Assembly: GCA_044451945.1 (NCBI GenBank)
Contig: JBIOKR010000004.1
Span: forward strand, 23,454 to 87,453
Source: Candidatus Lutacidiplasmatales archaeon
GTDB lineage: Archaea > Thermoplasmatota > Thermoplasmata > Lutacidiplasmatales > UBA184
Direction of reading: 5' to 3'
DNA length: 64,000 nt
Part shown: positions 1-64,000 of the stretch, one piece after another
How positions within the stretch are numbered: the first letter of the stretch is position 1
How the letters are laid out: each line of letters starts with the position of its first letter
The notes under the pieces: model-generated
Told to the model about the DNA's origin: nothing
What the model saw: the letters and a program-made list of their open reading frames with translations, nothing else
Databases searched by the model: none
Made by a program: the position numbers and the translations under genes

Positions 1-297
1 GGGGGGCTCGCCCGGTACGAGGGGGACCAGTACTACGGGCGGGAGAATCCGTGGATCATCTGCACGCTCTGGCTCGCCGAAGCTCGCCTGAACCTCGGGG
101 AGCCTCTACGCTGCCAGGAGCTCATCGAGTGGGTCGCTTCGCATGCGAGCCCGACGTACCTCTTGCCCGAGCAGGTCGACGCCGAAACGGGGGAGCCAAA
201 GAGCGCCGTGCCCCTCGTCTGGTCGCACTCGACGTACGTCGACGTGGTGCACAAGCTCCAGAGGGCTCTCCAGACCCCAACGCAGGTCGAGGAGTGA
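1..297 (+). CDS. Glycoside hydrolase family 15 (glucoamylase/trehalase-like), C-terminal fragment; the gene starts before the window
   Basis: Frame 1 reads GGLARYEGDQYYGRENPWIICTLWLAE...LLPEQVDAETGEPKSAVPLVWSHSTYV...EE*. LPEQV and PLxWSH are the GH15 C-terminal motifs. Not listed in the ORF track because it has no start codon. Confidence 0.85.
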   Translation, partial: GGLARYEGDQYYGRENPWIICTLWLAEARLNLGEPLRCQELIEWVASHASPTYLLPEQVDAETGEPKSAVPLVWSHSTYVDVVHKLQRALQTPTQVEE

Positions 298-534
298 GTC
301 GCCTTCCTCCCCGCCGTGCCCGTCTCGCTTCCAGCCTCTGATCGCCGCGAAGTCCAAAGCTGCCGCACGGGCGAGCCGCGGCCTCGGCTCCCCTTTGGAG
401 TCCGGCCGCGCCTGTTGCCCTCGGCGGGCCCTCCCCAACGCCACTGTGGGGGCTTTATCGGGCGACGGGCCCTGCGGGATGACGGTGACTTGGGGCCCCC
501 GGAAGGGGACTGCGTGGGCCGCTGGAAGACGAGG

Positions 535-1398
535 ATGTTGCAGAAGCATCGGGGACGGGAGCCGACGGCCCGACGGGATCTTGGAGGGCGCGCGACGAGC
601 GTCCTGGCGACGATGGCTCCGGCGGTGCTCGTCGTCTGCCTTCTGTTCGTTCCCTCCGCGGCGGGCGCGAAAGCGGGCGTCATCACCAAGACCGCCCCCT
701 TCCCGGGAACCCACACCAACGTCGACGACCAGCGGGAGTACGCCGGCTGCGGGATCGCCCACAACTGGGTGAAGAGCGCCTTCCACTGGAAGACCGGGAT
801 GGGCGTGTTCTCCGAACAGGCGTCCACGAAGAGCTGCAATACCACCGCCTTTGGCTACAACGACGGCTCCGCGTACGGCGAGATGTTCAGCCGGATCCCC
901 GTGCCCGTCGCGACCAGCGGCACCTACACGGTGACCGCGAACCTCTCCTTCCGGGTCAACATGAGCGCCAGCATGGTCCTGGGACACTGCCAGCGCTCGG
1001 CCCGCAGCGGCACCTCGAGCTGCGTCGAGCTCGCCCAGGCGTACGTCTTCGCGAATGCATGGTTCGAGGATGTGAGCACGGGAAACCTGACATCGGCGCC
1101 GTCGAGCTTTGGAATCAATCTGACCTACGAGGTCTACACAGACTGCTCGAGTACCTGCAGCTACACGACCTACGGGGCGAACGGCACCAGCACGGGCACG
1201 ACCCAAGTGAGCTTCGGGTTCGGGGGCAACGCGCTCGTCTCCACCGATACCTACGCCGTCGTGCTGATGGTCTGGGGCGACGCGTGGGCCGGTCGGGTCG
1301 CGTTCTCCGGAGGGATCTCGGGGGGCTCCGAGCAGGCGTTCGTCAACATGGGAAGCGCGGGCAACGCGTTCGACGTGAAATCGATCTCCCTCACCTAG
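535..1398 (+). CDS. Secreted beta-rich protein, APYKG-family member 1 (unknown function)
   Basis: Basic n-region plus hydrophobic helix ending AAGA, then KTAPFPG, GCG...C, a C-x10-C loop and C-terminal VNMGSAGNAFDVKSISLT. A TATA-like TTTAT at 454-458 supports ATG 535; ATG 613 is an alternative. Confidence 0.75.
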   Translation: MLQKHRGREPTARRDLGGRATSVLATMAPAVLVVCLLFVPSAAGAKAGVITKTAPFPGTHTNVDDQREYAGCGIAHNWVKSAFHWKTGMGVFSEQASTKSCNTTAFGYNDGSAYGEMFSRIPVPVATSGTYTVTANLSFRVNMSASMVLGHCQRSARSGTSSCVELAQAYVFANAWFEDVSTGNLTSAPSSFGINLTYEVYTDCSSTCSYTTYGANGTSTGTTQVSFGFGGNALVSTDTYAVVLMVWGDAWAGRVAFSGGISGGSEQAFVNMGSAGNAFDVKSISLT

Positions 1399-1677
1399 GC
1401 CCGGCAGGTCGACCCGTCCGACGGTCCGGGGGACAACGGACAAGAGGGGCCCGGCAGGGAGCCTCCTTCGGGCGGAGCACGGGCCGTGGCCCTCCTCCAG
1501 ACGGGGGGGGTAGGTTCCTGGGGCCACCCATCCCATCGGGACCCGGGGTCGGCCCCGCAGGCTCGACCGGCGCTGGCGCCGGCGGGATCGACGCCATACC
1601 TCGGGAGATCACGCGAGCGGGACGCCGAGCGCCTTCGCCAGGAAGAAAAGCAGCAGCGCGGTGGGGATCGAGAGGAG

Positions 1678-2319
1678 CTACGGCAACGCGACGGCCAAGG
1701 GCCAACGGAACCAAGTGCTGCGGTGGCCGTCGTGTCGCATCGACAGCCAGGGGAGGAGGAAGATCGAGCTGTAGACGATCGTCTCGACCGGGACGAGGAT
1801 GAGCGCCTCGAGCGGCGCGCGCAGGAACAGACCCGCCCCAGCCTGCTCGAAGAGCACGCCGACCAACCCGCCCGCGAGCAGGGCCTCCTTCTCGGAGAAG
1901 GTGAACTGTCGGGCGAGATACTGTCGCCATGCGAGAAGCCAGACCGTCCACCCGGCGCACACCCAGATCAGGTCGACCCACAGAATGGGCTGGGCGAGCC
2001 GGGCCCCCGTCGCCCACGCGAACGACTCCTCCGTGCAGGTGACCGCGACGCACAGCACGACGAAGCCCGGCCACCGGTCGAACCGTAGCCGGGGCACTAG
2101 GGCAGCGAATCTCCTGCGCCCGAGATAGAAGAGACCCCCGAATCCGCCGCACCAGCCGACGCTGAAGGCGACGACTCCCCAGGACCCGGCGAGCGCGAAG
2201 ATCGCGACGCTCAGGGCGAAGCCGACGAGCAACAGCTGCCAAGCCCAGTCGAGCGTGCGGGAGCTGCCGCGTCCCGGGGGCCCAGTGGGTGCGACTCCGG
2301 GGATCGGGGGAGTCGCCAT
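1678..2319 (-). CDS. Multi-pass membrane protein, unknown function (a hydrophobic frame continues past the TAG to a TGA at 1609)
   Basis: About six hydrophobic segments, typical GC3-rich codons, ATG at 2319 (MATPPIPG). Confidence 0.7.
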   Translation of the reverse strand: MATPPIPGVAPTGPPGRGSSRTLDWAWQLLLVGFALSVAIFALAGSWGVVAFSVGWCGGFGGLFYLGRRRFAALVPRLRFDRWPGFVVLCVAVTCTEESFAWATGARLAQPILWVDLIWVCAGWTVWLLAWRQYLARQFTFSEKEALLAGGLVGVLFEQAGAGLFLRAPLEALILVPVETIVYSSIFLLPWLSMRHDGHRSTWFRWPLAVALP

Positions 2320-2375
2320 GGATGGCCGGACGCAGCGAGCTCCTCGGACGGCCCGACCGGGGTTCCGCTCGTTGA

Positions 2376-3206
2376 TCAGCCACCGCTCTCGGTGGCCCAC
2401 TGGAAGAACCGTTGCTGGATGTCGGAGAACGCCGTGGCGTGCGTGACCTGGGGGAGATGTCCGGCGCCGTCGAAGGTGAAGCGCGACACCGAGCGGCCCT
2501 CGGAGGCGATGCGGTCGGCGATCGCGGTGTAGAGGCGAAGGCTCGCGCTCCCGGCGGTGAGCATCAGGGGTTTCCTGAGGTCGGGCAGGAGCTCGAGGTC
2601 GACGCTCTGCGAGGTCGGGTCGAGAAGCTCTCCGACGCCCAACGCAACGTTCTCGCTGAGCGCCTGACGGAACTCCGGTGTGAGTCGCTCCCACCCGCCA
2701 TCGCCGACGGCGAGCCCCTCCACGAACCGTCGCGCCGCGCCCGGAAGGTCCTTCGTCGCCAGGAGGGCGCGGGCCGACTCGAGCTTCTCCCGGAAGTCGG
2801 CGACGCCCGCCGCCTGCAGAGGGTCATCGGTGACGAGGGCGATGAGGGGGGCTTCGTGAAGGCTGACGCTGCGGACGAGATCCGGCCGGTTCATGGCGAA
2901 CTGCAGGGCGACGATGCCGCCGTACGAGTTCCCAACCAGGTGCACCGGCCCTCGCCCAACGAGGGAGATCAACGTCTCGAGGTCGGTGACGTGGTCGGAG
3001 AGGGCGATCGATTTGAGCGGGGCGGAGCTCTGGCCGTGGCCCCTTCGGTCATAGAAGACCAGGCGGTACTTGTCGACCATCGCCATGGCCACGGGAAGCC
3101 ACTGCCGAAGGTCCCCGAAGGAGCCGTGGACCAGCACGACCGGTTCCCCGGGTCCCGTGGTCCCCTCGAAGTGCATCTCGAAGGTGCCGCAATCCAGCTT
3201 CGGCAT
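2376..3206 (-). CDS. Alpha/beta hydrolase
   Basis: VLVHGSFG oxyanion motif, YDRRGHG, GNSYGG nucleophile elbow, GAGHLPQ catalytic His. Confidence 0.9.
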   Translation of the reverse strand: MPKLDCGTFEMHFEGTTGPGEPVVLVHGSFGDLRQWLPVAMAMVDKYRLVFYDRRGHGQSSAPLKSIALSDHVTDLETLISLVGRGPVHLVGNSYGGIVALQFAMNRPDLVRSVSLHEAPLIALVTDDPLQAAGVADFREKLESARALLATKDLPGAARRFVEGLAVGDGGWERLTPEFRQALSENVALGVGELLDPTSQSVDLELLPDLRKPLMLTAGSASLRLYTAIADRIASEGRSVSRFTFDGAGHLPQVTHATAFSDIQQRFFQWATESGG

Positions 3207-3374
3207 GCCTTGTCTGGTCTCGGGCAGCGGAGAAGCGTTCGCCTGCATAAGGAGGAGCGGGGAGACCGCGGTCGGTCGAGGCGGGGGATCCGCCTTGATT
3301 GCGCGGGGGCAGGTCGGGGCCGCCGGTAGGGGAGCGCCTTTTATCGTGTCAGCCCCGATGGCCGTCCGATTCCG

Positions 3375-4412
3375 GTGGCCCACGACAGAGCGCTCCGAGT
3401 TCGAAGGCCCGGCGCCCCGGACCTCTCCTCCGCCGACACCCCGGCGCAGTGGGTCGGGGTCGACCTCGGAGGGACCAAGGTCGCCACCGGGCTCGTCGAC
3501 CCGAGGGGAACTCTCACCGGTGAAGCGCGCCGGCTCGTCCACGCCGCCAAAGGGCCTCCCACCGTCCTACGCCACGTGGTCGCCGCCGCGAGGGAGAGCG
3601 TTCGGAGTGCGCGGTCTCCCCCGATGGGGGTGGGCGTCGGGGTCGCCGGGCAGGTGCATCGGGCGACGGGCACGGTGATGTACGCGCCGAATCTCAAGTG
3701 GAAAGACTTCCCCTTGGGGGCGAAGCTCTCCGAGGCGCTGGGGCTGCCGGTCGCCGTCTCCAACGACGTCGTCGCCGTGGCGTGGGGGGAGTGGCTGCAC
3801 GGCGCGGGCGTCGGTTCGAACGATATCGTCTGCGTCTTCGTCGGCACCGGCATCGGCGGTGGGGTGGTGAGCGGCGGGCGAATGCTCGAAGGAGCGTCCA
3901 GCGCCGCAGGGGAGGTCGGCCACACGGCCCTGGTCGCCGGGGGCCGACGCTGTCACTGCCCGAACTCCGGATGTCTCGAGGCGTACGCGGGAGGGTGGGC
4001 GATCTCCGAGCGGGCGCGCGAGGCGGCTCTCGACGACCCTCGTCGTGGGGCGCCGTTGGTTCGGGCCGCCGGCTCCGTGTCGGCGATCAGCCCGGCGACC
4101 GTCATCGCGCTGCACCGCAACGGCGACCCGATGGCCACGACGATCTATCGCGACACCGCACGCTATCTATCCGATGGCATGGTGGGTATCGTGAACGCAT
4201 TCAACCCCGACCGGCTCATCCTCGGCGGCGGGGTCCTTGACGGCTGGCCCGAGCTCCTGCCCGAGGTGCGGCGCGCCGTGAGGTCGCGGTGCCAGCCGCC
4301 GGCCGCCCGCGCGGTCCACGTGCTCCCCGCCGCGCTCGGCAAGGAGGCCGGGGTCGTAGGCTCCGCCGCGATGGCGCGGGCCACCCTCTCCACGTTGGGG
4401 GGTCGGCGATGA
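3375..4412 (+). CDS. glk: ROK-family sugar kinase (glucokinase)
   Basis: [44 protein letters not shown] zinc motif. TTTTATCG lies ~30 nt upstream of the GTG. Confidence 0.9.
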
Positions 4413-6433
4413 GCGCGGTGGACGACCTGTCGGTCGGAACGCTCCGGTTCCTGAGCGTCGATATGGTCGAGGCGGCGAGATCCGGGCACCCGGGTCTTCC
4501 GCTCGGGGCGGCCCCGATGGCCTACGTCCTGTGGGACCGGCACCTTCGCCACAATCCGGCCAACCCAAAGTGGCCGAACCGGGACCGGTTCCTGCTGTCG
4601 GCCGGCCACGGTTCCGCGCTCCTCTACTCGCTGCTCCACACGACCGGCTACGACCTTGCGCTCGATGAACTGCGACATTTCCGACAGTGGGGAAGCCGGA
4701 CGCCGGGCCATCCGGAAGCGGGCCACACCCCCGGGGTCGAGGCGACCACCGGCCCGCTGGGCCAAGGGTTCGCGATGGGGGTCGGCATGGCGATCGCGGA
4801 ACGATTCCTCGCCAACACGTTCAACCGGGAGGGCCACGATCTGATCGACCATCGGACGTTCGCGCTGGTCTCCGACGGCGACCTCATGGAGGGGATCGCC
4901 TCCGAGGCGGCCTCGCTCGCCGGCCGCATCGGGCTCGGCAAGCTGACCTACCTCTACGACGACAACCATGTCTCCCTCGAGGGCGGTACGGAGCTCGCCT
5001 TCACCGAGGACGTGGGCAAGCGGTTCGCCTCCTACGGCTGGCGCGTTCAGCATGTCGCCGACGGGAACGACCTCGAAGCGATCGATGCGGCGCTAAGCAC
5101 CGCGATCGTCTCCAACGGGCAGCCGAACCTGATCATCGTCCGCACCCACATCGGCTACGGGAGCCCCCGACAGGATACGAAGGACGCCCACGGCGAACCG
5201 CTCGGCCCGGACGGGGTCCGCGCGACGAAGGAGAAGCTCGGATGGCCTCTCTCCCCGACGTTCCTCGTACCGGAGGCCGCGGGCCAGCATCTCGGTGAGT
5301 CGCTCGGACGCGGTGCAAAATGGGAGGCGGATTGGAACGCACGGCGCGACGAGTACGCCCGAAAGTTCCCCGACTTCGGCCAGAAGCTTACGGAGGCGCT
5401 CTCGGGCACGCTGCCGACCGGTTGGGCCGAGGGTCTTCCGGCGTATGACCCGAAATCGGGCGACGTCGCCACGCGCGACGCCGGGACGGCGATGATCAAC
5501 GAGATATCGCGGCGGATCCCGACCTTTCTCGGCGGATCGGCGGACCTGAACCCGTCGACCCGGACCTACCTGACGGGAGGCGGGGAGATGGGCCTCGATG
5601 GCGGCTCCGGCAAGAACGTTCACTTCGGGGTCCGAGAGCACGCGATGATGGCGATCGTCAACGGGATGGCGATGCACGGCGGCGTCCTTGCGTTCGGGGC
5701 GACGTTCTTCGTCTTCTCCGACTACGCCCGGCCGGCGATCCGTCTCGGCGCGCTGATGCGATCGAAGAGCCTCTACGTCTTCACCCACGACTCCGTGGCC
5801 CTCGGGGAGGACGGCCCCACCCATCAGCCGGTGGAGCAGCTCTGGAGCCTGCGGGCGATTCCCGGACTCACGGTCCTGCGCCCGGCCGACGCCAACGAGA
5901 CGGTTGCCGCCTGGCGGCTCGCGCTCGAACGGCCGGGCCCCGCCGCCATCGTGCTCACGCGCCAGAAGCTCCCGGTGCTTGACCCGGCCGCCTACCCGGT
6001 CGCCGAGGGGGTATCGCAGGGAGGCTACACGCTCTCGGAAGCGGGGGAGGGGCCGGTCGCGCTCATCTTCATCGCGACCGGTTCCGAGGTCTCCCTGGCG
6101 CTCGCCGCCCAACGCACGCTCGCCGAGCGTGGGGTCAGGACCCGCGTCGTCTCCATGCCGTCGGTCGAGGTGTTCAGTGAGCAGGGCGCCCAGTACAGGG
6201 AGCGCGTTCTTCCGCCCGGGGTCCCGAAGCTGGCCGTCGAAGCCGGCTCACCGGTCGGCTGGTGGCGCTTTGTCGGGGAGTCCGGTGGGGTGATCGGTAT
6301 CGAGCGGTTCGGGGCGTCCGCCCCCGGTCCGGTCGTCCTCGACCGGTTGGGCTTCAACGTCCCGCATGTCGTGGAGACCGCCCTCGCCCTCCTCCCGCCG
6401 GAACAGCGGGGCACCTCCTCCACGGCGCGGTAG
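4409..6433 (+). CDS. tkt: Transketolase (single-chain bacterial type)
   Basis: [22 protein letters not shown] ThDP motif, [28 protein letters not shown] overlap with glk. Confidence 0.97.
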
Positions 6434-6437
6434 CCCG

Positions 6438-8108
6438 ATGAGCGCTCGAATACCGGACCAGGGCCTCGCCGCACGCATCGAGGACCGGCTCGCGATTTGG
6501 CAGGCGAGCTCCTTCGCGCCGCGACTGTGGGCGAAGGACCCGACGCTCTGGTCGGCGACGCCGATGCCCGAGGTAACCGACCGGCTCGGATGGCTCGACC
6601 TCCCGATGTCGATGGCCTCCGAGGTCGGGAGCCTGTCGGGGTTCGCCGCCGAGCTACGGGATTCGGGCGTCCAGGACGTCGTGGTCCTCGGCATGGGCGG
6701 CTCGAGCCTCGCGCCGACGGTCTTTGCCCGCGTGTTCGGCTCCTCCGAACGATTCCCCCGGCTCACGGTCCTCGACACCACGCATCCCGACGCGATCGGC
6801 GAGGTGCGCCGGCGGCTCGACCTGGCCCATGCGGCGTTCGTCGTTTCGAGCAAGTCCGGAACAACGACCGAGACGCTGTCGCTGTTCGCGTACTTCTGGA
6901 AGGAGATCGAGTCGGAGGGTGCCGCGGCACCGGGAGCCCAGTTCGTGGCGATCACCGATCCGGGCACGCCGCTCGCCGAGCTCGCCCGAAAGCGCGGCTT
7001 CCGAAAGCTGTTTGAGGCGAACCCGAACGTCGGGGGCCGCTACTCGGCCCTGACCCACTTCGGGCTCGTGCCGGCCGCGATGATCGGCGTCGACGTCGAC
7101 CGCCTGCTCGGATGCGCCCGCGCCATGGCGGCCCGGTGTGGGGCCGGGGTGAAGGCGGCGGAGAACCCCGGCCTCGAACTCGGGGCGCTCCTCGGGGAGG
7201 CCGGCGTGTCGGGTCGCGACAAGGTGACGTTCCTGACCTCACCGCCGCTCTCCGGCTTCCCTGTCTGGATCGAGCAGCTGATCGCCGAGAGCACCGGGAA
7301 GGACGGCAAGGGGCTCGTCCCGGTCGCCGGCGAGCCCCTCCGGCCCCCGCCGACCTTCGGGGTGGACCGCGTCACGATCGGATACTCCGGCCCAGAGGGC
7401 AAGAAGGTGCCCCCGACTCCCCGGGGCCCCACCGATGCGGCGCCCCCCGGCTGGTCCGAGGAGCTCTCCGACGTCTACGAGCTAGGCGGGGAGTTCTTTC
7501 GTTGGGAGGTCGCCGTCGCCAGCGCCGGGGCGATCTTGGGGATCCACCCGTTCAACCAACCGGACGTACAGCTCGCCAAGGACCTGGCCCGTCGGGAGAT
7601 CGCGAGCCCGGCAGCCTCTCCGAGCGCCGGCGCTTCGGCCCCCGCGACGATGACTCCCGGAGACCTTGCGACGGCGCTCGGAGCGTTCTTCTCCGGAACG
7701 CGCCCGGGGGAGTACCTGGGGATCCATGCGTACCTCGCCCCGGACGCTGCGACGGACTCCGCCCTCTCCCAGTTGCGCATCGACCTTTCCGAGCGGACCC
7801 GGTTGCCGGTGACCCTCGGGTACGGGCCGCGCTTCCTCCACTCCACCGGCCAGCTCCACAAGGGCGGACCGCCGACCGGCCGGTTCCTCCAATTCGTCGA
7901 CACTCCCCGTCAGGACCTCCCGATCCCCGGGGAGGCGTTCACGTTCGGCCAGCTCATCGCCGCACAGTCCCGCGGCGACAAGGAGGCGCTTTCCCAGCGG
8001 GGCCGCACGGTACTCACGCTTCCCCTCGGAGGCGAACCCCTCCGAGCGATCGGCGGCGTCGGGGCGGCGGTCCGGGGAGCCGCCCGGCAACCCGGGGGCC
8101 GGCGCTAA
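6438..8108 (+). CDS. pgi: Glucose-6-phosphate isomerase (resembles the PGI module of Tal-Pgi fusions)
   Basis: GMGGSSL, SKSGTTTE, VGGRYSAL, EQLIAESTGK, HPFNQPDV, HSTGQLHKGGP. Confidence 0.88.
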   Translation: MSARIPDQGLAARIEDRLAIWQASSFAPRLWAKDPTLWSATPMPEVTDRLGWLDLPMSMASEVGSLSGFAAELRDSGVQDVVVLGMGGSSLAPTVFARVFGSSERFPRLTVLDTTHPDAIGEVRRRLDLAHAAFVVSSKSGTTTETLSLFAYFWKEIESEGAAAPGAQFVAITDPGTPLAELARKRGFRKLFEANPNVGGRYSALTHFGLVPAAMIGVDVDRLLGCARAMAARCGAGVKAAENPGLELGALLGEAGVSGRDKVTFLTSPPLSGFPVWIEQLIAESTGKDGKGLVPVAGEPLRPPPTFGVDRVTIGYSGPEGKKVPPTPRGPTDAAPPGWSEELSDVYELGGEFFRWEVAVASAGAILGIHPFNQPDVQLAKDLARREIASPAASPSAGASAPATMTPGDLATALGAFFSGTRPGEYLGIHAYLAPDAATDSALSQLRIDLSERTRLPVTLGYGPRFLHSTGQLHKGGPPTGRFLQFVDTPRQDLPIPGEAFTFGQLIAAQSRGDKEALSQRGRTVLTLPLGGEPLRAIGGVGAAVRGAARQPGGRR

Positions 8109-8155
8109 GCCTCGCCACGGCTCGGGGCGTCGGGCGGAGCGGGAGAGAGGGAGCG

Positions 8156-9070
8156 ATGGAGCTCGGGATCATTGGCCTAGGGAAGATGGGCGGCAACATG
8201 GCCGAACGGCTTGCGAAGGGCGGGCACCGCGTCGTCGGTTACGCCCGGCACCCCGACGCGGTCCAAGCCGTCGTGGCCCGGGGCTGCGAAGGTGCCTCCT
8301 CGCTCGAGGAGCTCGTCCGGAAGCTCCGAGCCCCGCGGGTCCTCTGGCTCATGATCCCGCAGGGGCCACCGGTCGACGACACGCTCCATGAGCTCCTCCC
8401 GCTGCTCGCCCGCGGGGATACGGTGGTCGACGGGGGGAACTCGTTCTACAAGGACAGCGTCCGGAGGGCGGGAGAGCTCGCACCGTCCGGGATCGGCTAC
8501 GTCGACTGCGGAACGAGCGGAGGCATCTGGGGCCTCTCCGGGGGCTACAGCCTGATGATCGGCGGGGACCCCGCGGTCGTCGAGCGCCTTCGTCCGCTGT
8601 TCGAGACGCTCGCTCCGGCCCCCGACAAGGGATGGGGCCGAGTCGGCCCGGTCGGTTCCGGCCATTTCACCAAGATGGTCCACAACGGCATCGAGTACGG
8701 CCTCATGCAGGCGTATGCCGAGGGGTTCGACGTGCTCCACCACAAGGCAGAGTTCGCCCTCGACCTCGCCCAGATCTCCGAGATCTGGCGCTACGGAAGC
8801 GTCGTGCGCTCCTGGCTGCTCGACCTGACCGCCTCCGCGCTCTCGGAGGACGCCACGCTCGCCGGCGTCCGACCGTACGTCGTGGACTCGGGGGAGGGAC
8901 GGTGGACCCTTCTCGAGGCGATCGACCTCGGCGTGCCGACGCCCGTTCTTGCGGACTCGCTCATCGAGCGCCTGCGTTCCCGGGAGACCGAGGATTCGTT
9001 CGCGGACAAGCTTCTCGCCGTGATGCGGGCGAAGTTCGGCGGCCACGCGATCCTCAAGGAAGGGGGATGA
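8156..9070 (+). CDS. gnd: 6-phosphogluconate dehydrogenase, decarboxylating (short YqeC-like type)
   Basis: GIIGLGKMG Rossmann motif, DGGNS, DCGTSGG, KMVHNGIEYG, DSGEGRW, FGGH. Confidence 0.95.
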   Translation: MELGIIGLGKMGGNMAERLAKGGHRVVGYARHPDAVQAVVARGCEGASSLEELVRKLRAPRVLWLMIPQGPPVDDTLHELLPLLARGDTVVDGGNSFYKDSVRRAGELAPSGIGYVDCGTSGGIWGLSGGYSLMIGGDPAVVERLRPLFETLAPAPDKGWGRVGPVGSGHFTKMVHNGIEYGLMQAYAEGFDVLHHKAEFALDLAQISEIWRYGSVVRSWLLDLTASALSEDATLAGVRPYVVDSGEGRWTLLEAIDLGVPTPVLADSLIERLRSRETEDSFADKLLAVMRAKFGGHAILKEGG

Positions 9071-10536
9071 GCGCGCCGCCCCCGGGACCCGCCCCCGCAC
9101 TCTTCGTCGTCTTCGGCGGTACCGGGGACCTCGCGCGACGCAAGCTCTTGCCGAGCCTCTTCCAACTGGCGGGCCGCGACCCTCCCACGCCGGCGTTCAG
9201 CGTGCTCGGCGTGGCGCGCAGCACGCAGTTCGACGAAGGCTCCTACCGGACGTTGGCCTCCGAGGCGCTGCGGGCCAACCAAAAGTTCGACCCCGCGCAG
9301 GTCAGCCGCTTCTGCTCCGAGCGGGTCTTCTACCAGTCGCTCGGCGCGAGCGGGCCTACCGAGTATCGCGCGCTCGCCGCGCGGATCGCCGACCTGGAAG
9401 AGCGCCAGGGACTACCGGGGAACCGTGTCCTCTACCTGGCGCTTCCGCTCTCCGCCTTCTCTGCGACGGTCGACGGGATCGCCTCGGCCGGCCTCGAGCG
9501 GGCCCCGGGATGGGTGAGGCTCGTCATGGAAAAACCGTTCGGCCACGACCTGGATAGCGCTCGAGCGCTCAACGCGAGCGTCCACCGCCTCTTCCCCGAG
9601 CCGTCGGTCTACCGGATCGACCATTACCTCGGCAAGGAGACGGTGCAGAACCTATTGGTCCTGCGCTTTGCGAACACGATGTTCGAGTCGCTCTGGAACC
9701 GCGACCGCGTCGACCACGTCGAGCTGACGGTCGCCGAGGCGCTCGGGGTGGAGTCCCGCGCCGACTACTACGAGGAGGCAGGGGCGCTCCGGGACATGGT
9801 GCAGAACCACCTGACGCAGCTGCTGACGCTCATGGCGATGGAGGTTCCCGCCGCCTACGAGGCGGAGGCGATCCGCAACGAGAAGGTGAAGGTGCTGCGG
9901 TCGATCGCCCCGGTCGCCAAGACGGACGCAGTCTTCGGGCAGTACGGCCCGGGGCAGCTCGACGGCTCGACGATGGCCGGGTATCGCGAGGAGGCCGGGG
10001 TCGCCGAGGATTCGACGACGGAGACGTTCGTCGCGCTGCGGCTGCGCATCGAGAACTGGCGATGGCATGGCGTCCCGTTCTACCTGAGGACCGGAAAGAG
10101 GCTCGCGAAGCGTACGACGCAGCTCCAGGTCCACTTCAAGGCCCCGCCGGTGAGCTTCTTCCACCCGACCGGAGAGGACGGAGCCATCCCGTCGAACCAG
10201 CTGAGGATCACGCTGCAGCCGGACGAGGGGTTCGACCTCCTCTTCGAGGTCAAGTCCCCGGACTCGGAGGTCAAGACGAGGACGGAGAAGATGCACTTCC
10301 GTTACGCCGAGGAGTTCGAGGGGCTGCCGGATGACTACGAGACCCTTCTTCTCGATGTGCTCAAGGGCGACGCCACGCTGTTCGTCCGCTCGGACGAGGT
10401 CGAGGCGTCCTGGCGACTGTACGACGGCTTGTTGAAGAACCGACCGACTCTCTGCTCTTATCCCGCCGGCAGCTGGGGACCGCGCGAGGCGGACGACCTG
10501 ATCGGCGGACCGGAGGACCGATGGGCCGAAGGCTGA
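9067..10536 (+). CDS. zwf: Glucose-6-phosphate 1-dehydrogenase (bacterial/eukaryotic Zwf type)
   Basis: FGGTGDLARRK, EKPFG, YRIDHYLGKE, RDMVQNH, W.GVPFYLRTGK. ATGA overlap with gnd. Confidence 0.97.
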   Translation: MSAPPPGPAPALFVVFGGTGDLARRKLLPSLFQLAGRDPPTPAFSVLGVARSTQFDEGSYRTLASEALRANQKFDPAQVSRFCSERVFYQSLGASGPTEYRALAARIADLEERQGLPGNRVLYLALPLSAFSATVDGIASAGLERAPGWVRLVMEKPFGHDLDSARALNASVHRLFPEPSVYRIDHYLGKETVQNLLVLRFANTMFESLWNRDRVDHVELTVAEALGVESRADYYEEAGALRDMVQNHLTQLLTLMAMEVPAAYEAEAIRNEKVKVLRSIAPVAKTDAVFGQYGPGQLDGSTMAGYREEAGVAEDSTTETFVALRLRIENWRWHGVPFYLRTGKRLAKRTTQLQVHFKAPPVSFFHPTGEDGAIPSNQLRITLQPDEGFDLLFEVKSPDSEVKTRTEKMHFRYAEEFEGLPDDYETLLLDVLKGDATLFVRSDEVEASWRLYDGLLKNRPTLCSYPAGSWGPREADDLIGGPEDRWAEG

Positions 10537-11300
10537 ACCCCGAGACGCTGATCCGACGCGAGCCGGCCTCGCTGATCCGCGAGCTCGCAGGGCGGATCGC
10601 CCTGCGGGCCGAAGCGGCGGTCCGGGACCACGGTGCCTTCTACCTGACGCTCTCCGGCGGCGAAAGCCCGCGGCCGCTCTACGAGGCGCTCGCCCACCAG
10701 AGCGAGCCGAAGGTCCCCTGGGGCCAGGTCGACGTCTTCTGGAACGACGAGCGGATGGTGCCACCGGGGCACCCGGAGAGCAACTTCGGGCTCGCGGAAA
10801 AGACACTTCTCTCCCGCGTTCCGCTCGCCCGCGGCCACATCCATCGGATCCTGGGGGAGTCGGCCGAGCCGATGGACGCGGCGCTCGCCTACGAGCACGA
10901 GCTGCATGATCACTTTCCGGCGGACAAGTTCGGCGAGGTCCCGACGACGTTCGACCTGCTGCTCCTAGGCATCGGTCCGGACGGCCACACCGCCTCTCTG
11001 TTTCCGGGCGACTCCGGATCGATCGAGACCGGCCGATGGGTGACCCCGGTCCCCGTCGCCGGGGAGGCCCCGTTCGTGCCCCGCGTGAGCCTCACGATCT
11101 CCGCGTTCAACCGGGCCCGCGCCGCCTACTTCCTCGTCACCGGCGCCGCGAAGTCGGGGATCGTCCGGCGGGTCGTCGAGGAGCACGGAAGCGCCACGGC
11201 AGCGCTCCCGGCGGCGCGCGTAGAACCGCTCGGGGAGCTCGTCTACTTCCTCGACGGCCCCGCGGCCTCGGAGCTGCCGAAAAGCTCCGGCGCGAACTAG
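10521..11300 (+). CDS. pgl: 6-phosphogluconolactonase
   Basis: LSGGESP, FWNDERMVP, SNF, LLGIGPDGHTASLFPG, RVSLT. Confidence 0.93.
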   Translation: MGRRLNPETLIRREPASLIRELAGRIALRAEAAVRDHGAFYLTLSGGESPRPLYEALAHQSEPKVPWGQVDVFWNDERMVPPGHPESNFGLAEKTLLSRVPLARGHIHRILGESAEPMDAALAYEHELHDHFPADKFGEVPTTFDLLLLGIGPDGHTASLFPGDSGSIETGRWVTPVPVAGEAPFVPRVSLTISAFNRARAAYFLVTGAAKSGIVRRVVEEHGSATAALPAARVEPLGELVYFLDGPAASELPKSSGAN

Positions 11301-12241
11301 CCCCGGGCCCTACTCCGGCCGTCTTTTCTCCGTGGCGGCCCGCTCCGTCGTGCGCAGACCAGGAACGACGCGCCGACGCCCAGGCACTCGGGGAGACGGC
11401 CGCAACGCTCCTCCACGTCCAGCAGGTTCGCCCAGGCGACGCGGTCCCGATGGAGCCTCTTGAGCAGCGCTGCCTGGTTCCCCAGAAGGGGGCCGACCGA
11501 CATGCGATCGTTGACCGTGAATCCGGCCTGCGCGAGTCGTCGGGAGAGGTCGTCGGGCCGCCAGAACCCGAACTCCCACGGGGCGCCGTGCTCCGGGTCG
11601 TGCGGTTGCCACCCCTCTTCGAAGATCCGGTGGAGGTGGTACTCGCGGGGCGCCCTCAACAGGACTCGCGCGGATCTCGGGAAGAGCGGGAAGAGCTCTC
11701 CGATCACGCCCGACGGGCTCACGCCTTCCAGCAGCAGGATGCCCCCGGGGCGCAGGACCCTTCGGGCGCCCTCGAGAAGTTCGCTCACGTCCCGACCGAA
11801 GAAACCGAAGAGTCCGACGAGGACGATCGTACCGGCCGAACGGTCCCGCATCGGCCGGAGGCCCTCCGCCGCCGCCTGGAGGTAGCCCATCGGCCGGACC
11901 GCGCCGCGTCCGCGCCGTTCGAGCCCCTGTCGCGCCGCCTTGAGCATCGGCCTCGACAGATCGTAGAGGATGGTGGGCCGTCCGGCAGCGAGGATGGTTC
12001 TGCTGAACCGACCCGTCCCCGGCCCGATCTCCAGGATGGGACCGCGGCCCTTGGCGAGGTGGAGCGCGAGAAACCGCTCGACGAGTGTGCCGCGAAGTTC
12101 GCGATGAGGATCCCCGCGCAATCGCTCGCGCTCGCGCCGGACGTGGGCATCGAACGTCCGGCGGAGGTGCTTGCGGCGTTCCGCCGGAGGGGAAGGGGTG
12201 TAGTGCTTCGGGGTGCGGGAGGAAGCTCGGGAGGGGCGCAT
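11297..12241 (-). CDS. Class I SAM-dependent methyltransferase
   Basis: ILEIGPGTGRFS motif I, YDLSRPML, RRVLRPGG. Convergent 4-nt overlap with pgl. Confidence 0.85.
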   Translation of the reverse strand: MRPSRASSRTPKHYTPSPPAERRKHLRRTFDAHVRRERERLRGDPHRELRGTLVERFLALHLAKGRGPILEIGPGTGRFSRTILAAGRPTILYDLSRPMLKAARQGLERRGRGAVRPMGYLQAAAEGLRPMRDRSAGTIVLVGLFGFFGRDVSELLEGARRVLRPGGILLLEGVSPSGVIGELFPLFPRSARVLLRAPREYHLHRIFEEGWQPHDPEHGAPWEFGFWRPDDLSRRLAQAGFTVNDRMSVGPLLGNQAALLKRLHRDRVAWANLLDVEERCGRLPECLGVGASFLVCARRSGPPRRKDGRSRARG

Positions 12242-12244
12242 GGG

Positions 12245-13243
12245 CTACAACAACCGATACTCGCGCTTTCGGGAGTCGTGCAGCGAGACGGTCTCCTGGA
12301 CGATCCCCTGGACGCGCAACGCGTCAAGCGCGCTCTGCACGGTCCGCCGGGGAAGGCGGGAGAGCCGGACCAGCTCGGACTGGTCGAGGCCGCCGTGGCT
12401 CTCGAGCAGGAAGTAGAGGAACTTCGTCGCGGGAGGGCCCTTTACGGTGCGCGTGGAATGGAGCGTGCCGAAGGTGTCCCCCCGGAGGCCGAGCCGTTGC
12501 GAGGCGAGGGAGGCGACGTTCGAGAGCGGCACGTTGCCCAAATTCGCCTGGACCCCGAGCTCCTTCAGCAGCCCGACCTGCTGGGATTCGAGCGGCGCGC
12601 CGAAGATCAGGTCCTCGGAGGAGTGCGCGGCGACGATCGAATGCACCCAATCCCACTTGATCCCGCCCTCGTGGTCGTAGATCCCGACCCCCCGGCCGGA
12701 CTCCCGACTTTCGAGGATCACCTTGCGCGGTTTGAGCGCGAGCGCCCGTCCGACCTGGTCGACGGTCTCTCGCAGAGAGAGTTGGTTCTGCGGGTTCTTC
12801 TTGCCGACCTCGATGAACACGTCCAGGCCCGAGGCGCGCGCCTCCACGGCGAGCCGTTCGAGCTCTTCTGGAGAGATCGGGAGGATGCCGTCCGACAGTT
12901 CCACGAGGTCGAACCCGATCTCGCGCGCTTCCATGATGAGCCGGCGGCTTTTCCCTCGGGAGAAGGCGTACTCGAGCAGGGTCCCGCTCGTGGCGACCTC
13001 GACGCCGAGCTCGTGGTAGGCGCGCACCCGGCGGCGCACCTCGTCACGCGAGAACAGGAGGGGAAGGCCCCAACCGAGCTCGACATAATCGATGTACGGG
13101 GCGAGCGGACGAACTTCCTCAAGGGAGAGTCCGTGGAAACCGTCGAGGACGTGCGTGATGCCGGCGTCGCGTGGACGGGTCGGATTGGGCGCCTTCAGGG
13201 GGAAGAACGCCTCGTTCGACTCCCGAGGGCTCACCGAACTCAT
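12245..13243 (-). CDS. comA: Phosphosulfolactate synthase (ComA)-family TIM barrel fused to a C-terminal winged HTH
   Basis: GITHVLD, LGWG, ELSDG, IEVGKK, ESRESG.GVGIYD, ANLGNV, GLRGDTF. The tail QSELVRLSRLPRRTVQSALDALRVQGIV...DSRKREY is MarR/TrmB-like wHTH. Confidence 0.82.
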   Translation of the reverse strand: MSSVSPRESNEAFFPLKAPNPTRPRDAGITHVLDGFHGLSLEEVRPLAPYIDYVELGWGLPLLFSRDEVRRRVRAYHELGVEVATSGTLLEYAFSRGKSRRLIMEAREIGFDLVELSDGILPISPEELERLAVEARASGLDVFIEVGKKNPQNQLSLRETVDQVGRALALKPRKVILESRESGRGVGIYDHEGGIKWDWVHSIVAAHSSEDLIFGAPLESQQVGLLKELGVQANLGNVPLSNVASLASQRLGLRGDTFGTLHSTRTVKGPPATKFLYFLLESHGGLDQSELVRLSRLPRRTVQSALDALRVQGIVQETVSLHDSRKREYRLL

Positions 13244-13533
13244 CGGTACTCCATGTATCTGAAGGAGAAAGGCGCCGTTCCTGTATATGTTTCGATTCAG
13301 CCTGGGTCGTTTGACTTCCTCGGACCCGCCGGGTCCGGGGCATCCCGGTGCCCCGCACCGTCACGTTAGGCGGCGGTCCCCGGCCCGTCCGCGTCCATCC
13401 GCAAGGCAGGCGTTCAAGGGGTTCCCGGGGAGCAGAAGAGAGGCGCAAATTCGCACGGGGCGGGGGGCGGGTCCTGCACTAACACGGCGAGTGGCCCCGG
13501 GCCCTGTGCCCGCAGAGGTCACCGAACCTCTCG

Positions 13534-14970
13534 TCAAGGAGGGACGGCTTCTCCCGCCACGCCTAGATTGCTATCGAGCAATAGATCGATCGGCCGTCCT
13601 TGCATCCCCGGCGGGATCGCCACACCGAGCCGCGCGAGGATGGTGGGCGCGACGTCGATGAGCGACTGCTCGGGGATAGGCGCCCCATGGCTCCAGAGCG
13701 GGTCGGCGACCGCGATCACCCCGGACATTGAATGCACCGAGTCATCCGGCCCGGTATCGTTTTCTGAGAGGAACAGCGAGGGGTGACCCACCGTACCCGC
13801 CGACCTCCAGCGAAGATCGCCGAAGTAGACCATCAGATCCGGCGCATCGCCGTTCACCGCCTGGTAGAGGTCGCGCGGGCGACGGACGTCCGCCCCGATC
13901 GGGCGGCCGTCCGGGCCCAGGACTCGACCGAGTGCCTGACGGAGCTCCTTGGCCAGAGGGTCGACCGCGTCGGGGGCCACGACCCCCTCGGGCTCTCGAC
14001 CTTGGACGTTGAAGAAGATTCGGGCGTAGTAGCCTCCGGCGCCCCACGCCCGGGTTCGCCCCCAATCAACGTCGCACTCCTCGATAGGAGTCCCGGGAGC
14101 GGGTGGGGCCCCTCGGAGCACTAGATACCCTTCTTGCCTCAGCCAGTCGTTTACGCAAAAGCAGCCGGTCATCCCCTGGCTCCCGTGATCGGAAGCGATG
14201 ATCACCGTCACCTCCGGCGGCACCAACTCCAGCAACTCGCCCAGCTGCGAATCGAGCAGCTGGTAGTACTCCTCCGCGACCGGTGAGAACTTCGGATGGT
14301 ATTCGTATCGTGGATGACGGGGGTCGAAGTACTTCCAGAAGGCGTGGTGGAGCCTGTCGGGCCCGATGTCGTGGACCGCGAAGAAGTCCCATGGTTCCTT
14401 CACCCAGAGATGCCGAGCGACCTTCCATCGGCGTCGGGTCATCTCGAAGAGCTCGGTGGCGGTCCGGGACCGGTCCTCCGCTCGGAAAGGGACGTCGAAC
14501 ACAATGCCGCCGGCCAACCTCTGGAGTTCCTCGGTGAGACCGGCGGGGGTGACGATGTTCTTCGCGTCGGGCGGGGTGAGGAAATCCGACAAGTACACTC
14601 CATTGACGGTCGGGGGAGGGTAGCCAGGGGGCATCCCGAGGACGGCGACCCGCCGACCCATGCGTGAAAGCACGTCCCAGACGGAGGGGTACCTCAGCAT
14701 GCCGCTGGTCGGAGTGTAGTTGTCGAAGTAGCTGCCCGGGCGACGGTGGCGAAAGCCGTAGAGCCCGAGAGCGCCCGGGTCCATCCCGGTCATCATCACC
14801 GCCCAAGCCGGTACCGTGATCGGTGGGTCGCAGCTCCTGAGCGTGCCGAACCGGGACCGGGCGATCAATCGGTCGAGGTGAGGCATCTTTGGGCGGAAGC
14901 GCAGGAAGAGGAGCTCGGGGGGAACGGAGTCGAGGCCCAGGAGCAGGACCCTAGGGGAGCTCTGGGTCAC
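13534..14970 (-). CDS. Alkaline phosphatase superfamily protein (type I phosphodiesterase/nucleotide pyrophosphatase-like)
   Basis: LLGLDS, PPITVPAW (Thr nucleophile), DRLHH, ASDHG, late His (DDSVHS). Confidence 0.88.
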   Translation of the reverse strand: MTQSSPRVLLLGLDSVPPELLFLRFRPKMPHLDRLIARSRFGTLRSCDPPITVPAWAVMMTGMDPGALGLYGFRHRRPGSYFDNYTPTSGMLRYPSVWDVLSRMGRRVAVLGMPPGYPPPTVNGVYLSDFLTPPDAKNIVTPAGLTEELQRLAGGIVFDVPFRAEDRSRTATELFEMTRRRWKVARHLWVKEPWDFFAVHDIGPDRLHHAFWKYFDPRHPRYEYHPKFSPVAEEYYQLLDSQLGELLELVPPEVTVIIASDHGSQGMTGCFCVNDWLRQEGYLVLRGAPPAPGTPIEECDVDWGRTRAWGAGGYYARIFFNVQGREPEGVVAPDAVDPLAKELRQALGRVLGPDGRPIGADVRRPRDLYQAVNGDAPDLMVYFGDLRWRSAGTVGHPSLFLSENDTGPDDSVHSMSGVIAVADPLWSHGAPIPEQSLIDVAPTILARLGVAIPPGMQGRPIDLLLDSNLGVAGEAVPP

Positions 14971-15193
14971 AGCAACACCGTCTAGGGGGCAGCGTATTGA
15001 GGTTTCCGCGGGAGCTTGGCTCCGGTGACACGCACGGTCTCCGGCCCCCCCCGCTCGGGCGTGTCCGGCCCTCCTTCAGGGGAACGTCCCATCCATCGCC
15101 GGGAAGGTCGGCCGAGGGAAGGGGCGAGAGCCTTCGCAAGCGCCAACTCGGGTTCATGTGCTTCTTATATGGTTCCGCTACCCCCTTTGGACG

Positions 15194-16054
15194 ATGGTGG
15201 GGACGACCAAGTTGAGCTCGACCGCCTCGCGAGGGGTTGGCAACCGAAACGACGGCCAATGTCCACGGGTGACCCGCCGCCCGTCCGGCAGGCTGTTGGT
15301 CGTGTTCCTCGCCTGTCTGCTTATGCTCAGCGCATTCGGGGTTCGCTCGGCGGTACCGGGCCACTATCTGGGCGCGCGCAGTTCGGAACCCTCTCTGAGG
15401 GTGGTCTCCCAAGCCCCTGTACCCGCCAACGCTGTCGGTCCCCGAGAGGGCCCCATGGCCCCCGGCGCTTCTGCGATATCCGGTACGATATCGCCCCAAT
15501 TCGCGACCGTAACGATAGACGATATCTTCGTCATAGTCCGCCCGAACGGACACTTCTACCAAGCCGTCCCTCCGGGCCAGCACTGGGTGAACGCCAGCTA
15601 CAACGGCTACTCGAGCTTCAACAAATCCTACATGGTGGCTCCCGGCCAGAACCTGTCGGTGCCGATCGTCCTCGTCGGGTCGGACGGATGGATCAACGGG
15701 ACGATGGACCCCCCCGGCGGCCAGCTGTCGGTCAATGGAAAGGCGGTGACGGTCAACTATCGCGGAGTGTTCAATGATTCGGTGGCTCCCTCCACCTACG
15801 ACCTGATCGCGAGCCTCCCGGGTTACGATTCCATCGAGGAGCTCGTCATCGTCCCGGCCGGCGGCACCGTGTTCGCCAATTTCAGCCTCAACCAGACTCC
15901 GGCGGCCCCCCTATTGACGAATACGCAGCTCGTCCTCATCATCGGGGGCTCGGGAGCCGGGGTGCTCGCCGTCGCTGCCTTCCTATTCATCCGGAAGGAC
16001 ACGAGGCCGAAGAGACCGAAGAACAAGGCGAAGTGGGCTCCCGAGGGGACCTAG
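15194..16054 (+). CDS. Membrane-anchored PEGA/carboxypeptidase-regulatory-like repeat surface protein
   Basis: Signal peptide, two repeats (VPPGQHWVNASYNGY; VAPSTYDLIASLPGY), C-terminal TM helix followed by a basic tail. Confidence 0.72.
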   Translation: MVGTTKLSSTASRGVGNRNDGQCPRVTRRPSGRLLVVFLACLLMLSAFGVRSAVPGHYLGARSSEPSLRVVSQAPVPANAVGPREGPMAPGASAISGTISPQFATVTIDDIFVIVRPNGHFYQAVPPGQHWVNASYNGYSSFNKSYMVAPGQNLSVPIVLVGSDGWINGTMDPPGGQLSVNGKAVTVNYRGVFNDSVAPSTYDLIASLPGYDSIEELVIVPAGGTVFANFSLNQTPAAPLLTNTQLVLIIGGSGAGVLAVAAFLFIRKDTRPKRPKNKAKWAPEGT

Positions 16055-16077
16055 TCGAGGTCTCGGATCCCGGACCC

Positions 16078-16545
16078 CTAATCGATCTGCCGAACGAACC
16101 GCTCGCCAATCTCCCGAGCGAGCGATCGTAACTCCCCCGCATGCTCCCTAGAGGCGGGCAACGACCAGATTACCATGCCCGGCCGGCCGTGGCGCAGGAC
16201 GGTTCGTTCCGCCCTCATCAGTCCAACTCTCGGCTCGTCTCCCCTCGGATGGTCGAGGAGATGGTCGCCTTCCACCTCGTCGGAGACGACGACCGCAATC
16301 TCGCCCCAGAGTTCCTCTTCGCGCAGCTTAGGGCGGCGTAGAACCCTTCGGAGAAAACCTCGGGTCCCTCGAGGGAGGTTCCGGCGCGGAATCGGGCGAC
16401 GTGCCTCCAGGAATACGTCCCGGAATGCATCGTAGTCTAGAGTGCCGGCGATAGCGAGGTCTAGGTACCCGGTAATGAACGATGGATTGAGGTCCGCCGA
16501 ATCGACGTAACGATCGGAACTTCGGGGAGAGAGCTCTCGCGTCAT
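16078..16545 (-). CDS. Hypothetical protein
   Basis: Ordered-looking composition from MTRELS onward. The start is uncertain (the ORF extends to 16722) and no family was recognised. Confidence 0.5.
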   Translation of the reverse strand: MTRELSPRSSDRYVDSADLNPSFITGYLDLAIAGTLDYDAFRDVFLEARRPIPRRNLPRGTRGFLRRVLRRPKLREEELWGEIAVVVSDEVEGDHLLDHPRGDEPRVGLMRAERTVLRHGRPGMVIWSLPASREHAGELRSLAREIGERFVRQID

Positions 16546-16753
16546 CCATCCTCTCGGCCCCGGGGGGAACTGGCCACGCGACGGCCCACCCTCATCCGGG
16601 TCCCACCCCTCCATTTGGCATCTGCCCATCGGGTTTGGAGCTTCCGCTCCCCAGGAAGGCCCGACCAGGGCCGCCCCGGGTCCCGGAATCGGGTGGGTGC
16701 GGACGCGACCGGGCCGTCCCAACGACTATATCCACATATGTAGATTCATATGC

Positions 16754-16972
16754 ATGTCATCCCGAAACGTGGCCATCCGGAAGGACGTCTACACCGCACT
16801 TTCCCGTCAGAAACGGGCCCGAGAGAGCTTCACCCAACTTTTCGTCCGCTTGATGGGCCAGCACGGGATTCTCGAGGAGCTCAGTGGCTCCTGGGCCGCC
16901 CCCGGGAGCGATTCCGCCTACCGGTCCTGGAATCGTTGGCGCCGCCCTTCCACGGCGCGGAGGTCGAAGTGA
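16754..16972 (+). CDS. vapB: Putative antitoxin, archaeal VapB family (PF02697-like)
   Basis: RNVAIRKDVYTAL..K...ESFTQLFVRL pattern, 72 aa, GTGA overlap with a PIN gene. Confidence 0.78.
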   Translation: MSSRNVAIRKDVYTALSRQKRARESFTQLFVRLMGQHGILEELSGSWAAPGSDSAYRSWNRWRRPSTARRSK

Positions 16973-17376
16973 AGGCCCTCGATACGCCGGTTCTCCTCGA
17001 CCTGTTGACGGGTCACGAGCACGCCACCAAGCGGGTGCGTTCTCTCGAGAGCGAAGAGCTGTGCACGTCCGAGGTGAACATGTTCGAGCTCGAGTCCCTG
17101 GCGAGGCGAGGGCCCCCCAAGGGGAGGGATCGGCGTCTGGCCACCCTCGAGAGGCTCCGGCGAAAGCTCACCGTATTGCCCGTCGATGGCCGAGCGGTCG
17201 CGGCCGCGGCGCTCCTGGCCGAGCGAGGCAGCGAGGGCGTGAGCGCTTCGACGTTGCTCATGCTCGGGACGATTACCGCGAGCGGTTGTCAGGAATTGAT
17301 CACCCGCAAGGACCACGGCCTCCCAGCGGTCGAAGGGCTCAAGATGACGCCTTACGACCGGAAGAGGACTAAATGA
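16969..17376 (+). CDS. vapC: PIN-domain (VapC-like) toxin, degenerate active site
   Basis: ALDTPVL, TSEVNMFEL, LTVLPVD..V...AA, LITRKD. Coupled to the antitoxin. Confidence 0.78.
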   Translation: MKALDTPVLLDLLTGHEHATKRVRSLESEELCTSEVNMFELESLARRGPPKGRDRRLATLERLRRKLTVLPVDGRAVAAAALLAERGSEGVSASTLLMLGTITASGCQELITRKDHGLPAVEGLKMTPYDRKRTK

Positions 17377-18218
17377 CAGTAGATGCGTAACTAACGTGCC
17401 TGACAAATGTTCCTGCTGGGGTCGGGGGTCAGTTCTTTGAGGGAGAACGTCGGAAAGGCCCTTCCGGCTGATTTCTGGGCCGGGGGGGCCATCTGAGCCT
17501 CCCAGCCCCGATCGGCAGCATCTTTCAAGGACATCTATCCTGAGTAATGTGACATGCGTAACTGTGGCGTCTCACGTCTCCATATGTGGTCAATCTGGCG
17601 GGTCGTGGGGTCGGTCAGCGAAACCGTCTCTCGAGGTGAACTTGTATAACTCCAGTTATGCGACATCGGTTCCGAGCATCTGGGGCACGCCGGGCCACTC
17701 TCGGCTAGGAGCCCGACCGCCCCGCCGGGTTCTCCGAGGCCAGGGCCCCCTGTGCCATGGGCTCGAGGGGAGATCAGCACGCCCAAACTGACCTGCACCT
17801 CGGTGAACTGTTACTTGTCACGGGATCCACCCCTCGAGCCCACCGCCTCCAGCTCGAGGCGGGATCCTCGGCGCTACCCGTTGACCTCGGGGGTCGATAG
17901 GTCGGCCCGCCTCGGCACGGGGGGTCGGCCCAGGTCCATGGGCGCTTCCCTGGAGAGCTCGGGATAGGGGCCCCTCTCCCCGCTCTTCGGGTGACTCTCG
18001 AGAGATTTCTACGCGCTCCGGTGGGTCTGCAGCGAGTCCGAGCCCCGAGAAGGGCGGATATGCATAGTCATATGCATATGCATACGACAGGTCCTACGCG
18101 CTCCACGTGACCCACCGTGACCCAGTCCGATTAGGGAACACGGGCAGGTTGGAAGCCGATGAGTATCCGATGAAACGGTCGACCCTCTGGACGAGGGGAG
18201 GGGACTGCGCTGGGATCG

Positions 18219-21200
18219 TCATGGCGAAGGCGAGTTCTTCCCGGGTGGAGGTGGCGTGGCTCGGCGGCGGGCCAGGTAGAAGCCGATCAGAACGGCGAGG
18301 ACCGGGCCGACTACCCCGAGGGCGATGAGCCAGGGAGCGGGAGTGGCCGATGGCTCGCTGTGGCTACCGTTGGTGACCGGTGTGTAGACCGGCCCGAAGC
18401 TCGCCCGCTCGCTGACCGGACTGGAAACGACCAGGATGGCCGTGCCGTTGCTGCCCGTGTAGGAGCTCGGGCCCATGCCTTCCCAGCCGAGGAATCGGTA
18501 ACCTGTGTCGGCTGTGGCCGTCAGCGCGATCATTCCACCTGAGTCGACCCAGGAGGAACTGCCGACGAGATTGCCGCCGATCCCGCCGCCGACCGAGAGC
18601 CAGAACTGCTCGGTGAAGTTGATGCTGGTCGTGCCGTTCTGGTTGACGCTGAGCGTGATCGCGGAGGGCGCGGTGAACCGGGTGCCGACCCCGACGTAGA
18701 TAGGGGCGACCGCCAGCTCGTAGCTTCCGTTGAGACCGCTCAGGGTGAGGGTACCGGCTCCCGAAGCTCCCACGTTCCCGGCCGAGACGTTCCAGCTCGT
18801 GCCGGCAGGAAGGCCGGTCTCCTCGATGGTGACGGTGTAGATCGCGGGCGGCGGGAAGTCTCGGTAGAGGAAGGAGGCGGTCTCCTTCACCGGGCCCACC
18901 AAGGTGACGTTCGCGTACCCCGGCAGGCTCCTCGGTGAGGGGCCGACGCGATCGGAGCCGTTCCCGCTCCCGTTCCAGCCCACGAACCGGTGGTGATAGG
19001 AGGGGGTCGCCGTGAGGCTCACGACGTTCCCGGAATCCTCCCAATAGACCCCCGCCGCCGGTGAGGTCACGCCCCCGGTCGAGGCGGCGATGGTCAGAAG
19101 GAATTGGGTCGAGAAGTTCACGTAGATCGTCCCGTTCCCCGTGACGTTGGCCTTCGCTCCCGTCATCACGAAGCTCGACGACAGATGCGTCGGGAGGAAC
19201 CGAGTGGTGGCGTTGAGGTTCAGGTAGGCGGGGATGGCGGAGAGCGTGTACTCCCCGGTCACCAGCCCATTGATCACGAACGTCCCCGCACCCGAGTAGC
19301 TCATGTTGCCGACGCTCACCGTGTAGGTGGAGCCGGCGGGCAGGCCCGCCGGAACGACGGTCAGCGCGTATCTAGGGAGCGGCACGGGCTGGAAGGTCGC
19401 GACCTCCGTGACGGGCCCCGTCGGGTAGATCGTGATCGAGGGCTGAGGGTTCTGACTCTGGTTCGACGAGCCATTACCCGAGCCGGTCCAGGAATTGAAC
19501 GTGTAGTCGGCGAGGGGGGTTGCCACGAGGTGGACGCCCGTGCCCGGGGCCACCCATTCGCTCGAAGGCGTCGCACTGCCGCCCTGGCCGGAGGTGACGG
19601 TGAGGCGCTCGAGAGGGGCGAACCGCACGACGAGGAGCCCGGGCCCGTCGATCGTCAGGCCCTGAGTAGCGGTACTCCCGTTCTGCCATCCCGAGAAGTT
19701 CTGGACGAACGGTCGGAAGGAGACCCCGGAGGCCGTGTACGCAACGCCGGCCTCGGTGTAGACGTTCCAGCCCGTGACGGAGACGTTCCCGCCAGCCGCC
19801 ACCTCCAGAAGGTCCCCTCCCGACGAGACCACCTGGGCCGCACCGCCCGCGTAAAGTGACCAGAGAGTGCGCGCGGGCAGGCCCGAGGAGCTCACGTTGA
19901 GGGGGAACTCCATCCCCGAGACGTTCTCCTGGGTGAACGTGATGAGCACGACTCCGACCCTCGGGACCGCAAGGGGCGACGCGGCGTCCGCCAAGGGCAC
20001 CCAGAGGATCCCCGGGGTTTGCGTCGGCACGGTCCAGACGACGTATGTGTGAGGCGCGGCGGTCACCCCTAGCGATATCGCGCTCAGGTTGGTCGACAGA
20101 GTTCGGTTTCCGTCGATCCGCACCGACCAGCTCGTGTTGTACGGTAGGCCCCTCTCGGCGAAAGTGAGGGCGTAACGCTGCACGGGTGTGCAGGAGAACG
20201 ACCGCACAACGCCGCCGTACCCGTACCCCGAGCAGTAGTCGTTGAACTGGAAGTTGGCGGTCTGATTCACCGGTCCTCTCATCCCTACCTTGACGGCGCT
20301 CGCGTTCGAGCTGACGCTTCCCGGGCCCGTCCCGGTCCACGAAAGGAAGGTGAGGTTCCAGTACTCGCATTGGGAGGTGCAGGAAGGCGGCGAGAACGTG
20401 ACGGTCAGGAGCCGACTGGTGTTCACGGGGATCCAGTAGTTCCCCACCGCGGGCGACATGAGGTAGTTCGTCGGCTGGTAGTACGAGTTGACGGGGACGA
20501 GCTTCGGGATCACCGAGATGTTGAGGAGCACCTGCTCTGAGTACGCCACCGAGATCACGGAGGGAACGGCGAAGCTTCCCGGCGAGGCGGTGCGCACTAC
20601 GGGCGTCCACTCGACCCCATAGCGGGGGTACATCGTCGGCACGGCCCACTCGACGCTCACGCCAACGGGAACCCCGGTGACGGTGAGGTTGGCGCCGAGC
20701 GGACCCAGTCGGTAGTTGCCGCTCATCTCCGCCCACCAGGTCGTCCCGGCCGAGAGGTTCGTCTCGTTGAAAGTGACGGTGAGGCCCGCTCCGGTGAACA
20801 GCTCCGAGATCACGACGCTCGCGTTGGAGGTGGTGCTCGGGAAGCTGCAGTACGGGGACGGCGCGCAGGAGGATAGGGTCCACGCCAGCACGACGTGCGA
20901 TCCCTCGACGACCATCGTGGCGTACTCCCCGTCGTACTGCCCGGGCTGAACCGAATAGGTCGGATAGACATCGAACGGTCCGTTGAAGGTGCTTGCGTTG
21001 TCGCTCGAGTTGAGGAAGACCTGCTGGACCGAGCCGCAGACCGGATAGCTGTAGTACGGGGTGGCGTTGGCCGCAAGGCAGTTCGTGTCGTTGACGTACG
21101 TCGCGCTCAGATCGAGGGTCCCATCCGGCGCGACGCCGATCGACGGGTTGTAGGCGATGTTCGCCGCCCCACCGTCCGGATTCACCAGGCTCGAGAGGAA

Positions 21201-22706
21201 CGACGGGCTCGACCAGTTCGCGCCGCCATCCGATGAGTTCTGGACGAAGACGTCCTCCGTCATCGAGCCGTTCGTGCAGCGGTCGTAGAGCGATTGCTCG
21301 CAGAGGTTCCCGGCGAGCCAGGCGCTGTACGAGACGAACAGCTGGCCAAAGCGCGCCCCGTAGGCGAGCGTCGGGGCGGGGTCCGCGAAGATGCCCCGCG
21401 GGCCGTGGTCGAGATAGCTTTGCGTGAAGAGCCCGCTCGCGGCGACGTGGGCGGTCCAGCTCGCTCCGTTCGTGGACGAGTTCGCGACGACGACGTCCGC
21501 CGTCCATCCGGAGCTCTCGCAGGTGTGCGGTGCGTACGGGGCGCAGTAGTGGGTGTAGTACAGGTAGTTCCAGCCCGTCGAGTAGGCGACGTAGAGCTCC
21601 CCGCTCGGCAGCGCGAGGACATACGGGTTGACCGCCACATGGGTCACCTCACCGGCGTAGTCGCCGGTGATCACCGGGAGATTCTCGATCTTCCCGAACG
21701 TTACCCCGCCGTCCCTCGACACCCTCAGATGGATCTGGGCCGCCCCGGGAAGGACGTACGAGAAGTTCTCCCAGACGACGTAGACGTTCGCTCCGTTGGC
21801 GGTCACCCAGTCGCGCATCGGCGGCGCGTCGGTCGTCCCGTAGTAGAGGTAGACCGATTTGTGGAAGGTGGAGTTCACGACGGTACCGGCGGACCAAGTG
21901 CTGCCGTTGTTGTAGCTCACCTGGACCACGAGTCGGGTGTAGTGCAGGTACGGGGGATTCGAGTACGGCGGCGTACCGACGTTCGAACCGTACGAGCTGA
22001 AGTTCGAGTACTCTAGGTAGCTCAACACCAACGTCCCGTTGGAGAGCGACGTGAGGCTCGGTTGCATCGCCGAGGGGTACTGCAGGGCGACGCTGCAGTT
22101 CGGGTTGTCGAAAAAGCGGGGTGCGGTCCAGGTCCCCCCATAATTGCTCGACGTCTGGAAGCCGATGACCGTGTAGGTCCGGCCGGAGACGTTGGCGCAG
22201 ATCGAGTTGTTGACGAACGCCGTGTAGGCGACCGCAAGCAGCCCTCTCGAGGTCAGGTTCACGGACGGGTCGTTCGTGAGGTTGATGCAGACTCCGGTCC
22301 TGAAGTAGCCCCCGTAACTCAGGCAAGTGCGGTTGCCCCCCTGTGGCACAACCTGACTCGTGAAGAACGTCCCCCGGCCGGAGGTGGGGGACCCGGAAAG
22401 CGTCGGGAAGACCGGGGAAGGGGCGAGATGGGACGCCATCGGGGCCTGGGAAGGAGCGTCCAGGAGCCGCTCCGGGGATTGCATGCCCGTCAATGGCGTC
22501 GGAGTGGCCGGGGATGCGAGACCGGGGGACGGAGCCGGGGGATAGGTCAATGGAGCAGAGGCGCTCGCAAGCCCGTTCAGAAGGAACAGCAACACGACGG
22601 CACTTGCGAGGAGGCTACTGCGGCTCGGCAGGGAGGGCGAGACGACACGATTGTTCCCGGGTCTCCGGCTGGCCGTTGCCCCTCTCGATCGGTCGGCCCC
22701 GCTCAT
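18219..22706 (-). CDS. Giant surface protein: six Asp-box (BNR/sialidase-like) propeller, repeated beta-sandwich stalk, C-terminal TM anchor
   Basis: Asp-boxes SSNYGGTW, SYNNGSTW, SRDGGVTF, SSTNGASW, SSDGGANW, SSDNASTF. Repeated E.GLP.GT.W.V and F.GW.GSG.GS units. TM helix followed by RRR. Confidence 0.85.
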   Translation of the reverse strand: MSGADRSRGATASRRPGNNRVVSPSLPSRSSLLASAVVLLFLLNGLASASAPLTYPPAPSPGLASPATPTPLTGMQSPERLLDAPSQAPMASHLAPSPVFPTLSGSPTSGRGTFFTSQVVPQGGNRTCLSYGGYFRTGVCINLTNDPSVNLTSRGLLAVAYTAFVNNSICANVSGRTYTVIGFQTSSNYGGTWTAPRFFDNPNCSVALQYPSAMQPSLTSLSNGTLVLSYLEYSNFSSYGSNVGTPPYSNPPYLHYTRLVVQVSYNNGSTWSAGTVVNSTFHKSVYLYYGTTDAPPMRDWVTANGANVYVVWENFSYVLPGAAQIHLRVSRDGGVTFGKIENLPVITGDYAGEVTHVAVNPYVLALPSGELYVAYSTGWNYLYYTHYCAPYAPHTCESSGWTADVVVANSSTNGASWTAHVAASGLFTQSYLDHGPRGIFADPAPTLAYGARFGQLFVSYSAWLAGNLCEQSLYDRCTNGSMTEDVFVQNSSDGGANWSSPSFLSSLVNPDGGAANIAYNPSIGVAPDGTLDLSATYVNDTNCLAANATPYYSYPVCGSVQQVFLNSSDNASTFNGPFDVYPTYSVQPGQYDGEYATMVVEGSHVVLAWTLSSCAPSPYCSFPSTTSNASVVISELFTGAGLTVTFNETNLSAGTTWWAEMSGNYRLGPLGANLTVTGVPVGVSVEWAVPTMYPRYGVEWTPVVRTASPGSFAVPSVISVAYSEQVLLNISVIPKLVPVNSYYQPTNYLMSPAVGNYWIPVNTSRLLTVTFSPPSCTSQCEYWNLTFLSWTGTGPGSVSSNASAVKVGMRGPVNQTANFQFNDYCSGYGYGGVVRSFSCTPVQRYALTFAERGLPYNTSWSVRIDGNRTLSTNLSAISLGVTAAPHTYVVWTVPTQTPGILWVPLADAASPLAVPRVGVVLITFTQENVSGMEFPLNVSSSGLPARTLWSLYAGGAAQVVSSGGDLLEVAAGGNVSVTGWNVYTEAGVAYTASGVSFRPFVQNFSGWQNGSTATQGLTIDGPGLLVVRFAPLERLTVTSGQGGSATPSSEWVAPGTGVHLVATPLADYTFNSWTGSGNGSSNQSQNPQPSITIYPTGPVTEVATFQPVPLPRYALTVVPAGLPAGSTYTVSVGNMSYSGAGTFVINGLVTGEYTLSAIPAYLNLNATTRFLPTHLSSSFVMTGAKANVTGNGTIYVNFSTQFLLTIAASTGGVTSPAAGVYWEDSGNVVSLTATPSYHHRFVGWNGSGNGSDRVGPSPRSLPGYANVTLVGPVKETASFLYRDFPPPAIYTVTIEETGLPAGTSWNVSAGNVGASGAGTLTLSGLNGSYELAVAPIYVGVGTRFTAPSAITLSVNQNGTTSINFTEQFWLSVGGGIGGNLVGSSSWVDSGGMIALTATADTGYRFLGWEGMGPSSYTGSNGTAILVVSSPVSERASFGPVYTPVTNGSHSEPSATPAPWLIALGVVGPVLAVLIGFYLARRRATPPPPGKNSPSP

Positions 22707-25700
22707 TTCGGGCCTTCCGCGGCCGTGGGCGGTGAGGTCGGGTCCGGTTCTGCCCGGTCTGCTGGGCGGGCTACCTCAGGGGGCGGGGTCGAAACTGGCG
22801 GCTCGGGAGGCGGCGGTGAGCGCCATCGGCCGACGGCGACCCCTGCGAGAAGGCCAACGATGATCCCGACCGCGGCCAACACCTCCCAAGTCGACTGGGA
22901 GCTGGGCGCTCCCAGCAACACTGGCCGAGTGGGAGCGGGGGGGAGAGGGGCGAAGGTGGCGAACTCGCGGACGGGCCCGGAAGGCGTCAAGCTGAACTGG
23001 CTTCGGGACCCCGTGTAGGAGCCGGAACCGTTCCCCTCCCAGCCGACGAACGCGTAACCAGGGTCTGCGGTGGCGGTCAGGTCGACGTACTGCCCGTAGG
23101 AGAACCAGGAACCTCCGGGGGTCGCGTTGACACTGCCCCCCGGAGTCCCTGAGACGACGAGAGCGTAGGCCGGAAGGAACGTGACCTGCAGGAGGATGTC
23201 ACTCCCATTCACGAGGAGCTCGGGGGGAGGGGTGACAGCAGTGTATTGGGTGAGACCGTCCGGCGACAGGGCCACCGGTAGGGCGAGAGAATACCAGCCG
23301 TTCGGCAAGCCAGTGAGGTTGAGCCAACGGGAGCTCGAGGAGTAGCCGGTGCCGTTGAAGGTCACGCTCCACGCCGTCCCCGGCGAAAGAGGGACCCGGA
23401 GCGCGAAGTAGACCGAATAGGTCGGAAGCGGCACTGGCGCGATCGCTGCGAAGGTCGCGACCTCCTCCACCGGCCCTAGGACCGCTGATGTCGTCGCGTT
23501 CGTCGTCCCGGTGTAAGAGCCGCTTCCGCTACCGTTCCATTGCAGGAACCGGTACCCCGGATCGGGGAACGCGGCGATGTGGTAGTTGTCGAGGGGGGTC
23601 CCCCAGACGCTCGACTTCGACGTCTGGCTCCCGACCGTGATCGTCCCGAATCCCCCGGGGGTCGCCGACACACCGAGGGTGAACTCCGGGGAGAAGGACA
23701 ACGTCAGTGTCTCCCCGGTGGCCGTCAGGCACAATCGGCTGAGGTAGCTCCCCGGATCGTACTGGGTGAGGGTCGTTGAGTTCGGTACCGCGAACTGGAC
23801 GAATACGTGGAGCGTCCCCGCCGCTCCCGCTCCGCAGGACGGCAAGTCGAAGATGGTGAGCTGGGGTCCCGAGCTCGAGTATCCGACGCCGTTGACGAAC
23901 ACCGACCAGGGCGTCCCGGTCGGTAGGCCCTGCTCGACGTACGTCAGGTTGAACCGGTCCGCGGGAAGCGGGAAGAAGCTCGCCACCTCGACGATCGGTC
24001 CGTTCGAGGTGATCGATGCGCCGATCGTCGAGCCGTTGAAGCTTCCGGCGCCGACCCCGCTCCACCCGCCGAAGTTGTAGCCGGTCCCGGTGTAGGCGCT
24101 CAGGTTGAGCACCGAGCCCGCCGGGACGAAGCGGACGCCGGGCGCCGAGACCGAGCCTCCCGATGTGGCGATGACGTCGATCCGGTTCGAGTCGACGAAG
24201 CTCACGTTCACAACAGTACCGGCGCCGAGCGCGACGCCCGACGGGACGCCGACCGGCGTGTACCCCACCGAGCCGTTGGCGGCGACCACGGTGCCCACCG
24301 AGAGTGAGTAGTTTCCCGGGTGCTCGCTCGCGTTGATCCACGGCGTCTTGGACGAAAAGCTCGTCCCGTTGAAAGTGAGTCGCCAGACCGTGCCGTTCGA
24401 CAGCCCCAATGCATGGAAGGAGACGGGGGCGTCCGGCGCCGAGACGTTGATCTCGGAGAAGGTGAGCGTCACCGAGGGCTGCGCCGGGACGACGACCGTG
24501 CTACCGACCGAGGAGCGGCCGAAGTACTCCCAGCCGGCTCGAGAGGAGGTCGCCTGGATCGTGCCGAGCGGATACGCGCCGGTCCCGATTCCGCTGACGT
24601 TCAACCATCGGTCCCCGGCCGCCGAGTACGTCGACCCGTTGAATCCGACCGTGTAGGTGGAGCTCGCCGGGAGGCCGACGGGGACGAACGTCTCGTTGTA
24701 CACCCCGGCCGCGAGCGACCATGCCGTCTCCTGGATCGGTCCGTTGAGCGTCAGGTTCACGTCCTGCGCGTGGCCGGTGAAGCTCCCGTTGCCCGTACCG
24801 TTCCAATACGCCACGGGCAGCGACGACTGTGGTGCGATCGGCAGCACGGTCCCCGCGGTGAAGAACCACGGGAAGGCGGGCGTTACGGTGGTCTCGAGGC
24901 TGCAGGAGACGCAGTCTTGCCATTCGTAGAGCTCGAAGTAGGTCCCGTTGTAGTAGAAGTTCACCAGCATGGAGACCGGGTCGAGCGGCTGGAACGTGAG
25001 GAGCACGCCGTAGGAGACGTTGTAGTGGAACTGGACGGTCGACGGCGCGAGGAACGCCTGGACGCTGGGCGAACCCAGCGAGGCGACGACCCGTTGCCAG
25101 TAGGTCGTCTGGAACGTCAGCAAGCCGATGACGACGCTCTGGTTGTACGGCACGTCGGTGATTACCCGCGAGCTCGAGCTCTGGGTGTACGACTGGCCGT
25201 TCAGGAAGAACGTCCAGGGCGTGGCCCCGGGCACCCCGGTCTCCGAGAAGGTGACGTTGACGGTCGGGCCGGAGTACGGGAAAGCGACGGTCAACATCGT
25301 GGAATTGGTGAAGTTGTGGTACCCCCGGTCGTACGTCGACCCCTGAGAGAGGGGCAGCGAATAGCCGATCACCGGCGTGCCGTTTACGGTGAAAGCGATG
25401 CTCCCCGTCCAACCGGTCCACGCGTCGGGGGCGGTCCGGCTGTTCGCATGGCGGGCGAAGCTGAGCAACGCGGGAGCTCCGAAGGTGAGCCCGTCCGACG
25501 AGGTCCGGACGAACTGGGCTACCGAGCCGACCAGCGGGGAGCACGGGGCATGGACCGGGCAGCTGCTCTCGTTCTGGTCGGTATAGGCGACGTAGATCGT
25601 GCCGTTGGGAGCCATGCCCACTTCGGGGATCGAGAAGTCATCCCCGAGGAGCGCGTTGTAGTCTACTGCGACCGGGACGGTCCGGAATCCCGTGCCGTTC

Positions 25701-27049
25701 GAGCTGCCCTCGGAGAAGAACACGCCGGCCTGGTCGTAGGAGTAGGCGGAGAGGGTCGCGTTCGGCTGGGCGTAGCTGCCGGCGGTCGCCACGAGTAGCC
25801 GGCTACCGTCCGGGGAGAATCCCGAGCTGATAAGCGGCGTCCAACCGAACGGTGCGCCGAAGCAGCTCTGGGAGCGTTGGAACCAGCTCCAGCAGGAGTC
25901 CTCGCCCAGCTTGTTCTCGGCGACGTGCAAAGGCGAGAAGCTGGTACCGTTGTCGAGCGAGACAATGCTCACGATGTCGTCCGCGAAGCTCCCGAAGAGG
26001 ATGGGGGAGCAGAAGGCGACGCACGTACGGTTCGTGGCGTAGGTCACCTCGAGGGCCCCGGTCCGGTTCACCGCAATGGAAGGCGCGGAGGCGGAGTAGC
26101 CCATCGATGCGTTCTCCCCGGGGAGGGGCCTCGGTGCGGTCCAGGTGGTCCCCCCGTCCAGGGAACGGAGGAACTCGAGCGCGATCGGCGATATCGGGGC
26201 GCTCTGCGGCCCTCCCGGATACTTGGTGCTCGAGTTCGTGATGTTCTCGAAGACGACGTAGATGTTCTCTCCGAAGGCCGCGATCGCCGGTCGCGCGATG
26301 TTCCCACTGGCGTTGAGGGTCTGGGTCGTACTCCACGTTGAGCCGTTGTCCGAGGACGAGACGAAACCGAGCGCGTCCGCGGACCGGGCGGCGTAAAGGG
26401 GCGGGAACACCGGCTGGGTGGCGGTGCTGCGGTTCTCTTCCACGAAGGCGCCGACGACGAGACCGCCTCCGCCGACCGCGAAGGAAGGTTCCGTCGCCTG
26501 GAGGTACTTGCACGTGTCGTTCCCGAGGTCGATCGCCGGCGCGAAATGCCTTCCACCATCGGGAGAGACCGTGAAGGCGACGCGGGTCATCGTATTCGCC
26601 TTCGAGCCGTTGCAGGTCGCCCCCGACACCGAAGTGTATCGCGAGTAGCCGACCCCGATCTCCCCGTTGGCGAGGGCGAGCACGGAGGGGTTCTGCGCCT
26701 GTCGATAGCAGTCGTAGCTCGCGTATCCCGAGGTGTCGCGGACGCAGAAATGCGAGCTCGAGTTCAGTTGCGTGACCGATGAGTTGTTCGCGTAGAAGGT
26801 GCCCGTGGCGGTGGGGAAGGCCCACGACGTCATACCGCCCCGGGGCTCCCCTGTACGTGTCACGCCAGACTTGGGGAGCTCGGAGCCCGTCGCAATCGCT
26901 GAGTGGTTCGGCGGCAGGGCGACCGGTACCACCGTTAGTAACCCGGCTCCCAGCCCGAGGCTCGAGAGTACGAACAGTGCTGAGAGCCCGACCGCTGCGA
27001 GCGCGACCGTCGTGGCGGCGCCGCCGAGTCGGCCTTCGCGGCCGGGCAT
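22703..27049 (-). CDS. Giant surface protein, paralogue of 18219-22706 (Asp-box propeller, stalk repeats, TM anchor)
   Basis: Asp-boxes SPDGGRHF, SSDNGSTW, SLDGGTTW, SLDNGTSF, SSNGTGF, SSDGLTF. Same stalk repeats. 4-nt overlap with the downstream paralogue. TATTTA ~27 nt upstream of the ATG. Confidence 0.85.
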   Translation of the reverse strand: MPGREGRLGGAATTVALAAVGLSALFVLSSLGLGAGLLTVVPVALPPNHSAIATGSELPKSGVTRTGEPRGGMTSWAFPTATGTFYANNSSVTQLNSSSHFCVRDTSGYASYDCYRQAQNPSVLALANGEIGVGYSRYTSVSGATCNGSKANTMTRVAFTVSPDGGRHFAPAIDLGNDTCKYLQATEPSFAVGGGGLVVGAFVEENRSTATQPVFPPLYAARSADALGFVSSSDNGSTWSTTQTLNASGNIARPAIAAFGENIYVVFENITNSSTKYPGGPQSAPISPIALEFLRSLDGGTTWTAPRPLPGENASMGYSASAPSIAVNRTGALEVTYATNRTCVAFCSPILFGSFADDIVSIVSLDNGTSFSPLHVAENKLGEDSCWSWFQRSQSCFGAPFGWTPLISSGFSPDGSRLLVATAGSYAQPNATLSAYSYDQAGVFFSEGSSNGTGFRTVPVAVDYNALLGDDFSIPEVGMAPNGTIYVAYTDQNESSCPVHAPCSPLVGSVAQFVRTSSDGLTFGAPALLSFARHANSRTAPDAWTGWTGSIAFTVNGTPVIGYSLPLSQGSTYDRGYHNFTNSTMLTVAFPYSGPTVNVTFSETGVPGATPWTFFLNGQSYTQSSSSRVITDVPYNQSVVIGLLTFQTTYWQRVVASLGSPSVQAFLAPSTVQFHYNVSYGVLLTFQPLDPVSMLVNFYYNGTYFELYEWQDCVSCSLETTVTPAFPWFFTAGTVLPIAPQSSLPVAYWNGTGNGSFTGHAQDVNLTLNGPIQETAWSLAAGVYNETFVPVGLPASSTYTVGFNGSTYSAAGDRWLNVSGIGTGAYPLGTIQATSSRAGWEYFGRSSVGSTVVVPAQPSVTLTFSEINVSAPDAPVSFHALGLSNGTVWRLTFNGTSFSSKTPWINASEHPGNYSLSVGTVVAANGSVGYTPVGVPSGVALGAGTVVNVSFVDSNRIDVIATSGGSVSAPGVRFVPAGSVLNLSAYTGTGYNFGGWSGVGAGSFNGSTIGASITSNGPIVEVASFFPLPADRFNLTYVEQGLPTGTPWSVFVNGVGYSSSGPQLTIFDLPSCGAGAAGTLHVFVQFAVPNSTTLTQYDPGSYLSRLCLTATGETLTLSFSPEFTLGVSATPGGFGTITVGSQTSKSSVWGTPLDNYHIAAFPDPGYRFLQWNGSGSGSYTGTTNATTSAVLGPVEEVATFAAIAPVPLPTYSVYFALRVPLSPGTAWSVTFNGTGYSSSSRWLNLTGLPNGWYSLALPVALSPDGLTQYTAVTPPPELLVNGSDILLQVTFLPAYALVVSGTPGGSVNATPGGSWFSYGQYVDLTATADPGYAFVGWEGNGSGSYTGSRSQFSLTPSGPVREFATFAPLPPAPTRPVLLGAPSSQSTWEVLAAVGIIVGLLAGVAVGRWRSPPPPEPPVSTPPPEVARPADRAEPDPTSPPTAAEGPK

Positions 27050-27460
27050 AGAGCGCGGGACTCGCGCTCCGGCGGTAAATACGTTGTGATGAAGCTCGCG
27101 TTGAGCCCGGCCCCCCCGACATCTGTTCCCCGCGCCCCGAGGGCAACGACGCGCGAAGATTGCAGGTCGGGTCGTTCGGGTAAGGTTTCGCTGTTCCCGG
27201 GTCCGAACGCCCGGGCCCGGGGGCGGTTGTCCGGTCGTTCTGGCTGCTGCCGTTCTCCTCCGGGGGCCGCCAACTCGACGGGATCCCTACGGTCCTCGCC
27301 AGGACGGCGAGCCTCCCACCCCACCCAAAGTCGGCACCGGGACGCGGCAGAATGTCTCTCCGCAAGCCCCGGTCGTTCCGGCGACTCTACCCTCTTATAC
27401 CCTCAGAACGTGGCGCGCGTTCGACGGCAGGCCGAAAGGTCTGTCGTGGAGGTACCGTTC

Positions 27461-28420
27461 ATGATGGCGGCGGAGACGAAGAAGGTCTGGATGGACGGAA
27501 AGCTCGTCGAGGCCGCCGACGCGAAGATCTCGGTCCTCGGCCATTCGCTGCATTACGGCGTCGGAGTCTTCGAGGGGATCCGCTGCTACAACACCAGAAC
27601 CGGCCCCGCGATCTTCCGATTGAAGGAGCACGTCGCCCGCCTCGTCTGGTCCGCCCGCCTGTACAAGATGCCCCTGCCCTACTCCTCCGAAGAGATCGTC
27701 CGCGCGATCGAGGAGACCCAGTCGGCGAACGGGATCATTCCCTCGTACATCCGCCCGATCATCTACCGCGGTGAGCCAGCGCTCGGAGTCAAGAATCAGA
27801 AGGGGAAGGTCTCGCTCGCGGTGGCGGCGATCCCTGCGAAGAAGTACCTCGGGGAGAAGAGCGAGACCGGGGTCCGGGCAAAGATCTCGCCGTTCCGAAA
27901 GATCCACTCCGCTGCCGTCCCCTCCTTTGCCAAGGCCGACGGGAACTACACGAACAGTTATCTCGCGGGCATTGACGCCGCCGAGGACGGCTACGAGGAG
28001 GCGATCCTTCTGGACGCCAACGGCTACGTCGCCGAGGGGACCGGGGAGAACATCTTCCTCGTGCGTAACGGAAAGCTCTACACCCCCGGGCTCGAGTCCG
28101 ACATCCTTCTCGGCATCACCCGTGCCTCGGTGATCCAGATCGCCCAGGACCTCGGTTTCCCGGTCGTCGAGAAGCTGCTGTCGGTGAACGAGCTGTTGAC
28201 CGCCGAGGAGGCGTTCTTCTCCGGCACGTACGCCGAGGTCGCTCCGATCCGGGAGATCAGCCACTACACGATCGGTGACGGCAAACCCGGCCCGATGACC
28301 CGCGACATCATGGACGTCTTCTACAAGGTCGTGAAGGGAGAGGAGCCGAAGTACATGCACTGGCTCCACCCGGTCCCGGAACTCGCACGGGCGGTCACGC
28401 CGCGGCCCTCTCGCCGCTGA
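27461..28420 (+). CDS. ilvE: Branched-chain amino acid aminotransferase
   Basis: LHYGVGVFEGIR, AKADGNY (PLP Lys), GYVAEGTGENIF, ILLGITR, EAFFSGT. Confidence 0.95.
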   Translation: MMAAETKKVWMDGKLVEAADAKISVLGHSLHYGVGVFEGIRCYNTRTGPAIFRLKEHVARLVWSARLYKMPLPYSSEEIVRAIEETQSANGIIPSYIRPIIYRGEPALGVKNQKGKVSLAVAAIPAKKYLGEKSETGVRAKISPFRKIHSAAVPSFAKADGNYTNSYLAGIDAAEDGYEEAILLDANGYVAEGTGENIFLVRNGKLYTPGLESDILLGITRASVIQIAQDLGFPVVEKLLSVNELLTAEEAFFSGTYAEVAPIREISHYTIGDGKPGPMTRDIMDVFYKVVKGEEPKYMHWLHPVPELARAVTPRPSRR

Positions 28421-28460
28421 ACCGGGCGCCCGCGCCGCGCTCTGGCCCTTCGACCGCCGG

Positions 28461-28904
28461 CTACGGTGCGCCGCTCGGCTTGCAGCCGCCGTGCGGCAGA
28501 TGCCGCTGGGGGTCGGGGCGGTAGACGAGCTCGACCTGCAGGCCCTCGGGTCCTTTCAGGAAGAGCGAGCGCGAGTCGACGCGCTCCTTCTCCCCCGTCA
28601 CTTCGATCCGGGCCCGCTTGACCCGGTTGCGAAGACCGGTCCACTCCTCGACGCGCAGCGCGATGTGGTCGACCCCGCGGGGACCGGTCGGCTCGTTGCC
28701 TTCCCTGAGCCCGAGCACCTGGTCGCCGAACATGAGGAAGGTGTGGTCGGTCCCCTCGCCGAGCACGTCGAGTCCCAACTGGTCGACGAAGAACCGGACG
28801 GCTTTGGCCCGGTCCTTGACCCGGATATCGACGTGATCGAACCCGAGCACCCCGAGCTCGGGCCGACGCGGATGCGCCGTCCGCCCTCCGTTGTGCTCGG
28901 CCAC
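28461..28904 (-). CDS. VOC/glyoxalase family protein
   Basis: FDHVDIRVKD...AVRFF..LGL, GVDHIALRV, SLFLKGPEGLQVEL. Confidence 0.88.
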   Translation of the reverse strand: MAEHNGGRTAHPRRPELGVLGFDHVDIRVKDRAKAVRFFVDQLGLDVLGEGTDHTFLMFGDQVLGLREGNEPTGPRGVDHIALRVEEWTGLRNRVKRARIEVTGEKERVDSRSLFLKGPEGLQVELVYRPDPQRHLPHGGCKPSGAP

Positions 28905-29016
28905 CCTCTGGGGAGCGGGGCCCCGTATGTAAGCGCCCGGTGAGGACCCCGCCTTGGGCGAAGCGCCCGCAACCCCCGGTCGACCTCATCCTGCGCGCTC
29001 GCCCCGGCCCAAGGGA

Positions 29017-30450
29017 ATGGACGAAAGTGCTCAAGAACCGGTTTGCGTCAGGCCGATCGTGGAACCGCTCAGCCAGTCGGAGGAGTCGATCGGTCGGGCG
29101 CTCGGACGACTGGACGCTCGCAGCGCCTACGCGGACGCGATGGCCCAGGCGGCGGGAGGGCACAGCCTAGGCTACGACCCGAAGGCGACGCGACCCGGGA
29201 CCGCTCCCCGAGTACAGGGCGTCGTGTTTCGGGCGTGGGCCTTGGATCATTGGGTCGAAGCAGCAGTCTCGAGTCTCGAGCCCGAGGCGATGCGGAGCAC
29301 GGTGGACTCCCTGCTGAAACTCCTCCCTACGAAGCGAGGCCCCGAACCGCCCGGGACCGCTTCCACGACCAAGGGAAGCGCGTCGACCTCGGTTCGCCGC
29401 CCTCCGGAGGACGTCCACCCCGAGGACCGGGTCGCCATGGCGAAGCTCTGGGCGGGATGGGCACTCGGAGTCCCCGGCATCGCGACCGCGTCGGTGGGGA
29501 TCTCCGACGCACAGGATGAACGGCTCTTCCTCTCGAGCGCCGGAGCCTCGGTCTACCAGAAGCTGACGCGAGTGGCGATCGTGGTAGTACCGATCGCCAA
29601 GGACGGGGACAAGGTCCGGACGGTCCCGTTCCGAGTCGGCGTGTCGGCCGGTTATGAGGCAGCGGAAGACGTCACCGAGGCCCGGGTCCTTGAAGCCGCC
29701 CGGGAGAGCCTCGCGCTCCTGACGGCGAAGGCGCCGCCGTCGGGTCGGCACAAGGTGATCCTCGACCCGAGCACCACCGGGACGGTCGCCCACGAGTCGT
29801 TCGGGCACGGGGCCGAGGCCGACCAGGCGGTCCGGGACCGGTCGTACCTTAAGGCGGACCTCGGAGGGATGGTGGGTCCGGAGTCGCTCACGATCGTCGA
29901 CGACGGAACCTTGCCGGGGGCGTGGGGCTCGATCTTCTTCGACGACGACGGGCTTCCCTCCCATCGGACCGTCCTGGTCGATCACGGCCGCTTCGTCCGA
30001 TTCTTGCACGACCGCGCCACCGCGGCCGCGCTCGGGCAGGAGCCGACGGGCAACGCCCGACGCTCGGACTTCATGAGCCGCTCGTACGTCCGGATGACGA
30101 ACACCTTCATCGAAGGGGGCGATTGGACCCTCGACGAGCTCATCGCCGAAGCCAAGGATGGGGTGCTCCTGGAGCGGGCCACCGAGGGCGTGGAGGACCC
30201 GCTCGGAGGCCTCATGCAAATTGGCGTGCTCCGGGGGCGTCGGATCGAGCACGGGGAGCTCACCGACCTCCTCTCCTCGATGAAGCTCTCCGGGAACGTT
30301 CTCGAGTTCTTGGGCGGGCTCAAGGGAGTCTCTCGGCTCCCGCGGGTCGAGATCGACCCCGGCACCTGCGGGAAGGGGTTCAGCGACCTCCTCCCCGCCG
30401 GGACCGGTGGGCCGTTCGTGCTCTCCGAAGCCGTCGTGGGGCCGGGATGA
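29017..30450 (+). CDS. tldD: TldD-family metalloprotease
   Basis: VAHESFGHGAEAD (HExxxH), FDDDG, GNARRS...VRMTNTFI, TCGKG. Confidence 0.9.
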   Translation: MDESAQEPVCVRPIVEPLSQSEESIGRALGRLDARSAYADAMAQAAGGHSLGYDPKATRPGTAPRVQGVVFRAWALDHWVEAAVSSLEPEAMRSTVDSLLKLLPTKRGPEPPGTASTTKGSASTSVRRPPEDVHPEDRVAMAKLWAGWALGVPGIATASVGISDAQDERLFLSSAGASVYQKLTRVAIVVVPIAKDGDKVRTVPFRVGVSAGYEAAEDVTEARVLEAARESLALLTAKAPPSGRHKVILDPSTTGTVAHESFGHGAEADQAVRDRSYLKADLGGMVGPESLTIVDDGTLPGAWGSIFFDDDGLPSHRTVLVDHGRFVRFLHDRATAAALGQEPTGNARRSDFMSRSYVRMTNTFIEGGDWTLDELIAEAKDGVLLERATEGVEDPLGGLMQIGVLRGRRIEHGELTDLLSSMKLSGNVLEFLGGLKGVSRLPRVEIDPGTCGKGFSDLLPAGTGGPFVLSEAVVGPG

Positions 30451-31859
30451 GCGCCTCCGCCCCGGCCGCTGATACAGCGTTCCGCCTCGCGGATCGGCTC
30501 CGGGGAACTCTCCCCGGCCCCTGGGACGTCCACGCCGAGCGGGCACGACGCTTTGAGGTCCACCTGCAGAACGGGAAGCAGGAGCTCGTCCGGGGCCCGG
30601 TCCAGGTCGAGGGGTTCGGACTGCGACTGATCCGGGCGACCTCCGAGGGCGGCTCGACCGGTTTCGCCTCCTCCACGGACCTCTCCGACGCATCGTTGGG
30701 GCGTGCGGTCGAGGATGCCGAGTCGACAGCGCGGCACTCAAGGTTCCCCGTGGGCGACGTCGAGCTTCCCGCGAGCCTGCCCGCCTCCACCCTCATCCCG
30801 AACACGGTGGACCGGGCCCTATGGGAGGACCCGACCCGCCGCCTTGAGGAGCTCATCGCCGAGCTCGGGACGGCGTGCAACACGGAGAAGGGCGTTTCGC
30901 CGAGCTTTGGCTCCATCCGCGCCACGCTCACGGAGACGACGCTCTCGAACTCCTCCGGCCTGGAGGCGTCGTGTGCGAGGACCCAGATCGAGCTCGAGGT
31001 CGCCCTCAAGGCCGAAGGCGGCCCCCAAGGGCGGCCCCCCGGGGAGTTCTGGGCCAACGAGACGCTCTGCCGCATCGAGATGGGCTGGTTGGCGAGAATG
31101 GGACCACGGTGGGCCCGCATGGCCGCCGACGTTCGGGTCGCCAAGGCGCCAGCGAGCGGTCCGACCCGGGCCCTGTTCACCCCCTCGGTATTGAGTGAGA
31201 TACTCCCCGGGGCTCTCGGCTACCGCTTCTCGAGCAGCGCCCAGCTTCGCCAGCTCGCGATCGCCGAAGGGACCAAGGTCGCCTCGGAGCTTCTCAGCCT
31301 GGACGACGACGGCCTCCTCCCGTTCGGTATCGCCAGCGCGCCGTTCGACGGCGAGGGGGTCCCGCACCGGCGGCACGCCCTCGTCACTGAGGGGAGCGCA
31401 TCGGGGAGCGTCTCGGACCTGCTGCATGCGAAGGCGCTCGGGGGCCGGTCGACCGGGAACGGGCAGAGGAGCCCGGTGCGCTTCTCGCATTGGCTCACCT
31501 TCACGAATTCGGTCATACCGCGCCCCACGACGCTCGTGGTGCGACCCGGGGAGGGTGGCTCGGAGGAGGAGATGGCGGAGGAGCTCGGGGAGGGGATCAT
31601 CGTCGAGCAGCTCGGCTTCCCGAACCCCAACGAGATCTCCGGGTCGTTCGGGGGAGAGCTTCGGCTCGGTTATCGGGTCCACCACGGGAAGCGGGGCGCT
31701 CCGATACGAGGGGGAACGGTCGGAGACAACCTCTTGGCGTCGCCCGGGGAGAGGTCGTTCCTCACCGCGATCGCGGCGATCGGCAGCCGCCCGGAGATCT
31801 CCGGTCGACTCTTTGCTCCGACGCTGCGGGTCGACGACCTACCGGTCGCCGGCGGCTAG
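30447..31859 (+). CDS. tldE: TldE/PmbA-family protein
   Basis: No HExxxH. PFDGEGVP, STGNG.R, GSFGG, IRGGTVGDN. ATGA overlap with tldD. Confidence 0.85.
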   Translation: MSASAPAADTAFRLADRLRGTLPGPWDVHAERARRFEVHLQNGKQELVRGPVQVEGFGLRLIRATSEGGSTGFASSTDLSDASLGRAVEDAESTARHSRFPVGDVELPASLPASTLIPNTVDRALWEDPTRRLEELIAELGTACNTEKGVSPSFGSIRATLTETTLSNSSGLEASCARTQIELEVALKAEGGPQGRPPGEFWANETLCRIEMGWLARMGPRWARMAADVRVAKAPASGPTRALFTPSVLSEILPGALGYRFSSSAQLRQLAIAEGTKVASELLSLDDDGLLPFGIASAPFDGEGVPHRRHALVTEGSASGSVSDLLHAKALGGRSTGNGQRSPVRFSHWLTFTNSVIPRPTTLVVRPGEGGSEEEMAEELGEGIIVEQLGFPNPNEISGSFGGELRLGYRVHHGKRGAPIRGGTVGDNLLASPGERSFLTAIAAIGSRPEISGRLFAPTLRVDDLPVAGG

Positions 31860-31884
31860 ACCCGGCCCCCGGGGAGTCCCGCCC

Positions 31885-32109
31885 TTACTTCAGGCGCAGG
31901 AGGATCGTCGAACAGTTGCGGCATCGTCCGCCGGGAAGGTTGGCCGAGTACGTGCCCAGGAAGCCCGTAGGGACCAACACCTCGAGGCCCTTGGGCCTCA
32001 AGCGGGCCGCCGAGCGCTCCGTCGCCCACTCCAGGCCGGAGCCGTTCGTGGTCGAGACGAAACCATCCTCAAGAGGCCCCCCGCACGTGGCGCAAACCGC
32101 GGTTCCCAT
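31885..32109 (-). CDS. Small zinc-ribbon protein (PF20097/DUF6487-like)
   Basis: CATCGGPLEDGF....LEW ... RCRNC pattern, 74 aa. Confidence 0.75.
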   Translation of the reverse strand: MGTAVCATCGGPLEDGFVSTTNGSGLEWATERSAARLRPKGLEVLVPTGFLGTYSANLPGGRCRNCSTILLRLK

Positions 32110-32235
32110 CAGTTGGACCTGCCCCCCCCACCCCGGAGTGGGTATCTCTCTTTTGCGGCGCCTGATCCGCCGAGCGCGCGAGGAGCGCGCCGGGGGGGTC
32201 CAAAAACTCTGTTCACTCGAAAAGAAGGGGAAGGC

Positions 32236-32317
32236 GGGGGGTCAAAGCGACCCCCCTCAGTGGGTCTAAAGCAAGACTCCCGCCCGGCACCGGGTAAACC
32301 GGGCGGGAATCAGTGGG
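32236..32317. other. Compact structured element: three hairpins and a twice-repeated TCAGTGGG
   Basis: GGGGGGTC-AAAGC-GACCCCCC (32236-32256), TCAGTGGG (32257-32264), GTCT-AAAGCA-AGAC, 10-bp stem TCCCGCCCGG/CCGGGCGGGA (32278-32308), TCAGTGGG (32310-32317). Confidence 0.55.
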
Positions 32318-32345
32318 CATCGTGAGTTCAGAGTCCGACCAGCAT

Positions 32346-32564
32346 CTACGTGCTCCTTCGGGGTGCAAAGGGCGTCGATCCGTCGCGATCCTCCATGGGG
32401 AAGAGCGCGGTCGGGGCAAGCCAACTGGGCCAGTGGAACATCGGGTTCGACTCGGGGGGCTCGGCGACGGCGAGCAGGATCCCTCCGTCCGGCGCGACGG
32501 TGGCGGTCGGGCGACGGCCGCGGGGGTTCTCCCCGCGCTGCAAGACTTCGATTCGCAGCATCAT
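32346..32564 (-). CDS. Small hypothetical protein (72 aa)
   Basis: GGAGG upstream of the ATG. ATGA overlap with the upstream ORF implies translational coupling. Confidence 0.5.
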   Translation of the reverse strand: MMLRIEVLQRGENPRGRRPTATVAPDGGILLAVAEPPESNPMFHWPSWLAPTALFPMEDRDGSTPFAPRRST

Positions 32565-32908
32565 AGGTAGTCCTCCGCCTGGGTCGGCATCGGCCACGGG
32601 AAGGAGAACGAGGAGGAGCGGCGGCTCGCGGGCTGGGGCATCGGGAGCGATCCCGGGTAGACCGCCGAGGCGGGGCCGAGTTGGCTGCCCGCGTCAGCGT
32701 CCATGGGGGAGGGCTCCTGGCTCTCGAGGCTCGGGGAGGCCGACGGGATCAGTCCGAAGACGACGTCCGGGCATCCCGAGGCCTTCGGGGCACCCACCTG
32801 GTACTGGCGGGTGTTGTGGGCCCGTCCGCAGGAGGGGCAAACGTCCGCCTGGGCCAGCATCGCACGGATGCCTCCCGAGTAGGCGCCGCTCTCCGCAGCT
32901 CGCGTCAT
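32561..32908 (-). CDS. Small hypothetical protein with CPSC motif and Pro/Ser-rich tail (115 aa)
   Basis: CATATAG TATA-like element ~27 nt upstream of ATG 32908 (leaderless geometry). CPSCGRAH...C in the N-terminal half. Confidence 0.5.
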   Translation of the reverse strand: MTRAAESGAYSGGIRAMLAQADVCPSCGRAHNTRQYQVGAPKASGCPDVVFGLIPSASPSLESQEPSPMDADAGSQLGPASAVYPGSLPMPQPASRRSSSFSFPWPMPTQAEDYL

Positions 32909-32948
32909 TGGTAGACCATTCCGCTTTTTCTCTATATGAACCCCACGA

Positions 32949-32968
32949 GTTAGATTGTACAATCTAAC
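32949..32968. promoter_or_regulatory. Perfect 20-bp palindrome GTTAGATTGTACAATCTAAC, probable operator in a divergent promoter
   Basis: Exactly self-complementary and AT-rich in a very GC-rich genome. Lies 32 bp before the wHTH-STAND-TPR start and just upstream of the divergent TATA element. Confidence 0.75.
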
Positions 32969-33000
32969 GCTAAGTACTACCTCCTCGCCTATCTTGTACG

Positions 33001-35409
33001 GTGCCCGTAGTCAGCTACCTACCGGCGGAGATCCTCGACTACATTGCCACCCACGCCCCCGCCGAGGACTCTGTGTTCGGGATCAGCCAGCGGGAGCTCG
33101 CCAAGGCCCTGGGGTACCACCCGAGCTCGATGTGCCGGCCGCTTCAGGACCTCGTGGAGAGCGGCCACCTGAACACCCGCCGGGCGGTCGTGCGCGGCGG
33201 CGTCCGCAAGCAGTTCGTCTACACCCTGACCGAGGAGGGCCGAACCCATCTGCGCAAGCGCACCAAGGACGTCCCCCTCCTCTCCGGTGAGCTGCCCCCT
33301 CCTCCCAACCCTTTCGTGGGTCGCCGGGAGGAGTTGAAGGAGCTCTGGACCTACTCGAAGGAGGGGGGGGCCGTCATCTTCGTAGAAGGCCCCCCCGGGA
33401 TGGGCAAGACGGCTCTCATCAGCCGTCACATCCGGCGGCTGAAGGCGGGGCGGGTCCCGTTTTGGTTCAAGGTGAGGCCTTCGAGCTCCGCCCGCCACTT
33501 CACCGTGGCCCTCTCCCATGCCCTGGCGGCGACGGGGGCCCAGCAGCTCGCCTACTATTCGCAGCTACCCCGCCAGCCCGTCGGCCGGGAGGTCGCAGAC
33601 CTTGCGCACCGGGCGCTCGCCGATCGGGAGTTCCTGGCGGTCATCGACGATAGCCAGGAGGCGTCCCAGGAGATGCGTCAGTTCCTGGGGGAGTTTGTGG
33701 GTGGTCTGGGCCACGGCCGGCGGGACCTGATCTTCGTTCTCGGCCAGGGGGCCCCGATCCTGGACCCTGTGAACTTCAGCGTCCACCACATGATGCTGGG
33801 GGGCCTCGACCGTGTGGCCGCTCACGAGCTCACGGACCGGCGGGGAGGGCTCGCCGACCGCTTCGAGGGGGTTTACCAGGCGAGCCTCGGTTCGCCCCTG
33901 TTCCTCCAGTTGGCGGTGGCCACCCCGGATGCCGAGGTCAGCCCGACGGCACTGCCCGCCGCGATCGTCAACCGGTTGGACCCCAAGGAGATCGACGCCC
34001 TCCTCCCGATTGCTCTCGCCAACGAGCCGCTTCCGGCCTCGTTCATCGAGGAGGTCAGCGGGATCACGGAGGCTCGGATCAATCAGTTGGCCCAAGGGGG
34101 GGTACTCCAGCACACCTTCGAGGGGAGGGTTGAGCTGCTGCAGGTGGTCCGCACGGCTCTGATGACCAAGGTCGGCCCGGTCCAGGAGAGGGCGGGGCAT
34201 GCCACCCTGGCGACCTTCTACTCCCGAAGCCACAGTCCCGAAGCGGTTCGGGAGCGGTTCCTCCACCTCGTGGCCAGCGAGAATTGGAAACTTTCCTCCC
34301 AGGTCCTCGAGAACCAGGAGAAGACCCTGCTCTCGCTCGGCTACTCCGACCACCTGAGGAACGCTCTACGCCATCTTACCCTCGCCATGCCCAAGGCTCC
34401 GGAACGCGGGAAGGCACTGAGGGTCGAGGCCGCGGTCCTCCGAATGCACTCCGAGTACACCGAAGCGATCCAGTCTCTGCGCAGGTCGATCACCGAAGGA
34501 GACAGCGATCCGAGGCTCGAGGGCGAATCGCTGATGCTCATTGTCGAACTCTACGTGAGGCTTCGCCAGGTCGACGAGGCGAACCGGACGCTCGATGAAG
34601 CCCGCCGGTTCGCGTCCATGAGTCGACGCCTTCAGGTCTTCGTGCTGTTGAGCGAGGCCCGAATTGTGGAGGCAAGTGGGGATTGGCCGAGGGCACTGGC
34701 CATGTTCCAGCAGTCTTTCCAGGTCGCCAAACGCGCGCGGGTCCCCGACCTAGCGCTTGAGAGCGTCGCATCCTGGTCGCGCCTTGCGGGCCTGGGCGGG
34801 GATCAGGAAGCCGCCCTCGCGATGGTCGAGCAGGGCTTGCCTGATGCTCGGAAGTCTGGTCGCCAGGACATCGTGTTCAATCTTCTGCTCGTCAAGGCTC
34901 GAGCCCTCGCTGACACTGGTCGGCGGGATCTCGCCGAGGCCGAAATGAGGATGATCAAGACCGAGGCTGAGGCTCTCGGGTACCTGAGTCAGCTCACCTA
35001 CACGCTGAGCGGCCTGGCAGCGATGGCGGTGGAAGCTGGCAGGTGGACCGAGGCGATCTCACATGCCCGCCAGGCGTGCGCTCTGGCCGAGCGGCTCGGT
35101 AACGATCTGGTGTTTGGGCACACGCTTTCCGTTCTGGCGAACGCGTCACACCGCCAAGGGCTGCTCGAGGATGCCCGGCGTGAGGGTGAACGAAGCTTGG
35201 CGGTCCTCACTCGACTCCCGCCTTCTGATTCGTTGACGATGGCCCACGGGGTTCTCGCGGAGATATTCCTCGATCTGCACATGCTCAAGGAGGCGCGAGA
35301 ACACTACGACGAGGGGGTTCGCCTGGCGGAAACCATGGGCCTAACTTGGTGGAAGGAAGTAATCGAAACGGAAATTAAGCAGAAGCTTGCGAGCGCCGGA
35401 GCTATATGA
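33001..35409 (+). CDS. wHTH - STAND-type P-loop NTPase - TPR regulator
   Basis: N-terminal ISQRELAKALGYHPSSMCRPLQDL HTH; NPFVGRREEL; GPPGMGKT Walker A; LAVIDDSQE Walker B; C-terminal helical TPR-like repeats. Confidence 0.85.
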   Translation: MPVVSYLPAEILDYIATHAPAEDSVFGISQRELAKALGYHPSSMCRPLQDLVESGHLNTRRAVVRGGVRKQFVYTLTEEGRTHLRKRTKDVPLLSGELPPPPNPFVGRREELKELWTYSKEGGAVIFVEGPPGMGKTALISRHIRRLKAGRVPFWFKVRPSSSARHFTVALSHALAATGAQQLAYYSQLPRQPVGREVADLAHRALADREFLAVIDDSQEASQEMRQFLGEFVGGLGHGRRDLIFVLGQGAPILDPVNFSVHHMMLGGLDRVAAHELTDRRGGLADRFEGVYQASLGSPLFLQLAVATPDAEVSPTALPAAIVNRLDPKEIDALLPIALANEPLPASFIEEVSGITEARINQLAQGGVLQHTFEGRVELLQVVRTALMTKVGPVQERAGHATLATFYSRSHSPEAVRERFLHLVASENWKLSSQVLENQEKTLLSLGYSDHLRNALRHLTLAMPKAPERGKALRVEAAVLRMHSEYTEAIQSLRRSITEGDSDPRLEGESLMLIVELYVRLRQVDEANRTLDEARRFASMSRRLQVFVLLSEARIVEASGDWPRALAMFQQSFQVAKRARVPDLALESVASWSRLAGLGGDQEAALAMVEQGLPDARKSGRQDIVFNLLLVKARALADTGRRDLAEAEMRMIKTEAEALGYLSQLTYTLSGLAAMAVEAGRWTEAISHARQACALAERLGNDLVFGHTLSVLANASHRQGLLEDARREGERSLAVLTRLPPSDSLTMAHGVLAEIFLDLHMLKEAREHYDEGVRLAETMGLTWWKEVIETEIKQKLASAGAI

Positions 35410-35797
35410 TATCCAATCATCCCAGACCAGTCAATGGGATTTGGACAATGTTGCTTGAGTTACACCATCGGGGAGGGGGACGGAGATCCCCCTCCCGGGC
35501 AGGCTAACTAAAGCTGCTCGTGCGGAACGGGCGGAACTGCGGGGATGTACATTGGGCGACTCACCTCCAAGTCGCCTCCCGGCCCGGACCCTACTTGAAG
35601 GTTCTCCGAGTTTGGCCGACGGTTTCTCCGAGATATACCGCACGTAGCCGTAAGGGTACATGCGCATCGGTCTAAGTTTTCTCATAAGCGGCGACATTGC
35701 CGTTTTTCGAATCTCAATGCGAACCTTTTCGACGAGCCTTCGTGCGCCCGCTGAAACCCGCGGTTCGGCCGATCCGGCGCATCCGTCGGATCGAAGT

Positions 35798-36451
35798 TCA
35801 ATGCTTGAATAGTGGCCGGAACAAATTTCCCTTTCGCATTTTGTGTATCACTTTGATGTCGTCGACATCGTAACGCTTCTGCGTCCACGGGTCCGCGATA
35901 TTCGAATATCCCCGGACCTCCCAGAAACCCGGCTGGTCTTCGGAAACGAAGTTGAGACCGCGCAGCCATTTGGCGCTCTTGTAGAAGTACCGTTTCGGTA
36001 CCAGCATGCGCACCGGGCCCCCGTGCTCGGAGGGAAGCGGTTTCCCGTCGAAGCTGTGGGCGAGCATCACGTCGTCGTCGAGCAGCGCCTCGAGGGGGAG
36101 CGACGTCGTGAACCCCTGCTCGCACTCCATCACGACGAACCGGGCGAACGGCCGGGGAGCTACCCGCTGTGCCAGGGAGCGGAACGGGACTCCGCTCCAC
36201 CGCGTCCCGAGCTTCGTCCAGGAGGTGACGCAGTGGATATCGACCGTGAGCTCCTGCTGAGGGAGCGAGAGCAGCGCGGCGAAGTCGAATCGATCAGGGT
36301 GCTCCACCTCCCCGTGCACCGTGAGATTCCAGCTCTGGGGGGTCAGCTCAACCGGGACGCTCCCGGCGTGCAGCACCGGCCAGCCGACGGTCACGACCTG
36401 GCCCGGCGGGACCCTCGGCCGCTCACCGGTGGAGAGGGGAGGCGCCTCCAT
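35798..36451 (-). CDS. Sulfite-oxidase-like molybdopterin-dependent oxidoreductase (MsrP/YedY-like catalytic domain)
   Basis: PPGQ...WPVLH, DIHCVTSW (Mo-ligating Cys), HGGPVRMLVP..YFYKSAKW, GFWE..GY. Confidence 0.9.
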   Translation of the reverse strand: MEAPPLSTGERPRVPPGQVVTVGWPVLHAGSVPVELTPQSWNLTVHGEVEHPDRFDFAALLSLPQQELTVDIHCVTSWTKLGTRWSGVPFRSLAQRVAPRPFARFVVMECEQGFTTSLPLEALLDDDVMLAHSFDGKPLPSEHGGPVRMLVPKRYFYKSAKWLRGLNFVSEDQPGFWEVRGYSNIADPWTQKRYDVDDIKVIHKMRKGNLFRPLFKH

Positions 36452-36483
36452 CGGTGACCACCCCGAGCCGATCGACCGACCGG

Positions 36484-37542
36484 TCAGCCGCGGCGGATCT
36501 CGACCTCATCCCCGGTCCAGTCGAAGGAGAGCCGACGCCTGGGCTGCCAGCTCTTCCGGCGGTCCCAGAGGGCTCCGGCGAGCAGAGGGAGCCCGATCGA
36601 GGCGTCGAGATGGGCCATCGCCCGGGTGGCGGTCCGGGAGATCTTCCCCCACGACTGGGCTTCGTCGAGCGTGCTCCCCGACAGCCCGCCCCAGTGGGGT
36701 ACGTCCGTGGTGATCTGAAGGGCGTAGTAGTGCCCCTCCCCTTCCCGACCGAAGGCGTAGTTCGCCATCACGATGCCGTCGTTGATCCAGTTCTTCGGCG
36801 TTCCCCCGCCGATGTAGATGACGGCGGTCCGGGGGGAATGGGAGAGGATCTGGACGAGCTCGTAATTGTCCCGGACCGCGTCCAGGATGAACCGGGGGCG
36901 GCCCCGATTCGCCTGGTAGTGAAGGGTGAGGCCGATGCCGATAGAACTGTCGATAAGCGCCGGGGAGAAGACCGGCACCCCGCGGCGCGCGGCGGTCGCG
37001 AGGATCGACTCCTTGTCGTCGAAATGGGAGCCGAGGAAGCCGAGGTACTCGCGGGAGGAGGCCGGCCTTGCCGGGAAGTCGTCCGTGAGCTTGCCGATCG
37101 CCCGGTCGGTCTCCTCGAACTTGAGCTCGTCGACGTAGGTGTCGTAGATGCGGTCGAGGTAGAGGTCCCGAAGCTCCAGGTCGTTCGCCCCTGGAGAACC
37201 GACCCAGTGGCGCCCGCCGATAGTCTGGTAGATATCCTGGTAGAGCACGGCGCCGGTCGAAACGACCACGTCGACCAGTCCCCAGTCGATCAGGTCCCGG
37301 ATCACCTTGCGCAGCCCGGCGGCGATCAGGGGCCCGGCGAGGCCCAGGAAGATCGTTGGCCGACGTTTGTCCGACAGGGCGTTCTCCCAGACTTGGGCGC
37401 ACTTTCCCAAGTTCCGGGCCTGGATCGAGGTTCCACGGAACTGTCGGAGGAGCTCGCCGAGCCCCGGGGCCTTCGTGACGTCGACCGGGAGGACCGACTT
37501 CGTGAGGAATCTTCGGCGACCGGCGGCGAGAGAACGCGGCAC
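36484..37542 (-). CDS. dys: Deoxyhypusine synthase family protein
   Basis: GLAGPL, VVSTGA, SPAL.DSSIG, IGGGTPKNW, GGLSGSTLDEAQSWGK (catalytic Lys), DASIGLPL. Confidence 0.85.
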   Translation of the reverse strand: MPRSLAAGRRRFLTKSVLPVDVTKAPGLGELLRQFRGTSIQARNLGKCAQVWENALSDKRRPTIFLGLAGPLIAAGLRKVIRDLIDWGLVDVVVSTGAVLYQDIYQTIGGRHWVGSPGANDLELRDLYLDRIYDTYVDELKFEETDRAIGKLTDDFPARPASSREYLGFLGSHFDDKESILATAARRGVPVFSPALIDSSIGIGLTLHYQANRGRPRFILDAVRDNYELVQILSHSPRTAVIYIGGGTPKNWINDGIVMANYAFGREGEGHYYALQITTDVPHWGGLSGSTLDEAQSWGKISRTATRAMAHLDASIGLPLLAGALWDRRKSWQPRRRLSFDWTGDEVEIRRG

Positions 37543-37705
37543 GGCCGCTCCAATCCGGGAGGCCAGATAAGCCGGCCCATTCCTGGAAACAGGTGGCGCC
37601 CCTACGGCATCACCGCCCTGCCTTCGCCGGGCATCCAGGGTCCCCGGCGAGACACGGATTGCGGCTGGGTTAAATCACCGAAACTCGCCTAGTATCACCA
37701 ACTCC

Positions 37706-39967
37706 GTGGCTGACTTTCCCCCCGCAGTCATCCGGGCACTGAGCGGTCTCGCCGACGGGAGCGGCCGCACCCTAGTGATCGCCGGTCCGCCGACCAGCGG
37801 CAAGAGCGATCTCTTGAGCCGTGTCCGTGGGCAACTCACCGCGCGCGGGGCTCGGATCGTCACCCTGAGGGGGAGCTACCGGGACCGGTCGACCCCATAC
37901 TCGGGGCTCGCCGGCCTCTCCCCGAGCGTTCCCGGATTCGGCGAGCCGGGATCGAAGGAGTCGCCGGGCGCTGCGCCTCCGGAACCCACGGAGGAGCCGG
38001 AGGCCCCCGTCCAGGTCCCGATCGCCGGGATCGCCTACGCCCAGGACGACAACCTGCCGAGCCGCCGGGGTCGCGGCGCCCCTCAGCGCATGACGTTCAT
38101 GGGAGTCACCTACTCGGCCCGACGCCGGGGCGCCCAAGAGGTGAACCCGGCGGAGTACTGGGCGGAGCTCACGGCCGAGTTCCGCGCCGCCCAGCCGCAC
38201 CCGGTGGCGATCCTGGTCGAGGACGCCTCCCTGCTCGACTTCGACAGCCGGGACGTCCTACTGTATCTCTCCGACCGGGCGCGGCTCGTCCCGCTCGTCC
38301 TCATCTTTGTGCTCGACATCTCCTTGCCCGTCTTCGGCGCCTGGGAGGAGCGCCTCCTCGGCCGGGGCGACGTCGACTGGGTCCGATTCGACCAGTCGAA
38401 GCCCGACCCCCGGGAGGCCCACCGGATCAAGACGACCTTCGAGACGCTCCCCCCCGAGAGCCAACGGGTGCTCGGCTACGCCGCCCTGATGGGCGGGGTC
38501 CTGAGCGAGGTCAGCTTGAGCCGGGTCACTCGGCTATCCTGGAGCCAGCTCGCCGATGCGCTGGCCCCCGTCACCGAAGCCGGGCTGCTCAAGGTCCAGA
38601 TGGACAAGGTGACGATCCCCCACCAGGTCTGGCTTCCGCTTCTCCCCGAGCTGTTCACGGATAAGCAGCGCAAGGAGATGCACCGCGACATTGCCGATGC
38701 CCTGGCCGCGCTTAGCCCGGAACCGAGCCTTGAGCGTCGGCGCGAGCTCGCCGAGCACTACCTGCTCGGGGAGGCGGGTCCGGTCGCCCTGAGGTACCTG
38801 CTCGAGACGGCGGAGCTTACCGAGCGGCTGATGGCGTTCGATTCGGCGGAGGAGCTTCTTGAGAAGGCGATCCGCTGCGTGCCTTCCCTACCCCCGGCGG
38901 CCCGCGCGCTTGCCGACGCCGAGCTCAGGATCCTTCACGCGCGCACGCTTCTCTACTCCGGCCGCCCTTCGGAGGGGGAGCGGGAGCTCCACGAGGGCGT
39001 CACCCTCGCCCTCAACGCCAAGGTGGGCCGCGAGACCCTCGAGGAGTGGATTGAACCGATGGTCCCGGCGCTGTCGGCCGTCGGCCCGCGGCCGTCCCTG
39101 ATGACGGCCCTCGTCGAGATCGCCGACCGCTGCCACGACGCCGGTGCGGCGACCGGGGAGATCCTCTTCCAGTCGGTGATCGCCGAGTTCGAGGTCGACC
39201 GGGGGCGATCGGACAAATCCCGCGTGGAAGCCCATCGTGCGGCCCGCCTGGCCCGTGCGACCGGCTACGGCCCGTCCCAGGCGCTCGCACTGCTCGCCGT
39301 CGCCCTCTCCCGGGTCGGCGGAAACCCGGACGAGCGGGAGATGGCCGCGCGCTTCCTGGACTCCGCTCAGATCCTGCTTTCCGAGGCCCGCCGGCACTCC
39401 CTCGCCCAACACGTCGAGGAGGTCCAGGTCCGCCTGAACACCGCCGATGGGGAGCTCGGGCGCGCCCGCCACGCGCGCGAGCGGCTCATTCCGGTCGCCC
39501 AACGCTCCCGGCAACCGGTCATCGAACTCTACCACCAGCTCGGGCTCGCCGAGCTTCTCCTCGACGCGAAGGACATAGAGCATGCGGCCGCTCCGCTGAA
39601 ACGCGCCACCGAGATCTGCGAGACGCTCCACCTCCTCCCCCCGTCCCTTGCTCTGCTTCGCTGCTGGCTACTGCAGGGGCGGATGCATGCCTTGACCGAC
39701 CAGCCCGACCGGGCCCGGGACTACTGGGAAGCGATCGTCGAGCGGCCCCACGCCAATCAGGTCCCGTCGTTGCGAGCCGAGGCGCTCCTCCGTTTGGCCA
39801 TGATCGAGGTCGCCTCCGGCCACGAGGAGGCGGCGCAGCACCACGTGAAGCGGCTACGCGCCCGAGAGCTCGCCGGAGCGATCCGGCTGACCTGGGCGCT
39901 CACGCTGAGCGAAATGCGGGACTTGAACCCGTCCCCGGCGACCTCCGGCGGACCGTTGCCCCGCTGA
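37706..39967 (+). CDS. AAA_16/STAND-like P-loop NTPase with wHTH-like and TPR regions, no N-terminal effector
   Basis: GPPTSGKS Walker A, ILVEDASLLD Walker B-like, long helical repeats. Confidence 0.8.
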   Translation: MADFPPAVIRALSGLADGSGRTLVIAGPPTSGKSDLLSRVRGQLTARGARIVTLRGSYRDRSTPYSGLAGLSPSVPGFGEPGSKESPGAAPPEPTEEPEAPVQVPIAGIAYAQDDNLPSRRGRGAPQRMTFMGVTYSARRRGAQEVNPAEYWAELTAEFRAAQPHPVAILVEDASLLDFDSRDVLLYLSDRARLVPLVLIFVLDISLPVFGAWEERLLGRGDVDWVRFDQSKPDPREAHRIKTTFETLPPESQRVLGYAALMGGVLSEVSLSRVTRLSWSQLADALAPVTEAGLLKVQMDKVTIPHQVWLPLLPELFTDKQRKEMHRDIADALAALSPEPSLERRRELAEHYLLGEAGPVALRYLLETAELTERLMAFDSAEELLEKAIRCVPSLPPAARALADAELRILHARTLLYSGRPSEGERELHEGVTLALNAKVGRETLEEWIEPMVPALSAVGPRPSLMTALVEIADRCHDAGAATGEILFQSVIAEFEVDRGRSDKSRVEAHRAARLARATGYGPSQALALLAVALSRVGGNPDEREMAARFLDSAQILLSEARRHSLAQHVEEVQVRLNTADGELGRARHARERLIPVAQRSRQPVIELYHQLGLAELLLDAKDIEHAAAPLKRATEICETLHLLPPSLALLRCWLLQGRMHALTDQPDRARDYWEAIVERPHANQVPSLRAEALLRLAMIEVASGHEEAAQHHVKRLRARELAGAIRLTWALTLSEMRDLNPSPATSGGPLPR

Positions 39968-39989
39968 GCCGCCCGGAGGGGCCGTTCGC

Positions 39990-40592
39990 TCAACCGAAAG
40001 GCAGCGCGAACGCGCTCGGGAAGAGGGCGTAGACGATCGTCAGCACGCCGACCGCGGCGAGGATCACGATGACCAGGCGCTCGAGGCGCTTCGGCTCGAC
40101 ACGGGCACCGAGGCGCGAGCCGATCACGCAGGCGGTCGCCGCGACCGAGGCGAGCGCGAGACCGGCGGCGAGTCCCACCACGACCGGGTCGGCGAGCGTC
40201 CCGACGAAGACGATGGTGAAGACCATCGTGGTGTCCCCCAGCTCGAGCAGGAAGATCGCGAGGAAGGCGGTCGCCCACACCGACCGGCCGGACGGGGGCT
40301 TGCGCTCGGACTCCGGCACGATCGCGAGGTACCCCGCGTAGGCGAGGAGGAACGCTCCGCCGCCGAGCCGGAGGTACAGGACGTGCCCGCCCAGCGCGGC
40401 GAGCACGCTCGTGCCGATGGCGACCGAGAGCGCGGTGGTGAGCGCGAAGCCGGCCGCGGCACCGGCCCAGACCGAAAGCGGCGGGTTTCGGGAGGCGAGC
40501 CCGATGAGGGCGAAGTTGGTCCGGTCGATGAGCTCGGTCGAGGCGATGACCACGAACACGAGGGCGAACTCGAAGAGCGGCCCGGTGCCCAT
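39990..40592 (-). CDS. TMEM165/GDT1 (UPF0016) family cation/H+ antiporter
   Basis: Two copies of the E-x-(G)-D-x-T motif (TELIDRT, LELGDTT), six hydrophobic helices. Confidence 0.85.
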   Translation of the reverse strand: MGTGPLFEFALVFVVIASTELIDRTNFALIGLASRNPPLSVWAGAAAGFALTTALSVAIGTSVLAALGGHVLYLRLGGGAFLLAYAGYLAIVPESERKPPSGRSVWATAFLAIFLLELGDTTMVFTIVFVGTLADPVVVGLAAGLALASVAATACVIGSRLGARVEPKRLERLVIVILAAVGVLTIVYALFPSAFALPFG

Positions 40593-40604
40593 GCGATCGG
40601 TCGC

Positions 40605-41063
40605 CTACAGAAGGTGGGGGAGGAACTCCTCGACCAGTCGCTCGCAGTAGACGCATCGAAGAGCGACCGGACGGCGGCGGGCGACTTCGAACTCGCTCTC
40701 GACCGGCTCGTTCTGGTTGGAGATGCACGACGGGTTCGGGCAGCGGACCACGCCGGCGATCCGGTCCGGAAGGTCGAGCGGTCGCTTGTCCCGGACCTTG
40801 AAGTCGCGGATAATTGAGATCGTCGCGGTCGGTGCGATCAGGGCGACCGCGTTGACCTTGCGCGGGGAGAGCTCCATGTTCTCGACCTTGACGATATCCT
40901 TCCAGCCGAGCTTCTGGCTGCGCACGTGCAGCGCGAGCGAGAGCGTCGAGTCCTTGTCGAGGTCGCGGACGCCGAGGATCTTCAGCACCTCGAGGGCGAG
41001 ACCGTTCGGAATGTGGTCGATGACGGTGCCGTTCCTGATCGGCGTGATCTTGAGCTCCCGCAT
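40605..41063 (-). CDS. pyrI: Aspartate carbamoyltransferase regulatory subunit
   Basis: IRNGTVIDHI, KDIVKVE, IAPTATISII, CPNPSCIS, CVYCE. Confidence 0.97.
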   Translation of the reverse strand: MRELKITPIRNGTVIDHIPNGLALEVLKILGVRDLDKDSTLSLALHVRSQKLGWKDIVKVENMELSPRKVNAVALIAPTATISIIRDFKVRDKRPLDLPDRIAGVVRCPNPSCISNQNEPVESEFEVARRRPVALRCVYCERLVEEFLPHLL

Positions 41064-41077
41064 CGCTCCCTCCCTCA

Positions 41078-42010
41078 CTACGCCGCCTTCCCGTTCAGCA
41101 CGAAGGAGAGCAGCGCCATCCGGACCGGGACGCCGAGGAACGCCTGGCGGAAGTAGGCGGCGTGGGGCGTGGCGTCGACCTCGGGAGCGACCTCGCCGGT
41201 GCGCGGCAGCGGGTGCATGACGATGAGCCGCGGCTTCGCCCCGGAGAGGACCTGGTTGTCGACCCGGTAGGAGCCGCCGACCTTCGCGTACTCCGCCTCG
41301 TCGACGAACCGCTCCTTCTGGATGCGCGTCACGTACAGGACATCCGCCTCGCGGATCGCCTTGTGCATCTGCTCTTCCTCCCGGACCTTCGCTCCGAGCC
41401 GGTCGAGGTCGCTTCGGATCTCCTCGGGCAGCGAGAGGGCACGGGGTGAGGAGAGGACGAGCTCTGCCCCGAAGAGGGCGAGCGCGTGGGCGAGCGAGTG
41501 CACCGTGCGTCCGTACTTCAGGTCCCCGAGCAGCACGACGCGTAGCCCGCTCAGCGTGCCGAACGCCTCGTGCATGGTCGCTAGGTCGAGGAGGGTCTGG
41601 GAAGGGTGCTGGCCGGCGCCGTCCCCGGCGTTGATCACCGGCTTGTCCGACGCCTGGGCCGCGAGCCGCCCGGCTCCTTCGTTCGGATGACGAAGGACGA
41701 TCGCGTCGCCGTACGAGGAGAGCATGCGGATCGTGTCGTGCAGGCTCTCGCCCTTTCGCATGGAGCTCGCCGCCGGGTCGGCGATCGTGATCGACCGTCC
41801 CCCCAGGCGAAGCACCGCCGTCTCGAAGGAGAGGCGCGTCCGGGTGCTCGGTTCGAAGAAGGCGAGGACGAGGAGCTTTCCGGAAAGCTGGTTGCCCTGT
41901 TTGGTCCCCTCGGCGTAGGGGATCATCCGTCGGGCGCCCTTGAGGACCTCCTCGATCTCCTCTCGGGAGAGGTCGCGAATGGAGATCAGGTCGCGGCCCT
42001 TGAGCCCCAT
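41078..42010 (-). CDS. pyrB: Aspartate carbamoyltransferase catalytic subunit
   Basis: FFEPSTRTRLSFE, KGESLHDT, NAGDGAGQHPSQTLLD, YVTRIQKER, MHPLPR. Confidence 0.98.
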   Translation of the reverse strand: MGLKGRDLISIRDLSREEIEEVLKGARRMIPYAEGTKQGNQLSGKLLVLAFFEPSTRTRLSFETAVLRLGGRSITIADPAASSMRKGESLHDTIRMLSSYGDAIVLRHPNEGAGRLAAQASDKPVINAGDGAGQHPSQTLLDLATMHEAFGTLSGLRVVLLGDLKYGRTVHSLAHALALFGAELVLSSPRALSLPEEIRSDLDRLGAKVREEEQMHKAIREADVLYVTRIQKERFVDEAEYAKVGGSYRVDNQVLSGAKPRLIVMHPLPRTGEVAPEVDATPHAAYFRQAFLGVPVRMALLSFVLNGKAA

Positions 42011-42135
42011 CCGTTCGCCCGAGCCGGGAGACCGACATAACCGTTCGCGGTCGGGTGGACTGCGCTCGGGCCCGCGGAGGCGGGTGGGCAGAGGTGCCCG
42101 GATAGCGCTATTGGGCCGCGTCGCGGCGGAGAAGC

Positions 42136-43053
42136 GTGCCCCCTCGGAGCTCGCGAGGGCTAACCGTCCTACTTTTCGGCGGGATGGTCACGGCCTGGGG
42201 CCTCAACTACGTGTTCGTCCGGGAAGGGCTGGCGTTCAGCGCCCCCCTCTGGCTGGCCTTCCTGCGTTCCGGTATCGGAGCGGTCGGCGTGGCCGTCTAC
42301 GTCGGTTCCATGGGACCCGGGTCGAAGCTCGACCCTGCCGGTCGGCGGGACGCCCTGCTCCTAGGCCTACCGAACACGGCGGTGTTCTTCGGCCTCTGGT
42401 TCGTCGCCGCCGCCGCGGTGGCGCCCGGGATCGCCGCGGTGGTCGTCTACACCTTCCCTCTGTGGGTTGCCCTGCTGTCGCCCTCGGTGCTGGGCCATCG
42501 CTTGGGGCTCTGGCAGGCGCTCGCCGTCGCGTCCGGCTTTCTCGGCGTGGTCTTGGTGTCCCAGCCCTGGGCGAACGGAGGGGCCGTGCCTCCCTGGGCG
42601 GTGGCCGCGCTCCTCGTGGGAGCGCTCAGCTGGGCCGCTGGAACCGTCCTCTTCCAGCGCCGCTTCCGCGGGGAGGAGATGCGGGTCGCCAACGCGTATC
42701 AGCTCGCGGGCGGCAGCCTTGCCCTGTTCGTGGCGGCCACCGTGCTGGAAGCCCACTCCCTCCCGCAGCCCGGCCTCCCGCTGCTCACGGTCGCGCTCTA
42801 CCTCGGCCTCGTCGGGACCTCCTTTGGTTACGGGGTCTGGTTCCTCCTGCTCGCACGGATCCCCGCTCCGACCTTGAGCGGGTACGTGTTCGTCGTACCG
42901 GTGGTGGCGCTCGTCGCCTCGTTCGCGGTGTTCAGGGACACGGTCAGCGGAGTCCAAGCCGCCGGAGTGGCGCTGGTGCTCGTGAGCGTCTACGGAAGTG
43001 CCCGCGCAGCGGGGGCGTTCGAAGGGCGCCCGGGACTCAAGGGAGCCGCGTGA
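42136..43053 (+). CDS. DMT/EamA family transporter
   Basis: Ten hydrophobic helices in two repeats, WGLNY near the N-terminus. Confidence 0.9.
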   Translation: MPPRSSRGLTVLLFGGMVTAWGLNYVFVREGLAFSAPLWLAFLRSGIGAVGVAVYVGSMGPGSKLDPAGRRDALLLGLPNTAVFFGLWFVAAAAVAPGIAAVVVYTFPLWVALLSPSVLGHRLGLWQALAVASGFLGVVLVSQPWANGGAVPPWAVAALLVGALSWAAGTVLFQRRFRGEEMRVANAYQLAGGSLALFVAATVLEAHSLPQPGLPLLTVALYLGLVGTSFGYGVWFLLLARIPAPTLSGYVFVVPVVALVASFAVFRDTVSGVQAAGVALVLVSVYGSARAAGAFEGRPGLKGAA

Positions 43054-43054
43054 T

Positions 43055-43933
43055 TCAACTGACGATGATCGAACGGAGGATAGCTCCGCGTCCCAGGGTG
43101 GCGAAGTTGAGCTCGGCGTGCCCGATCCCGCCTCCCAGGAGCGTCGCGTGCAGGGTGCGGAACTCCGATTCGGCGGCCCCCGAGAGGGTCATGATGAGCC
43201 AGTAGTGGTCGGTCGAGACCACGCCGGTGACGTTGAACCAATTGGCGATGGTCTGGTCGACGCGGGTGGTTCCGGGGTTCGAGCTCGAGTAATTGAAGAA
43301 GACGCTGGTGTGCTCGTTCTCGGCGATCGACGCGTTCGATACCCCGACCCAAAAGTTCGTGGGATAGCTCGTCGCGCCACTCGTGGCATCGTAGAGGGTT
43401 GCGTACTCATCGAGGTAGGACTGGACGACCTGCAGGCAGTAGGATATCGTCGCCGACAGGTTCAGCACGCAGGTTCCGAGGCGGGCGGTGGCCTTCAGCG
43501 TGGCGTTGAAGTGCCAGTTCGCGACGACGCTGTGCGACCCGTTACCCGAGAAGCTGATCGGCACCATTACGATGAGCGACGACTGCGCGGAGACCGCGTT
43601 GTCGCCGGGCAAGGAGCATCTCGCCGTTGCGGCCACGTCCGAGAACCCGGCGGTCCCGTTCTTCTGCAGGAAAAAGGGTAGCTTCGTGACCTTGCCTTTC
43701 GCGCAGCCGGCCAAGCTCAATCCGTAGGCGCGATCGGTGTGTGTGTGCTTGTACGGCGCCGTCAGGGTGACCGAGGCGGGTTGGGCGGCGTAGGCGAGTT
43801 GAGTGAGCGAGAGGATCAAGGCGACTCCCATGCTGGTGGCGCCGGCGAGCCCCGACGCGGCGCGGCTGTGCGGCAACCGTCGTCCCCGCGAATGGCCCCT
43901 CCCGCGATAGGTAGCGGGTCGTGCGGCGAACAT
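43055..43933 (-). CDS. Secreted beta-rich protein, APYKG-family member 2
   Basis: Basic n-region, signal ending AYA, TLTAPYKH, GCA...C, C-x10-C loop, LNFATLGRGAILRSIIVS*. TATATA at 43997-44002. Confidence 0.78.
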   Translation of the reverse strand: MFAARPATYRGRGHSRGRRLPHSRAASGLAGATSMGVALILSLTQLAYAAQPASVTLTAPYKHTHTDRAYGLSLAGCAKGKVTKLPFFLQKNGTAGFSDVAATARCSLPGDNAVSAQSSLIVMVPISFSGNGSHSVVANWHFNATLKATARLGTCVLNLSATISYCLQVVQSYLDEYATLYDATSGATSYPTNFWVGVSNASIAENEHTSVFFNYSSSNPGTTRVDQTIANWFNVTGVVSTDHYWLIMTLSGAAESEFRTLHATLLGGGIGHAELNFATLGRGAILRSIIVS

Positions 43934-44098
43934 CTCTTCCTCTCTGGTGCAGGGCGACGGCGGTCGCGCCGTCCGGCTGTCGGACCTTTCTCCCGGTATA
44001 TAGCGCCCGCCGCGGCGGCGGTCACGGCCGCCGACCGGCGAGACCTGGTCTTCCTTCATTTCGGGGGAGATTCCACGGGCTCGAGAGCGAGGGATGAA

Positions 44099-46210
44099 CT
44101 AGGCAACGGCCCGTGTCGGAGCCTGGGTCACGGGAGAGCCGGCTTTCGGATCGGGAAGCTCTGCGGCGCGCCTACCCTCCTCGGCCTCTGAAGCTTTCCG
44201 GGGAACGGCCACGGCGTAGGTGCTCGGGATCAACATGTCGGCCCGGACGGGGGAGTCATGGCCGATCCCTCGGGTGGTGACCTCGAAATAGATCGGGGCG
44301 GCGTACTTGTTTCCCTCGAAGGCGCGCAGGACGAACTGGTAGGTGGTTCCGGGAATCAGGCCGTAGATGGAGGAATTCGATTGCGCCCGAGTGATCCTCA
44401 GGTCGCTCCAGGCCCCGGCCCCGTCGACCGGCCGGAAGGAGATCAGAAAGCCCGCGTACGCGGCCCCGCCGTGGGGCGGGAGCCAGACGAGATTCACCGC
44501 ATTCGAGCCGGCCCGCGCCCCGGGATGCGCGGCGGCACGCGGCGCGGCCGACGGTTGGAGCGGGATCGGGTAGCTTGCTGTCGCCCATCCGTTGAAGTTC
44601 ATCGGGGATCGCGGGGTCGCGTTGAAGTCGAAGTACTCGAGAGGGAGGGGAGCCTGGATGATGACCGGCAGCTGGAAGCGCCATTCGACCAGGCGCAGGA
44701 ACGACTGGAAGTACTCCGTCTGATTGCTCACGAAGCTTTCCGGCGTGTACGGGCTCACGACGAGGAGCGGCACCCGAAAGCCGAGCCCGTAGCCATCGAG
44801 CCTTGGTGGCGCCACGTGGTCGTAGAATCCCCCGTACTCGTCCCACGTGACGAACATCGCGGTCGAGTTCCAGTCCTGGGAGTTCTCGAGGCCGTTGACC
44901 AGCGAGGCGATCCAGTTCTGTCCGCCCGCGGGGGAGACCGGTGGGTGGTCGGACTCGGCACAGGTCGGGATCACCCAGGAGACGTTGGGAAGCGTTCCAT
45001 TGGACAGGTCGGTGAAGATCTGGTTGTTGTTGACGAAATGGCTGGCGAGGCTCGTGTTGTAGTTCTGCGCTTGCGCGGCGAGCGGGTTCCAGTAGTTGAA
45101 CGTCCCGTTCGTCGTGACGTGCGAACCGGTGCCGCTCCCCCGGCACTCGCCGCCCGCCGGGGTGCCGACCGCTTGGGAGTAGTTGAGCAGGGGGTAATCG
45201 TAGTACTTCCAGCTCACCGAGGTGTTCGCGAAGGCGTTGAGGATGGTCGGAGTCTGGTTGGACTCGTTCAGGTAGCGGATCTGCGGCACCGCGAGACCCC
45301 CGAGGGTCTGCTTGAGGCCATTTCGCTCCGAAATGGTCGGCGGTGTCTGGGAGACGACCCCCCAGTGGTTCGGCAATGAGTAGGCGAGCGAGGTGGAGAA
45401 CCACTGGTCGCCGAGACCGTACTCTTCGGCGAGGTCCCAGTAGGTAGGGATCGTGGTGCCGTTGTAATGCCCGAACGCCTGGGGGTTCGCCTTCTCCGCC
45501 TTCCAGAATCCGTCCATGAAGCCCCGGTCGAGGGCCTTGTGCGACGAGAGCCAAGTGTGGGGGGGGTCGGTGGTTACCGAGTTGATCGCCGGGTAGTTGT
45601 ACGGCACGATGCAGCCGATGGAGAGATTGGAATGGACCTTGGGAACGCAGGTGCCTCCGGGAATCCCGGAGGCGTTGAACGAGCAATAGACCCCTACGGT
45701 GAGACAGTACGTACCGAAGTAGTTGTCATAGGCGTGATTCTCGAGGACGACGAAGATGAAATGCGAGATCGGCACGGAAGAGACCGACCAGTTGGAGCCC
45801 GTGGAGTTGTGGCCCCCGGAATTGTTCCCCCCGGTACCGTTGCCGCCGGAGTTGTTCCCCCCGGTACCGTTGCCCCCGGAGTTGTTCCCCCCGGTACCGT
45901 TGCCTCCGGAGTTGTTTCCCCCCGTGCCGTTGCCGCCGGAGTTGTTCCCCCCGGTGCCGTTGCCGCCGGTACCATTTCCACCCGACGTGTTCCCGCCGCT
46001 GGAGTTGCCGCCCGAGCTGTTCCCTCCCGACACGTTCCCGCCGCTCGAATTCCCACTGGAGCTGTTGTTGCCAAAGGGGATCGGATAGAACGGATGGTTG
46101 CGAAGGTAAGGTCCCTGGGCGAGTGGAGGAAGCGGCGCGATCAGAACGAGGGACAAGCCGGCGAGAGCGCCTAACGCGACGATGCGTTCCGCCCGCCTGC
46201 CTAGGCGCAT
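44099..46210 (-). CDS. Secreted phospholipase C/acid phosphatase (phosphoesterase family) with an N-terminal Gly/Asn repeat and a C-terminal FN3-like domain
   Basis: [51 protein letters not shown]3-like LVWLPP...Y.FVLRAF. ATG 46210 is preferred over the ORF-track start 46591. Confidence 0.88.
45787..46072 (-). repeat. In-frame 15/30-bp tandem repeat encoding ([10 protein letters not shown])n
   Basis: Near-identical 30-bp units such as CCGGTACCGTTGCCGCCGGAGTTGTTCCCC. Protein reads GGNxS/T pentapeptides. Confidence 0.9.
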
Positions 46211-46548
46211 GAACTCCCGGAAGCCTCGCAGGCCGGAGACCGAGGGGCAAGATAATGACGCCGGAGCCGCCGGTGGCTTGCCCGAAGCGACGCGCCCTTT
46301 TCGAGCCGGTTTCTTGTCTCGCGAGAGCTCTCCGGTTGAGCCTTCATACTCCACCGACGGAATCGTTCGAATGACGGTGTTTACGGTGATGCCGTGGCCG
46401 TTCCGTTCGGGTCTCGGAAGTTCTATTACCCATGGCCCAGATGGGCGAGCCTCCCGTTGGTGCGACGGCCTAATGGGCTTCGCCCTCGGAAGACAAAAAG
46501 GGGATGGATAAAGTGGACCTTGGGAAGAGAACGTTTTTGGGACGTGGC

Positions 46549-47445
46549 ATGAAAAGCGTGACGTTGGGAGCGGGGGCGGTCGGTATCGCACTCATCATGC
46601 TGCTATCTCCGATGGCCGGCGCAAGCGCGCCCCGCGTGGGGTTCAAGGGCGCCGTCTATCAGGTCTCCCTCAGCCAGAGCAACTCGGGCTGCGGGACGAT
46701 CAAGGCGAGCTACCCGACATGGTCGGCGCTTACCGGCGCGGCACACTGGAAGTCGAGTGCGGTTTCCAAGAGCTGCTCTAGCGTCTACGGCACCGTCGGC
46801 TCGAGCTCCGCGGCTTCGTCGAGCGGGTCGATCGAGGTCGCCGCCCCGGTGAAGATGGTCTCGGGCGTCGGCGGCGTCAACGTCAGCTGGGCACTCGCCG
46901 TCGCCTGGGCCGTCGCCGCGAAGGTCGGCCCCTCCGGGGTCTGCCCCGGCTATTCCTACAACTACAGCTACTACTACTCGTACTACAACAGCTGGATCAA
47001 CTACAGCGACAGCTACTCGTACTGCTCGGTCGACGCCTCCCTCTCGATCAGCGCGTCCGTCTACCTCGTCGATCTCTCGACGAGCGCGACCTACTACCCG
47101 TCGAACTACTGGTCCGGGCTCAACAAGGGCTTCGACACCTACAACGACACCTCGACGACGGTGGAGACCTGGTCCAACTCGTCGTACTGGCAGAACAACT
47201 ACACCTCCTGGTACACGAACGGCTACCGCAGCGGCTCGACCGGCTCGGGAACCCTGGGCGCTTCGAGCTCTCCCCAGTTCTTCATCAACGGGACGTTCGT
47301 CGGGACCGACAAGTACGCGATCATCGCGACCTTCAGTGCGTACACCAACTCGAATGTCAACGGCATGAAGAAGTCCATGGCGTCCGCGATGGTGGACTTC
47401 GCGAGCACGGGACTAGGGGCCGACCTACAGGCGGTCGTCTGGTAA
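46549..47445 (+). CDS. Secreted beta-rich protein, APYKG-family member 3
   Basis: Signal ending MAGA, VGFKGA, SGCG...C, Tyr-rich C-x26-C loop, [18 protein letters not shown]. Confidence 0.78.
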
Positions 47446-47476
47446 GACGCGGCGAGCGATCAGCCGAACCCGTTCC

Positions 47477-47496
47477 GGGGGAGGAAACCCTCCCCC
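47477..47496. terminator. Hairpin between convergent genes
   Basis: GGGGGAGG-AAAC-CCTCCCCC, a perfect 8-bp stem 31 nt after the stop of 46549-47445. Confidence 0.45.
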
Positions 47497-47899
47497 GCGC
47501 CCACCTATCCTCCGGGCGTCCCCCGCTTGCCATTCGCCGGCAGGATCCCTCGCCGCCGGGGAGCTTTGGGCATTCCACGGCGGGCGATCTACCCCCTCTG
47601 CGAAAGAGATGCAGGACGTCGCCCAACCGAGAGCGACAATTCCAACGAACCGGACCGGTGGTCCTCTGGCGCCCGGTGTCGTCGGATAGGGCCGCAGCCC
47701 CCGGGAACCGGCGGCCATATCGGCCCGATCCCCGAGGATGTCCCGCCGCAGAACACTGCAAGAACCCACGGATTTAGCCGGGGACCTCGAATGGGAGCGC
47801 CTGAGCTGGTGATCGAGTAGCGGTCCGCGAAACTTCGGGGAAGCGGTTCGGGATTCGCACGCAAATCCGCCCGGACGAAGGCTAGCCGGCCGGCCGATC

Positions 47900-49957
47900 C
47901 TAACTCAATTCCCAGGAGTCGCCAAGGAGGTCGCCGTACGCATCGTACCCTCCGCACAGGACCATGTAACCGTCCGTCGGGTCGTAGAACATCGCCGCCT
48001 CGAGCCGGGCCGGGGGGGACCGCGCGAAGCTCACGTTCGCCCACGAGCCGGAGGCGAACGTCCACGTGTCGTTGTAGATCGGACCGTAGAACGTGAGGCC
48101 GCCCCCAAAGAGGATCAGGAACCCTCCGGACGGGTCGTACCCGAAGGCCGGGTAGACCCTGGGAGACGGCCCGGTCGCGAAGGTGGCGGTGGCGTTCGAC
48201 CACGCCCCATGCCGGTAGAGCCAGGTGTCGTTCGACGGGCAGGCGTTCGCGGTGCACCCGCCATACAGCACGACATCCTTGGCGTACGGGTCGTACGCCA
48301 TGGTGGCGCGGTAGCGGCCCGGCGGGGCGCCGGTCACCGTGGCGCTCAACGACCGCCAGCGCTGGTGCGAGAACGCCCATGTGTCGTTGTACAGGACCCC
48401 CTTCGGATAGACGGCGGAGGTGCCGCCGAAGAGGAGGACGTATCGGTCGACCGGGTCGTACGCGAAGCCGGCCCGATATCGCGGTGGCGGAGCCTTCGAG
48501 AGGTTCCCGGTGAGGTTCGTCCAACGACCGTGGCTGAAGACCCACGTGTCTTGCAGGACGAGCACGGCCCCCGATCCAAGGTGGGTAATGCCCCCGAACA
48601 GCACGACCTCTTTGTCGATCGGGTCGTAGGCCATCTGACCGAGCGATCGTGCCGGTGGCGAGACGTTGAGGGTGGGGGTGATGTCGGTCCACACCCCGTG
48701 CACGAACGTCCAGGTGTCGCCGAACATCGGCTGGGCGCAGAGGTCGTCCGAGCACCCACCGAACAGGAGCCCATAGCCGTCCGCCGCGTCCCATACCGCG
48801 TTGGCCGCCAGCCGTGCGGTAGGCGGGGTGTCGACGTAGACCTTCCAACGGCCCGCATGGAACGACCAGGTGTCGGAGAAGAAGTCGCTCTGTCCGCCGA
48901 ACAGCACGACCCGGTGCGCGACCGGGTCGTACGTCACCATCGCGTCGTCGCGGGGCGACGGGGAAGCCCCGGTGACGTTCACCTTCGACCACGAACCGTT
49001 CGCGTACGCCCAGGTGTCGTTCGGGACGTAGGTTCGAAGGTTGTAGCCGCCGATCATCACGACGAACCCGTCGGACGGGTCGTTGACAAGGGACGCCCCG
49101 CCGCGGGAGGGTGGGGAGACGAGGGGGTGGATCTTCTGCCAGACTCCGTGGGAGAAGCCCCACGTGTCGTGGCAAGCGGCTCCGCACCCGTCGAACCCCC
49201 CGAAGAGAAGGAGGTAGCCGTCGACGGCGTCGAACGCCAAGGAGGGCGTGTAACGAGGCGAGAGCCCGGAAGGCGTTGTGACGCGAGACCATGTGTGCCC
49301 GTTGAAGGTCCAGGTCTGGTTCACGTCATACGCCCGGGAGTCGCGCCCCCCGAACAGGAGCGCGAAGTTCCCGGTCGGGTCGTAGGCGAGTCCGTAGAAG
49401 GCGAGCTTCGGGGGGCTCGCTTTCGGGTGGAGGATGGTCCACGTCCCGTTGGAGAACGCCCAGGTGTCCGAGAGGCCCGCGCGGAACGTGTAGTAGCCTT
49501 GGCTGCCTCCGAACAGGAGCAGGTATCCGGCGTGGGCATCGTACACCATGCGGGCGCCCATCCGGGCCGACGGGGATACCGGCGGGAACAGCTCGGTCCA
49601 TGTCCGATTCTTCAGAACCCACGTGTCGTTCAGGACCGCCGCTTCTCCGATCCCGCCGAAGAGGACGGTCTCGTTGTCCGTGGGGTCGTAGGCCATCGCT
49701 GCGTACGAACGCGGGGTCGGGAACAGCTGCGATGACTGGTTCCATCCGCCGATCGCGGCCGGACGGAAGGAAGGGGCGTCCGACGCGTGGAGGATGGCAG
49801 CGGGAGCGGCGACGGCGGGCCGCGATACTGACCCAGGGTTCCACGAAGGAAGAGCGAGGAGGGTGAGAACCAACGACACACCGACCGATAAGACCAGAGA
49901 TCGTCCGGCCTTCCTTCTCCCGGTCCACCGAGACCGGACGATGCGAGTCTTCGCCAC
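47900..49957 (-). CDS. Secreted kelch-repeat protein (12 repeats, probably two six-bladed propellers)
   Basis: Twelve copies of P..R...M.YDP....LLFGG....DTW.F..G.W after a signal peptide. No other domain or anchor. Confidence 0.88.
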   Translation of the reverse strand: MAKTRIVRSRWTGRRKAGRSLVLSVGVSLVLTLLALPSWNPGSVSRPAVAAPAAILHASDAPSFRPAAIGGWNQSSQLFPTPRSYAAMAYDPTDNETVLFGGIGEAAVLNDTWVLKNRTWTELFPPVSPSARMGARMVYDAHAGYLLLFGGSQGYYTFRAGLSDTWAFSNGTWTILHPKASPPKLAFYGLAYDPTGNFALLFGGRDSRAYDVNQTWTFNGHTWSRVTTPSGLSPRYTPSLAFDAVDGYLLLFGGFDGCGAACHDTWGFSHGVWQKIHPLVSPPSRGGASLVNDPSDGFVVMIGGYNLRTYVPNDTWAYANGSWSKVNVTGASPSPRDDAMVTYDPVAHRVVLFGGQSDFFSDTWSFHAGRWKVYVDTPPTARLAANAVWDAADGYGLLFGGCSDDLCAQPMFGDTWTFVHGVWTDITPTLNVSPPARSLGQMAYDPIDKEVVLFGGITHLGSGAVLVLQDTWVFSHGRWTNLTGNLSKAPPPRYRAGFAYDPVDRYVLLFGGTSAVYPKGVLYNDTWAFSHQRWRSLSATVTGAPPGRYRATMAYDPYAKDVVLYGGCTANACPSNDTWLYRHGAWSNATATFATGPSPRVYPAFGYDPSGGFLILFGGGLTFYGPIYNDTWTFASGSWANVSFARSPPARLEAAMFYDPTDGYMVLCGGYDAYGDLLGDSWELS

Positions 49958-50485
49958 CCGCTACCCCTTGGCGGGCTACGGCCCCAATCGGTGATAAGTC
50001 CGTGTGGCCACGACGTGGCCCATCGAGCGGCGTGGGTCCCTCTGGCGGGGAGCCGGTCGCTGCGCGCCTCGTGCCGCTCCATTGGAAGCTCAGTTCTGCG
50101 CGAGGAGGCGGGTGTTCCGGTGGAGCGAGCCGCGAAAGGCCCGGGGTACCGAACTCGATGGAGCGGTACGACCACTTCCACCGGGGATCCGACGTATTGG
50201 CCACCACGCCGGGGCGACTGCGTGAACCTACGGGAGGCGATGGGCCATTTCTCAGCCTGCGTCGGAACGGCACATCAGGTTCCTGACGTGGCGGCTAGGT
50301 CGCGGGAGTGAGCCCCTTTACGTGCGTCGCCTCAGCGAAAGAGTCCGGAATCAACCCGATTGACGCGGCCGCCTTGGGCGTCGAGGCTCGACTGCGAACG
50401 CTCTCCCCCCTTTCCTCCACGGAGAACGCGCAGCCGAACGCCTCGGGCCACGGTCAACCACTGGGCCTTGCTTCTCTCGCGGCGA

Positions 50486-51043
50486 TTATACGGAGACCTC
50501 CAGGTCGACCGTGAGGCTGAGCGAGTGGACGGCGGTTGAAACGAAGACGAGGTAGAAGGCGCCCGGGCCATACCATGACGATAACGAGTGGACTGTCAGC
50601 TGGCTTGAACCATAGCTACCAGAATTAAGTGGCGAGAGCCCGAAAAAATACCCCGGGGCTGAGAGTGGTGGGACGGTAATGGGGCTCGCGCTGAACGATC
50701 CTAGTGCGCTTATCGAAGGGCTCGTGGGGGAGGTAAGCAAGGCGAACTCGCTCGCGTTCATCCAGTACAACGACCAACCGAATTGCGACCCAGACACGGA
50801 GAAGTTGACCCAGTAAGTCGTGGTGTTGAAAGTAATGGGATAGCCCACGTAAGCCCCCGCTCCTCCCAGAGTGGGCTTCTCCACCTTGTACAAAGATGTC
50901 AGGTTTCCTGCGTACGTTCCCGCGTGCGTCGACCCGAAGTAGAACGCGGGAGTTGCACTTGCGTAGACGGCTCCCGCGAGGAGCAAGGCTACTCCGGTCA
51001 GCGATAGGGCGATTGCCGTTCGTCTCGAGATTCGGCGAAACAT
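50486..51043 (-). CDS. Secreted or membrane-tethered hypothetical protein
   Basis: MFRRISRRT plus hydrophobic helix, beta-rich body. More A/T-ending codons than the flanking genes. Confidence 0.6.
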   Translation of the reverse strand: MFRRISRRTAIALSLTGVALLLAGAVYASATPAFYFGSTHAGTYAGNLTSLYKVEKPTLGGAGAYVGYPITFNTTTYWVNFSVSGSQFGWSLYWMNASEFALLTSPTSPSISALGSFSASPITVPPLSAPGYFFGLSPLNSGSYGSSQLTVHSLSSWYGPGAFYLVFVSTAVHSLSLTVDLEVSV

Positions 51044-51386
51044 GGCGACGCAGAGACGGTCGCGCGATATAGCCCACCCCAATCATCCCATCGGACTTCA
51101 CAGCCCGGGGGAGCGCCCATCAATCCGCCGACATTCAATCCTCGCCTACACGCCTCCATTGGGGCCCGGCAGGTCCCTTTGCATGAGCTCGTCAATCCTC
51201 ATCCGTCGACCGCAGTCGAGGCATGGTCTGGAGGTCTCAGGCGGCGTCTCCCCGACGGAAGGTGATGGACTTTCCCTGACCGTAGGGAGTCGATGGAACG
51301 GTGGACGCCGGGCCGCTCGGCGCCCAGAGGCCGAGATCGGGGCCAAGTCGGGTTCCCGTCAGCGGCCGTCCTCGGCCCCGTCTTGT

Positions 51387-52283
51387 TCACGAGACCGTGA
51401 TCGAGTGGATGAAGATCCCCTGACCGAGCTTGGCCATCTCGTCACTGATGCTGGCGGAAACTGAGATCCAACGGGCGTTCGTGCTCGACACCAGGAGATT
51501 CGTGGTCCATAGAAAGCTCAGATCGAACAGGTATTGGTGCTTCGTGGTCGTAGTAGGAATCTGGAAGGTCAGAAGCCAGTACGAGTTCGTCGGGTAGCTC
51601 GTTTGTGTCGGGAGCGCCCCGGAGGAACCGCAGGTGTTGGTCGATCCGAAGGAGGCCGGGGCGCAGCCCGTGACGTTCTCCCACGACATCCCCCAGGTCT
51701 CGCCGAGTACGCCCAGCTTGCCCGGGCTGGTGAAGTTGGACCACCGAGCCCGATGGTTCGTCGCGGTCGTGCTGTCGTAGAGGCTCGCTTGGAATATGAT
51801 GAACAGCCACGACATCTTGAGGGCGCATTGGGAGGTCACCCCGGTCGTGTTGGAGTAACGGCAGGCGCCGAGCTTGGCGTGGACCAGGATGTCCCAGATC
51901 AGCGATGCGTTCACAACGACGGAGGTCGCCGATTGAGGAGCAGGGATCTGGATCTGCAGGACAAGGGTCGCCGGGTTGTCGTTGTGGACGCCGTTACAGG
52001 AACCGCCACAACGGGGGAACACCGCTTTCGCGCTGTACCCGCCGTACCCCGAGCTTCCATGGAAGAACGGCGTGGTGTTGGTGAGGCTGCCGGTGCCCGA
52101 GTTGTTCACGGAGTCCTTCCCCGCATCCTTCACCATCTTGAAGGGCGGACGATGGACCGCGGATGCCGAGCCAGCTCCTGCACCGCTCGAGATCACAACC
52201 ATCGCGCAAAGGAGCGCTGGCGCTAACGAGACGATCCGAATTACGAGCGTGGTCTTCTTCCGGGCGAAAGCGGCTGCGGTCAC
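51387..52283 (-). CDS. Secreted beta-rich protein, divergent APYKG-family member 4
   Basis: Signal ending ASA, RPPFKM, C-x11-C loop, second C-x10-C loop, EMAKLGQGIFIHSITVS*. Confidence 0.7.
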   Translation of the reverse strand: MTAAAFARKKTTLVIRIVSLAPALLCAMVVISSGAGAGSASAVHRPPFKMVKDAGKDSVNNSGTGSLTNTTPFFHGSSGYGGYSAKAVFPRCGGSCNGVHNDNPATLVLQIQIPAPQSATSVVVNASLIWDILVHAKLGACRYSNTTGVTSQCALKMSWLFIIFQASLYDSTTATNHRARWSNFTSPGKLGVLGETWGMSWENVTGCAPASFGSTNTCGSSGALPTQTSYPTNSYWLLTFQIPTTTTKHQYLFDLSFLWTTNLLVSSTNARWISVSASISDEMAKLGQGIFIHSITVS

Positions 52284-52801
52284 GGTCCCGGTCCTCCAAG
52301 CCGAACGGCTAGATGAGACCTGTGGAACAGGTGTCCGCGTGGCTACCGCTGGATGAGCGTGGGTATCCTGACGCCCACTTTCGGCTCAACTTTAACGGCA
52401 CGCCAGTTTCCTGACGTGCCGGCCAGGTCGCGGTAGTAAGCCCCTTTCTGTTTCAGGCAACATTCGACTGCGCGCTCTCCTCGACGGTCGGGGGATCAGC
52501 CTCATACCGTCACTCAGGGCTTGCTCCCGGGGAGTCGGCCGTTTCACCAACTCCAGGAGGAAGCTCCGGCCCCAGGCCTTCACCGTACCTCCCGGCTGTG
52601 TCGTTTCTGCTCCGTTGCTCGGACTCTCGCCCGACGGGCTCCCGCCCGTCCCCGTGATCCCCGGAGAGGGGACTTTCCTCAGCAGGCCGACGTTGTTGGT
52701 CGGTCCCACCGTCAGCTGCCCTCCGCCTCCTGGCAAGGATACGGAGCGTCCCCGGAGGGATAATCCCTGCGGGCGGACGGGGGGGAAAGGGGGATACCTG
52801 A

Positions 52802-53566
52802 GTGAAGTTCCCAGCGGCCGTGACGCCCGACCCGGATGCGGCTCCCCGCCGCGGGAAGACCTCCCCCGCGGAACCGATCCTCATGCCCTGCCTGATGCTC
52901 GGCCGCGGACGGGTGATGCTCCCGGGGGAGGACGGCCCCGTCATCGCGCGTGACGACGAGGGGAAGCCGCTGGACCCGTTGGATGTCACCGACCGGTTGA
53001 ACGCGAAATACTCGCGTCTGTACGTCGTCGACCTTGACGGTATCGAGAGCGACCGACCGCAGCTTGACTACCTACAGGAGATCTCGCGCGACGGCGAGGT
53101 CTGGATCGACGCCGGGGTAAAGACGGGGGACCAGGCGATCGACGTGCTGGTTGCCGGCGCGCGTCGCGCTGTGCTCTCGACCGCCCACCTCGAGTCCCCG
53201 AGGGAGCTCTCTCGGGCATGGAAGCTCTCGCCGGACCTGGTTCTCGAGGTCGAAACCGAGCCGGGAGGGGTGCGTTGCGCCTCCTCGGCCTGGGAGGTCC
53301 GGGACGCCCGGTCCATCGCCCAATCGGCACGCGCGCTAGGGATCTCCGAGGTGGTCCTGAGCCCCCGGGGCGGCCCGGTCGACTGGCCGCTCGTCCGGGC
53401 GATGAGCCAGGATGGCTCCCTCTGGGTCAATGGGTCGTTCGAGCACTCCGACGCTCCCAAGCTCGCGGAGAACGGGGCCTCCGGGGGCATCTTCCATATC
53501 AACGGCGAGCTCGCGGGGGCACCGCCGAAGACATCGTCGACCTCCCGCTCCTCGGATGACGGCTAG
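52802..53566 (+). CDS. HisA/HisF-related TIM-barrel protein
   Basis: LYVVDLDG, VWIDAGV, GARRAVLST, LWVNG. The start may be 52883. Confidence 0.8.
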   Translation: MKFPAAVTPDPDAAPRRGKTSPAEPILMPCLMLGRGRVMLPGEDGPVIARDDEGKPLDPLDVTDRLNAKYSRLYVVDLDGIESDRPQLDYLQEISRDGEVWIDAGVKTGDQAIDVLVAGARRAVLSTAHLESPRELSRAWKLSPDLVLEVETEPGGVRCASSAWEVRDARSIAQSARALGISEVVLSPRGGPVDWPLVRAMSQDGSLWVNGSFEHSDAPKLAENGASGGIFHINGELAGAPPKTSSTSRSSDDG

Positions 53567-53790
53567 GCCAACGCGGGATGATGACCAACAGAACCAGCTG
53601 AACGGTGATGACTGATGGGCGAGCTGACCGCGGGACCAAGCCTCTTTCGATCACGCCATCCGGTGGGTGAGCGACGCGACAGTACCTGGACCTCTCGGAC
53701 GACTTACTTCCGGTTCTCAAGGGCTCCGGGCTAATTCGTCGGGCGTTTCACCACATTCAGGGGGGCCGGACCGACATGGGCAGCGCCGGG

Positions 53791-54255
53791 TTAGAGGAGC
53801 GGGTACGCCGCCGTCCCCGAGATTTCAATTCCGGCCGGGTTGGAGAGATCACCGCTTTCGAACGTGTAGTGGCTCGCATTGGAGATGAATTCGTAAGAGC
53901 CGCTCGAACCGAGCTCGCCGTAGATGATGGGGATGGTCCTTTCGGGGCCCCATGGGACTTACGCGGCGACCACCGATAGTTCCGAAACGCTCCCGTCGGA
54001 GGTGTGCCAAGAGAATTGAACCCGAGCCCCGGAGGGCCAACTCCGTTCTTGGCCACCCACTCCGCTCATCGTGAAGCCGAACGAATGGGACACGGGTATC
54101 TCTGCGAGCACCTCCACCGCTACGACAACCGCCACCACAGCGATCGCCAGCTCGATATCGAAGCGTTGGCGGCGCGATCGGCCACGGCCGGTCCCGGGCG
54201 GAACTGTGAACCCGGCCGCAGGTGAGGCCCCGACGGTGCTGGCCGGCGCGGGCAT
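53791..54255 (-). pseudogene. Membrane-anchored beta-rich protein interrupted by one in-frame TAA (53961-53959)
   Basis: The same frame continues after the stop: VVAA*VPWGPERTIPIIYGELGSSGSYEFISNASHYTFESGDLSNPAGIEISGTAAYPLL*. N-terminal TM segment IAVVAVVVAVEVLA. Confidence 0.6.
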
Positions 54256-54643
54256 GGGGGGCTGGGCGGCCCCGCAATATGAGTGAAAGCGCGAGCCCGG
54301 GTCGAGCCGCGTCTGGCCGCTCGGGCCCGGCCCCAGATTCATCGCCTTCCGGTCAAGCGCGGACTGGGGTTCAATCTTGCGTTCGGTCGAGGTTCCGAGC
54401 TCCTCGCGGCACGAGCCGCCTTTCCCGGCAAACCATTGAGCGATCGGATTCTTCTCGACCAGCGGGAGTTTCGCCCGCGCAACCCACCTCCAAGGGCACG
54501 CGGGCTTGGGGCCTAACAACCCCGTTCGGTGGACGCTGGCGACTCCGTAAGGCCCGGCGGAGCCAGGAGAAGGAGGGGCCGAGTCAGGTGGAGTCTTCGA
54601 CCGGCCGTGTTTAATTGATGGGCCTTCGGTGCCGACGTGAGGA

Positions 54644-56284
54644 GTGGTAGCATTCGACAACAAGACGATGCGACACGACCGTCCCCCTTATCGGGGCCGG
54701 AATCACGTCAGGGGAATTCGGAGGTTCCCAAGATCCATGGGGGCGACGACGATGGATGGGATCATTCCGACGGCCCAGCGACCGGCCGAATCCCTTACGC
54801 GCGGTGCCCCCCCGATTGAGCTCCCCTCGGGGCGGCGCAGGGGATTCCGGCGACGCCGCGGCTTTTCCCCCGGTGTTACCACCGGGATCGGCATCGCGAT
54901 CCTCGTGCTGGTTGTGCCCACCACGGGCGTGCTCGCGGTCCACGCGGGCTCGATCCCTGCCTCGCACAAGGCGTTCACCCAGCAGCAACTGTTCAACCGG
55001 CACATCAAGCACATCGTCATCATCATGATGGAGAACCACGGCTACGACAACTACTTCGGTGTGTACTGTCAGCAGGTCGGCAAGTACTGCCCGAACACCA
55101 CCGCCGGGATCCCCTCCGGGACATGCGTACCGCTCTACCCGAACGTGACCAACTCGACGTGCGCCGTCCCGTACAACTACACGAGGGCCAACATGACCAT
55201 CACCTCCCCGATGATGCACGGCGAGGTCCCCTCGATCTCCGCTTGGAACAACGGTTCGATGAACAACTTCTATCTCGCCGAGCATTCGGGGCTCGACCCG
55301 TTCGGACACTACAACGGGAGCACGGCCCCACTGTACTGGGACCTCGCCCAGGAGTACGCACTCGGCGACCACTTCTTCTCCTCGAGCCTCTCCTACTCGC
55401 TCGCGAACCACTGGTTCATCATCGCCGGGACCGCGCCTCCGGAGTCGGTCAACTCGACGCTCATCAAGACCGCGGACAAGAAGGTCTACCTGCGCCAAGC
55501 GAACAACACGACCAGCGCGGAGGACCTCCTCTTGGGCCGCTCGGGCGTCACGTGGCGGTACTACGACTATGGCCTATCGAGCTGGACGGCCGCCCAGGCC
55601 GCCCAGATCGGCATCGGTATCCCGAGCCGAGGGGCGTACAACTACTGGAACCCCCAGGCCGCCAAGTACGAATCGTACACCCCGAAGCTCGACTACCACT
55701 TCGTTCCGAACACCCGCTTCTTCGCCGACGCCCTCAACGGGACCCTCCCGAACATCTCGTGGGTGATGCCGTACGCCCGGGACTCTGACCACCCGCCCGA
55801 GAACGTCACGCGCGCCGAGGCGTGGGTCTCCACCGCGATCGACTCGGTCGAGGCCTCCCCGGAGTGGAACACGACGGCCGTCTTCCTCTCCTGGGACGAT
55901 TACGGCGGCTGGTGGGACAACATGGCTCCTCCGGTTCTTTTCGGCACGCAGATGTCCTTCCGTGTGCCGCTGATCGTCATCAGCCCGTACACCCCGGCGG
56001 GGCTGGTGGTCAAAACGACCGCCGCGTTCTCCTCGCTGCTCAGCCTCGTCGAGGCCCGCTACGGCCTCGGCTGCCTTTCCGTCCTCGACTGCTTCTCCGC
56101 CCCACCGCTCGATTACTTCAACTTCAGCATGCACCCGAGGGCTCCCATCCTATTCCCCACCCTGGTGAAGAAGCTGACCTATCCGGCGACCCTGGCACCG
56201 GCAGCCCCCGGCATGCTCAACGCATGGCGGGCCCCGGTCAACTTCACGAACGACCCGAATGGGAACGGCCCGGACGTCGACTGA
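54644..56284 (+). CDS. Secreted phospholipase C/acid phosphatase (phosphoesterase family), paralogue of 44099-46210
   Basis: IMMENHGYDNYFG, SYSLANHW, SDHPP, SWDDYGGWWDN, FRVPLIVISPY. RRRGF before the hydrophobic helix. Start uncertain (54644, 54737 or 54752). Confidence 0.88.
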   Translation: MVAFDNKTMRHDRPPYRGRNHVRGIRRFPRSMGATTMDGIIPTAQRPAESLTRGAPPIELPSGRRRGFRRRRGFSPGVTTGIGIAILVLVVPTTGVLAVHAGSIPASHKAFTQQQLFNRHIKHIVIIMMENHGYDNYFGVYCQQVGKYCPNTTAGIPSGTCVPLYPNVTNSTCAVPYNYTRANMTITSPMMHGEVPSISAWNNGSMNNFYLAEHSGLDPFGHYNGSTAPLYWDLAQEYALGDHFFSSSLSYSLANHWFIIAGTAPPESVNSTLIKTADKKVYLRQANNTTSAEDLLLGRSGVTWRYYDYGLSSWTAAQAAQIGIGIPSRGAYNYWNPQAAKYESYTPKLDYHFVPNTRFFADALNGTLPNISWVMPYARDSDHPPENVTRAEAWVSTAIDSVEASPEWNTTAVFLSWDDYGGWWDNMAPPVLFGTQMSFRVPLIVISPYTPAGLVVKTTAAFSSLLSLVEARYGLGCLSVLDCFSAPPLDYFNFSMHPRAPILFPTLVKKLTYPATLAPAAPGMLNAWRAPVNFTNDPNGNGPDVD

Positions 56285-56629
56285 GCCACCTCCCCGCTCC
56301 GGAGCGCCGACTTCGCAGCCGGTGGAAACGATTTGACCACCTGGCCTGGAGCAACGGGCGACGATCCGTCCACCTCCTGGCCCGGAGACATTGCGGATTC
56401 TCGGGCACGCGGTATCGCCGTGGGCTCCCGATTTGGGCAGGGAGAGCGGGCGGCCCCGAAGTGCGGCATCTCGCCCTTCAACGCTCGGTAGCCCCCCTGC
56501 ATCTGCCCGCTGCCCGGCGGGGGATGTGACTATCCATGGGGTCCTAAGGAGAAATGGAAGGAATGGGTTGGCACGAGAATCCCCGACCGCCGGCGGGCGA
56601 ACCCGCCAGGAGGTAGGGCGCGGGCGGGC

Positions 56630-57436
56630 CTAGATCACCTTTTCCTGCACCAGCGTGGCACCCTCGCCACCGGTGGCCATGTTGACCGTCGCCGTCGCCG
56701 TGCTCGATCCCGCATTCAGGACCGTCGTGGTCACCGCGATCTCGATCCCGACGATCCACGCGTAGGTGTCCCCCGAGCCGAGGGTCGTGTTCGCGTAGAG
56801 CGTGAAGATGTGGGAGGTCACCAGGTAGGTGAACGTCCGGTTCACGTTGTAGCTCGAGCTCGAGTTGTAGAAGCTCGTCCCGTACTTCGCGTACGTGTTC
56901 CCCGTCACGTTCCACAGGTTTCCGCCGACCCACACCTGGACCGTCGTCGCCGTGTATTGCGACTTGTTGCCCAGGAAGTTGTTCAGGGTCAAGGCGTAGC
57001 TCGCCTTGAACTGGGCCGAGATCGTGTGGTAGCCGGTCGAGGTCATCGTCCAGGCGCCGCCGATCATTCCGGCCTGGTCCGTTGCCGAGGCGCTGGTGTA
57101 CGACGGGAACCCGTAGAGACCGCAGACCTTCGAGGTCGCGGTCGCGGACTCGACGAGCTTGCCCGTCGACAACGTGAACAGCCCGACCTTCGTGAGGGCC
57201 GCCGTCCCACCGCAGCCGCTGGTCGACAACGAGTTCGGGCCGCCCGTGACGCTCCCCTTGTACGGTGCCTTGATGACGATCGCCTTGAAACCGGCCGAGC
57301 CGAGCGGGGCGAGGACCATGAGAAGGGTCACCGCCGCCGTGGCGCCTACAGCGGTCAATCCCGCCGCGCCGCTCCACGAGCCACGTCGGGCTCGATAGCC
57401 GAATTCGGGTCGAGTCGCTCCACTCCCATCGTTCAT
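56630..57436 (-). CDS. Secreted beta-rich protein, APYKG-family member 5
   Basis: Signal ending LGSA, IKAPYKG, GCG...C, VNMATGGEGATLVQEKVI*. Confidence 0.85.
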   Translation of the reverse strand: MNDGSGATRPEFGYRARRGSWSGAAGLTAVGATAAVTLLMVLAPLGSAGFKAIVIKAPYKGSVTGGPNSLSTSGCGGTAALTKVGLFTLSTGKLVESATATSKVCGLYGFPSYTSASATDQAGMIGGAWTMTSTGYHTISAQFKASYALTLNNFLGNKSQYTATTVQVWVGGNLWNVTGNTYAKYGTSFYNSSSSYNVNRTFTYLVTSHIFTLYANTTLGSGDTYAWIVGIEIAVTTTVLNAGSSTATATVNMATGGEGATLVQEKVI

Positions 57437-57448
57437 GCCTTGTGTTCC

Positions 57449-57517
57449 CCCGTCTCAGGAGACGGCTCCTTCCGGAGACGCCCTGAGTGCAGGCGGGGGA
57501 CGATGACCCTGTTATAT
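57449..57517 (-). promoter_or_regulatory. TATA-like element plus leader palindrome CCGTCTC-AG-GAGACGG upstream of member 5 (repeated at +1,170 for member 6)
   Basis: TTATAT at 57512-57517 and an inverted repeat close to the start codon, both conserved in the duplicate. Confidence 0.5.
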
Positions 57518-57799
57518 GAAACCGGAGGGCGAAGCCGGAGGTTTCCCCTCGAAAATGCTTCTATCGCCGCCGGCGCGACGACTCGGGGTCAGTGGACCGA
57601 GGAAAGGGAATAGGGCCCGGGCTCGGAGGGCTGACATCGGTCGTCGGAGAGGCGGGACGACGACCCGATACGCGACGTGGAGACTCGAGGGAGCGCACGC
57701 AAAAGGAGAGAGGGAAAAGGTTGGACGGCCCCGACCTCGGGATGAGGTCAATGGTCGACCCACAGCGGGCGCCGCCCACTGAAGGCCTGGCCGCAGTCC

Positions 57800-58606
57800 T
57801 TAAATCACCTTTTCTTGCACCAACGTGGCCGATTGGCCGCTCGTTGCCATGTTGACGGTCGCCGTCGACGTGCTCGACCCCGAGTTTAGCACCTGGGTGG
57901 AGACCGAGATTGAGATGCCGGTGATCCACTCGTAGGTGATCCCGTTGTAGAGGGTCGTGTTGGCGTAGATGGTGTAGATGTGCGACGTGACGGGGTAGGT
58001 GAAGGTCCGGTTGTTGTTGTAGCTGTAGCTCGTGTTCGAGAACGAGGTTCCGTACGCGGCCCACTTGTTGCCCGTGACGTTCCACAGCTCGCCGGTGATG
58101 TAGAGCTGGACGGAGGTGTAGACGTACTGGGACTTGTTCCCGAGGAAGTTGTTCAACGTGAACGTGTAGGTCGTCTTCCACTGGGCGGAGTTCGTGTGGT
58201 AGCCGGTGGAGCTCATCGTCCAAGCGCCGCCGATCATTCCCGCCTGGTCCGTTGCCGAGGCGGTGGTGTACGTCGGGAAGCCGTAGAGGCCGCAGACCTT
58301 CGAGGTCGCGGTCGCGGACTCAAGGAGCTTTCCGGTCGAGAGCGTGAACGCGCCGACCTTCGAGAGGGCGGCCGTGCCGCCGCACCCGTTGGTCGCAAGC
58401 GAGTTAGGGCCGCCGTAGACGGTCCCCTTGTACGGTGCCTTGATGACGATCGCCTTGAACCCGGCCGAGCCGAGCGGGGCGAGGACCATCAGTAGGGTCA
58501 CCGCGGTCGCGGCACCGATGGCGGTGTATCCCGCCATGCCGCTCAACGAGCCACGCCGGGCTCGGTAGCCGAATTCGGGTCGAGTCGTTCCACTCCCATC
58601 GTTCAT
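57800..58606 (-). CDS. Secreted beta-rich protein, APYKG-family member 6 (tandem duplicate of member 5)
   Basis: Same 268-aa length, 55 substitutions by manual alignment (~79% identity). Confidence 0.85.
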   Translation of the reverse strand: MNDGSGTTRPEFGYRARRGSLSGMAGYTAIGAATAVTLLMVLAPLGSAGFKAIVIKAPYKGTVYGGPNSLATNGCGGTAALSKVGAFTLSTGKLLESATATSKVCGLYGFPTYTTASATDQAGMIGGAWTMSSTGYHTNSAQWKTTYTFTLNNFLGNKSQYVYTSVQLYITGELWNVTGNKWAAYGTSFSNTSYSYNNNRTFTYPVTSHIYTIYANTTLYNGITYEWITGISISVSTQVLNSGSSTSTATVNMATSGQSATLVQEKVI

Positions 58607-58820
58607 GCCTTGGTTTCTCCCGTCTCAGGAGACGCCCCCTTGCGAAGGCGCCCCGAGTGCGGGGGGGGGACGATTCTAGTGTTATATGACTTCGGGGGCG
58701 GCCGCCGGAGGACCCCTCATCGAGGATGCAATGCCATGGCACGGCGCATGGGCCCCCGTCCTGGATCGGCCCTCCGAAGGGAAGGCGGGAAATGGTTGGG
58801 GCGGCCGATCAGGGACTCGC

Positions 58821-59690
58821 CTACTGGATCACCACGTAGTTGAGAGTCGCGCCGTTACCCAGCGTGTCGAAGTTGAGGCTCGCCGAGGCGCTCGCACCCG
58901 TGAGCACGCCGTTGTACGCATCCGCCTCGGCCCAGGTCCCTCCGGAGATGTCGAACTCCAGAGTGTACTGGTCAGAGGCGTTCATCGTCTGCGTGAAGTT
59001 GAAGCTCCAGGTGGTCGAGCTCGAGAACGAGTTGCTCGCCGTCGGGGTCTGGTAGTAAGTGCAGTTCGCGTACGAGCAGACGGTCTCGTTGTAGGTGTCG
59101 TTGAAGACGCCCGGCCACGGGTTGTTCGGGAAGAAATACGACCCGTTGGTCTGGTCGATCAGGTAGCCGGAGGCCGAGACATAGCTCTCGCCGAACGCCT
59201 GGCAGAAGGCGTACGAGGCGAGCACGTTCGTCGCGCACTTGCCGGCGTGATAGCTGTCGGTGCCGGCGACGTTGAACGTCCAGTTGGAGAAGATGGTCCG
59301 GAGGCCCCCGATCGAGCTCAGCGGGAAGACGATCGCGAACTCCCCGGTCGCCATGCCGCGGTTGGCCGTGTTGGCGGGCAGACCCTTGCAGGTCGGCGCC
59401 TTCGATAGCTCGCTGAAGCCGCCCTTACCGGTGAGCTTCGAGAACTTCGTGAGGACAACGTTCTTGTCCGTCCCGCAGGCGACCTGACCGTTCGTGTTCC
59501 ACGTCCCGAGGGTCGCCTTCTTGTACGGCGCCTTGATCGTGATCGCGTGCGTGGCAGCGCCGAACGAGGCCGGCGCCATCGCCATGACCGCCACGACGAC
59601 AAAGACCCCGCTCGCCGCCATCGCTCCGGCTCCCCACCGGCTCCGTCGCTTTCCCGATAGTCCCAGCTCCCTGACGCTCGATGCCTGCAT
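58821..59690 (-). CDS. Secreted beta-rich protein, APYKG-family member 7
   Basis: TIKAPYKK, ACG...C, C-x10-C, C-x4-C, LNFDTLGNGATLNYVVIQ*. Confidence 0.85.
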   Translation of the reverse strand: MQASSVRELGLSGKRRSRWGAGAMAASGVFVVVAVMAMAPASFGAATHAITIKAPYKKATLGTWNTNGQVACGTDKNVVLTKFSKLTGKGGFSELSKAPTCKGLPANTANRGMATGEFAIVFPLSSIGGLRTIFSNWTFNVAGTDSYHAGKCATNVLASYAFCQAFGESYVSASGYLIDQTNGSYFFPNNPWPGVFNDTYNETVCSYANCTYYQTPTASNSFSSSTTWSFNFTQTMNASDQYTLEFDISGGTWAEADAYNGVLTGASASASLNFDTLGNGATLNYVVIQ

Positions 59691-59887
59691 CCGATGTTCA
59701 CTCCCCCCCGGCCGCGTAGGCGGAGACCGCCTGCGGGCCGAAAGCCGTCAGGCACCGACCCACGGGTATTTAGTCTGTCATGGAGCGCCAATGCGATTTC
59801 GGGCGACCCCGTCCGTCGTGGAGATGAGGGAAGAGGTTGGTGGCGGGGAGGTCCCCTTCAGGGACAACCCCGCCCGGATCCGTGGAC

Positions 59888-60967
59888 CTACGCCAGGGTG
59901 ATTGAGGTCAACTTTACCCCGTTGCCGAGTGTCGCGTGGTTCATCGACGCGCTAGCGCTCGCGTGGTTCCAGCCCTGTACCTCGGCGAGGATGATGTCGA
60001 ACGAGTACAGGAACACCTCGAAGTGGTGCGCGAGGTTGTACGACTGGTTGAACCACATCGTCGAGCTGCTCGAGCCGCTGCTCGAGAGCGTCGTGTTGGT
60101 CCCGAGGAGCCCGTTCTGGTACGACTCGGTGAGCGTTGTGACGTTGTAGCTGTAGCAGACCGTGCCCGTCGAGTTGTACCACGTCCCATAGTCCCACTCC
60201 GTGTAGCTGTAGCAGTACCAGTAGGTCTCGTTGTACGTCTCCACGAAGGAATCCACTGGGATGCTGAACTGGTACGTCGAAACGCCCGTGTTCAGGTCGG
60301 TGATCCACGCCTCGAGCTCCGAGATGATCTCAGCGCCCGCGATGCAGAACGAGCTCGCCCCGAAGTCCGTGTAGTTGTAGAAGAACGTCGAGTTCGTGTA
60401 GTTGACCGGGCCCGCGATGTTCGGGGAGTACGACCAGCTCGCGCCGTTGTAGTACTCGGCGAAGTTGTACGCGAACTGCTGGAGCGCGTCCGTGCAGTTC
60501 GGGTTTGCCGGGGCCGTCTCCTTGACGATGCCGGCCCAGGTCTCCGTCACGGAGACCGAGACGTTCCCCGTCGCGCCGGCGACCGGGAAGTGCACCGGGA
60601 TGGCCACGTTGAACCCGCCTTCGACCGCATTGTCCGAGGTCTGGCCGACGCCGCCGGAGCCCGCGCCGCAGGTCTTGGCCGATGCCGAGCCACTGCCGCC
60701 GCCCGCGCCGCTCTTGAGCGAAAAGGCGTACTTGTGAATGACCTTCGCGGTTCCGCATCCGTCCAAGAAGAGGTCCGTGAACGGCGTCACGGCCCCCTTG
60801 TACGGTGCCTTGATGGTCACGATGCCAGCGTGCGCGGCCAACCCCATCGGCGCGAACGCCATCACCGCGGCCACCGAGAGCACCAGCGTCGCGAGACCCA
60901 CTGTCCCGCGAACACCACGACGTCCCCCGGCGCTCGCTGTTCCCACTCTCTCTCCCGCTTCTCCCAT
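59888..60967 (-). CDS. Secreted beta-rich protein, APYKG-family member 8
   Basis: TIKAPYKG, GCG...C, C-x49-C, C-x18-C, MNHATLGNGVKLTSITLA*. ATG 60967 has an upstream GGGGGGAGG and a TATA-like element at 61039-61047. Confidence 0.85.
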   Translation of the reverse strand: MGEAGERVGTASAGGRRGVRGTVGLATLVLSVAAVMAFAPMGLAAHAGIVTIKAPYKGAVTPFTDLFLDGCGTAKVIHKYAFSLKSGAGGGSGSASAKTCGAGSGGVGQTSDNAVEGGFNVAIPVHFPVAGATGNVSVSVTETWAGIVKETAPANPNCTDALQQFAYNFAEYYNGASWSYSPNIAGPVNYTNSTFFYNYTDFGASSFCIAGAEIISELEAWITDLNTGVSTYQFSIPVDSFVETYNETYWYCYSYTEWDYGTWYNSTGTVCYSYNVTTLTESYQNGLLGTNTTLSSSGSSSSTMWFNQSYNLAHHFEVFLYSFDIILAEVQGWNHASASASMNHATLGNGVKLTSITLA

Positions 60968-61166
60968 GCTGTGTTTTTCCTCCCCCCGCCGCCGACGGCC
61001 CTCCGCCGGTGTCGGAGCGCCGCACAATCGCCTTTCTGATATTAAAACCCCGAGGATTTCGGTCCAGAACGCCGGGGGAGGGCCGCACCGGTGCGGCGAG
61101 GCTTGCACCCCTTGGGGGCCATCGGCAAGGGCGGACTTGGGGGGCGATCGGCGCCCTCGGCTCCCC

Positions 61167-62261
61167 CTACGTCACGGTGATCGATTGAACGGTCAGCCCG
61201 TTGCCGAGGGTCGCCATGTTGAAGGAGCCGACCGCCGACCCGCGGTTCCAGCCGACCGTGTAACAGTCCAGGAAGACGTACGGGAGTAGCCAGAAGACCC
61301 AGTTGCGACTGGCCGTTCCGTTGGCGAGCGCCCACATCGTGAGCGTCGAGCGGCCCGAGAACGTCAACGTCGAGTTGGTCCCCGTGGTCCGCGTGAGGTA
61401 GTCGTACGAAGCGGAGTTGATCGTCGAGTTGTAGTTGTTGCAGGTGACCGTGGAGTTCGACCAGCTCCCGTAGGACCAGAGCGTATAGTTGTGGCAGATC
61501 CAATCGGTCGAGTTCTGCGTGGAGACGTAGGCGTCCGCGAAGTTGACGATGCCGGGGTTCATCGAGGCGGAAGCGGTGCCGGAGGTATCGACCATCACCT
61601 CCTGCATGTAGGCGTTGATCGCGCTCCAGGATTGGCAACCGTTCGACTGCGCCCCGTAGCTGTGGTAGTAGTAGAAGTAGGTCTGATTGGTGTAAGCGAT
61701 CGGACCGCTCAACGACGGGTAGTACGACCAGCTGCTCCCATTGTAGTAGGAGCCGCTGGTGGAGTTGGTCGGGAACGATGGGCAGACGCCGTTGGTCGTG
61801 CCGTTCCGCTCCAGAATCGTGGCGCTCCAGTTGAGCCTCACCGAGGCGGTGACGTTATGGATGCCGACCGGAACCTTCACCGCGATCGAGATGATGGCAC
61901 CCGTGGTCGCCGTCCCACGGCCATAATCGCCGAGGCGGTACTGGTTCATCGGGCACGCTTTCGCCGAGACGGTGGTGAATGCCCCTCCGACCCCGGAGTG
62001 GAAGTTGAAATGCCAAGGCTTGACCTGCGTGGCTTTGGCGCAGGTGTACGTCTGAAGGCTTGCGGACGGGACGATCCCCCCCTTGTAGGGAGCGTGGAGC
62101 GTCGTGGAAGGTACGCTGCCCGAGGCGATGGGTGCCAAGAGTAGTACGCTCGTCACCACAATGAGGCTGGCCGTGCCGGAGAGCATGCTCCTCTTCGGCG
62201 GACCACGTCGCCCGACCCTTCGAACCTCCCCCGACGCCATCTTCCCTGCCCGACGCATCAT
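61167..62261 (-). CDS. Secreted beta-rich protein, APYKG-family member 9
   Basis: LHAPYKG, C...C, C-x48-C, C-x17-C, FNMATLGNGLTVQSITVT*. The start may be 62240. Confidence 0.85.
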   Translation of the reverse strand: MMRRAGKMASGEVRRVGRRGPPKRSMLSGTASLIVVTSVLLLAPIASGSVPSTTLHAPYKGGIVPSASLQTYTCAKATQVKPWHFNFHSGVGGAFTTVSAKACPMNQYRLGDYGRGTATTGAIISIAVKVPVGIHNVTASVRLNWSATILERNGTTNGVCPSFPTNSTSGSYYNGSSWSYYPSLSGPIAYTNQTYFYYYHSYGAQSNGCQSWSAINAYMQEVMVDTSGTASASMNPGIVNFADAYVSTQNSTDWICHNYTLWSYGSWSNSTVTCNNYNSTINSASYDYLTRTTGTNSTLTFSGRSTLTMWALANGTASRNWVFWLLPYVFLDCYTVGWNRGSAVGSFNMATLGNGLTVQSITVT

Positions 62262-62449
62262 CGATCCCCTGGGGCACCCGGAAACCGGGCGCGGCCCAAG
62301 GTCCCCACGCCGCCATTCAGCGGCCGTATATCACCCTCGGTTGGCCTTGGGGCCCTGTTCGGGTGAAAGGGGAGTCGTTTCGACCGTTATGTCGCGCCGG
62401 CAGGAATATAGGGGACAAGGACTTCCCAAACGGGGGGTCGAAACAGGTC

Positions 62450-63484
62450 GTGTCCCAAGACTGGGAGCTCTACCGGAAGCTCTACCGAGCGACCGACAGT
62501 CCGGTCTGGGGCGCGTTTCCCCACCCGGACCTTACGACGCTCGCCGGCGAGCTCAACACGACACGGAGCACCATCTGGCGCCGCCTCAAGGAGTGGAGGC
62601 GCTCGGGCTTCGTCCGCGGCTACGAGACGATCCCCAATCCGGGGCTCTTCGGGGTCGGTCTCCTCACCAACGAGGTCCGGCTCGCCGACCCAAGGTCCCG
62701 CCAGCGGTTCCTCGACGAGCTCGAGCTGATCGACGGCGTCTTCCTGGCCAACTTCGACCTCGGGCCCCGCACGATGGTGGTCAGCGTCGCCGACATGTCG
62801 ACCTCCCAAGCGCGCCGGCGGGAGCTCATCCGCCGGATACCGGGGGTCGAATCCGTCCTCCCCCCCAACCCGGTCTGGCTACCTACCTGTCGTCGTCAGC
62901 TGTCGATCGGCGACTGGAGGCTGATCTCCGCTCTTCGCGAGTCCCCGGAGAGCTCTGTCGTCGACCTTGCGGGGTTCCTCGGGGTCTCCGCCAAGACGTT
63001 CTCACGACGCTACCGCGCCCTCCGGGAGTCCCACGCGCTCCTCTCGTACCGGGTGGAGGATTTCACGCGGTTTCCCGGAACTGTGGCGACGTTCCTCGCA
63101 CGGCTTCACGACGGTGTCGATTCGCGGGAGACCGCCGTGCGCTTCGAGGAGAGCATGCCCGGGCTCCTCGAGATCGCCCACATCGACCGGCCTCCGTTCT
63201 CTTCCCACAATGTGCTGGCGTACAGCCTGTTCGTCAGCTCCGCCGCATCCATGGAGGAAGCAGAGGCCGCCGCGCTCGAGGTTCCTGGTGTCGTCGGGGT
63301 TCGCACGATCTTCATGGGGGGCGAGCGAGCCTACCGCGGTTGGTTCGACGAACGGATCAACCAGGCGATGCACGGGCCGCTTCCGAGGGCCGAAGCCCAC
63401 CCGGTCGCTCCTTCCCGATGGATCGCAATGCGCCCTGCCGCTTTCTCTCGCCAGAGCGCTGCCCGCGGCGTCCATCCCGCCTGA
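62450..63484 (+). CDS. Lrp/AsnC-like regulator with two wHTH modules
   Basis: LAGELNTTRSTIWRRLKEW..SGFVRGY...NP..FG and a second HTH LAGFLGVSAKTFSRRY..L. Divergent from the array. GTG 62450 is preferred; the ORF extends to 62363. Confidence 0.82.
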   Translation: MSQDWELYRKLYRATDSPVWGAFPHPDLTTLAGELNTTRSTIWRRLKEWRRSGFVRGYETIPNPGLFGVGLLTNEVRLADPRSRQRFLDELELIDGVFLANFDLGPRTMVVSVADMSTSQARRRELIRRIPGVESVLPPNPVWLPTCRRQLSIGDWRLISALRESPESSVVDLAGFLGVSAKTFSRRYRALRESHALLSYRVEDFTRFPGTVATFLARLHDGVDSRETAVRFEESMPGLLEIAHIDRPPFSSHNVLAYSLFVSSAASMEEAEAAALEVPGVVGVRTIFMGGERAYRGWFDERINQAMHGPLPRAEAHPVAPSRWIAMRPAAFSRQSAARGVHPA

Positions 63485-63523
63485 TGGGCGCTACCGGGTG
63501 CACCGGTTGGGATGAGTCGGGGG

Positions 63524-64000
63524 CTATCGCAAGGGCCCGCCCGGGGTCGTCGTCGGCCGGTCCCAACCGACCTCGCGGATGATGGCGCAGACCGCATCCA
63601 ATACCTCGTCGGCGCTACGAGCGTCGGTGGGAATCGTTCGCTCGCCGGGAACGGGGCTCAACGGGTACGACCAGAGCGCACTGAAGATCCGCGACGCCTG
63701 GGAGGCACCGAGCGTGCGGAACTCCTCCCACGCGTCCGTCATCATCCGTGCCTGGGCCACCTTGCGCGCGACCTCGAGACGGATCACCAGGAGGCGGGGC
63801 CCCCCGGGGCCGAGCTGAGCGGCGTTGATGATATCCGATAGCTCCGCCGCGTCCCTGAGGTCGGCGTCGACCACCACAGATCGGCCCGCCGATATGTGGG
63901 AGGCCGCCTCGAGGCCGACGGATGTTCGCCCATCGTGGCGCGATAGGTCCCGGACCGCCTCCAGGCCGGATCCTCCCTCGTACGCCACGTAGCTCTGCAT
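63524..64000 (-). CDS. P-loop kinase-like (AAA_33/gluconate- or APS-kinase-like) protein, N-terminus probably beyond the window
   Basis: GRSVVVDA Walker B-like, lid LEVARKVAQARM, IPTDARSADEV. No Walker A inside the window. Confidence 0.6.
   Translation of the reverse strand: MQSYVAYEGGSGLEAVRDLSRHDGRTSVGLEAASHISAGRSVVVDADLRDAAELSDIINAAQLGPGGPRLLVIRLEVARKVAQARMMTDAWEEFRTLGASQASRIFSALWSYPLSPVPGERTIPTDARSADEVLDAVCAIIREVGWDRPTTTPGGPLR

Follow-up and report, generated by a model that had tools for sequence, protein, structure and literature searches.

The window, a stretch of 64,000 nucleotides, contains nine genes for proteins with export signals and, beside them, a gene for a winged-helix regulator (Table 1). 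The nine open reading frames proposed by the first-pass annotation are all present and their translations are stop-free. Codon statistics give GC3 values of 0.78–0.90, as real genes in DNA of 65–70% GC would be expected to have. The assigned starts are supported by GGAGG-like runs located 5–12 nt 5' of the start codons, and TATA-like AT islands appear at approximately -70 to -85 of six genes (g2 and g5–g9).

Table 1. Family genes and adjoining regulator in the window
Feature	Position	Strand	Description
g1	535–1398	+	287 aa; APFPG variant; family HMM E 1.4e-69 over positions 7–282
g2	43055–43933	-	292 aa; HMM E 1.3e-72; directly downstream of the same-strand PF04185 gene 44099–46591
g3	46549–47445	+	298 aa; HMM E 2.6e-62; short n-region, VGFKG
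g4	51387–52283	-	298 aa; GTG start; PPFK; first Cys absent; HMM E 2.6e-47
g5	56630–57436	-	268 aa, short; Cys pairs 2 and 3 absent
g6	57800–58606	-	Recent duplicate of g5; 79% identity
g7	58821–59690	-	289 aa; nearest the family consensus; HMM E 2.7e-90; modelled with AlphaFold2
g8	59888–60967	-	359 aa, long; stapled loop of 51 residues
g9	61167–62261	-	364 aa, long; stapled loop of 50 residues; modelled with AlphaFold2
Double winged-helix regulator (HTH_24 / AsnC-type)	62363–63484	+	Pfam matches; divergent from g9

The nine genes form one family of full-length homologues with a clean boundary. All-versus-all BLASTP joins them into a single network with E-values down to 1e-23 and, apart from the g5/g6 duplicates, identities of 34% for g8/g9 and 20–30% for the remaining pairs; g4 is the most divergent member and is weak in pairwise BLAST alone. 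The family HMM scores all nine over nearly its whole length (E from about 4e-29 to 3e-90). Used to search the window and other loci, it yielded no tenth member in the window, the next-best six-frame ORF in any of them having E>0.4, so that membership in the window is exactly nine. The first-pass annotation rightly did not recognise the family: neither Pfam, NCBIfam, PHROGs nor PDB sequences contain a match. Pfam gave none for the nine genes at E<=1 and none for 77 members at E<=10, and comparison of the family profile with all PDB sequences returned two chance matches only (E 0.076 and 1.3). A profile search for the range of the family nevertheless recovered 826 clusters at 50% identity, 510 of them with E<=1e-10. 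The named homologues are all annotated as 'hypothetical protein' and come from Lutacidiplasmatales-like Thermoplasmata MAGs of 60–69% GC. This is an undescribed, unnamed family, whose members are predicted to be exported, glycosylated and disulfide-stapled all-β proteins.

The N-termini display an Arg-rich n-region, a 9–10-residue core of Leu, Val and Ala, a proline and then Ala or Gly at -3/-1-like positions, a profile that resembles a Sec signal peptide for signal peptidase I (class I layout). The long basic n-region that had been ascribed to all nine is found in eight, that of g3 comprising just two residues. An RR pair lies 5–12 residues ahead of the hydrophobic core in six of the nine, without the F-L-K context of Tat signals. 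Archaeal type IV pilins, whose class III signal has a short charged leader that is cut ahead of a hydrophobic helix kept in the mature protein, do not fit this profile, in which the core is followed by Pro, A/G-x-A/G and a β domain. The proposed AP[YF]KG motif holds for eight genes in the relaxed form A/P-P-Y/F, the exception again being g3; strict APYKG occurs in g5, g6, g8 and g9, with APYKK in g7. The APYxG turn is located about 9 residues past the predicted cleavage site. Neither a second hydrophobic segment (maximum 19-residue Kyte-Doolittle mean past residue 60 <=1.49), nor a lipobox Cys, nor a C-terminal sorting tail was found in the nine proteins, in line with the earlier statement that they have no TM or lipid anchor; describing them as unanchored requires in addition that the signal peptide be cleaved, which is likely. 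In the AlphaFold2 model of g7 the signal helix has a pLDDT below 62.

The early cysteine pair noted in most members corresponds to C72/C101 (g7 numbering), which is present in eight of the nine genes and conserved at 96–98% across 163 family members. The hallmark of the family is a set of three cysteine pairs, the second and third of which are missing from g5 and g6, and two sequons are conserved family-wide. The common C-terminal strand ending at the stop codon was well recognised: N-x-A-T-L-G-N-G-x-x-L-x-S-I-x-V is the longest conserved block, and the C-terminus lies 9 residues past the second G of GNG in 149 of 161 members. The contrast drawn earlier between conserved termini and a variable middle stands only in part. 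The mean top-residue frequency is modestly higher in the C-terminal (0.48) and N-terminal (0.41) blocks than in the middle (0.35–0.38), but the latter is itself constrained, with near-invariant C152, C163 and D179-x-T-N-G, with W192 (66%) and Y242, and with the two conserved sequons. D179 is the sole near-invariant polar residue, the other conserved positions being Cys, Gly, Pro, aromatic residues and sequon Asn/Thr. No catalytic-looking constellation of residues was found in the family alignment, and the motifs conserved at turns might serve the structure alone.

AlphaFold2 predicts g7 to be all-β, with a mean pLDDT of 89.8 that rises to about 98 over residues 51–289. The model of g9 (mean pLDDT 79.1) has the same scaffold, its first insert being of low confidence and its second forming longer hairpins; the expectation of one common fold was thus borne out for the two members modelled. 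The scaffold strands are 11–20 residues in length, and the strand before APYKG has only 3–5 (residues 50–52 in the g7 model). Length variation is concentrated at a few hairpin tips. The loop stapled by C152–C163 varies from 3 to 80 residues and is rich in Tyr, Ser and Asn (12% Tyr versus 6.5% in the whole mature protein); that of g3, for instance, has 28 residues and is Tyr/Ser-rich. Length also varies at three other hairpin or loop sites, C205–C210, 184–194 and 214–219, of which loop 184–194 probably lies opposite the stapled tips, at the other pole.

No solved structure matches the family well, the TM-score being at most 0.37 in the Foldseek search of the PDB. For both models the closest entry is Bd1399/DUF4360 (8OKH), with E-values of 6e-6 and 2e-4 and a probability of 1.0, at TM-scores of 0.21–0.37 (for example 0.24 query-normalised and 0.35 target-normalised, with an rmsd above 10 Å). 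Bd1399 of Bdellovibrio bacteriovorus is a secreted, elongated two-sheet β-sandwich locked by conserved disulfides (PMC10792529), features that the models and cysteine pattern suggest for our family as well. In both, moreover, one disulfide, predicted in our case, connects the loop that follows the first long strand with another strand some 30–37 residues on (PMC10792529). On the other hand, the family is archaeal, its members are larger (220–315 mature residues versus about 165), they add a predicted third disulfide, conserved sequons and large loop insertions, and their APYxG and GNG+9 termini are family-specific. The DUF4360 model PF14273 remained unmatched at E<=10 in 77 of 77 members. The leading Foldseek matches are β-sandwiches of a binding-type or structural kind; besides Bd1399/DUF4360 they include carbohydrate-binding modules (CBM16 2zex, 2c26), phage fibre and tail proteins (BFVD) and viral jelly rolls. 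The latter groups have in common with the family a β-sandwich core and variable, aromatic-rich loops, but the TM-scores do not exceed 0.36, identities are below 15% and there is no common motif. With such low structural scores, the label 'binding-type' is to be taken as an analogy only.

The paralogues are ancient. In the tree, each of them except g5 and g6 has its nearest relative in another genome, and the g5/g6 pair, with a dN/dS of 0.32, is under purifying selection; together these two observations argue against a fast-diversifying repertoire. Three further contigs, L001, L002 and L003, contain relatives of g7 that are 37–39% identical to it by BLASTP and 40% in the best tblastn segments, and its closest tree neighbour is found in L007. 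Gene order is partly kept between genomes, L007 having a g7-like gene followed by a g5/g6-like gene. A winged-helix homologue, 50% identical to that of the window, is divergent from a family member in L011/L013, and a similar gene is divergent from member P0159 in L015; this placement suggests a regulator associated with the family. The recurrent neighbours of family members are other secreted or surface proteins: two glycoproteins of about 1,450–1,500 residues, each bearing a signal peptide and, at the C-terminus, a membrane anchor, the genes of which adjoin the g7-like relatives in L001, L002 and L003, as well as PF04185 phosphoesterases, a Kelch propeller and acid proteases.

We tentatively favour the view that the family consists of non-enzymatic surface binding or coat glycoproteins built on a fixed scaffold, a rigid and elongated β-sandwich. 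The first of two options put forward in the first-pass annotation, a repertoire of binders on a fixed β-sandwich, fits the data best as regards the shared scaffold and the variation in loop-tip length, but not as regards rapid diversification. The proteins would be exported via the Sec pathway, cut by signal peptidase I, probably about 9 residues ahead of the APYxG turn, and locked in their extracellular fold by up to three disulfides (C72–C101, C152–C163 and C205–C210 in g7 numbering), with putative N-glycosylation at 5–12 sequons, including the two that are family-conserved. The insertion-tolerant, disulfide-stapled hairpin tips, rich in Tyr, Ser, Asn and Trp, would be the working surfaces, and candidate external ligands include polysaccharide and soil organic matter as well as mineral surfaces and other cells. 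Since the paralogues are old and have been kept as distinct subfamilies, they would have different fixed specificities rather than constitute a rapidly varying set, and their separate promoters and the conserved divergent winged-helix regulator may provide for differential expression. A secreted protein that had no anchor and no means of assembly would escape into the soil; our guess is that these stay at the cell surface because they dock non-covalently, whether to the glycocalyx or to the large glycoproteins with membrane anchors whose genes lie close by, or else because the signal anchor is left uncleaved. A bolder and rather unlikely proposal is that in Lutacidiplasmatales-like archaea the family supplies an extracellular polymer or the principal outer coat, a chaperone-free, disulfide-locked and glycan-shielded assembly of ancient paralogues that would replace a classical S-layer or pilus and dock on the two membrane-anchored glycoproteins.

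The second option of the first-pass annotation, a filament assembled by strand complementation, found no positive support. According to this unlikely explanation, the proteins would assemble into an extracellular filament, sheath or lattice, as in the TasA superfamily (TasA, AbpA, the 0406 thread, CanA/CanX), by chaperone-free strand complementation or edge-to-edge sheet augmentation, with the paralogues as major and minor subunits. A Sec/signal peptidase I-type signal, the lack of an anchor and a jelly-roll-type β-sandwich, predicted in our case, are shared with that superfamily (PMC12518558; see also PMC9715654), as are loop sequons, several paralogues per genome and the absence of a chaperone gene or dedicated peptidase nearby (cf. 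PMC12518558). Ancient paralogues in conserved order across genomes would suit a hetero-oligomer, and the fixed position of the C-terminus, the conservation of the C-terminal hairpin above all other blocks and a weak coupling between residues 51 (N-terminal strand) and 286 (C-terminal strand) in a low-power DCA point the same way. However, no TasA, AbpA, thread or cannula subunit appears in the best 50 of 914 (g7) and 695 (g9) Foldseek PDB matches, and the TasA model PF12389 is unmatched by the nine genes at E<=1 and by 77 members at E<=10. The N-terminal extension is much shorter than in the TasA superfamily: the mature segment ahead of APYxG comprises about 9 residues, to be compared with the 19-residue donor segment of CanA (PMC12518558). 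No free or disordered donor strand of about 10–19 residues was found in the g7 model, in which residues 51–60 lie inside the fold at a pLDDT of about 98 and the monomer is complete, both terminal strands included. We know of no disulfides as a feature of TasA-superfamily subunits, and the genes are scattered among hydrolase genes and not gathered in one operon.

The neighbouring hydrolases raise the distinctly improbable alternative that members assist or target secreted hydrolases, above all the PF04185 phosphoesterases (phospholipase C / acid phosphatase family), serving substrate binding or enzyme stabilisation for phosphate scavenging in acid soil. PF04185 genes are found twice in the window, between g2 and g3 (44099–46591) and adjoining g5 (54644–56284), as well as immediately downstream on the same strand in L001 and L002; in L014, too, one adjoins a member or follows within four genes downstream. 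The L001 and L002 genes share no more than about 26% identity with those of the window, so that the adjacency is not simply the inherited synteny of one orthologue. Against this, a phosphoesterase is lacking next to most members, namely six of the nine in the window and those in L003, L005, L007, L012 and L015, and the link may reflect merely a common 'secretome island'. That the proteins are β-pore-forming or otherwise antagonistic agents secreted against competitors is very improbable indeed, for despite their long β-hairpins and anchor-less secretion no haemolysin, aerolysin or MACPF fold was matched convincingly by Foldseek (the haemolysin-type and MACPF pore chains matched by the g9 model have probabilities <=0.33 and TM-scores <=0.16), an amphipathic Gly/Ser/Thr-alternating pre-stem hairpin is absent, the three predicted disulfides staple exactly those hairpins that would need to unfold, and no immunity gene is evident.

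The scaffold is of practical interest in that it combines a high-confidence model from a shallow alignment with very few charged residues, a predicted disulfide lock and tolerance of loop insertions spanning 3 to 80 residues. Acid soils widely harbour Lutacidiplasmatales-like Thermoplasmata, which, to our knowledge, have no cultured representative so far. With nine genes in 64 kb, eight of them inside 19 kb, the family accounts for a large part of the secretome predicted for the window, and hundreds of metagenome sequence clusters stand behind a family that has neither a name nor a solved structure. Telling apart a coat, a filament and a set of binders would reveal how these archaea interact with soil organic matter, with phosphate sources and with neighbouring cells.

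All nine ORFs proposed in the first-pass annotation (g1–g9) translate cleanly, with GC3 values of 0.78–0.90, as for real genes in this DNA (GC content of the window 65–70%), and all-vs-all BLASTP joins them in a single network, in agreement with their assignment to one family; g5 and g6 share 79% identity, g8 and g9 34%, and the remaining pairs 20–30% with E-values down to 1e-23. A family HMM built from 77 sequences and searched against every six-frame ORF of the window matched exactly these nine (E = 4e-29 to 3e-90, HMM positions 7–283 covered). No tenth member was found in the window, the next best ORF having E > 0.4, so that the family is real and sharply bounded. Word-indexed homologue searches returned 1 and 2 foreign matches only, and the family was revealed by an exhaustive profile search over 1.84 billion representative proteins, which yielded 826 clusters at E ≤ 1e-3, of which 510 pass E ≤ 1e-10; every cluster inspected, a subset of these matches, has the same architecture. 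Scans of the GTDB genomes and of a metagenome collection with the narrow motif LNF-x-x-x-GNG, the sole usable pattern, gave 3 and 4 loci, respectively. The related loci belong to soil MAGs labelled "Thermoplasmata archaeon" or "Methanobacteriota archaeon" with GC contents of 60–69%; Lutacidiplasma is a forest-soil archaeon with a GC content of ~69% and a genome of ~2.1 Mb (PMC9287336). The window's genes were found in no sequencing run. Every name given to the homologues by their source is "hypothetical protein", and Pfam gave no match either for the nine genes (E ≤ 1) or for 77 members (E ≤ 10). NCBIfam and PHROGs hold no family match, and searching all PDB sequences with the profile likewise gave nothing. 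The finding stands, and public resources contain no description of the family; its general kind, secreted, disulfide-locked β-sandwich paralogue families, is already known, and it does not represent a demonstrably new kind of system.

Features of the window, of the L014 locus and of the family domain (nucleotide positions of the window unless stated; residue numbers refer to g7)
Feature	Position	Strand	Remark
g1	535–1398	+	family member
g2	43055–43933	−	family member
g3	46549–47445	+	family member
g4	51387–52283	−	family member
g5	56630–57436	−	family member
g6	57800–58606	−	family member
g5/g6 pair	56630–58606	−	
g7	58821–59690	−	family member
g8	59888–60967	−	family member
g9	61167–62261	−	family member
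Example TATA-like regions	57437–57520, 58607–58690, 59691–59775, 60968–61050		upstream of g5–g9 array genes
Co-oriented sugar-metabolism genes	3330–11300	+	
Two overlapping genes, ~1,450–1,500-aa proteins	18219–27049	−	signal peptide, C-terminal membrane anchor
Secreted PF04185 phosphoesterase with fn3 domain	44099–46591	−	adjoins family member
Secreted Kelch β-propeller, 685 aa	47900–49957	−	N-terminal signal-like segment
Secreted PF04185 phosphoesterase	54644–56284	+	adjoins family member
Double winged-helix (HTH_24/AsnC-type) regulator	62363–63484	+	divergent from g9
Three tandem genes in L014	11022–14721 of L014	+	
C152–C163 loop, insertions after residue 156	residues 152–163		loop length 3–80 residues, median 13
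Insertion site	residues 184–194		length 9–47 residues
C205–C210 hairpin	residues 205–210		length 2–18 residues
Insertion site	residues 214–219		length 0–26 residues

In the alignment of 163 members, no conserved stretch is longer than the C-terminal block N-x-A-T-x-G-N-G-x-x-L-x-S-I-x-V, a strand already noted in the first-pass annotation, and 149 of 161 members end 9 residues past the second Gly of its GNG. The AP[YF]KG motif stands as an A/P-P-Y/F-x-G turn conserved at 67–88% per position, g3 reading VGFKG, and the early Cys pair is conserved at 96–98%, with g4 missing its first residue; Cys pairs 2 and 3 are absent from g5 and g6. The picture of a variable middle between conserved termini, on the other hand, has to be qualified. 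The middle is constrained, with near-invariant C152, C163 and D179-x-T-N-G and further conserved positions at W192 (66%), N201-x-T-x-C205, C210, N233-x-T235 and Y242, and the conservation scores of the termini (0.48 and 0.41) are only modestly higher than those of the rest (0.35–0.38). The domain is not internally duplicated, the hhalign comparison of its N-terminal and C-terminal halves giving a probability of 0.2. Relative to g7, insertions are concentrated at the sites listed in the table, and the C152–C163 loop is rich in Ser, Asn, Thr and sequons, with 12% Tyr vs. 6.5% overall. A glycoside-hydrolase-type enzyme was rejected, as D179 alone is conserved and a conserved carboxylate pair is absent; so was an LPMO, since a His near the predicted cleavage site is present in some members only and, judging by the residues ahead of it, is not at position +1.

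The AlphaFold2 model of g7, computed from a 77-sequence alignment, is all-β with strands of 9–20 residues (mean pLDDT 89.8, ~98 over residues 51–289; pTM 0.80), and the model of g9, from 82 sequences, retains this scaffold with pLDDT >90. The first insert of g9, 44 residues long, is poorly defined (pLDDT 52–59), and its second lengthens a hairpin to strands of 27–29 residues. Strand parity alone, which is not relied on here, would put the three disulfides and two of the variable tips at one pole of the sandwich and the 184–194 loop at the opposite one. Gap columns dominated a mean-field DCA of 163 sequences (effective number 157), from which no usable topology could be derived. Foldseek against the PDB placed Bd1399 (PDB 8OKH) first for the g7 and g9 models (E = 6e-6 and 2e-4, respectively; probability 1.0), with TM-scores of only 0.21–0.37. 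Bd1399 is an elongated, disulfide-locked, secreted β-sandwich of the DUF4360 family with no assigned function (PMC10792529), and no functional study of DUF4360 was found in the literature. The other PDB matches are viral jelly rolls, carbohydrate-binding modules and tailspikes, and for g9 also pore formers, with TM-scores of at most 0.2; those in BFVD are uncharacterised phage proteins and fibre-like proteins (TM at most 0.36). These comparisons bear on the earlier proposal that the proteins are subunits of an extracellular filament or sheath assembled by donor-strand complementation. Although the family has general features in common with cannula and thread subunits, it shows none of the specific marks tested, namely similarity at the sequence or profile level, a fold match among the top ranks and a free N-terminal strand of some length, and we regard such an assembly as unlikely.

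The upstream profile of 98 family sequences anchored on the APY motif has the Sec/signal-peptidase-I layout, in line with the signal type assigned at first pass: an Arg-rich n-region is followed by a Gly/Ala/Thr spacer, an L/V/A core of ~9–10 residues, Pro at −15 to −13, Ala/Gly at −12 to −9 and Pro at −7/−6, with cleavage predicted ~9 residues before APY. Over 19 residues the signal segment has a hydropathy of 1.6–2.55, so that it may instead be an uncleaved anchor. RR pairs occur in six of the nine genes, the Tat context being absent. Beyond the signal segment, g1–g9 show neither a second hydrophobic segment nor a lipobox nor a sorting signal at the C-terminus, which bears out the reported lack of a TM or lipid anchor. 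The long basic n-region ascribed to all nine has one exception, g3, which has almost none. GGAGG-like purine runs lie 5–12 nt 5' of the proposed ATGs, and AT-rich TATA-like octamers are located ~80–85 nt upstream of g5–g8 and ~70 nt upstream of g2 and g9; both elements support the long n-regions as translated sequence as well as separate promoters within the g5–g9 array, the spacers of which measure 197–363 bp. As read from the DNA, this arrangement implies transcripts that carry a leader and a ribosome-binding site, each gene (g2, g5–g9) having its own putative promoter.

In the maximum-likelihood tree of the 163 members, the nearest neighbour of every window paralogue but g5/g6 is a protein from a foreign genome. 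Relatives of g7 in three loci of other genomes (L001, L002 and L003) share 37–39% identity with it by BLASTP (40% in the best tblastn segments), and the L007 locus holds its closest tree neighbour followed by g5/6-like genes in the same order as in the window. Arrays are frequent outside the window: L007 has at least 5 members, L004 has 3, and L005 and L015 have 2 each. Because dS between g5 and g6 is far lower over codons 1–130 (0.25–0.30) than over codons 131–268 (0.75), the comparison suggests that the 5' half of this pair was gene-converted after duplication. A repertoire under diversifying selection is rejected for g5/g6, the sole young pair, by a dN/dS of 0.32 overall and 0.26–0.35 in each segment. 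The paralogue set is old and maintained, and is not a fast-diversifying repertoire.

Family members sit amid genes for other exported proteins. The PF04185 phosphoesterases (phospholipase C/acid phosphatase) adjoin members twice in the window, and one lies directly downstream of a member in both L001 and L002, and in L014 four genes downstream; the PF04185 genes in these pairings are only distantly related, and a partner role of the neighbouring phosphoesterases is held to be quite improbable. The three tandem genes of L014 (401, 324 and 426 aa), lying between a family member and the PF04185 gene, match neither Pfam nor the family HMM and may constitute another undescribed secreted family. The large proteins encoded at 18219–27049 carry ~50 N-glycosylation sequons each, InlB-B-repeat/BNR domains and a Pro-rich tail at the membrane anchor; they are candidates for the main cell-surface glycoproteins, and in L001, L002 and L003 the g7-like gene is flanked by their homologues (34–50% identity). 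Moreover, a homologue of the Kelch propeller (31% identical) is located near members in L005/L006, acid proteases near members in L015, and a 50%-identical homologue of the regulator is divergent from a member in L011/L013, with a like gene in the same arrangement in L015. Genes for a signal peptidase, a sortase-like enzyme or a chaperone were found near no member. The window further encodes a deoxyhypusine synthase, an "archaeal" ATPase domain, a sulfite-oxidase-type molybdoenzyme and a ComA-like protein, together with a cluster of ROK kinase, transketolase, PGI-like protein, glucose-6-phosphate dehydrogenase and 6-phosphogluconolactonase genes, an oxidative pentose-phosphate set of bacterial type, here in an archaeon.

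That the proteins form pores or act as antagonists is very improbable. The binder repertoire on a fixed β-sandwich put forward at first pass fits in a modified form: the rigid shared scaffold with variable loops stands, the paralogues being ancient and maintained instead of rapidly diversifying. We tentatively favour, at somewhat less than even chances, non-enzymatic extracellular glycoproteins with one rigid scaffold and a few insertion-tolerant, Tyr/Ser-rich stapled loops, encoded by ancient, separately regulated paralogues; the probability left over goes to a function not foreseen here. Either docking, to the glycocalyx or to the large anchored glycoproteins, or an uncleaved signal anchor would keep such proteins at the surface. 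The family would gain in interest should its proteins turn out to form the coat, or an extracellular polymer, of these uncultured archaea.

Follow-up and report, generated by a model that had tools for sequence, protein, structure and literature searches.

The only archaeal oxidative pentose phosphate pathway that has been characterised biochemically is that of haloarchaea, known from Azf of Haloferax volcanii (Pickl and Schoenheit 2015, cited in PMC9700705 and PMC12525153), and most archaea obtain their pentoses through the RuMP pathway. Like the locus reported here, the haloarchaeal pathway turns glucose-6-phosphate into ribulose-5-phosphate and reduces a nicotinamide cofactor in doing so. 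However, its glucose-6-phosphate dehydrogenase belongs to the short-chain (SDR) type, is unrelated to Zwf and has an archaeal origin, a distinction that the original prediction had already drawn, whereas our locus encodes a classical two-domain Zwf and not an SDR, as judged by Pfam and NCBIfam.

In bacteria, oxidative pentose phosphate operons of the general order tkt-(tal-)pgi-gnd-zwf-pgl are found in soil Acidobacteriota, Zixibacteria, NC10, Armatimonadota and Gemmatimonadota. These operons share with our locus the enzyme families, the gene order, a short-chain Gnd and a Pgi of the Tal/Pgi type, at protein identities of 55-68%. They differ from it in that our host is an archaeon, glk is preceded by an archaeal TATA-like box and not by a bacterial promoter, and Pgi is devoid of a Tal domain, the transaldolase being encoded at another site of the genome by a short gene of archaeal type. 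The same order, glk-tkt-(gap)-pgi-gnd-zwf-pgl, also occurs in another archaeon, the Hydrothermarchaeales MAG FS_2_bin.2 (L018). Its sequences branch among bacteria, apart from the Thermoplasmata clade, and therefore point to an independent acquisition.

For the Lutacidiplasmatales (TMEG), the lineage of our genome, with published genomes of about 2 Mb and a GC content of about 68-69%, a supplementary note of Sheridan et al. 2022 (Nat Commun 13:4110, PMC9287336) uses reconciliation to place zwf and gnd among the genes acquired by the ancestor of the order, and the study assigns the gain of aerobic respiration genes to the same last common ancestor. That work addresses gene presence only, without the operon, its six-gene make-up, the bacterial synteny, the variants or the promoter, and the term "Pentose phosphate" is absent from its main text. 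With the exception of one other MAG, the Zwf, Gnd and Pgi nearest to those described here come from AcS5-107 and SubAcS15-120.

We analysed a 64-kb stretch of DNA, hereafter the window, from an uncultured archaeon of soil, a member of the Lutacidiplasmatales in the class Thermoplasmata. It contains the following features:

3339..3346, + strand: TTTTATCG, putative archaeal TATA box; lies 29-36 nt before the GTG of glk at 3375
3375..4412, + strand: glk, 345 aa, GTG start; ROK-family sugar kinase, probable ATP-glucokinase
4409..6433, + strand: tkt, 674 aa; full-length bacterial-type transketolase
6438..8108, + strand: pgi, 556 aa; glucose-6-phosphate isomerase without a Tal domain
8156..9070, + strand: gnd, 304 aa; short-chain decarboxylating 6-phosphogluconate dehydrogenase
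9067..10536, + strand: zwf, 489 aa; canonical glucose-6-phosphate 1-dehydrogenase
10521..11300, + strand: pgl, 259 aa; 6-phosphogluconolactonase
12245..13243, - strand: comA-MarR gene (Pfam ComA and MarR_2); conserved archaeal neighbour outside the pathway, serving as anchor of the locus
52425..52731, - strand: archaeal RNase P RNA (Rfam RF00373; 185 bits, gathering score 84)

Neighbouring genes of the operon overlap by 4 nt (glk/tkt and gnd/zwf) or 16 nt (zwf/pgl), or are separated by 4 nt (tkt-pgi) and 47 nt (pgi-gnd). These three overlaps and two gaps match the original prediction exactly. Pfam and NCBIfam assignments uphold the six co-oriented genes glk-tkt-pgi-gnd-zwf-pgl that it had named, and the catalytic motifs it had called intact are present in the translations, i.e., RIDHYLGKE and DMVQNH in Zwf and HNGIEYG in Gnd. 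Its central claim is supported: this archaeon of the Thermoplasmata has a canonical oxidative pentose phosphate operon of bacterial type, and the operon is complete.

Tkt, Gnd, Zwf and Pgl all score above their NCBIfam equivalog cut-offs. Zwf reaches 559 bits against TIGR00871 (cut-off 400.6), shows the canonical two-domain architecture of G6PD_N and G6PD_C (Pfam), carries GGTGDLA and EKPFG as further motifs and has 9emm as its nearest structure (417 bits). Tkt reaches 832 bits against TIGR00232 (cut-off 682) with three Pfam Tkt domains, and it is the only transketolase found, as tblastn of the whole genome returned no second one. Gnd, whose gene is preceded by a purine-rich GGGAGAGAGGGAG stretch, scores 443 bits against NF007161 (cut-off 271) and, with 380 bits, also exceeds the cut-off of TIGR00872; its nearest structures are the short 6-phosphogluconate dehydrogenases 4e21, 6vpb and 8ihe. 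Pgl scores 194 bits against TIGR01198 (cut-off 124) and 218 bits against Pfam Glucosamine_iso. The arginine of the GVAR motif is kept in Zwf, and in the alignment YAR of Gnd lies opposite YDL of 4e21, the closest short-chain structure; both we take to be sequence hints only as to NADP+/NAD+ preference.

The remaining two proteins score below the cut-offs of their NCBIfam models. Pgi (Pfam PGI, 56 bits) aligns to positions 390-947 only of the bifunctional Tal/Pgi model NF007080, with 580 bits against a cut-off of 712, and no TAL_FSA domain was detected in it by Pfam or NCBIfam, so that it does not qualify as a bifunctional Tal/Pgi. As judged from its sequence, it corresponds to the Pgi that makes up the C-terminal half of such proteins. 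Glk matches Pfam ROK with 224 bits and displays DLGGT and the CxC..GC zinc motif, and its score against the ROK-glucokinase subfamily TIGR00744 (NCBIfam) falls under the cut-off (211.6 versus 260.35 bits). With the ROK fold and motifs present, we infer from the operon context that glucose is its probable substrate.

Surveying the Thermoplasmata, we found canonical Zwf confined to a single family: it occurs in 37 of 401 sampled genomes, all 37 belonging to the window's own family (37 of the 57 sampled there), and in none of the 344 sampled Thermoplasmata genomes outside it. Among the genomes sampled across the phylum, 8 of 401 carried Zwf, and control archaeal genomes had no member of the Zwf family. 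Bacterial MAGs share the gene order: those of Zixibacteria have tkt-pgi-gnd-zwf-pgl, and those of Acidobacteriota and NC10 have glk..pgi-gnd-zwf-pgl. The top named matches outside the window's family are bacterial (55-62% identity). As a separate observation, the operon is absent from many near-complete genomes of the family.

The phylogeny was unrooted, and its bacterial sample consisted of the 80 best matches to the window's Zwf. A concatenate of Gnd, Zwf and Pgl placed 34 family sequences on one side of a branch, as a clade apart from bacteria, with UFBoot/SH-aLRT values of 100/100, and this branch was recovered in 100% of the bootstrap trees. Of the four single-gene phylogenies named in the original prediction, those of Zwf (95*) and Tkt (98*) likewise gave one clade for the family, whereas the Pgi and Gnd trees were too poorly resolved to show its monophyly. 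We conclude that the core tkt-pgi-gnd-zwf-pgl very probably entered the ancestor of the family in one ancient operon transfer from bacteria to archaea and has been ameliorated since. A bacterial origin as an operon is indicated because the same gene order exists in soil bacteria and the archaeal sequences fall into a single clade; the direction is read from distribution only. From the predicted whole-operon transfer, the bacterial origin and the movement as an operon thus stand, while the event appears ancient and family-wide instead of specific to this contig, with glk perhaps separate. The original prediction had also raised the possibility that the operon is already documented as widespread in the lineage, which is partly so: it is family-wide, and Sheridan et al. 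2022 record the gain of zwf and gnd in their supplement. A recent, separate import had been suspected from the identity of the window's Zwf to some Terriglobia (61-62%) compared to most same-genus archaea (52-58%) and was rejected, as the trees nest the window, with its long branch, within the archaeal clade.

Within the family, the operon exists in three deep variants: A, to which the window belongs, B1, and B2, which has a Tal-Pgi fusion (918 aa in B2-type relatives) and a HAD gene. Zwf identity among the variants is 52-58%. In close relatives, an orthologous stand-alone glk lies beside comA at the same locus; 11 of 12 close relatives have an orthologue of comA-MarR (65-70% identity), which in several of them directly adjoins such a glk. 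Because of these stand-alone orthologues, glk may not be part of the transferred block and may have arrived apart from it in the window's lineage. In the window, the tkt-pgi-gnd-zwf-pgl block sits between the resident-locus glk and comA, and the close relatives show a bare glk-comA pair together with a different operon variant ~30 kb away. The operon tree within the family conflicts with the GTDB genera (AU p=0.0007), and inheritance within the family has thus not been purely vertical. Using PyrB identity as a proxy for species distance, we observed no correlation with Zwf identity (rho 0.06), although PyrB as a single marker cannot by itself distinguish transfer within the family from ancient variants with differential loss. 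It is conceivable, and we propose it tentatively, that the operon is an exchangeable module subject to repeated lateral replacement or relocation within the family.

The depth of these variants raises the question whether A, B1 and B2 were acquired separately from bacteria, or whether pgi or glk were replaced by later imports. The variants differ in architecture and are no closer to one another in Zwf than the window is to some Terriglobia, and fused and unfused pgi both occur in bacteria. Moreover, the Pgi tree groups clade A with Acidobacteriota and Gemmatimonadota (SH-aLRT 91, unstarred), and in the Glk tree glk of B1 groups with bacterial sequences, a weakly supported placement (83/89). 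Against this, the Gnd-Zwf-Pgl concatenate unites all 34 family sequences with full support, the Tkt and Zwf trees return the same grouping, and the best 120 database matches of the B2 Zwf are 66-76% identical, every named one being a Thermoplasmata archaeon. We therefore regard several independent bacterial transfers, or such later imports, as unlikely.

Much less probable still is that the family inherited an ancestral archaeal Zwf pathway vertically, with wide loss elsewhere, or that the genes moved from archaea to bacteria. An unrooted topology alone gives no direction and would accommodate either. Yet Zwf is missing from every sampled Thermoplasmata genome outside the family, from 393 of the 401 genomes across the phylum and from the control archaea, its homologues extend with deep diversity over many bacterial phyla, and the reconciliation of Sheridan et al. 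2022 puts the gain at the ancestor of the order. A single ancient transfer from bacteria remains our preferred reading.

The genome was assembled as a MAG in 87 contigs (2.28 Mb, GC 67.8%, 94% complete, 1.3% contamination, archaeal 16S), of which the contig of the window measures 95 kb. It groups with the published Lutacidiplasmatales MAGs, described with about 2.1 Mb and a GC content of about 69% (Sheridan et al. 2022, PMC9287336); SubAcS15-120, listed in Table 1 of that study, belongs to the window's GTDB genus, and its PyrB (G771:C87:3790-4593) takes a place identical to that of a further genome of the genus (G759). The order operon...comA...pyrB is common to the window and a 413-kb contig of a relative (G023). 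All six operon genes lie between the 16th and 83rd percentile of the genome's genes in codon usage and GC3, which bears out the GC-amelioration claimed for the operon, and the contig is archaeal as judged from its RNase P RNA, codon usage and synteny with relatives. A bacterial or chimeric contig misplaced in an archaeal bin, to which the 87-contig MAG and the bacterial best matches outside the family might point, is effectively refuted by the RNase P RNA of archaeal type that the contig itself carries, the host-typical codon usage, the synteny of the flanking glk, comA and pyrB with relatives and the occurrence of the operon in no fewer than 37 family genomes, among them ones with contigs of 0.4-2.3 Mb.

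The ancient operon also appears to have come under archaeal transcriptional control. In a leaderless archaeal transcript, transcription starts at the start codon and the TATA box lies ~26-27 nt upstream. The putative box TTTTATCG is placed right for such a predicted transcript, as claimed for a TATA-type box ~30 nt before glk, and its position fits a leaderless or very short-leader glk message. The window contains a single TTTTAT and the 2.28-Mb genome 17 of them, and TATA-like 5-mers peak at -40 to -26 upstream of 384 genes with unambiguous starts. Aligned glk upstream regions across relatives revealed no conserved promoter because glk there directly follows another gene.

In the proposed pathway, Glk would phosphorylate glucose, Zwf and Pgl would convert glucose-6-phosphate to 6-phosphogluconate, and Gnd would decarboxylate the latter to ribulose-5-phosphate, yielding two NAD(P)H per glucose-6-phosphate, with Pgi closing the cycle. 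The non-oxidative branch is complete in the genome, with Tkt in the operon and the other enzymes elsewhere:

C42:16183-16809: short archaeal-type Tal (Pfam search)
C8:55709-56299: Rpe
C9:59471-59986: RpiA

An incomplete non-oxidative branch had been considered and was dropped once the Pfam search found the short Tal; a tblastn search of the genome, for which the long Tal domain was taken from a Tal-Pgi fusion in a relative, had returned no transaldolase, a false negative. The genome also encodes HPS (223 bits, over the cut-off) and a full-length PHI-like gene (139 bits), which here and in every family member scores just below the cut-off. A replacement of the RuMP pathway by the oxidative one, suggested by a supplementary KEGG table of Sheridan et al. 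2022, was rejected since HPS and the PHI-like gene are retained. Because these native RuMP enzymes persist, we infer that the operon would supplement and not replace pentose synthesis, its main benefit probably being to supply NADPH and oxidise sugars in support of aerobic life in soil.

On the grounds of its gene sequences the operon looks functional, and following its transfer it would have adapted to the composition of its host, come under an archaeal TATA-type promoter and split into three variants. The order is already known to have gained zwf and gnd, and within their families the enzymes are nothing unusual; our finding refines this known story and adds the operon anatomy, the three deep variants and their incongruence with genus taxonomy. 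The locus would be a good source of Zwf and Gnd enzymes from an archaeal host for cofactor studies. The intact, family-wide classical Zwf-Pgl-Gnd operon provides a clean case of a bacterial central-metabolism module added onto archaeal metabolism, in the setting of the transition to oxic soils by aerobic soil Thermoplasmata.

The six genes glk-tkt-pgi-gnd-zwf-pgl are co-oriented, and with start codons taken from the sequence they show the three overlaps and the gaps of 4 and 47 nt of the original prediction, all of whose cited motifs were also found in the window. The six-gene observation is real, and its first interpretation proved largely right.

Genes of the oxidative pentose phosphate operon (Pfam and NCBIfam assignments)
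3375-4412, +, glk: ROK kinase (Pfam)
4409-6433, +, tkt: three-domain transketolase (Pfam; TIGR00232)
6438-8108, +, pgi: PGI domain (Pfam)
8156-9070, +, gnd: 6-phosphogluconate dehydrogenase, NAD-binding and C-terminal domains (Pfam; NF007161, TIGR00872)
9067-10536, +, zwf: both glucose-6-phosphate dehydrogenase domains (Pfam; TIGR00871)
10521-11300, +, pgl: 6-phosphogluconolactonase (Pfam; TIGR01198)

Tkt, Gnd, Zwf and Pgl exceeded the curated cut-offs of the NCBIfam models listed. Glk scored below the NCBIfam ROK-glucokinase subfamily cut-off, and Pgi aligned only to the C-terminal half of the bifunctional Tal/Pgi model.

The contig is archaeal, as judged from an archaeal RNase P RNA (52425-52731), the archaeal 16S gene of the assembly (2.28 Mb in 87 contigs, GC 67.8%, estimated completeness 94%, contamination 1.3%) and synteny with the relative G023, where operon, comA and pyrB share a single 413-kb contig in identical order and orientation. 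Ranked against 950 confident genes of the genome, the six lie between the 16th and 83rd percentiles in GC3 and codon usage. The closest Zwf matches are 'Thermoplasmata archaeon' MAGs, including AcS5-107 and SubAcS15-120, which Table 1 of Sheridan et al. 2022 (PMC9287336) lists as Lutacidiplasmatales (TMEG); PyrB of SubAcS15-120 has the same coordinates as PyrB of our relative G759, labelled as the window's genus. Because of these lines of evidence we assign the operon to a soil Lutacidiplasmatales archaeon; a chimeric contig is effectively ruled out by the RNase P RNA, the host-like codon usage and the neighbourhood common to relatives.

To map its distribution, canonical Zwf was scored by G6PD_C per genome. 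In a first sample of 41 relatives it was present in 14/25 genomes of the window's own genus and 0/16 of other genera. An evenly drawn sample of class Thermoplasmata yielded 37 of 401, every one in the window's family (six genera), and 0/344 outside that family. Across phylum Thermoplasmatota, 8 of 401 genomes were positive, six within the family and two sporadically outside. Canonical Zwf is therefore rare across the phylum and common in the family; the same scan did not find it in several near-complete family genomes. The gene is family-wide rather than peculiar to this contig. Other archaea carry canonical Zwf independently, namely the two unrelated Thermoplasmatota genomes of the phylum scan (G474 and G596) and a Hydrothermarchaeales MAG (locus L018).

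Named matches outside the family were bacterial (55-62% identity), mainly from soil Acidobacteriota (Terriglobia, Acidiferrales), NC10, Armatimonadota, Zixibacteria and Gemmatimonadota, and many of these bacteria share the gene order: a Zixibacteria MAG has tkt-pgi-gnd-zwf-pgl, while Acidobacteriota and NC10 members have glk..pgi-gnd-zwf-pgl. With Zwf of the commonest family variant as query, the best 120 matches had 66-76% identity, all named ones being Thermoplasmata archaea. In the unrooted Zwf tree one branch separates all 39 family sequences (SH-aLRT 95), with loci L012, L013 and L014 clustering with the window (99), and the Tkt tree gave the identical family clade (support 98). Single-gene Pgi and Gnd trees did not resolve this clade, whereas a Gnd+Zwf+Pgl concatenate (53 taxa, 1025 columns) united 34 family sequences (UFBoot and SH-aLRT both 100), a grouping recovered in every bootstrap tree. 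The Zwf, Tkt and concatenate phylogenies fit the proposed whole-operon transfer from bacteria; since the trees are unrooted, its direction rests on distribution. The Hydrothermarchaeales MAG FS_2_bin.2 has glk-tkt-(gap)-pgi-gnd-zwf-pgl, and its sequences branch among bacterial ones, so this operon was gained independently. The best reading of these sequence comparisons is a single ancient operon transfer from a bacterium to an ancestor of the window's family.

Within the family we distinguished three deep operon variants.

Operon variants
Variant A: glk-tkt-pgi-gnd-zwf-pgl; window, G271, AcS5-107 and SubAcS15-120, the last two without upstream glk and tkt
Variant B1: order as in A; G013, G022 and others
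Variant B2: tkt-[918-aa Tal-Pgi fusion]-HAD hydrolase-gnd-zwf-pgl; most genomes of the family, e.g. relative G020 (L093:5069-7825 and 7566-8432), repeated in L094-L096 and L099-L102

Compared with B2, the window's Pgi is unfused and the HAD gene absent. This conserved HAD-family hydrolase sits between pgi and gnd in most family members; one possibility is a sugar-phosphate phosphatase. GTDB genera and the operon tree conflict: constraining the window's genus to be monophyletic lowers the log-likelihood by 216 units (AU p=0.0007), in a test set after the tree had been viewed, with genus labels external to it. Identities to the window (n=31) span 70-83% for PyrB and 52-66% for Zwf and are not correlated (rho 0.06).

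The close relatives G023, G738, G730, G763 and G120 carry a solitary glk orthologue next to comA or in its vicinity (pairs at L138 11281-13276 and in L141, L146 and L139); in G023 a B2 operon lies ~30 kb from glk-comA on one contig. In the Glk tree the solitary copies, G271's operon copy and the window's Glk form one cluster (95/95). Between glk and comA (12245-13243, -) the window holds the five other pathway genes and a methyltransferase (11297-12241, -), and this interval is likely an insertion or excision junction of the tkt-pgl block. Two histories fit equally: in the window's lineage the block was inserted between a glk and a comA already in place, or in the relatives it was excised or relocated. 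ComA itself, here in an archaeon that is not a methanogen, is a phosphosulfolactate synthase whose C terminus is fused to a MarR-type winged helix; the protein is kept at 65-70% identity throughout the family and may be linked to the sulfite metabolism proposed for the order.

Upstream of glk lies TTTTAT (3339-3344), a hexamer found once in the window and 17 times genome-wide. For 384 genes whose starts are unambiguous, upstream AT content is highest from -35 to -25, and TATA-like 5-mers concentrate at -40 to -26. Both results fit the putative leaderless TATA promoter originally suggested. The context upstream of glk differs in relatives.

Other features of the window
13534-14970, -: type I phosphodiesterase/nucleotide pyrophosphatase, 52% identical to a paralogue on contig C12
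18219-22706, - and 22703-27049, -: adjoining very long ORFs (1495 and 1448 aa; 4-nt overlap)
33001-35409, + and 37706-39967, +: STAND-like AAA_16 ATPases with TPR repeats, the first also with an N-terminal MarR-type domain; probably signal-transducing regulators
44099-46591, - and 54644-56284, +: large PF04185 phosphoesterase-family proteins, one with an fn3 domain; with the 13534-14970 enzyme they suggest a phosphate-scavenging theme

Elsewhere the genome encodes a short archaeal-type transaldolase, Rpe and RpiA, so the non-oxidative branch is complete; tblastn of the genome found no second copies of Tkt, Pgi or Glk. HPS scores above its equivalog cut-off, and a full-length PHI-like gene falls slightly under its own in all family members; the RuMP route thus appears to be kept alongside the operon. 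Throughout the family the PHI-like gene (C23:25646-26152 in this genome) trails those of other Thermoplasmata families by 10-25 bits, suggesting that the RuMP enzymes are retained but somewhat diverged. HPS (C11:1207-1821) lies within a ~448-aa open frame and is therefore probably fused to another domain. With RuMP retained, the operon would provide a further route from glucose that yields NAD(P)H, and would not replace pentose synthesis. Zwf keeps the Arg of its GVAR motif, and Gnd has YAR aligned with YDL in 4e21, the nearest short-chain 6PGDH structure; both may hint at NADP+ use.

The predicted NAD(P)H role fits the simultaneous gain of aerobic respiration and glycolytic genes by the order's ancestor inferred by Sheridan et al. 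2022 (PMC9287336). According to reviews (PMC9700705, PMC12525153), most archaea use RuMP and lack the oxidative pathway, and the haloarchaeal dehydrogenase is unrelated and arose within archaea, in contrast to the window's canonical Zwf. The core of the finding is already on record: Sheridan et al. 2022 (PMC9287336) count zwf and gnd in their supplement as gains of the Lutacidiplasmatales ancestor, and the pentose phosphate pathway goes unmentioned in their main text. Our analysis adds the six-gene anatomy, bacterial synteny, single-clade phylogeny, promoter evidence, three variants, their incongruence with taxonomy and the glk-comA docking site. The operon is best read as an ancient, family-wide, previously noted acquisition of ordinary enzymes.
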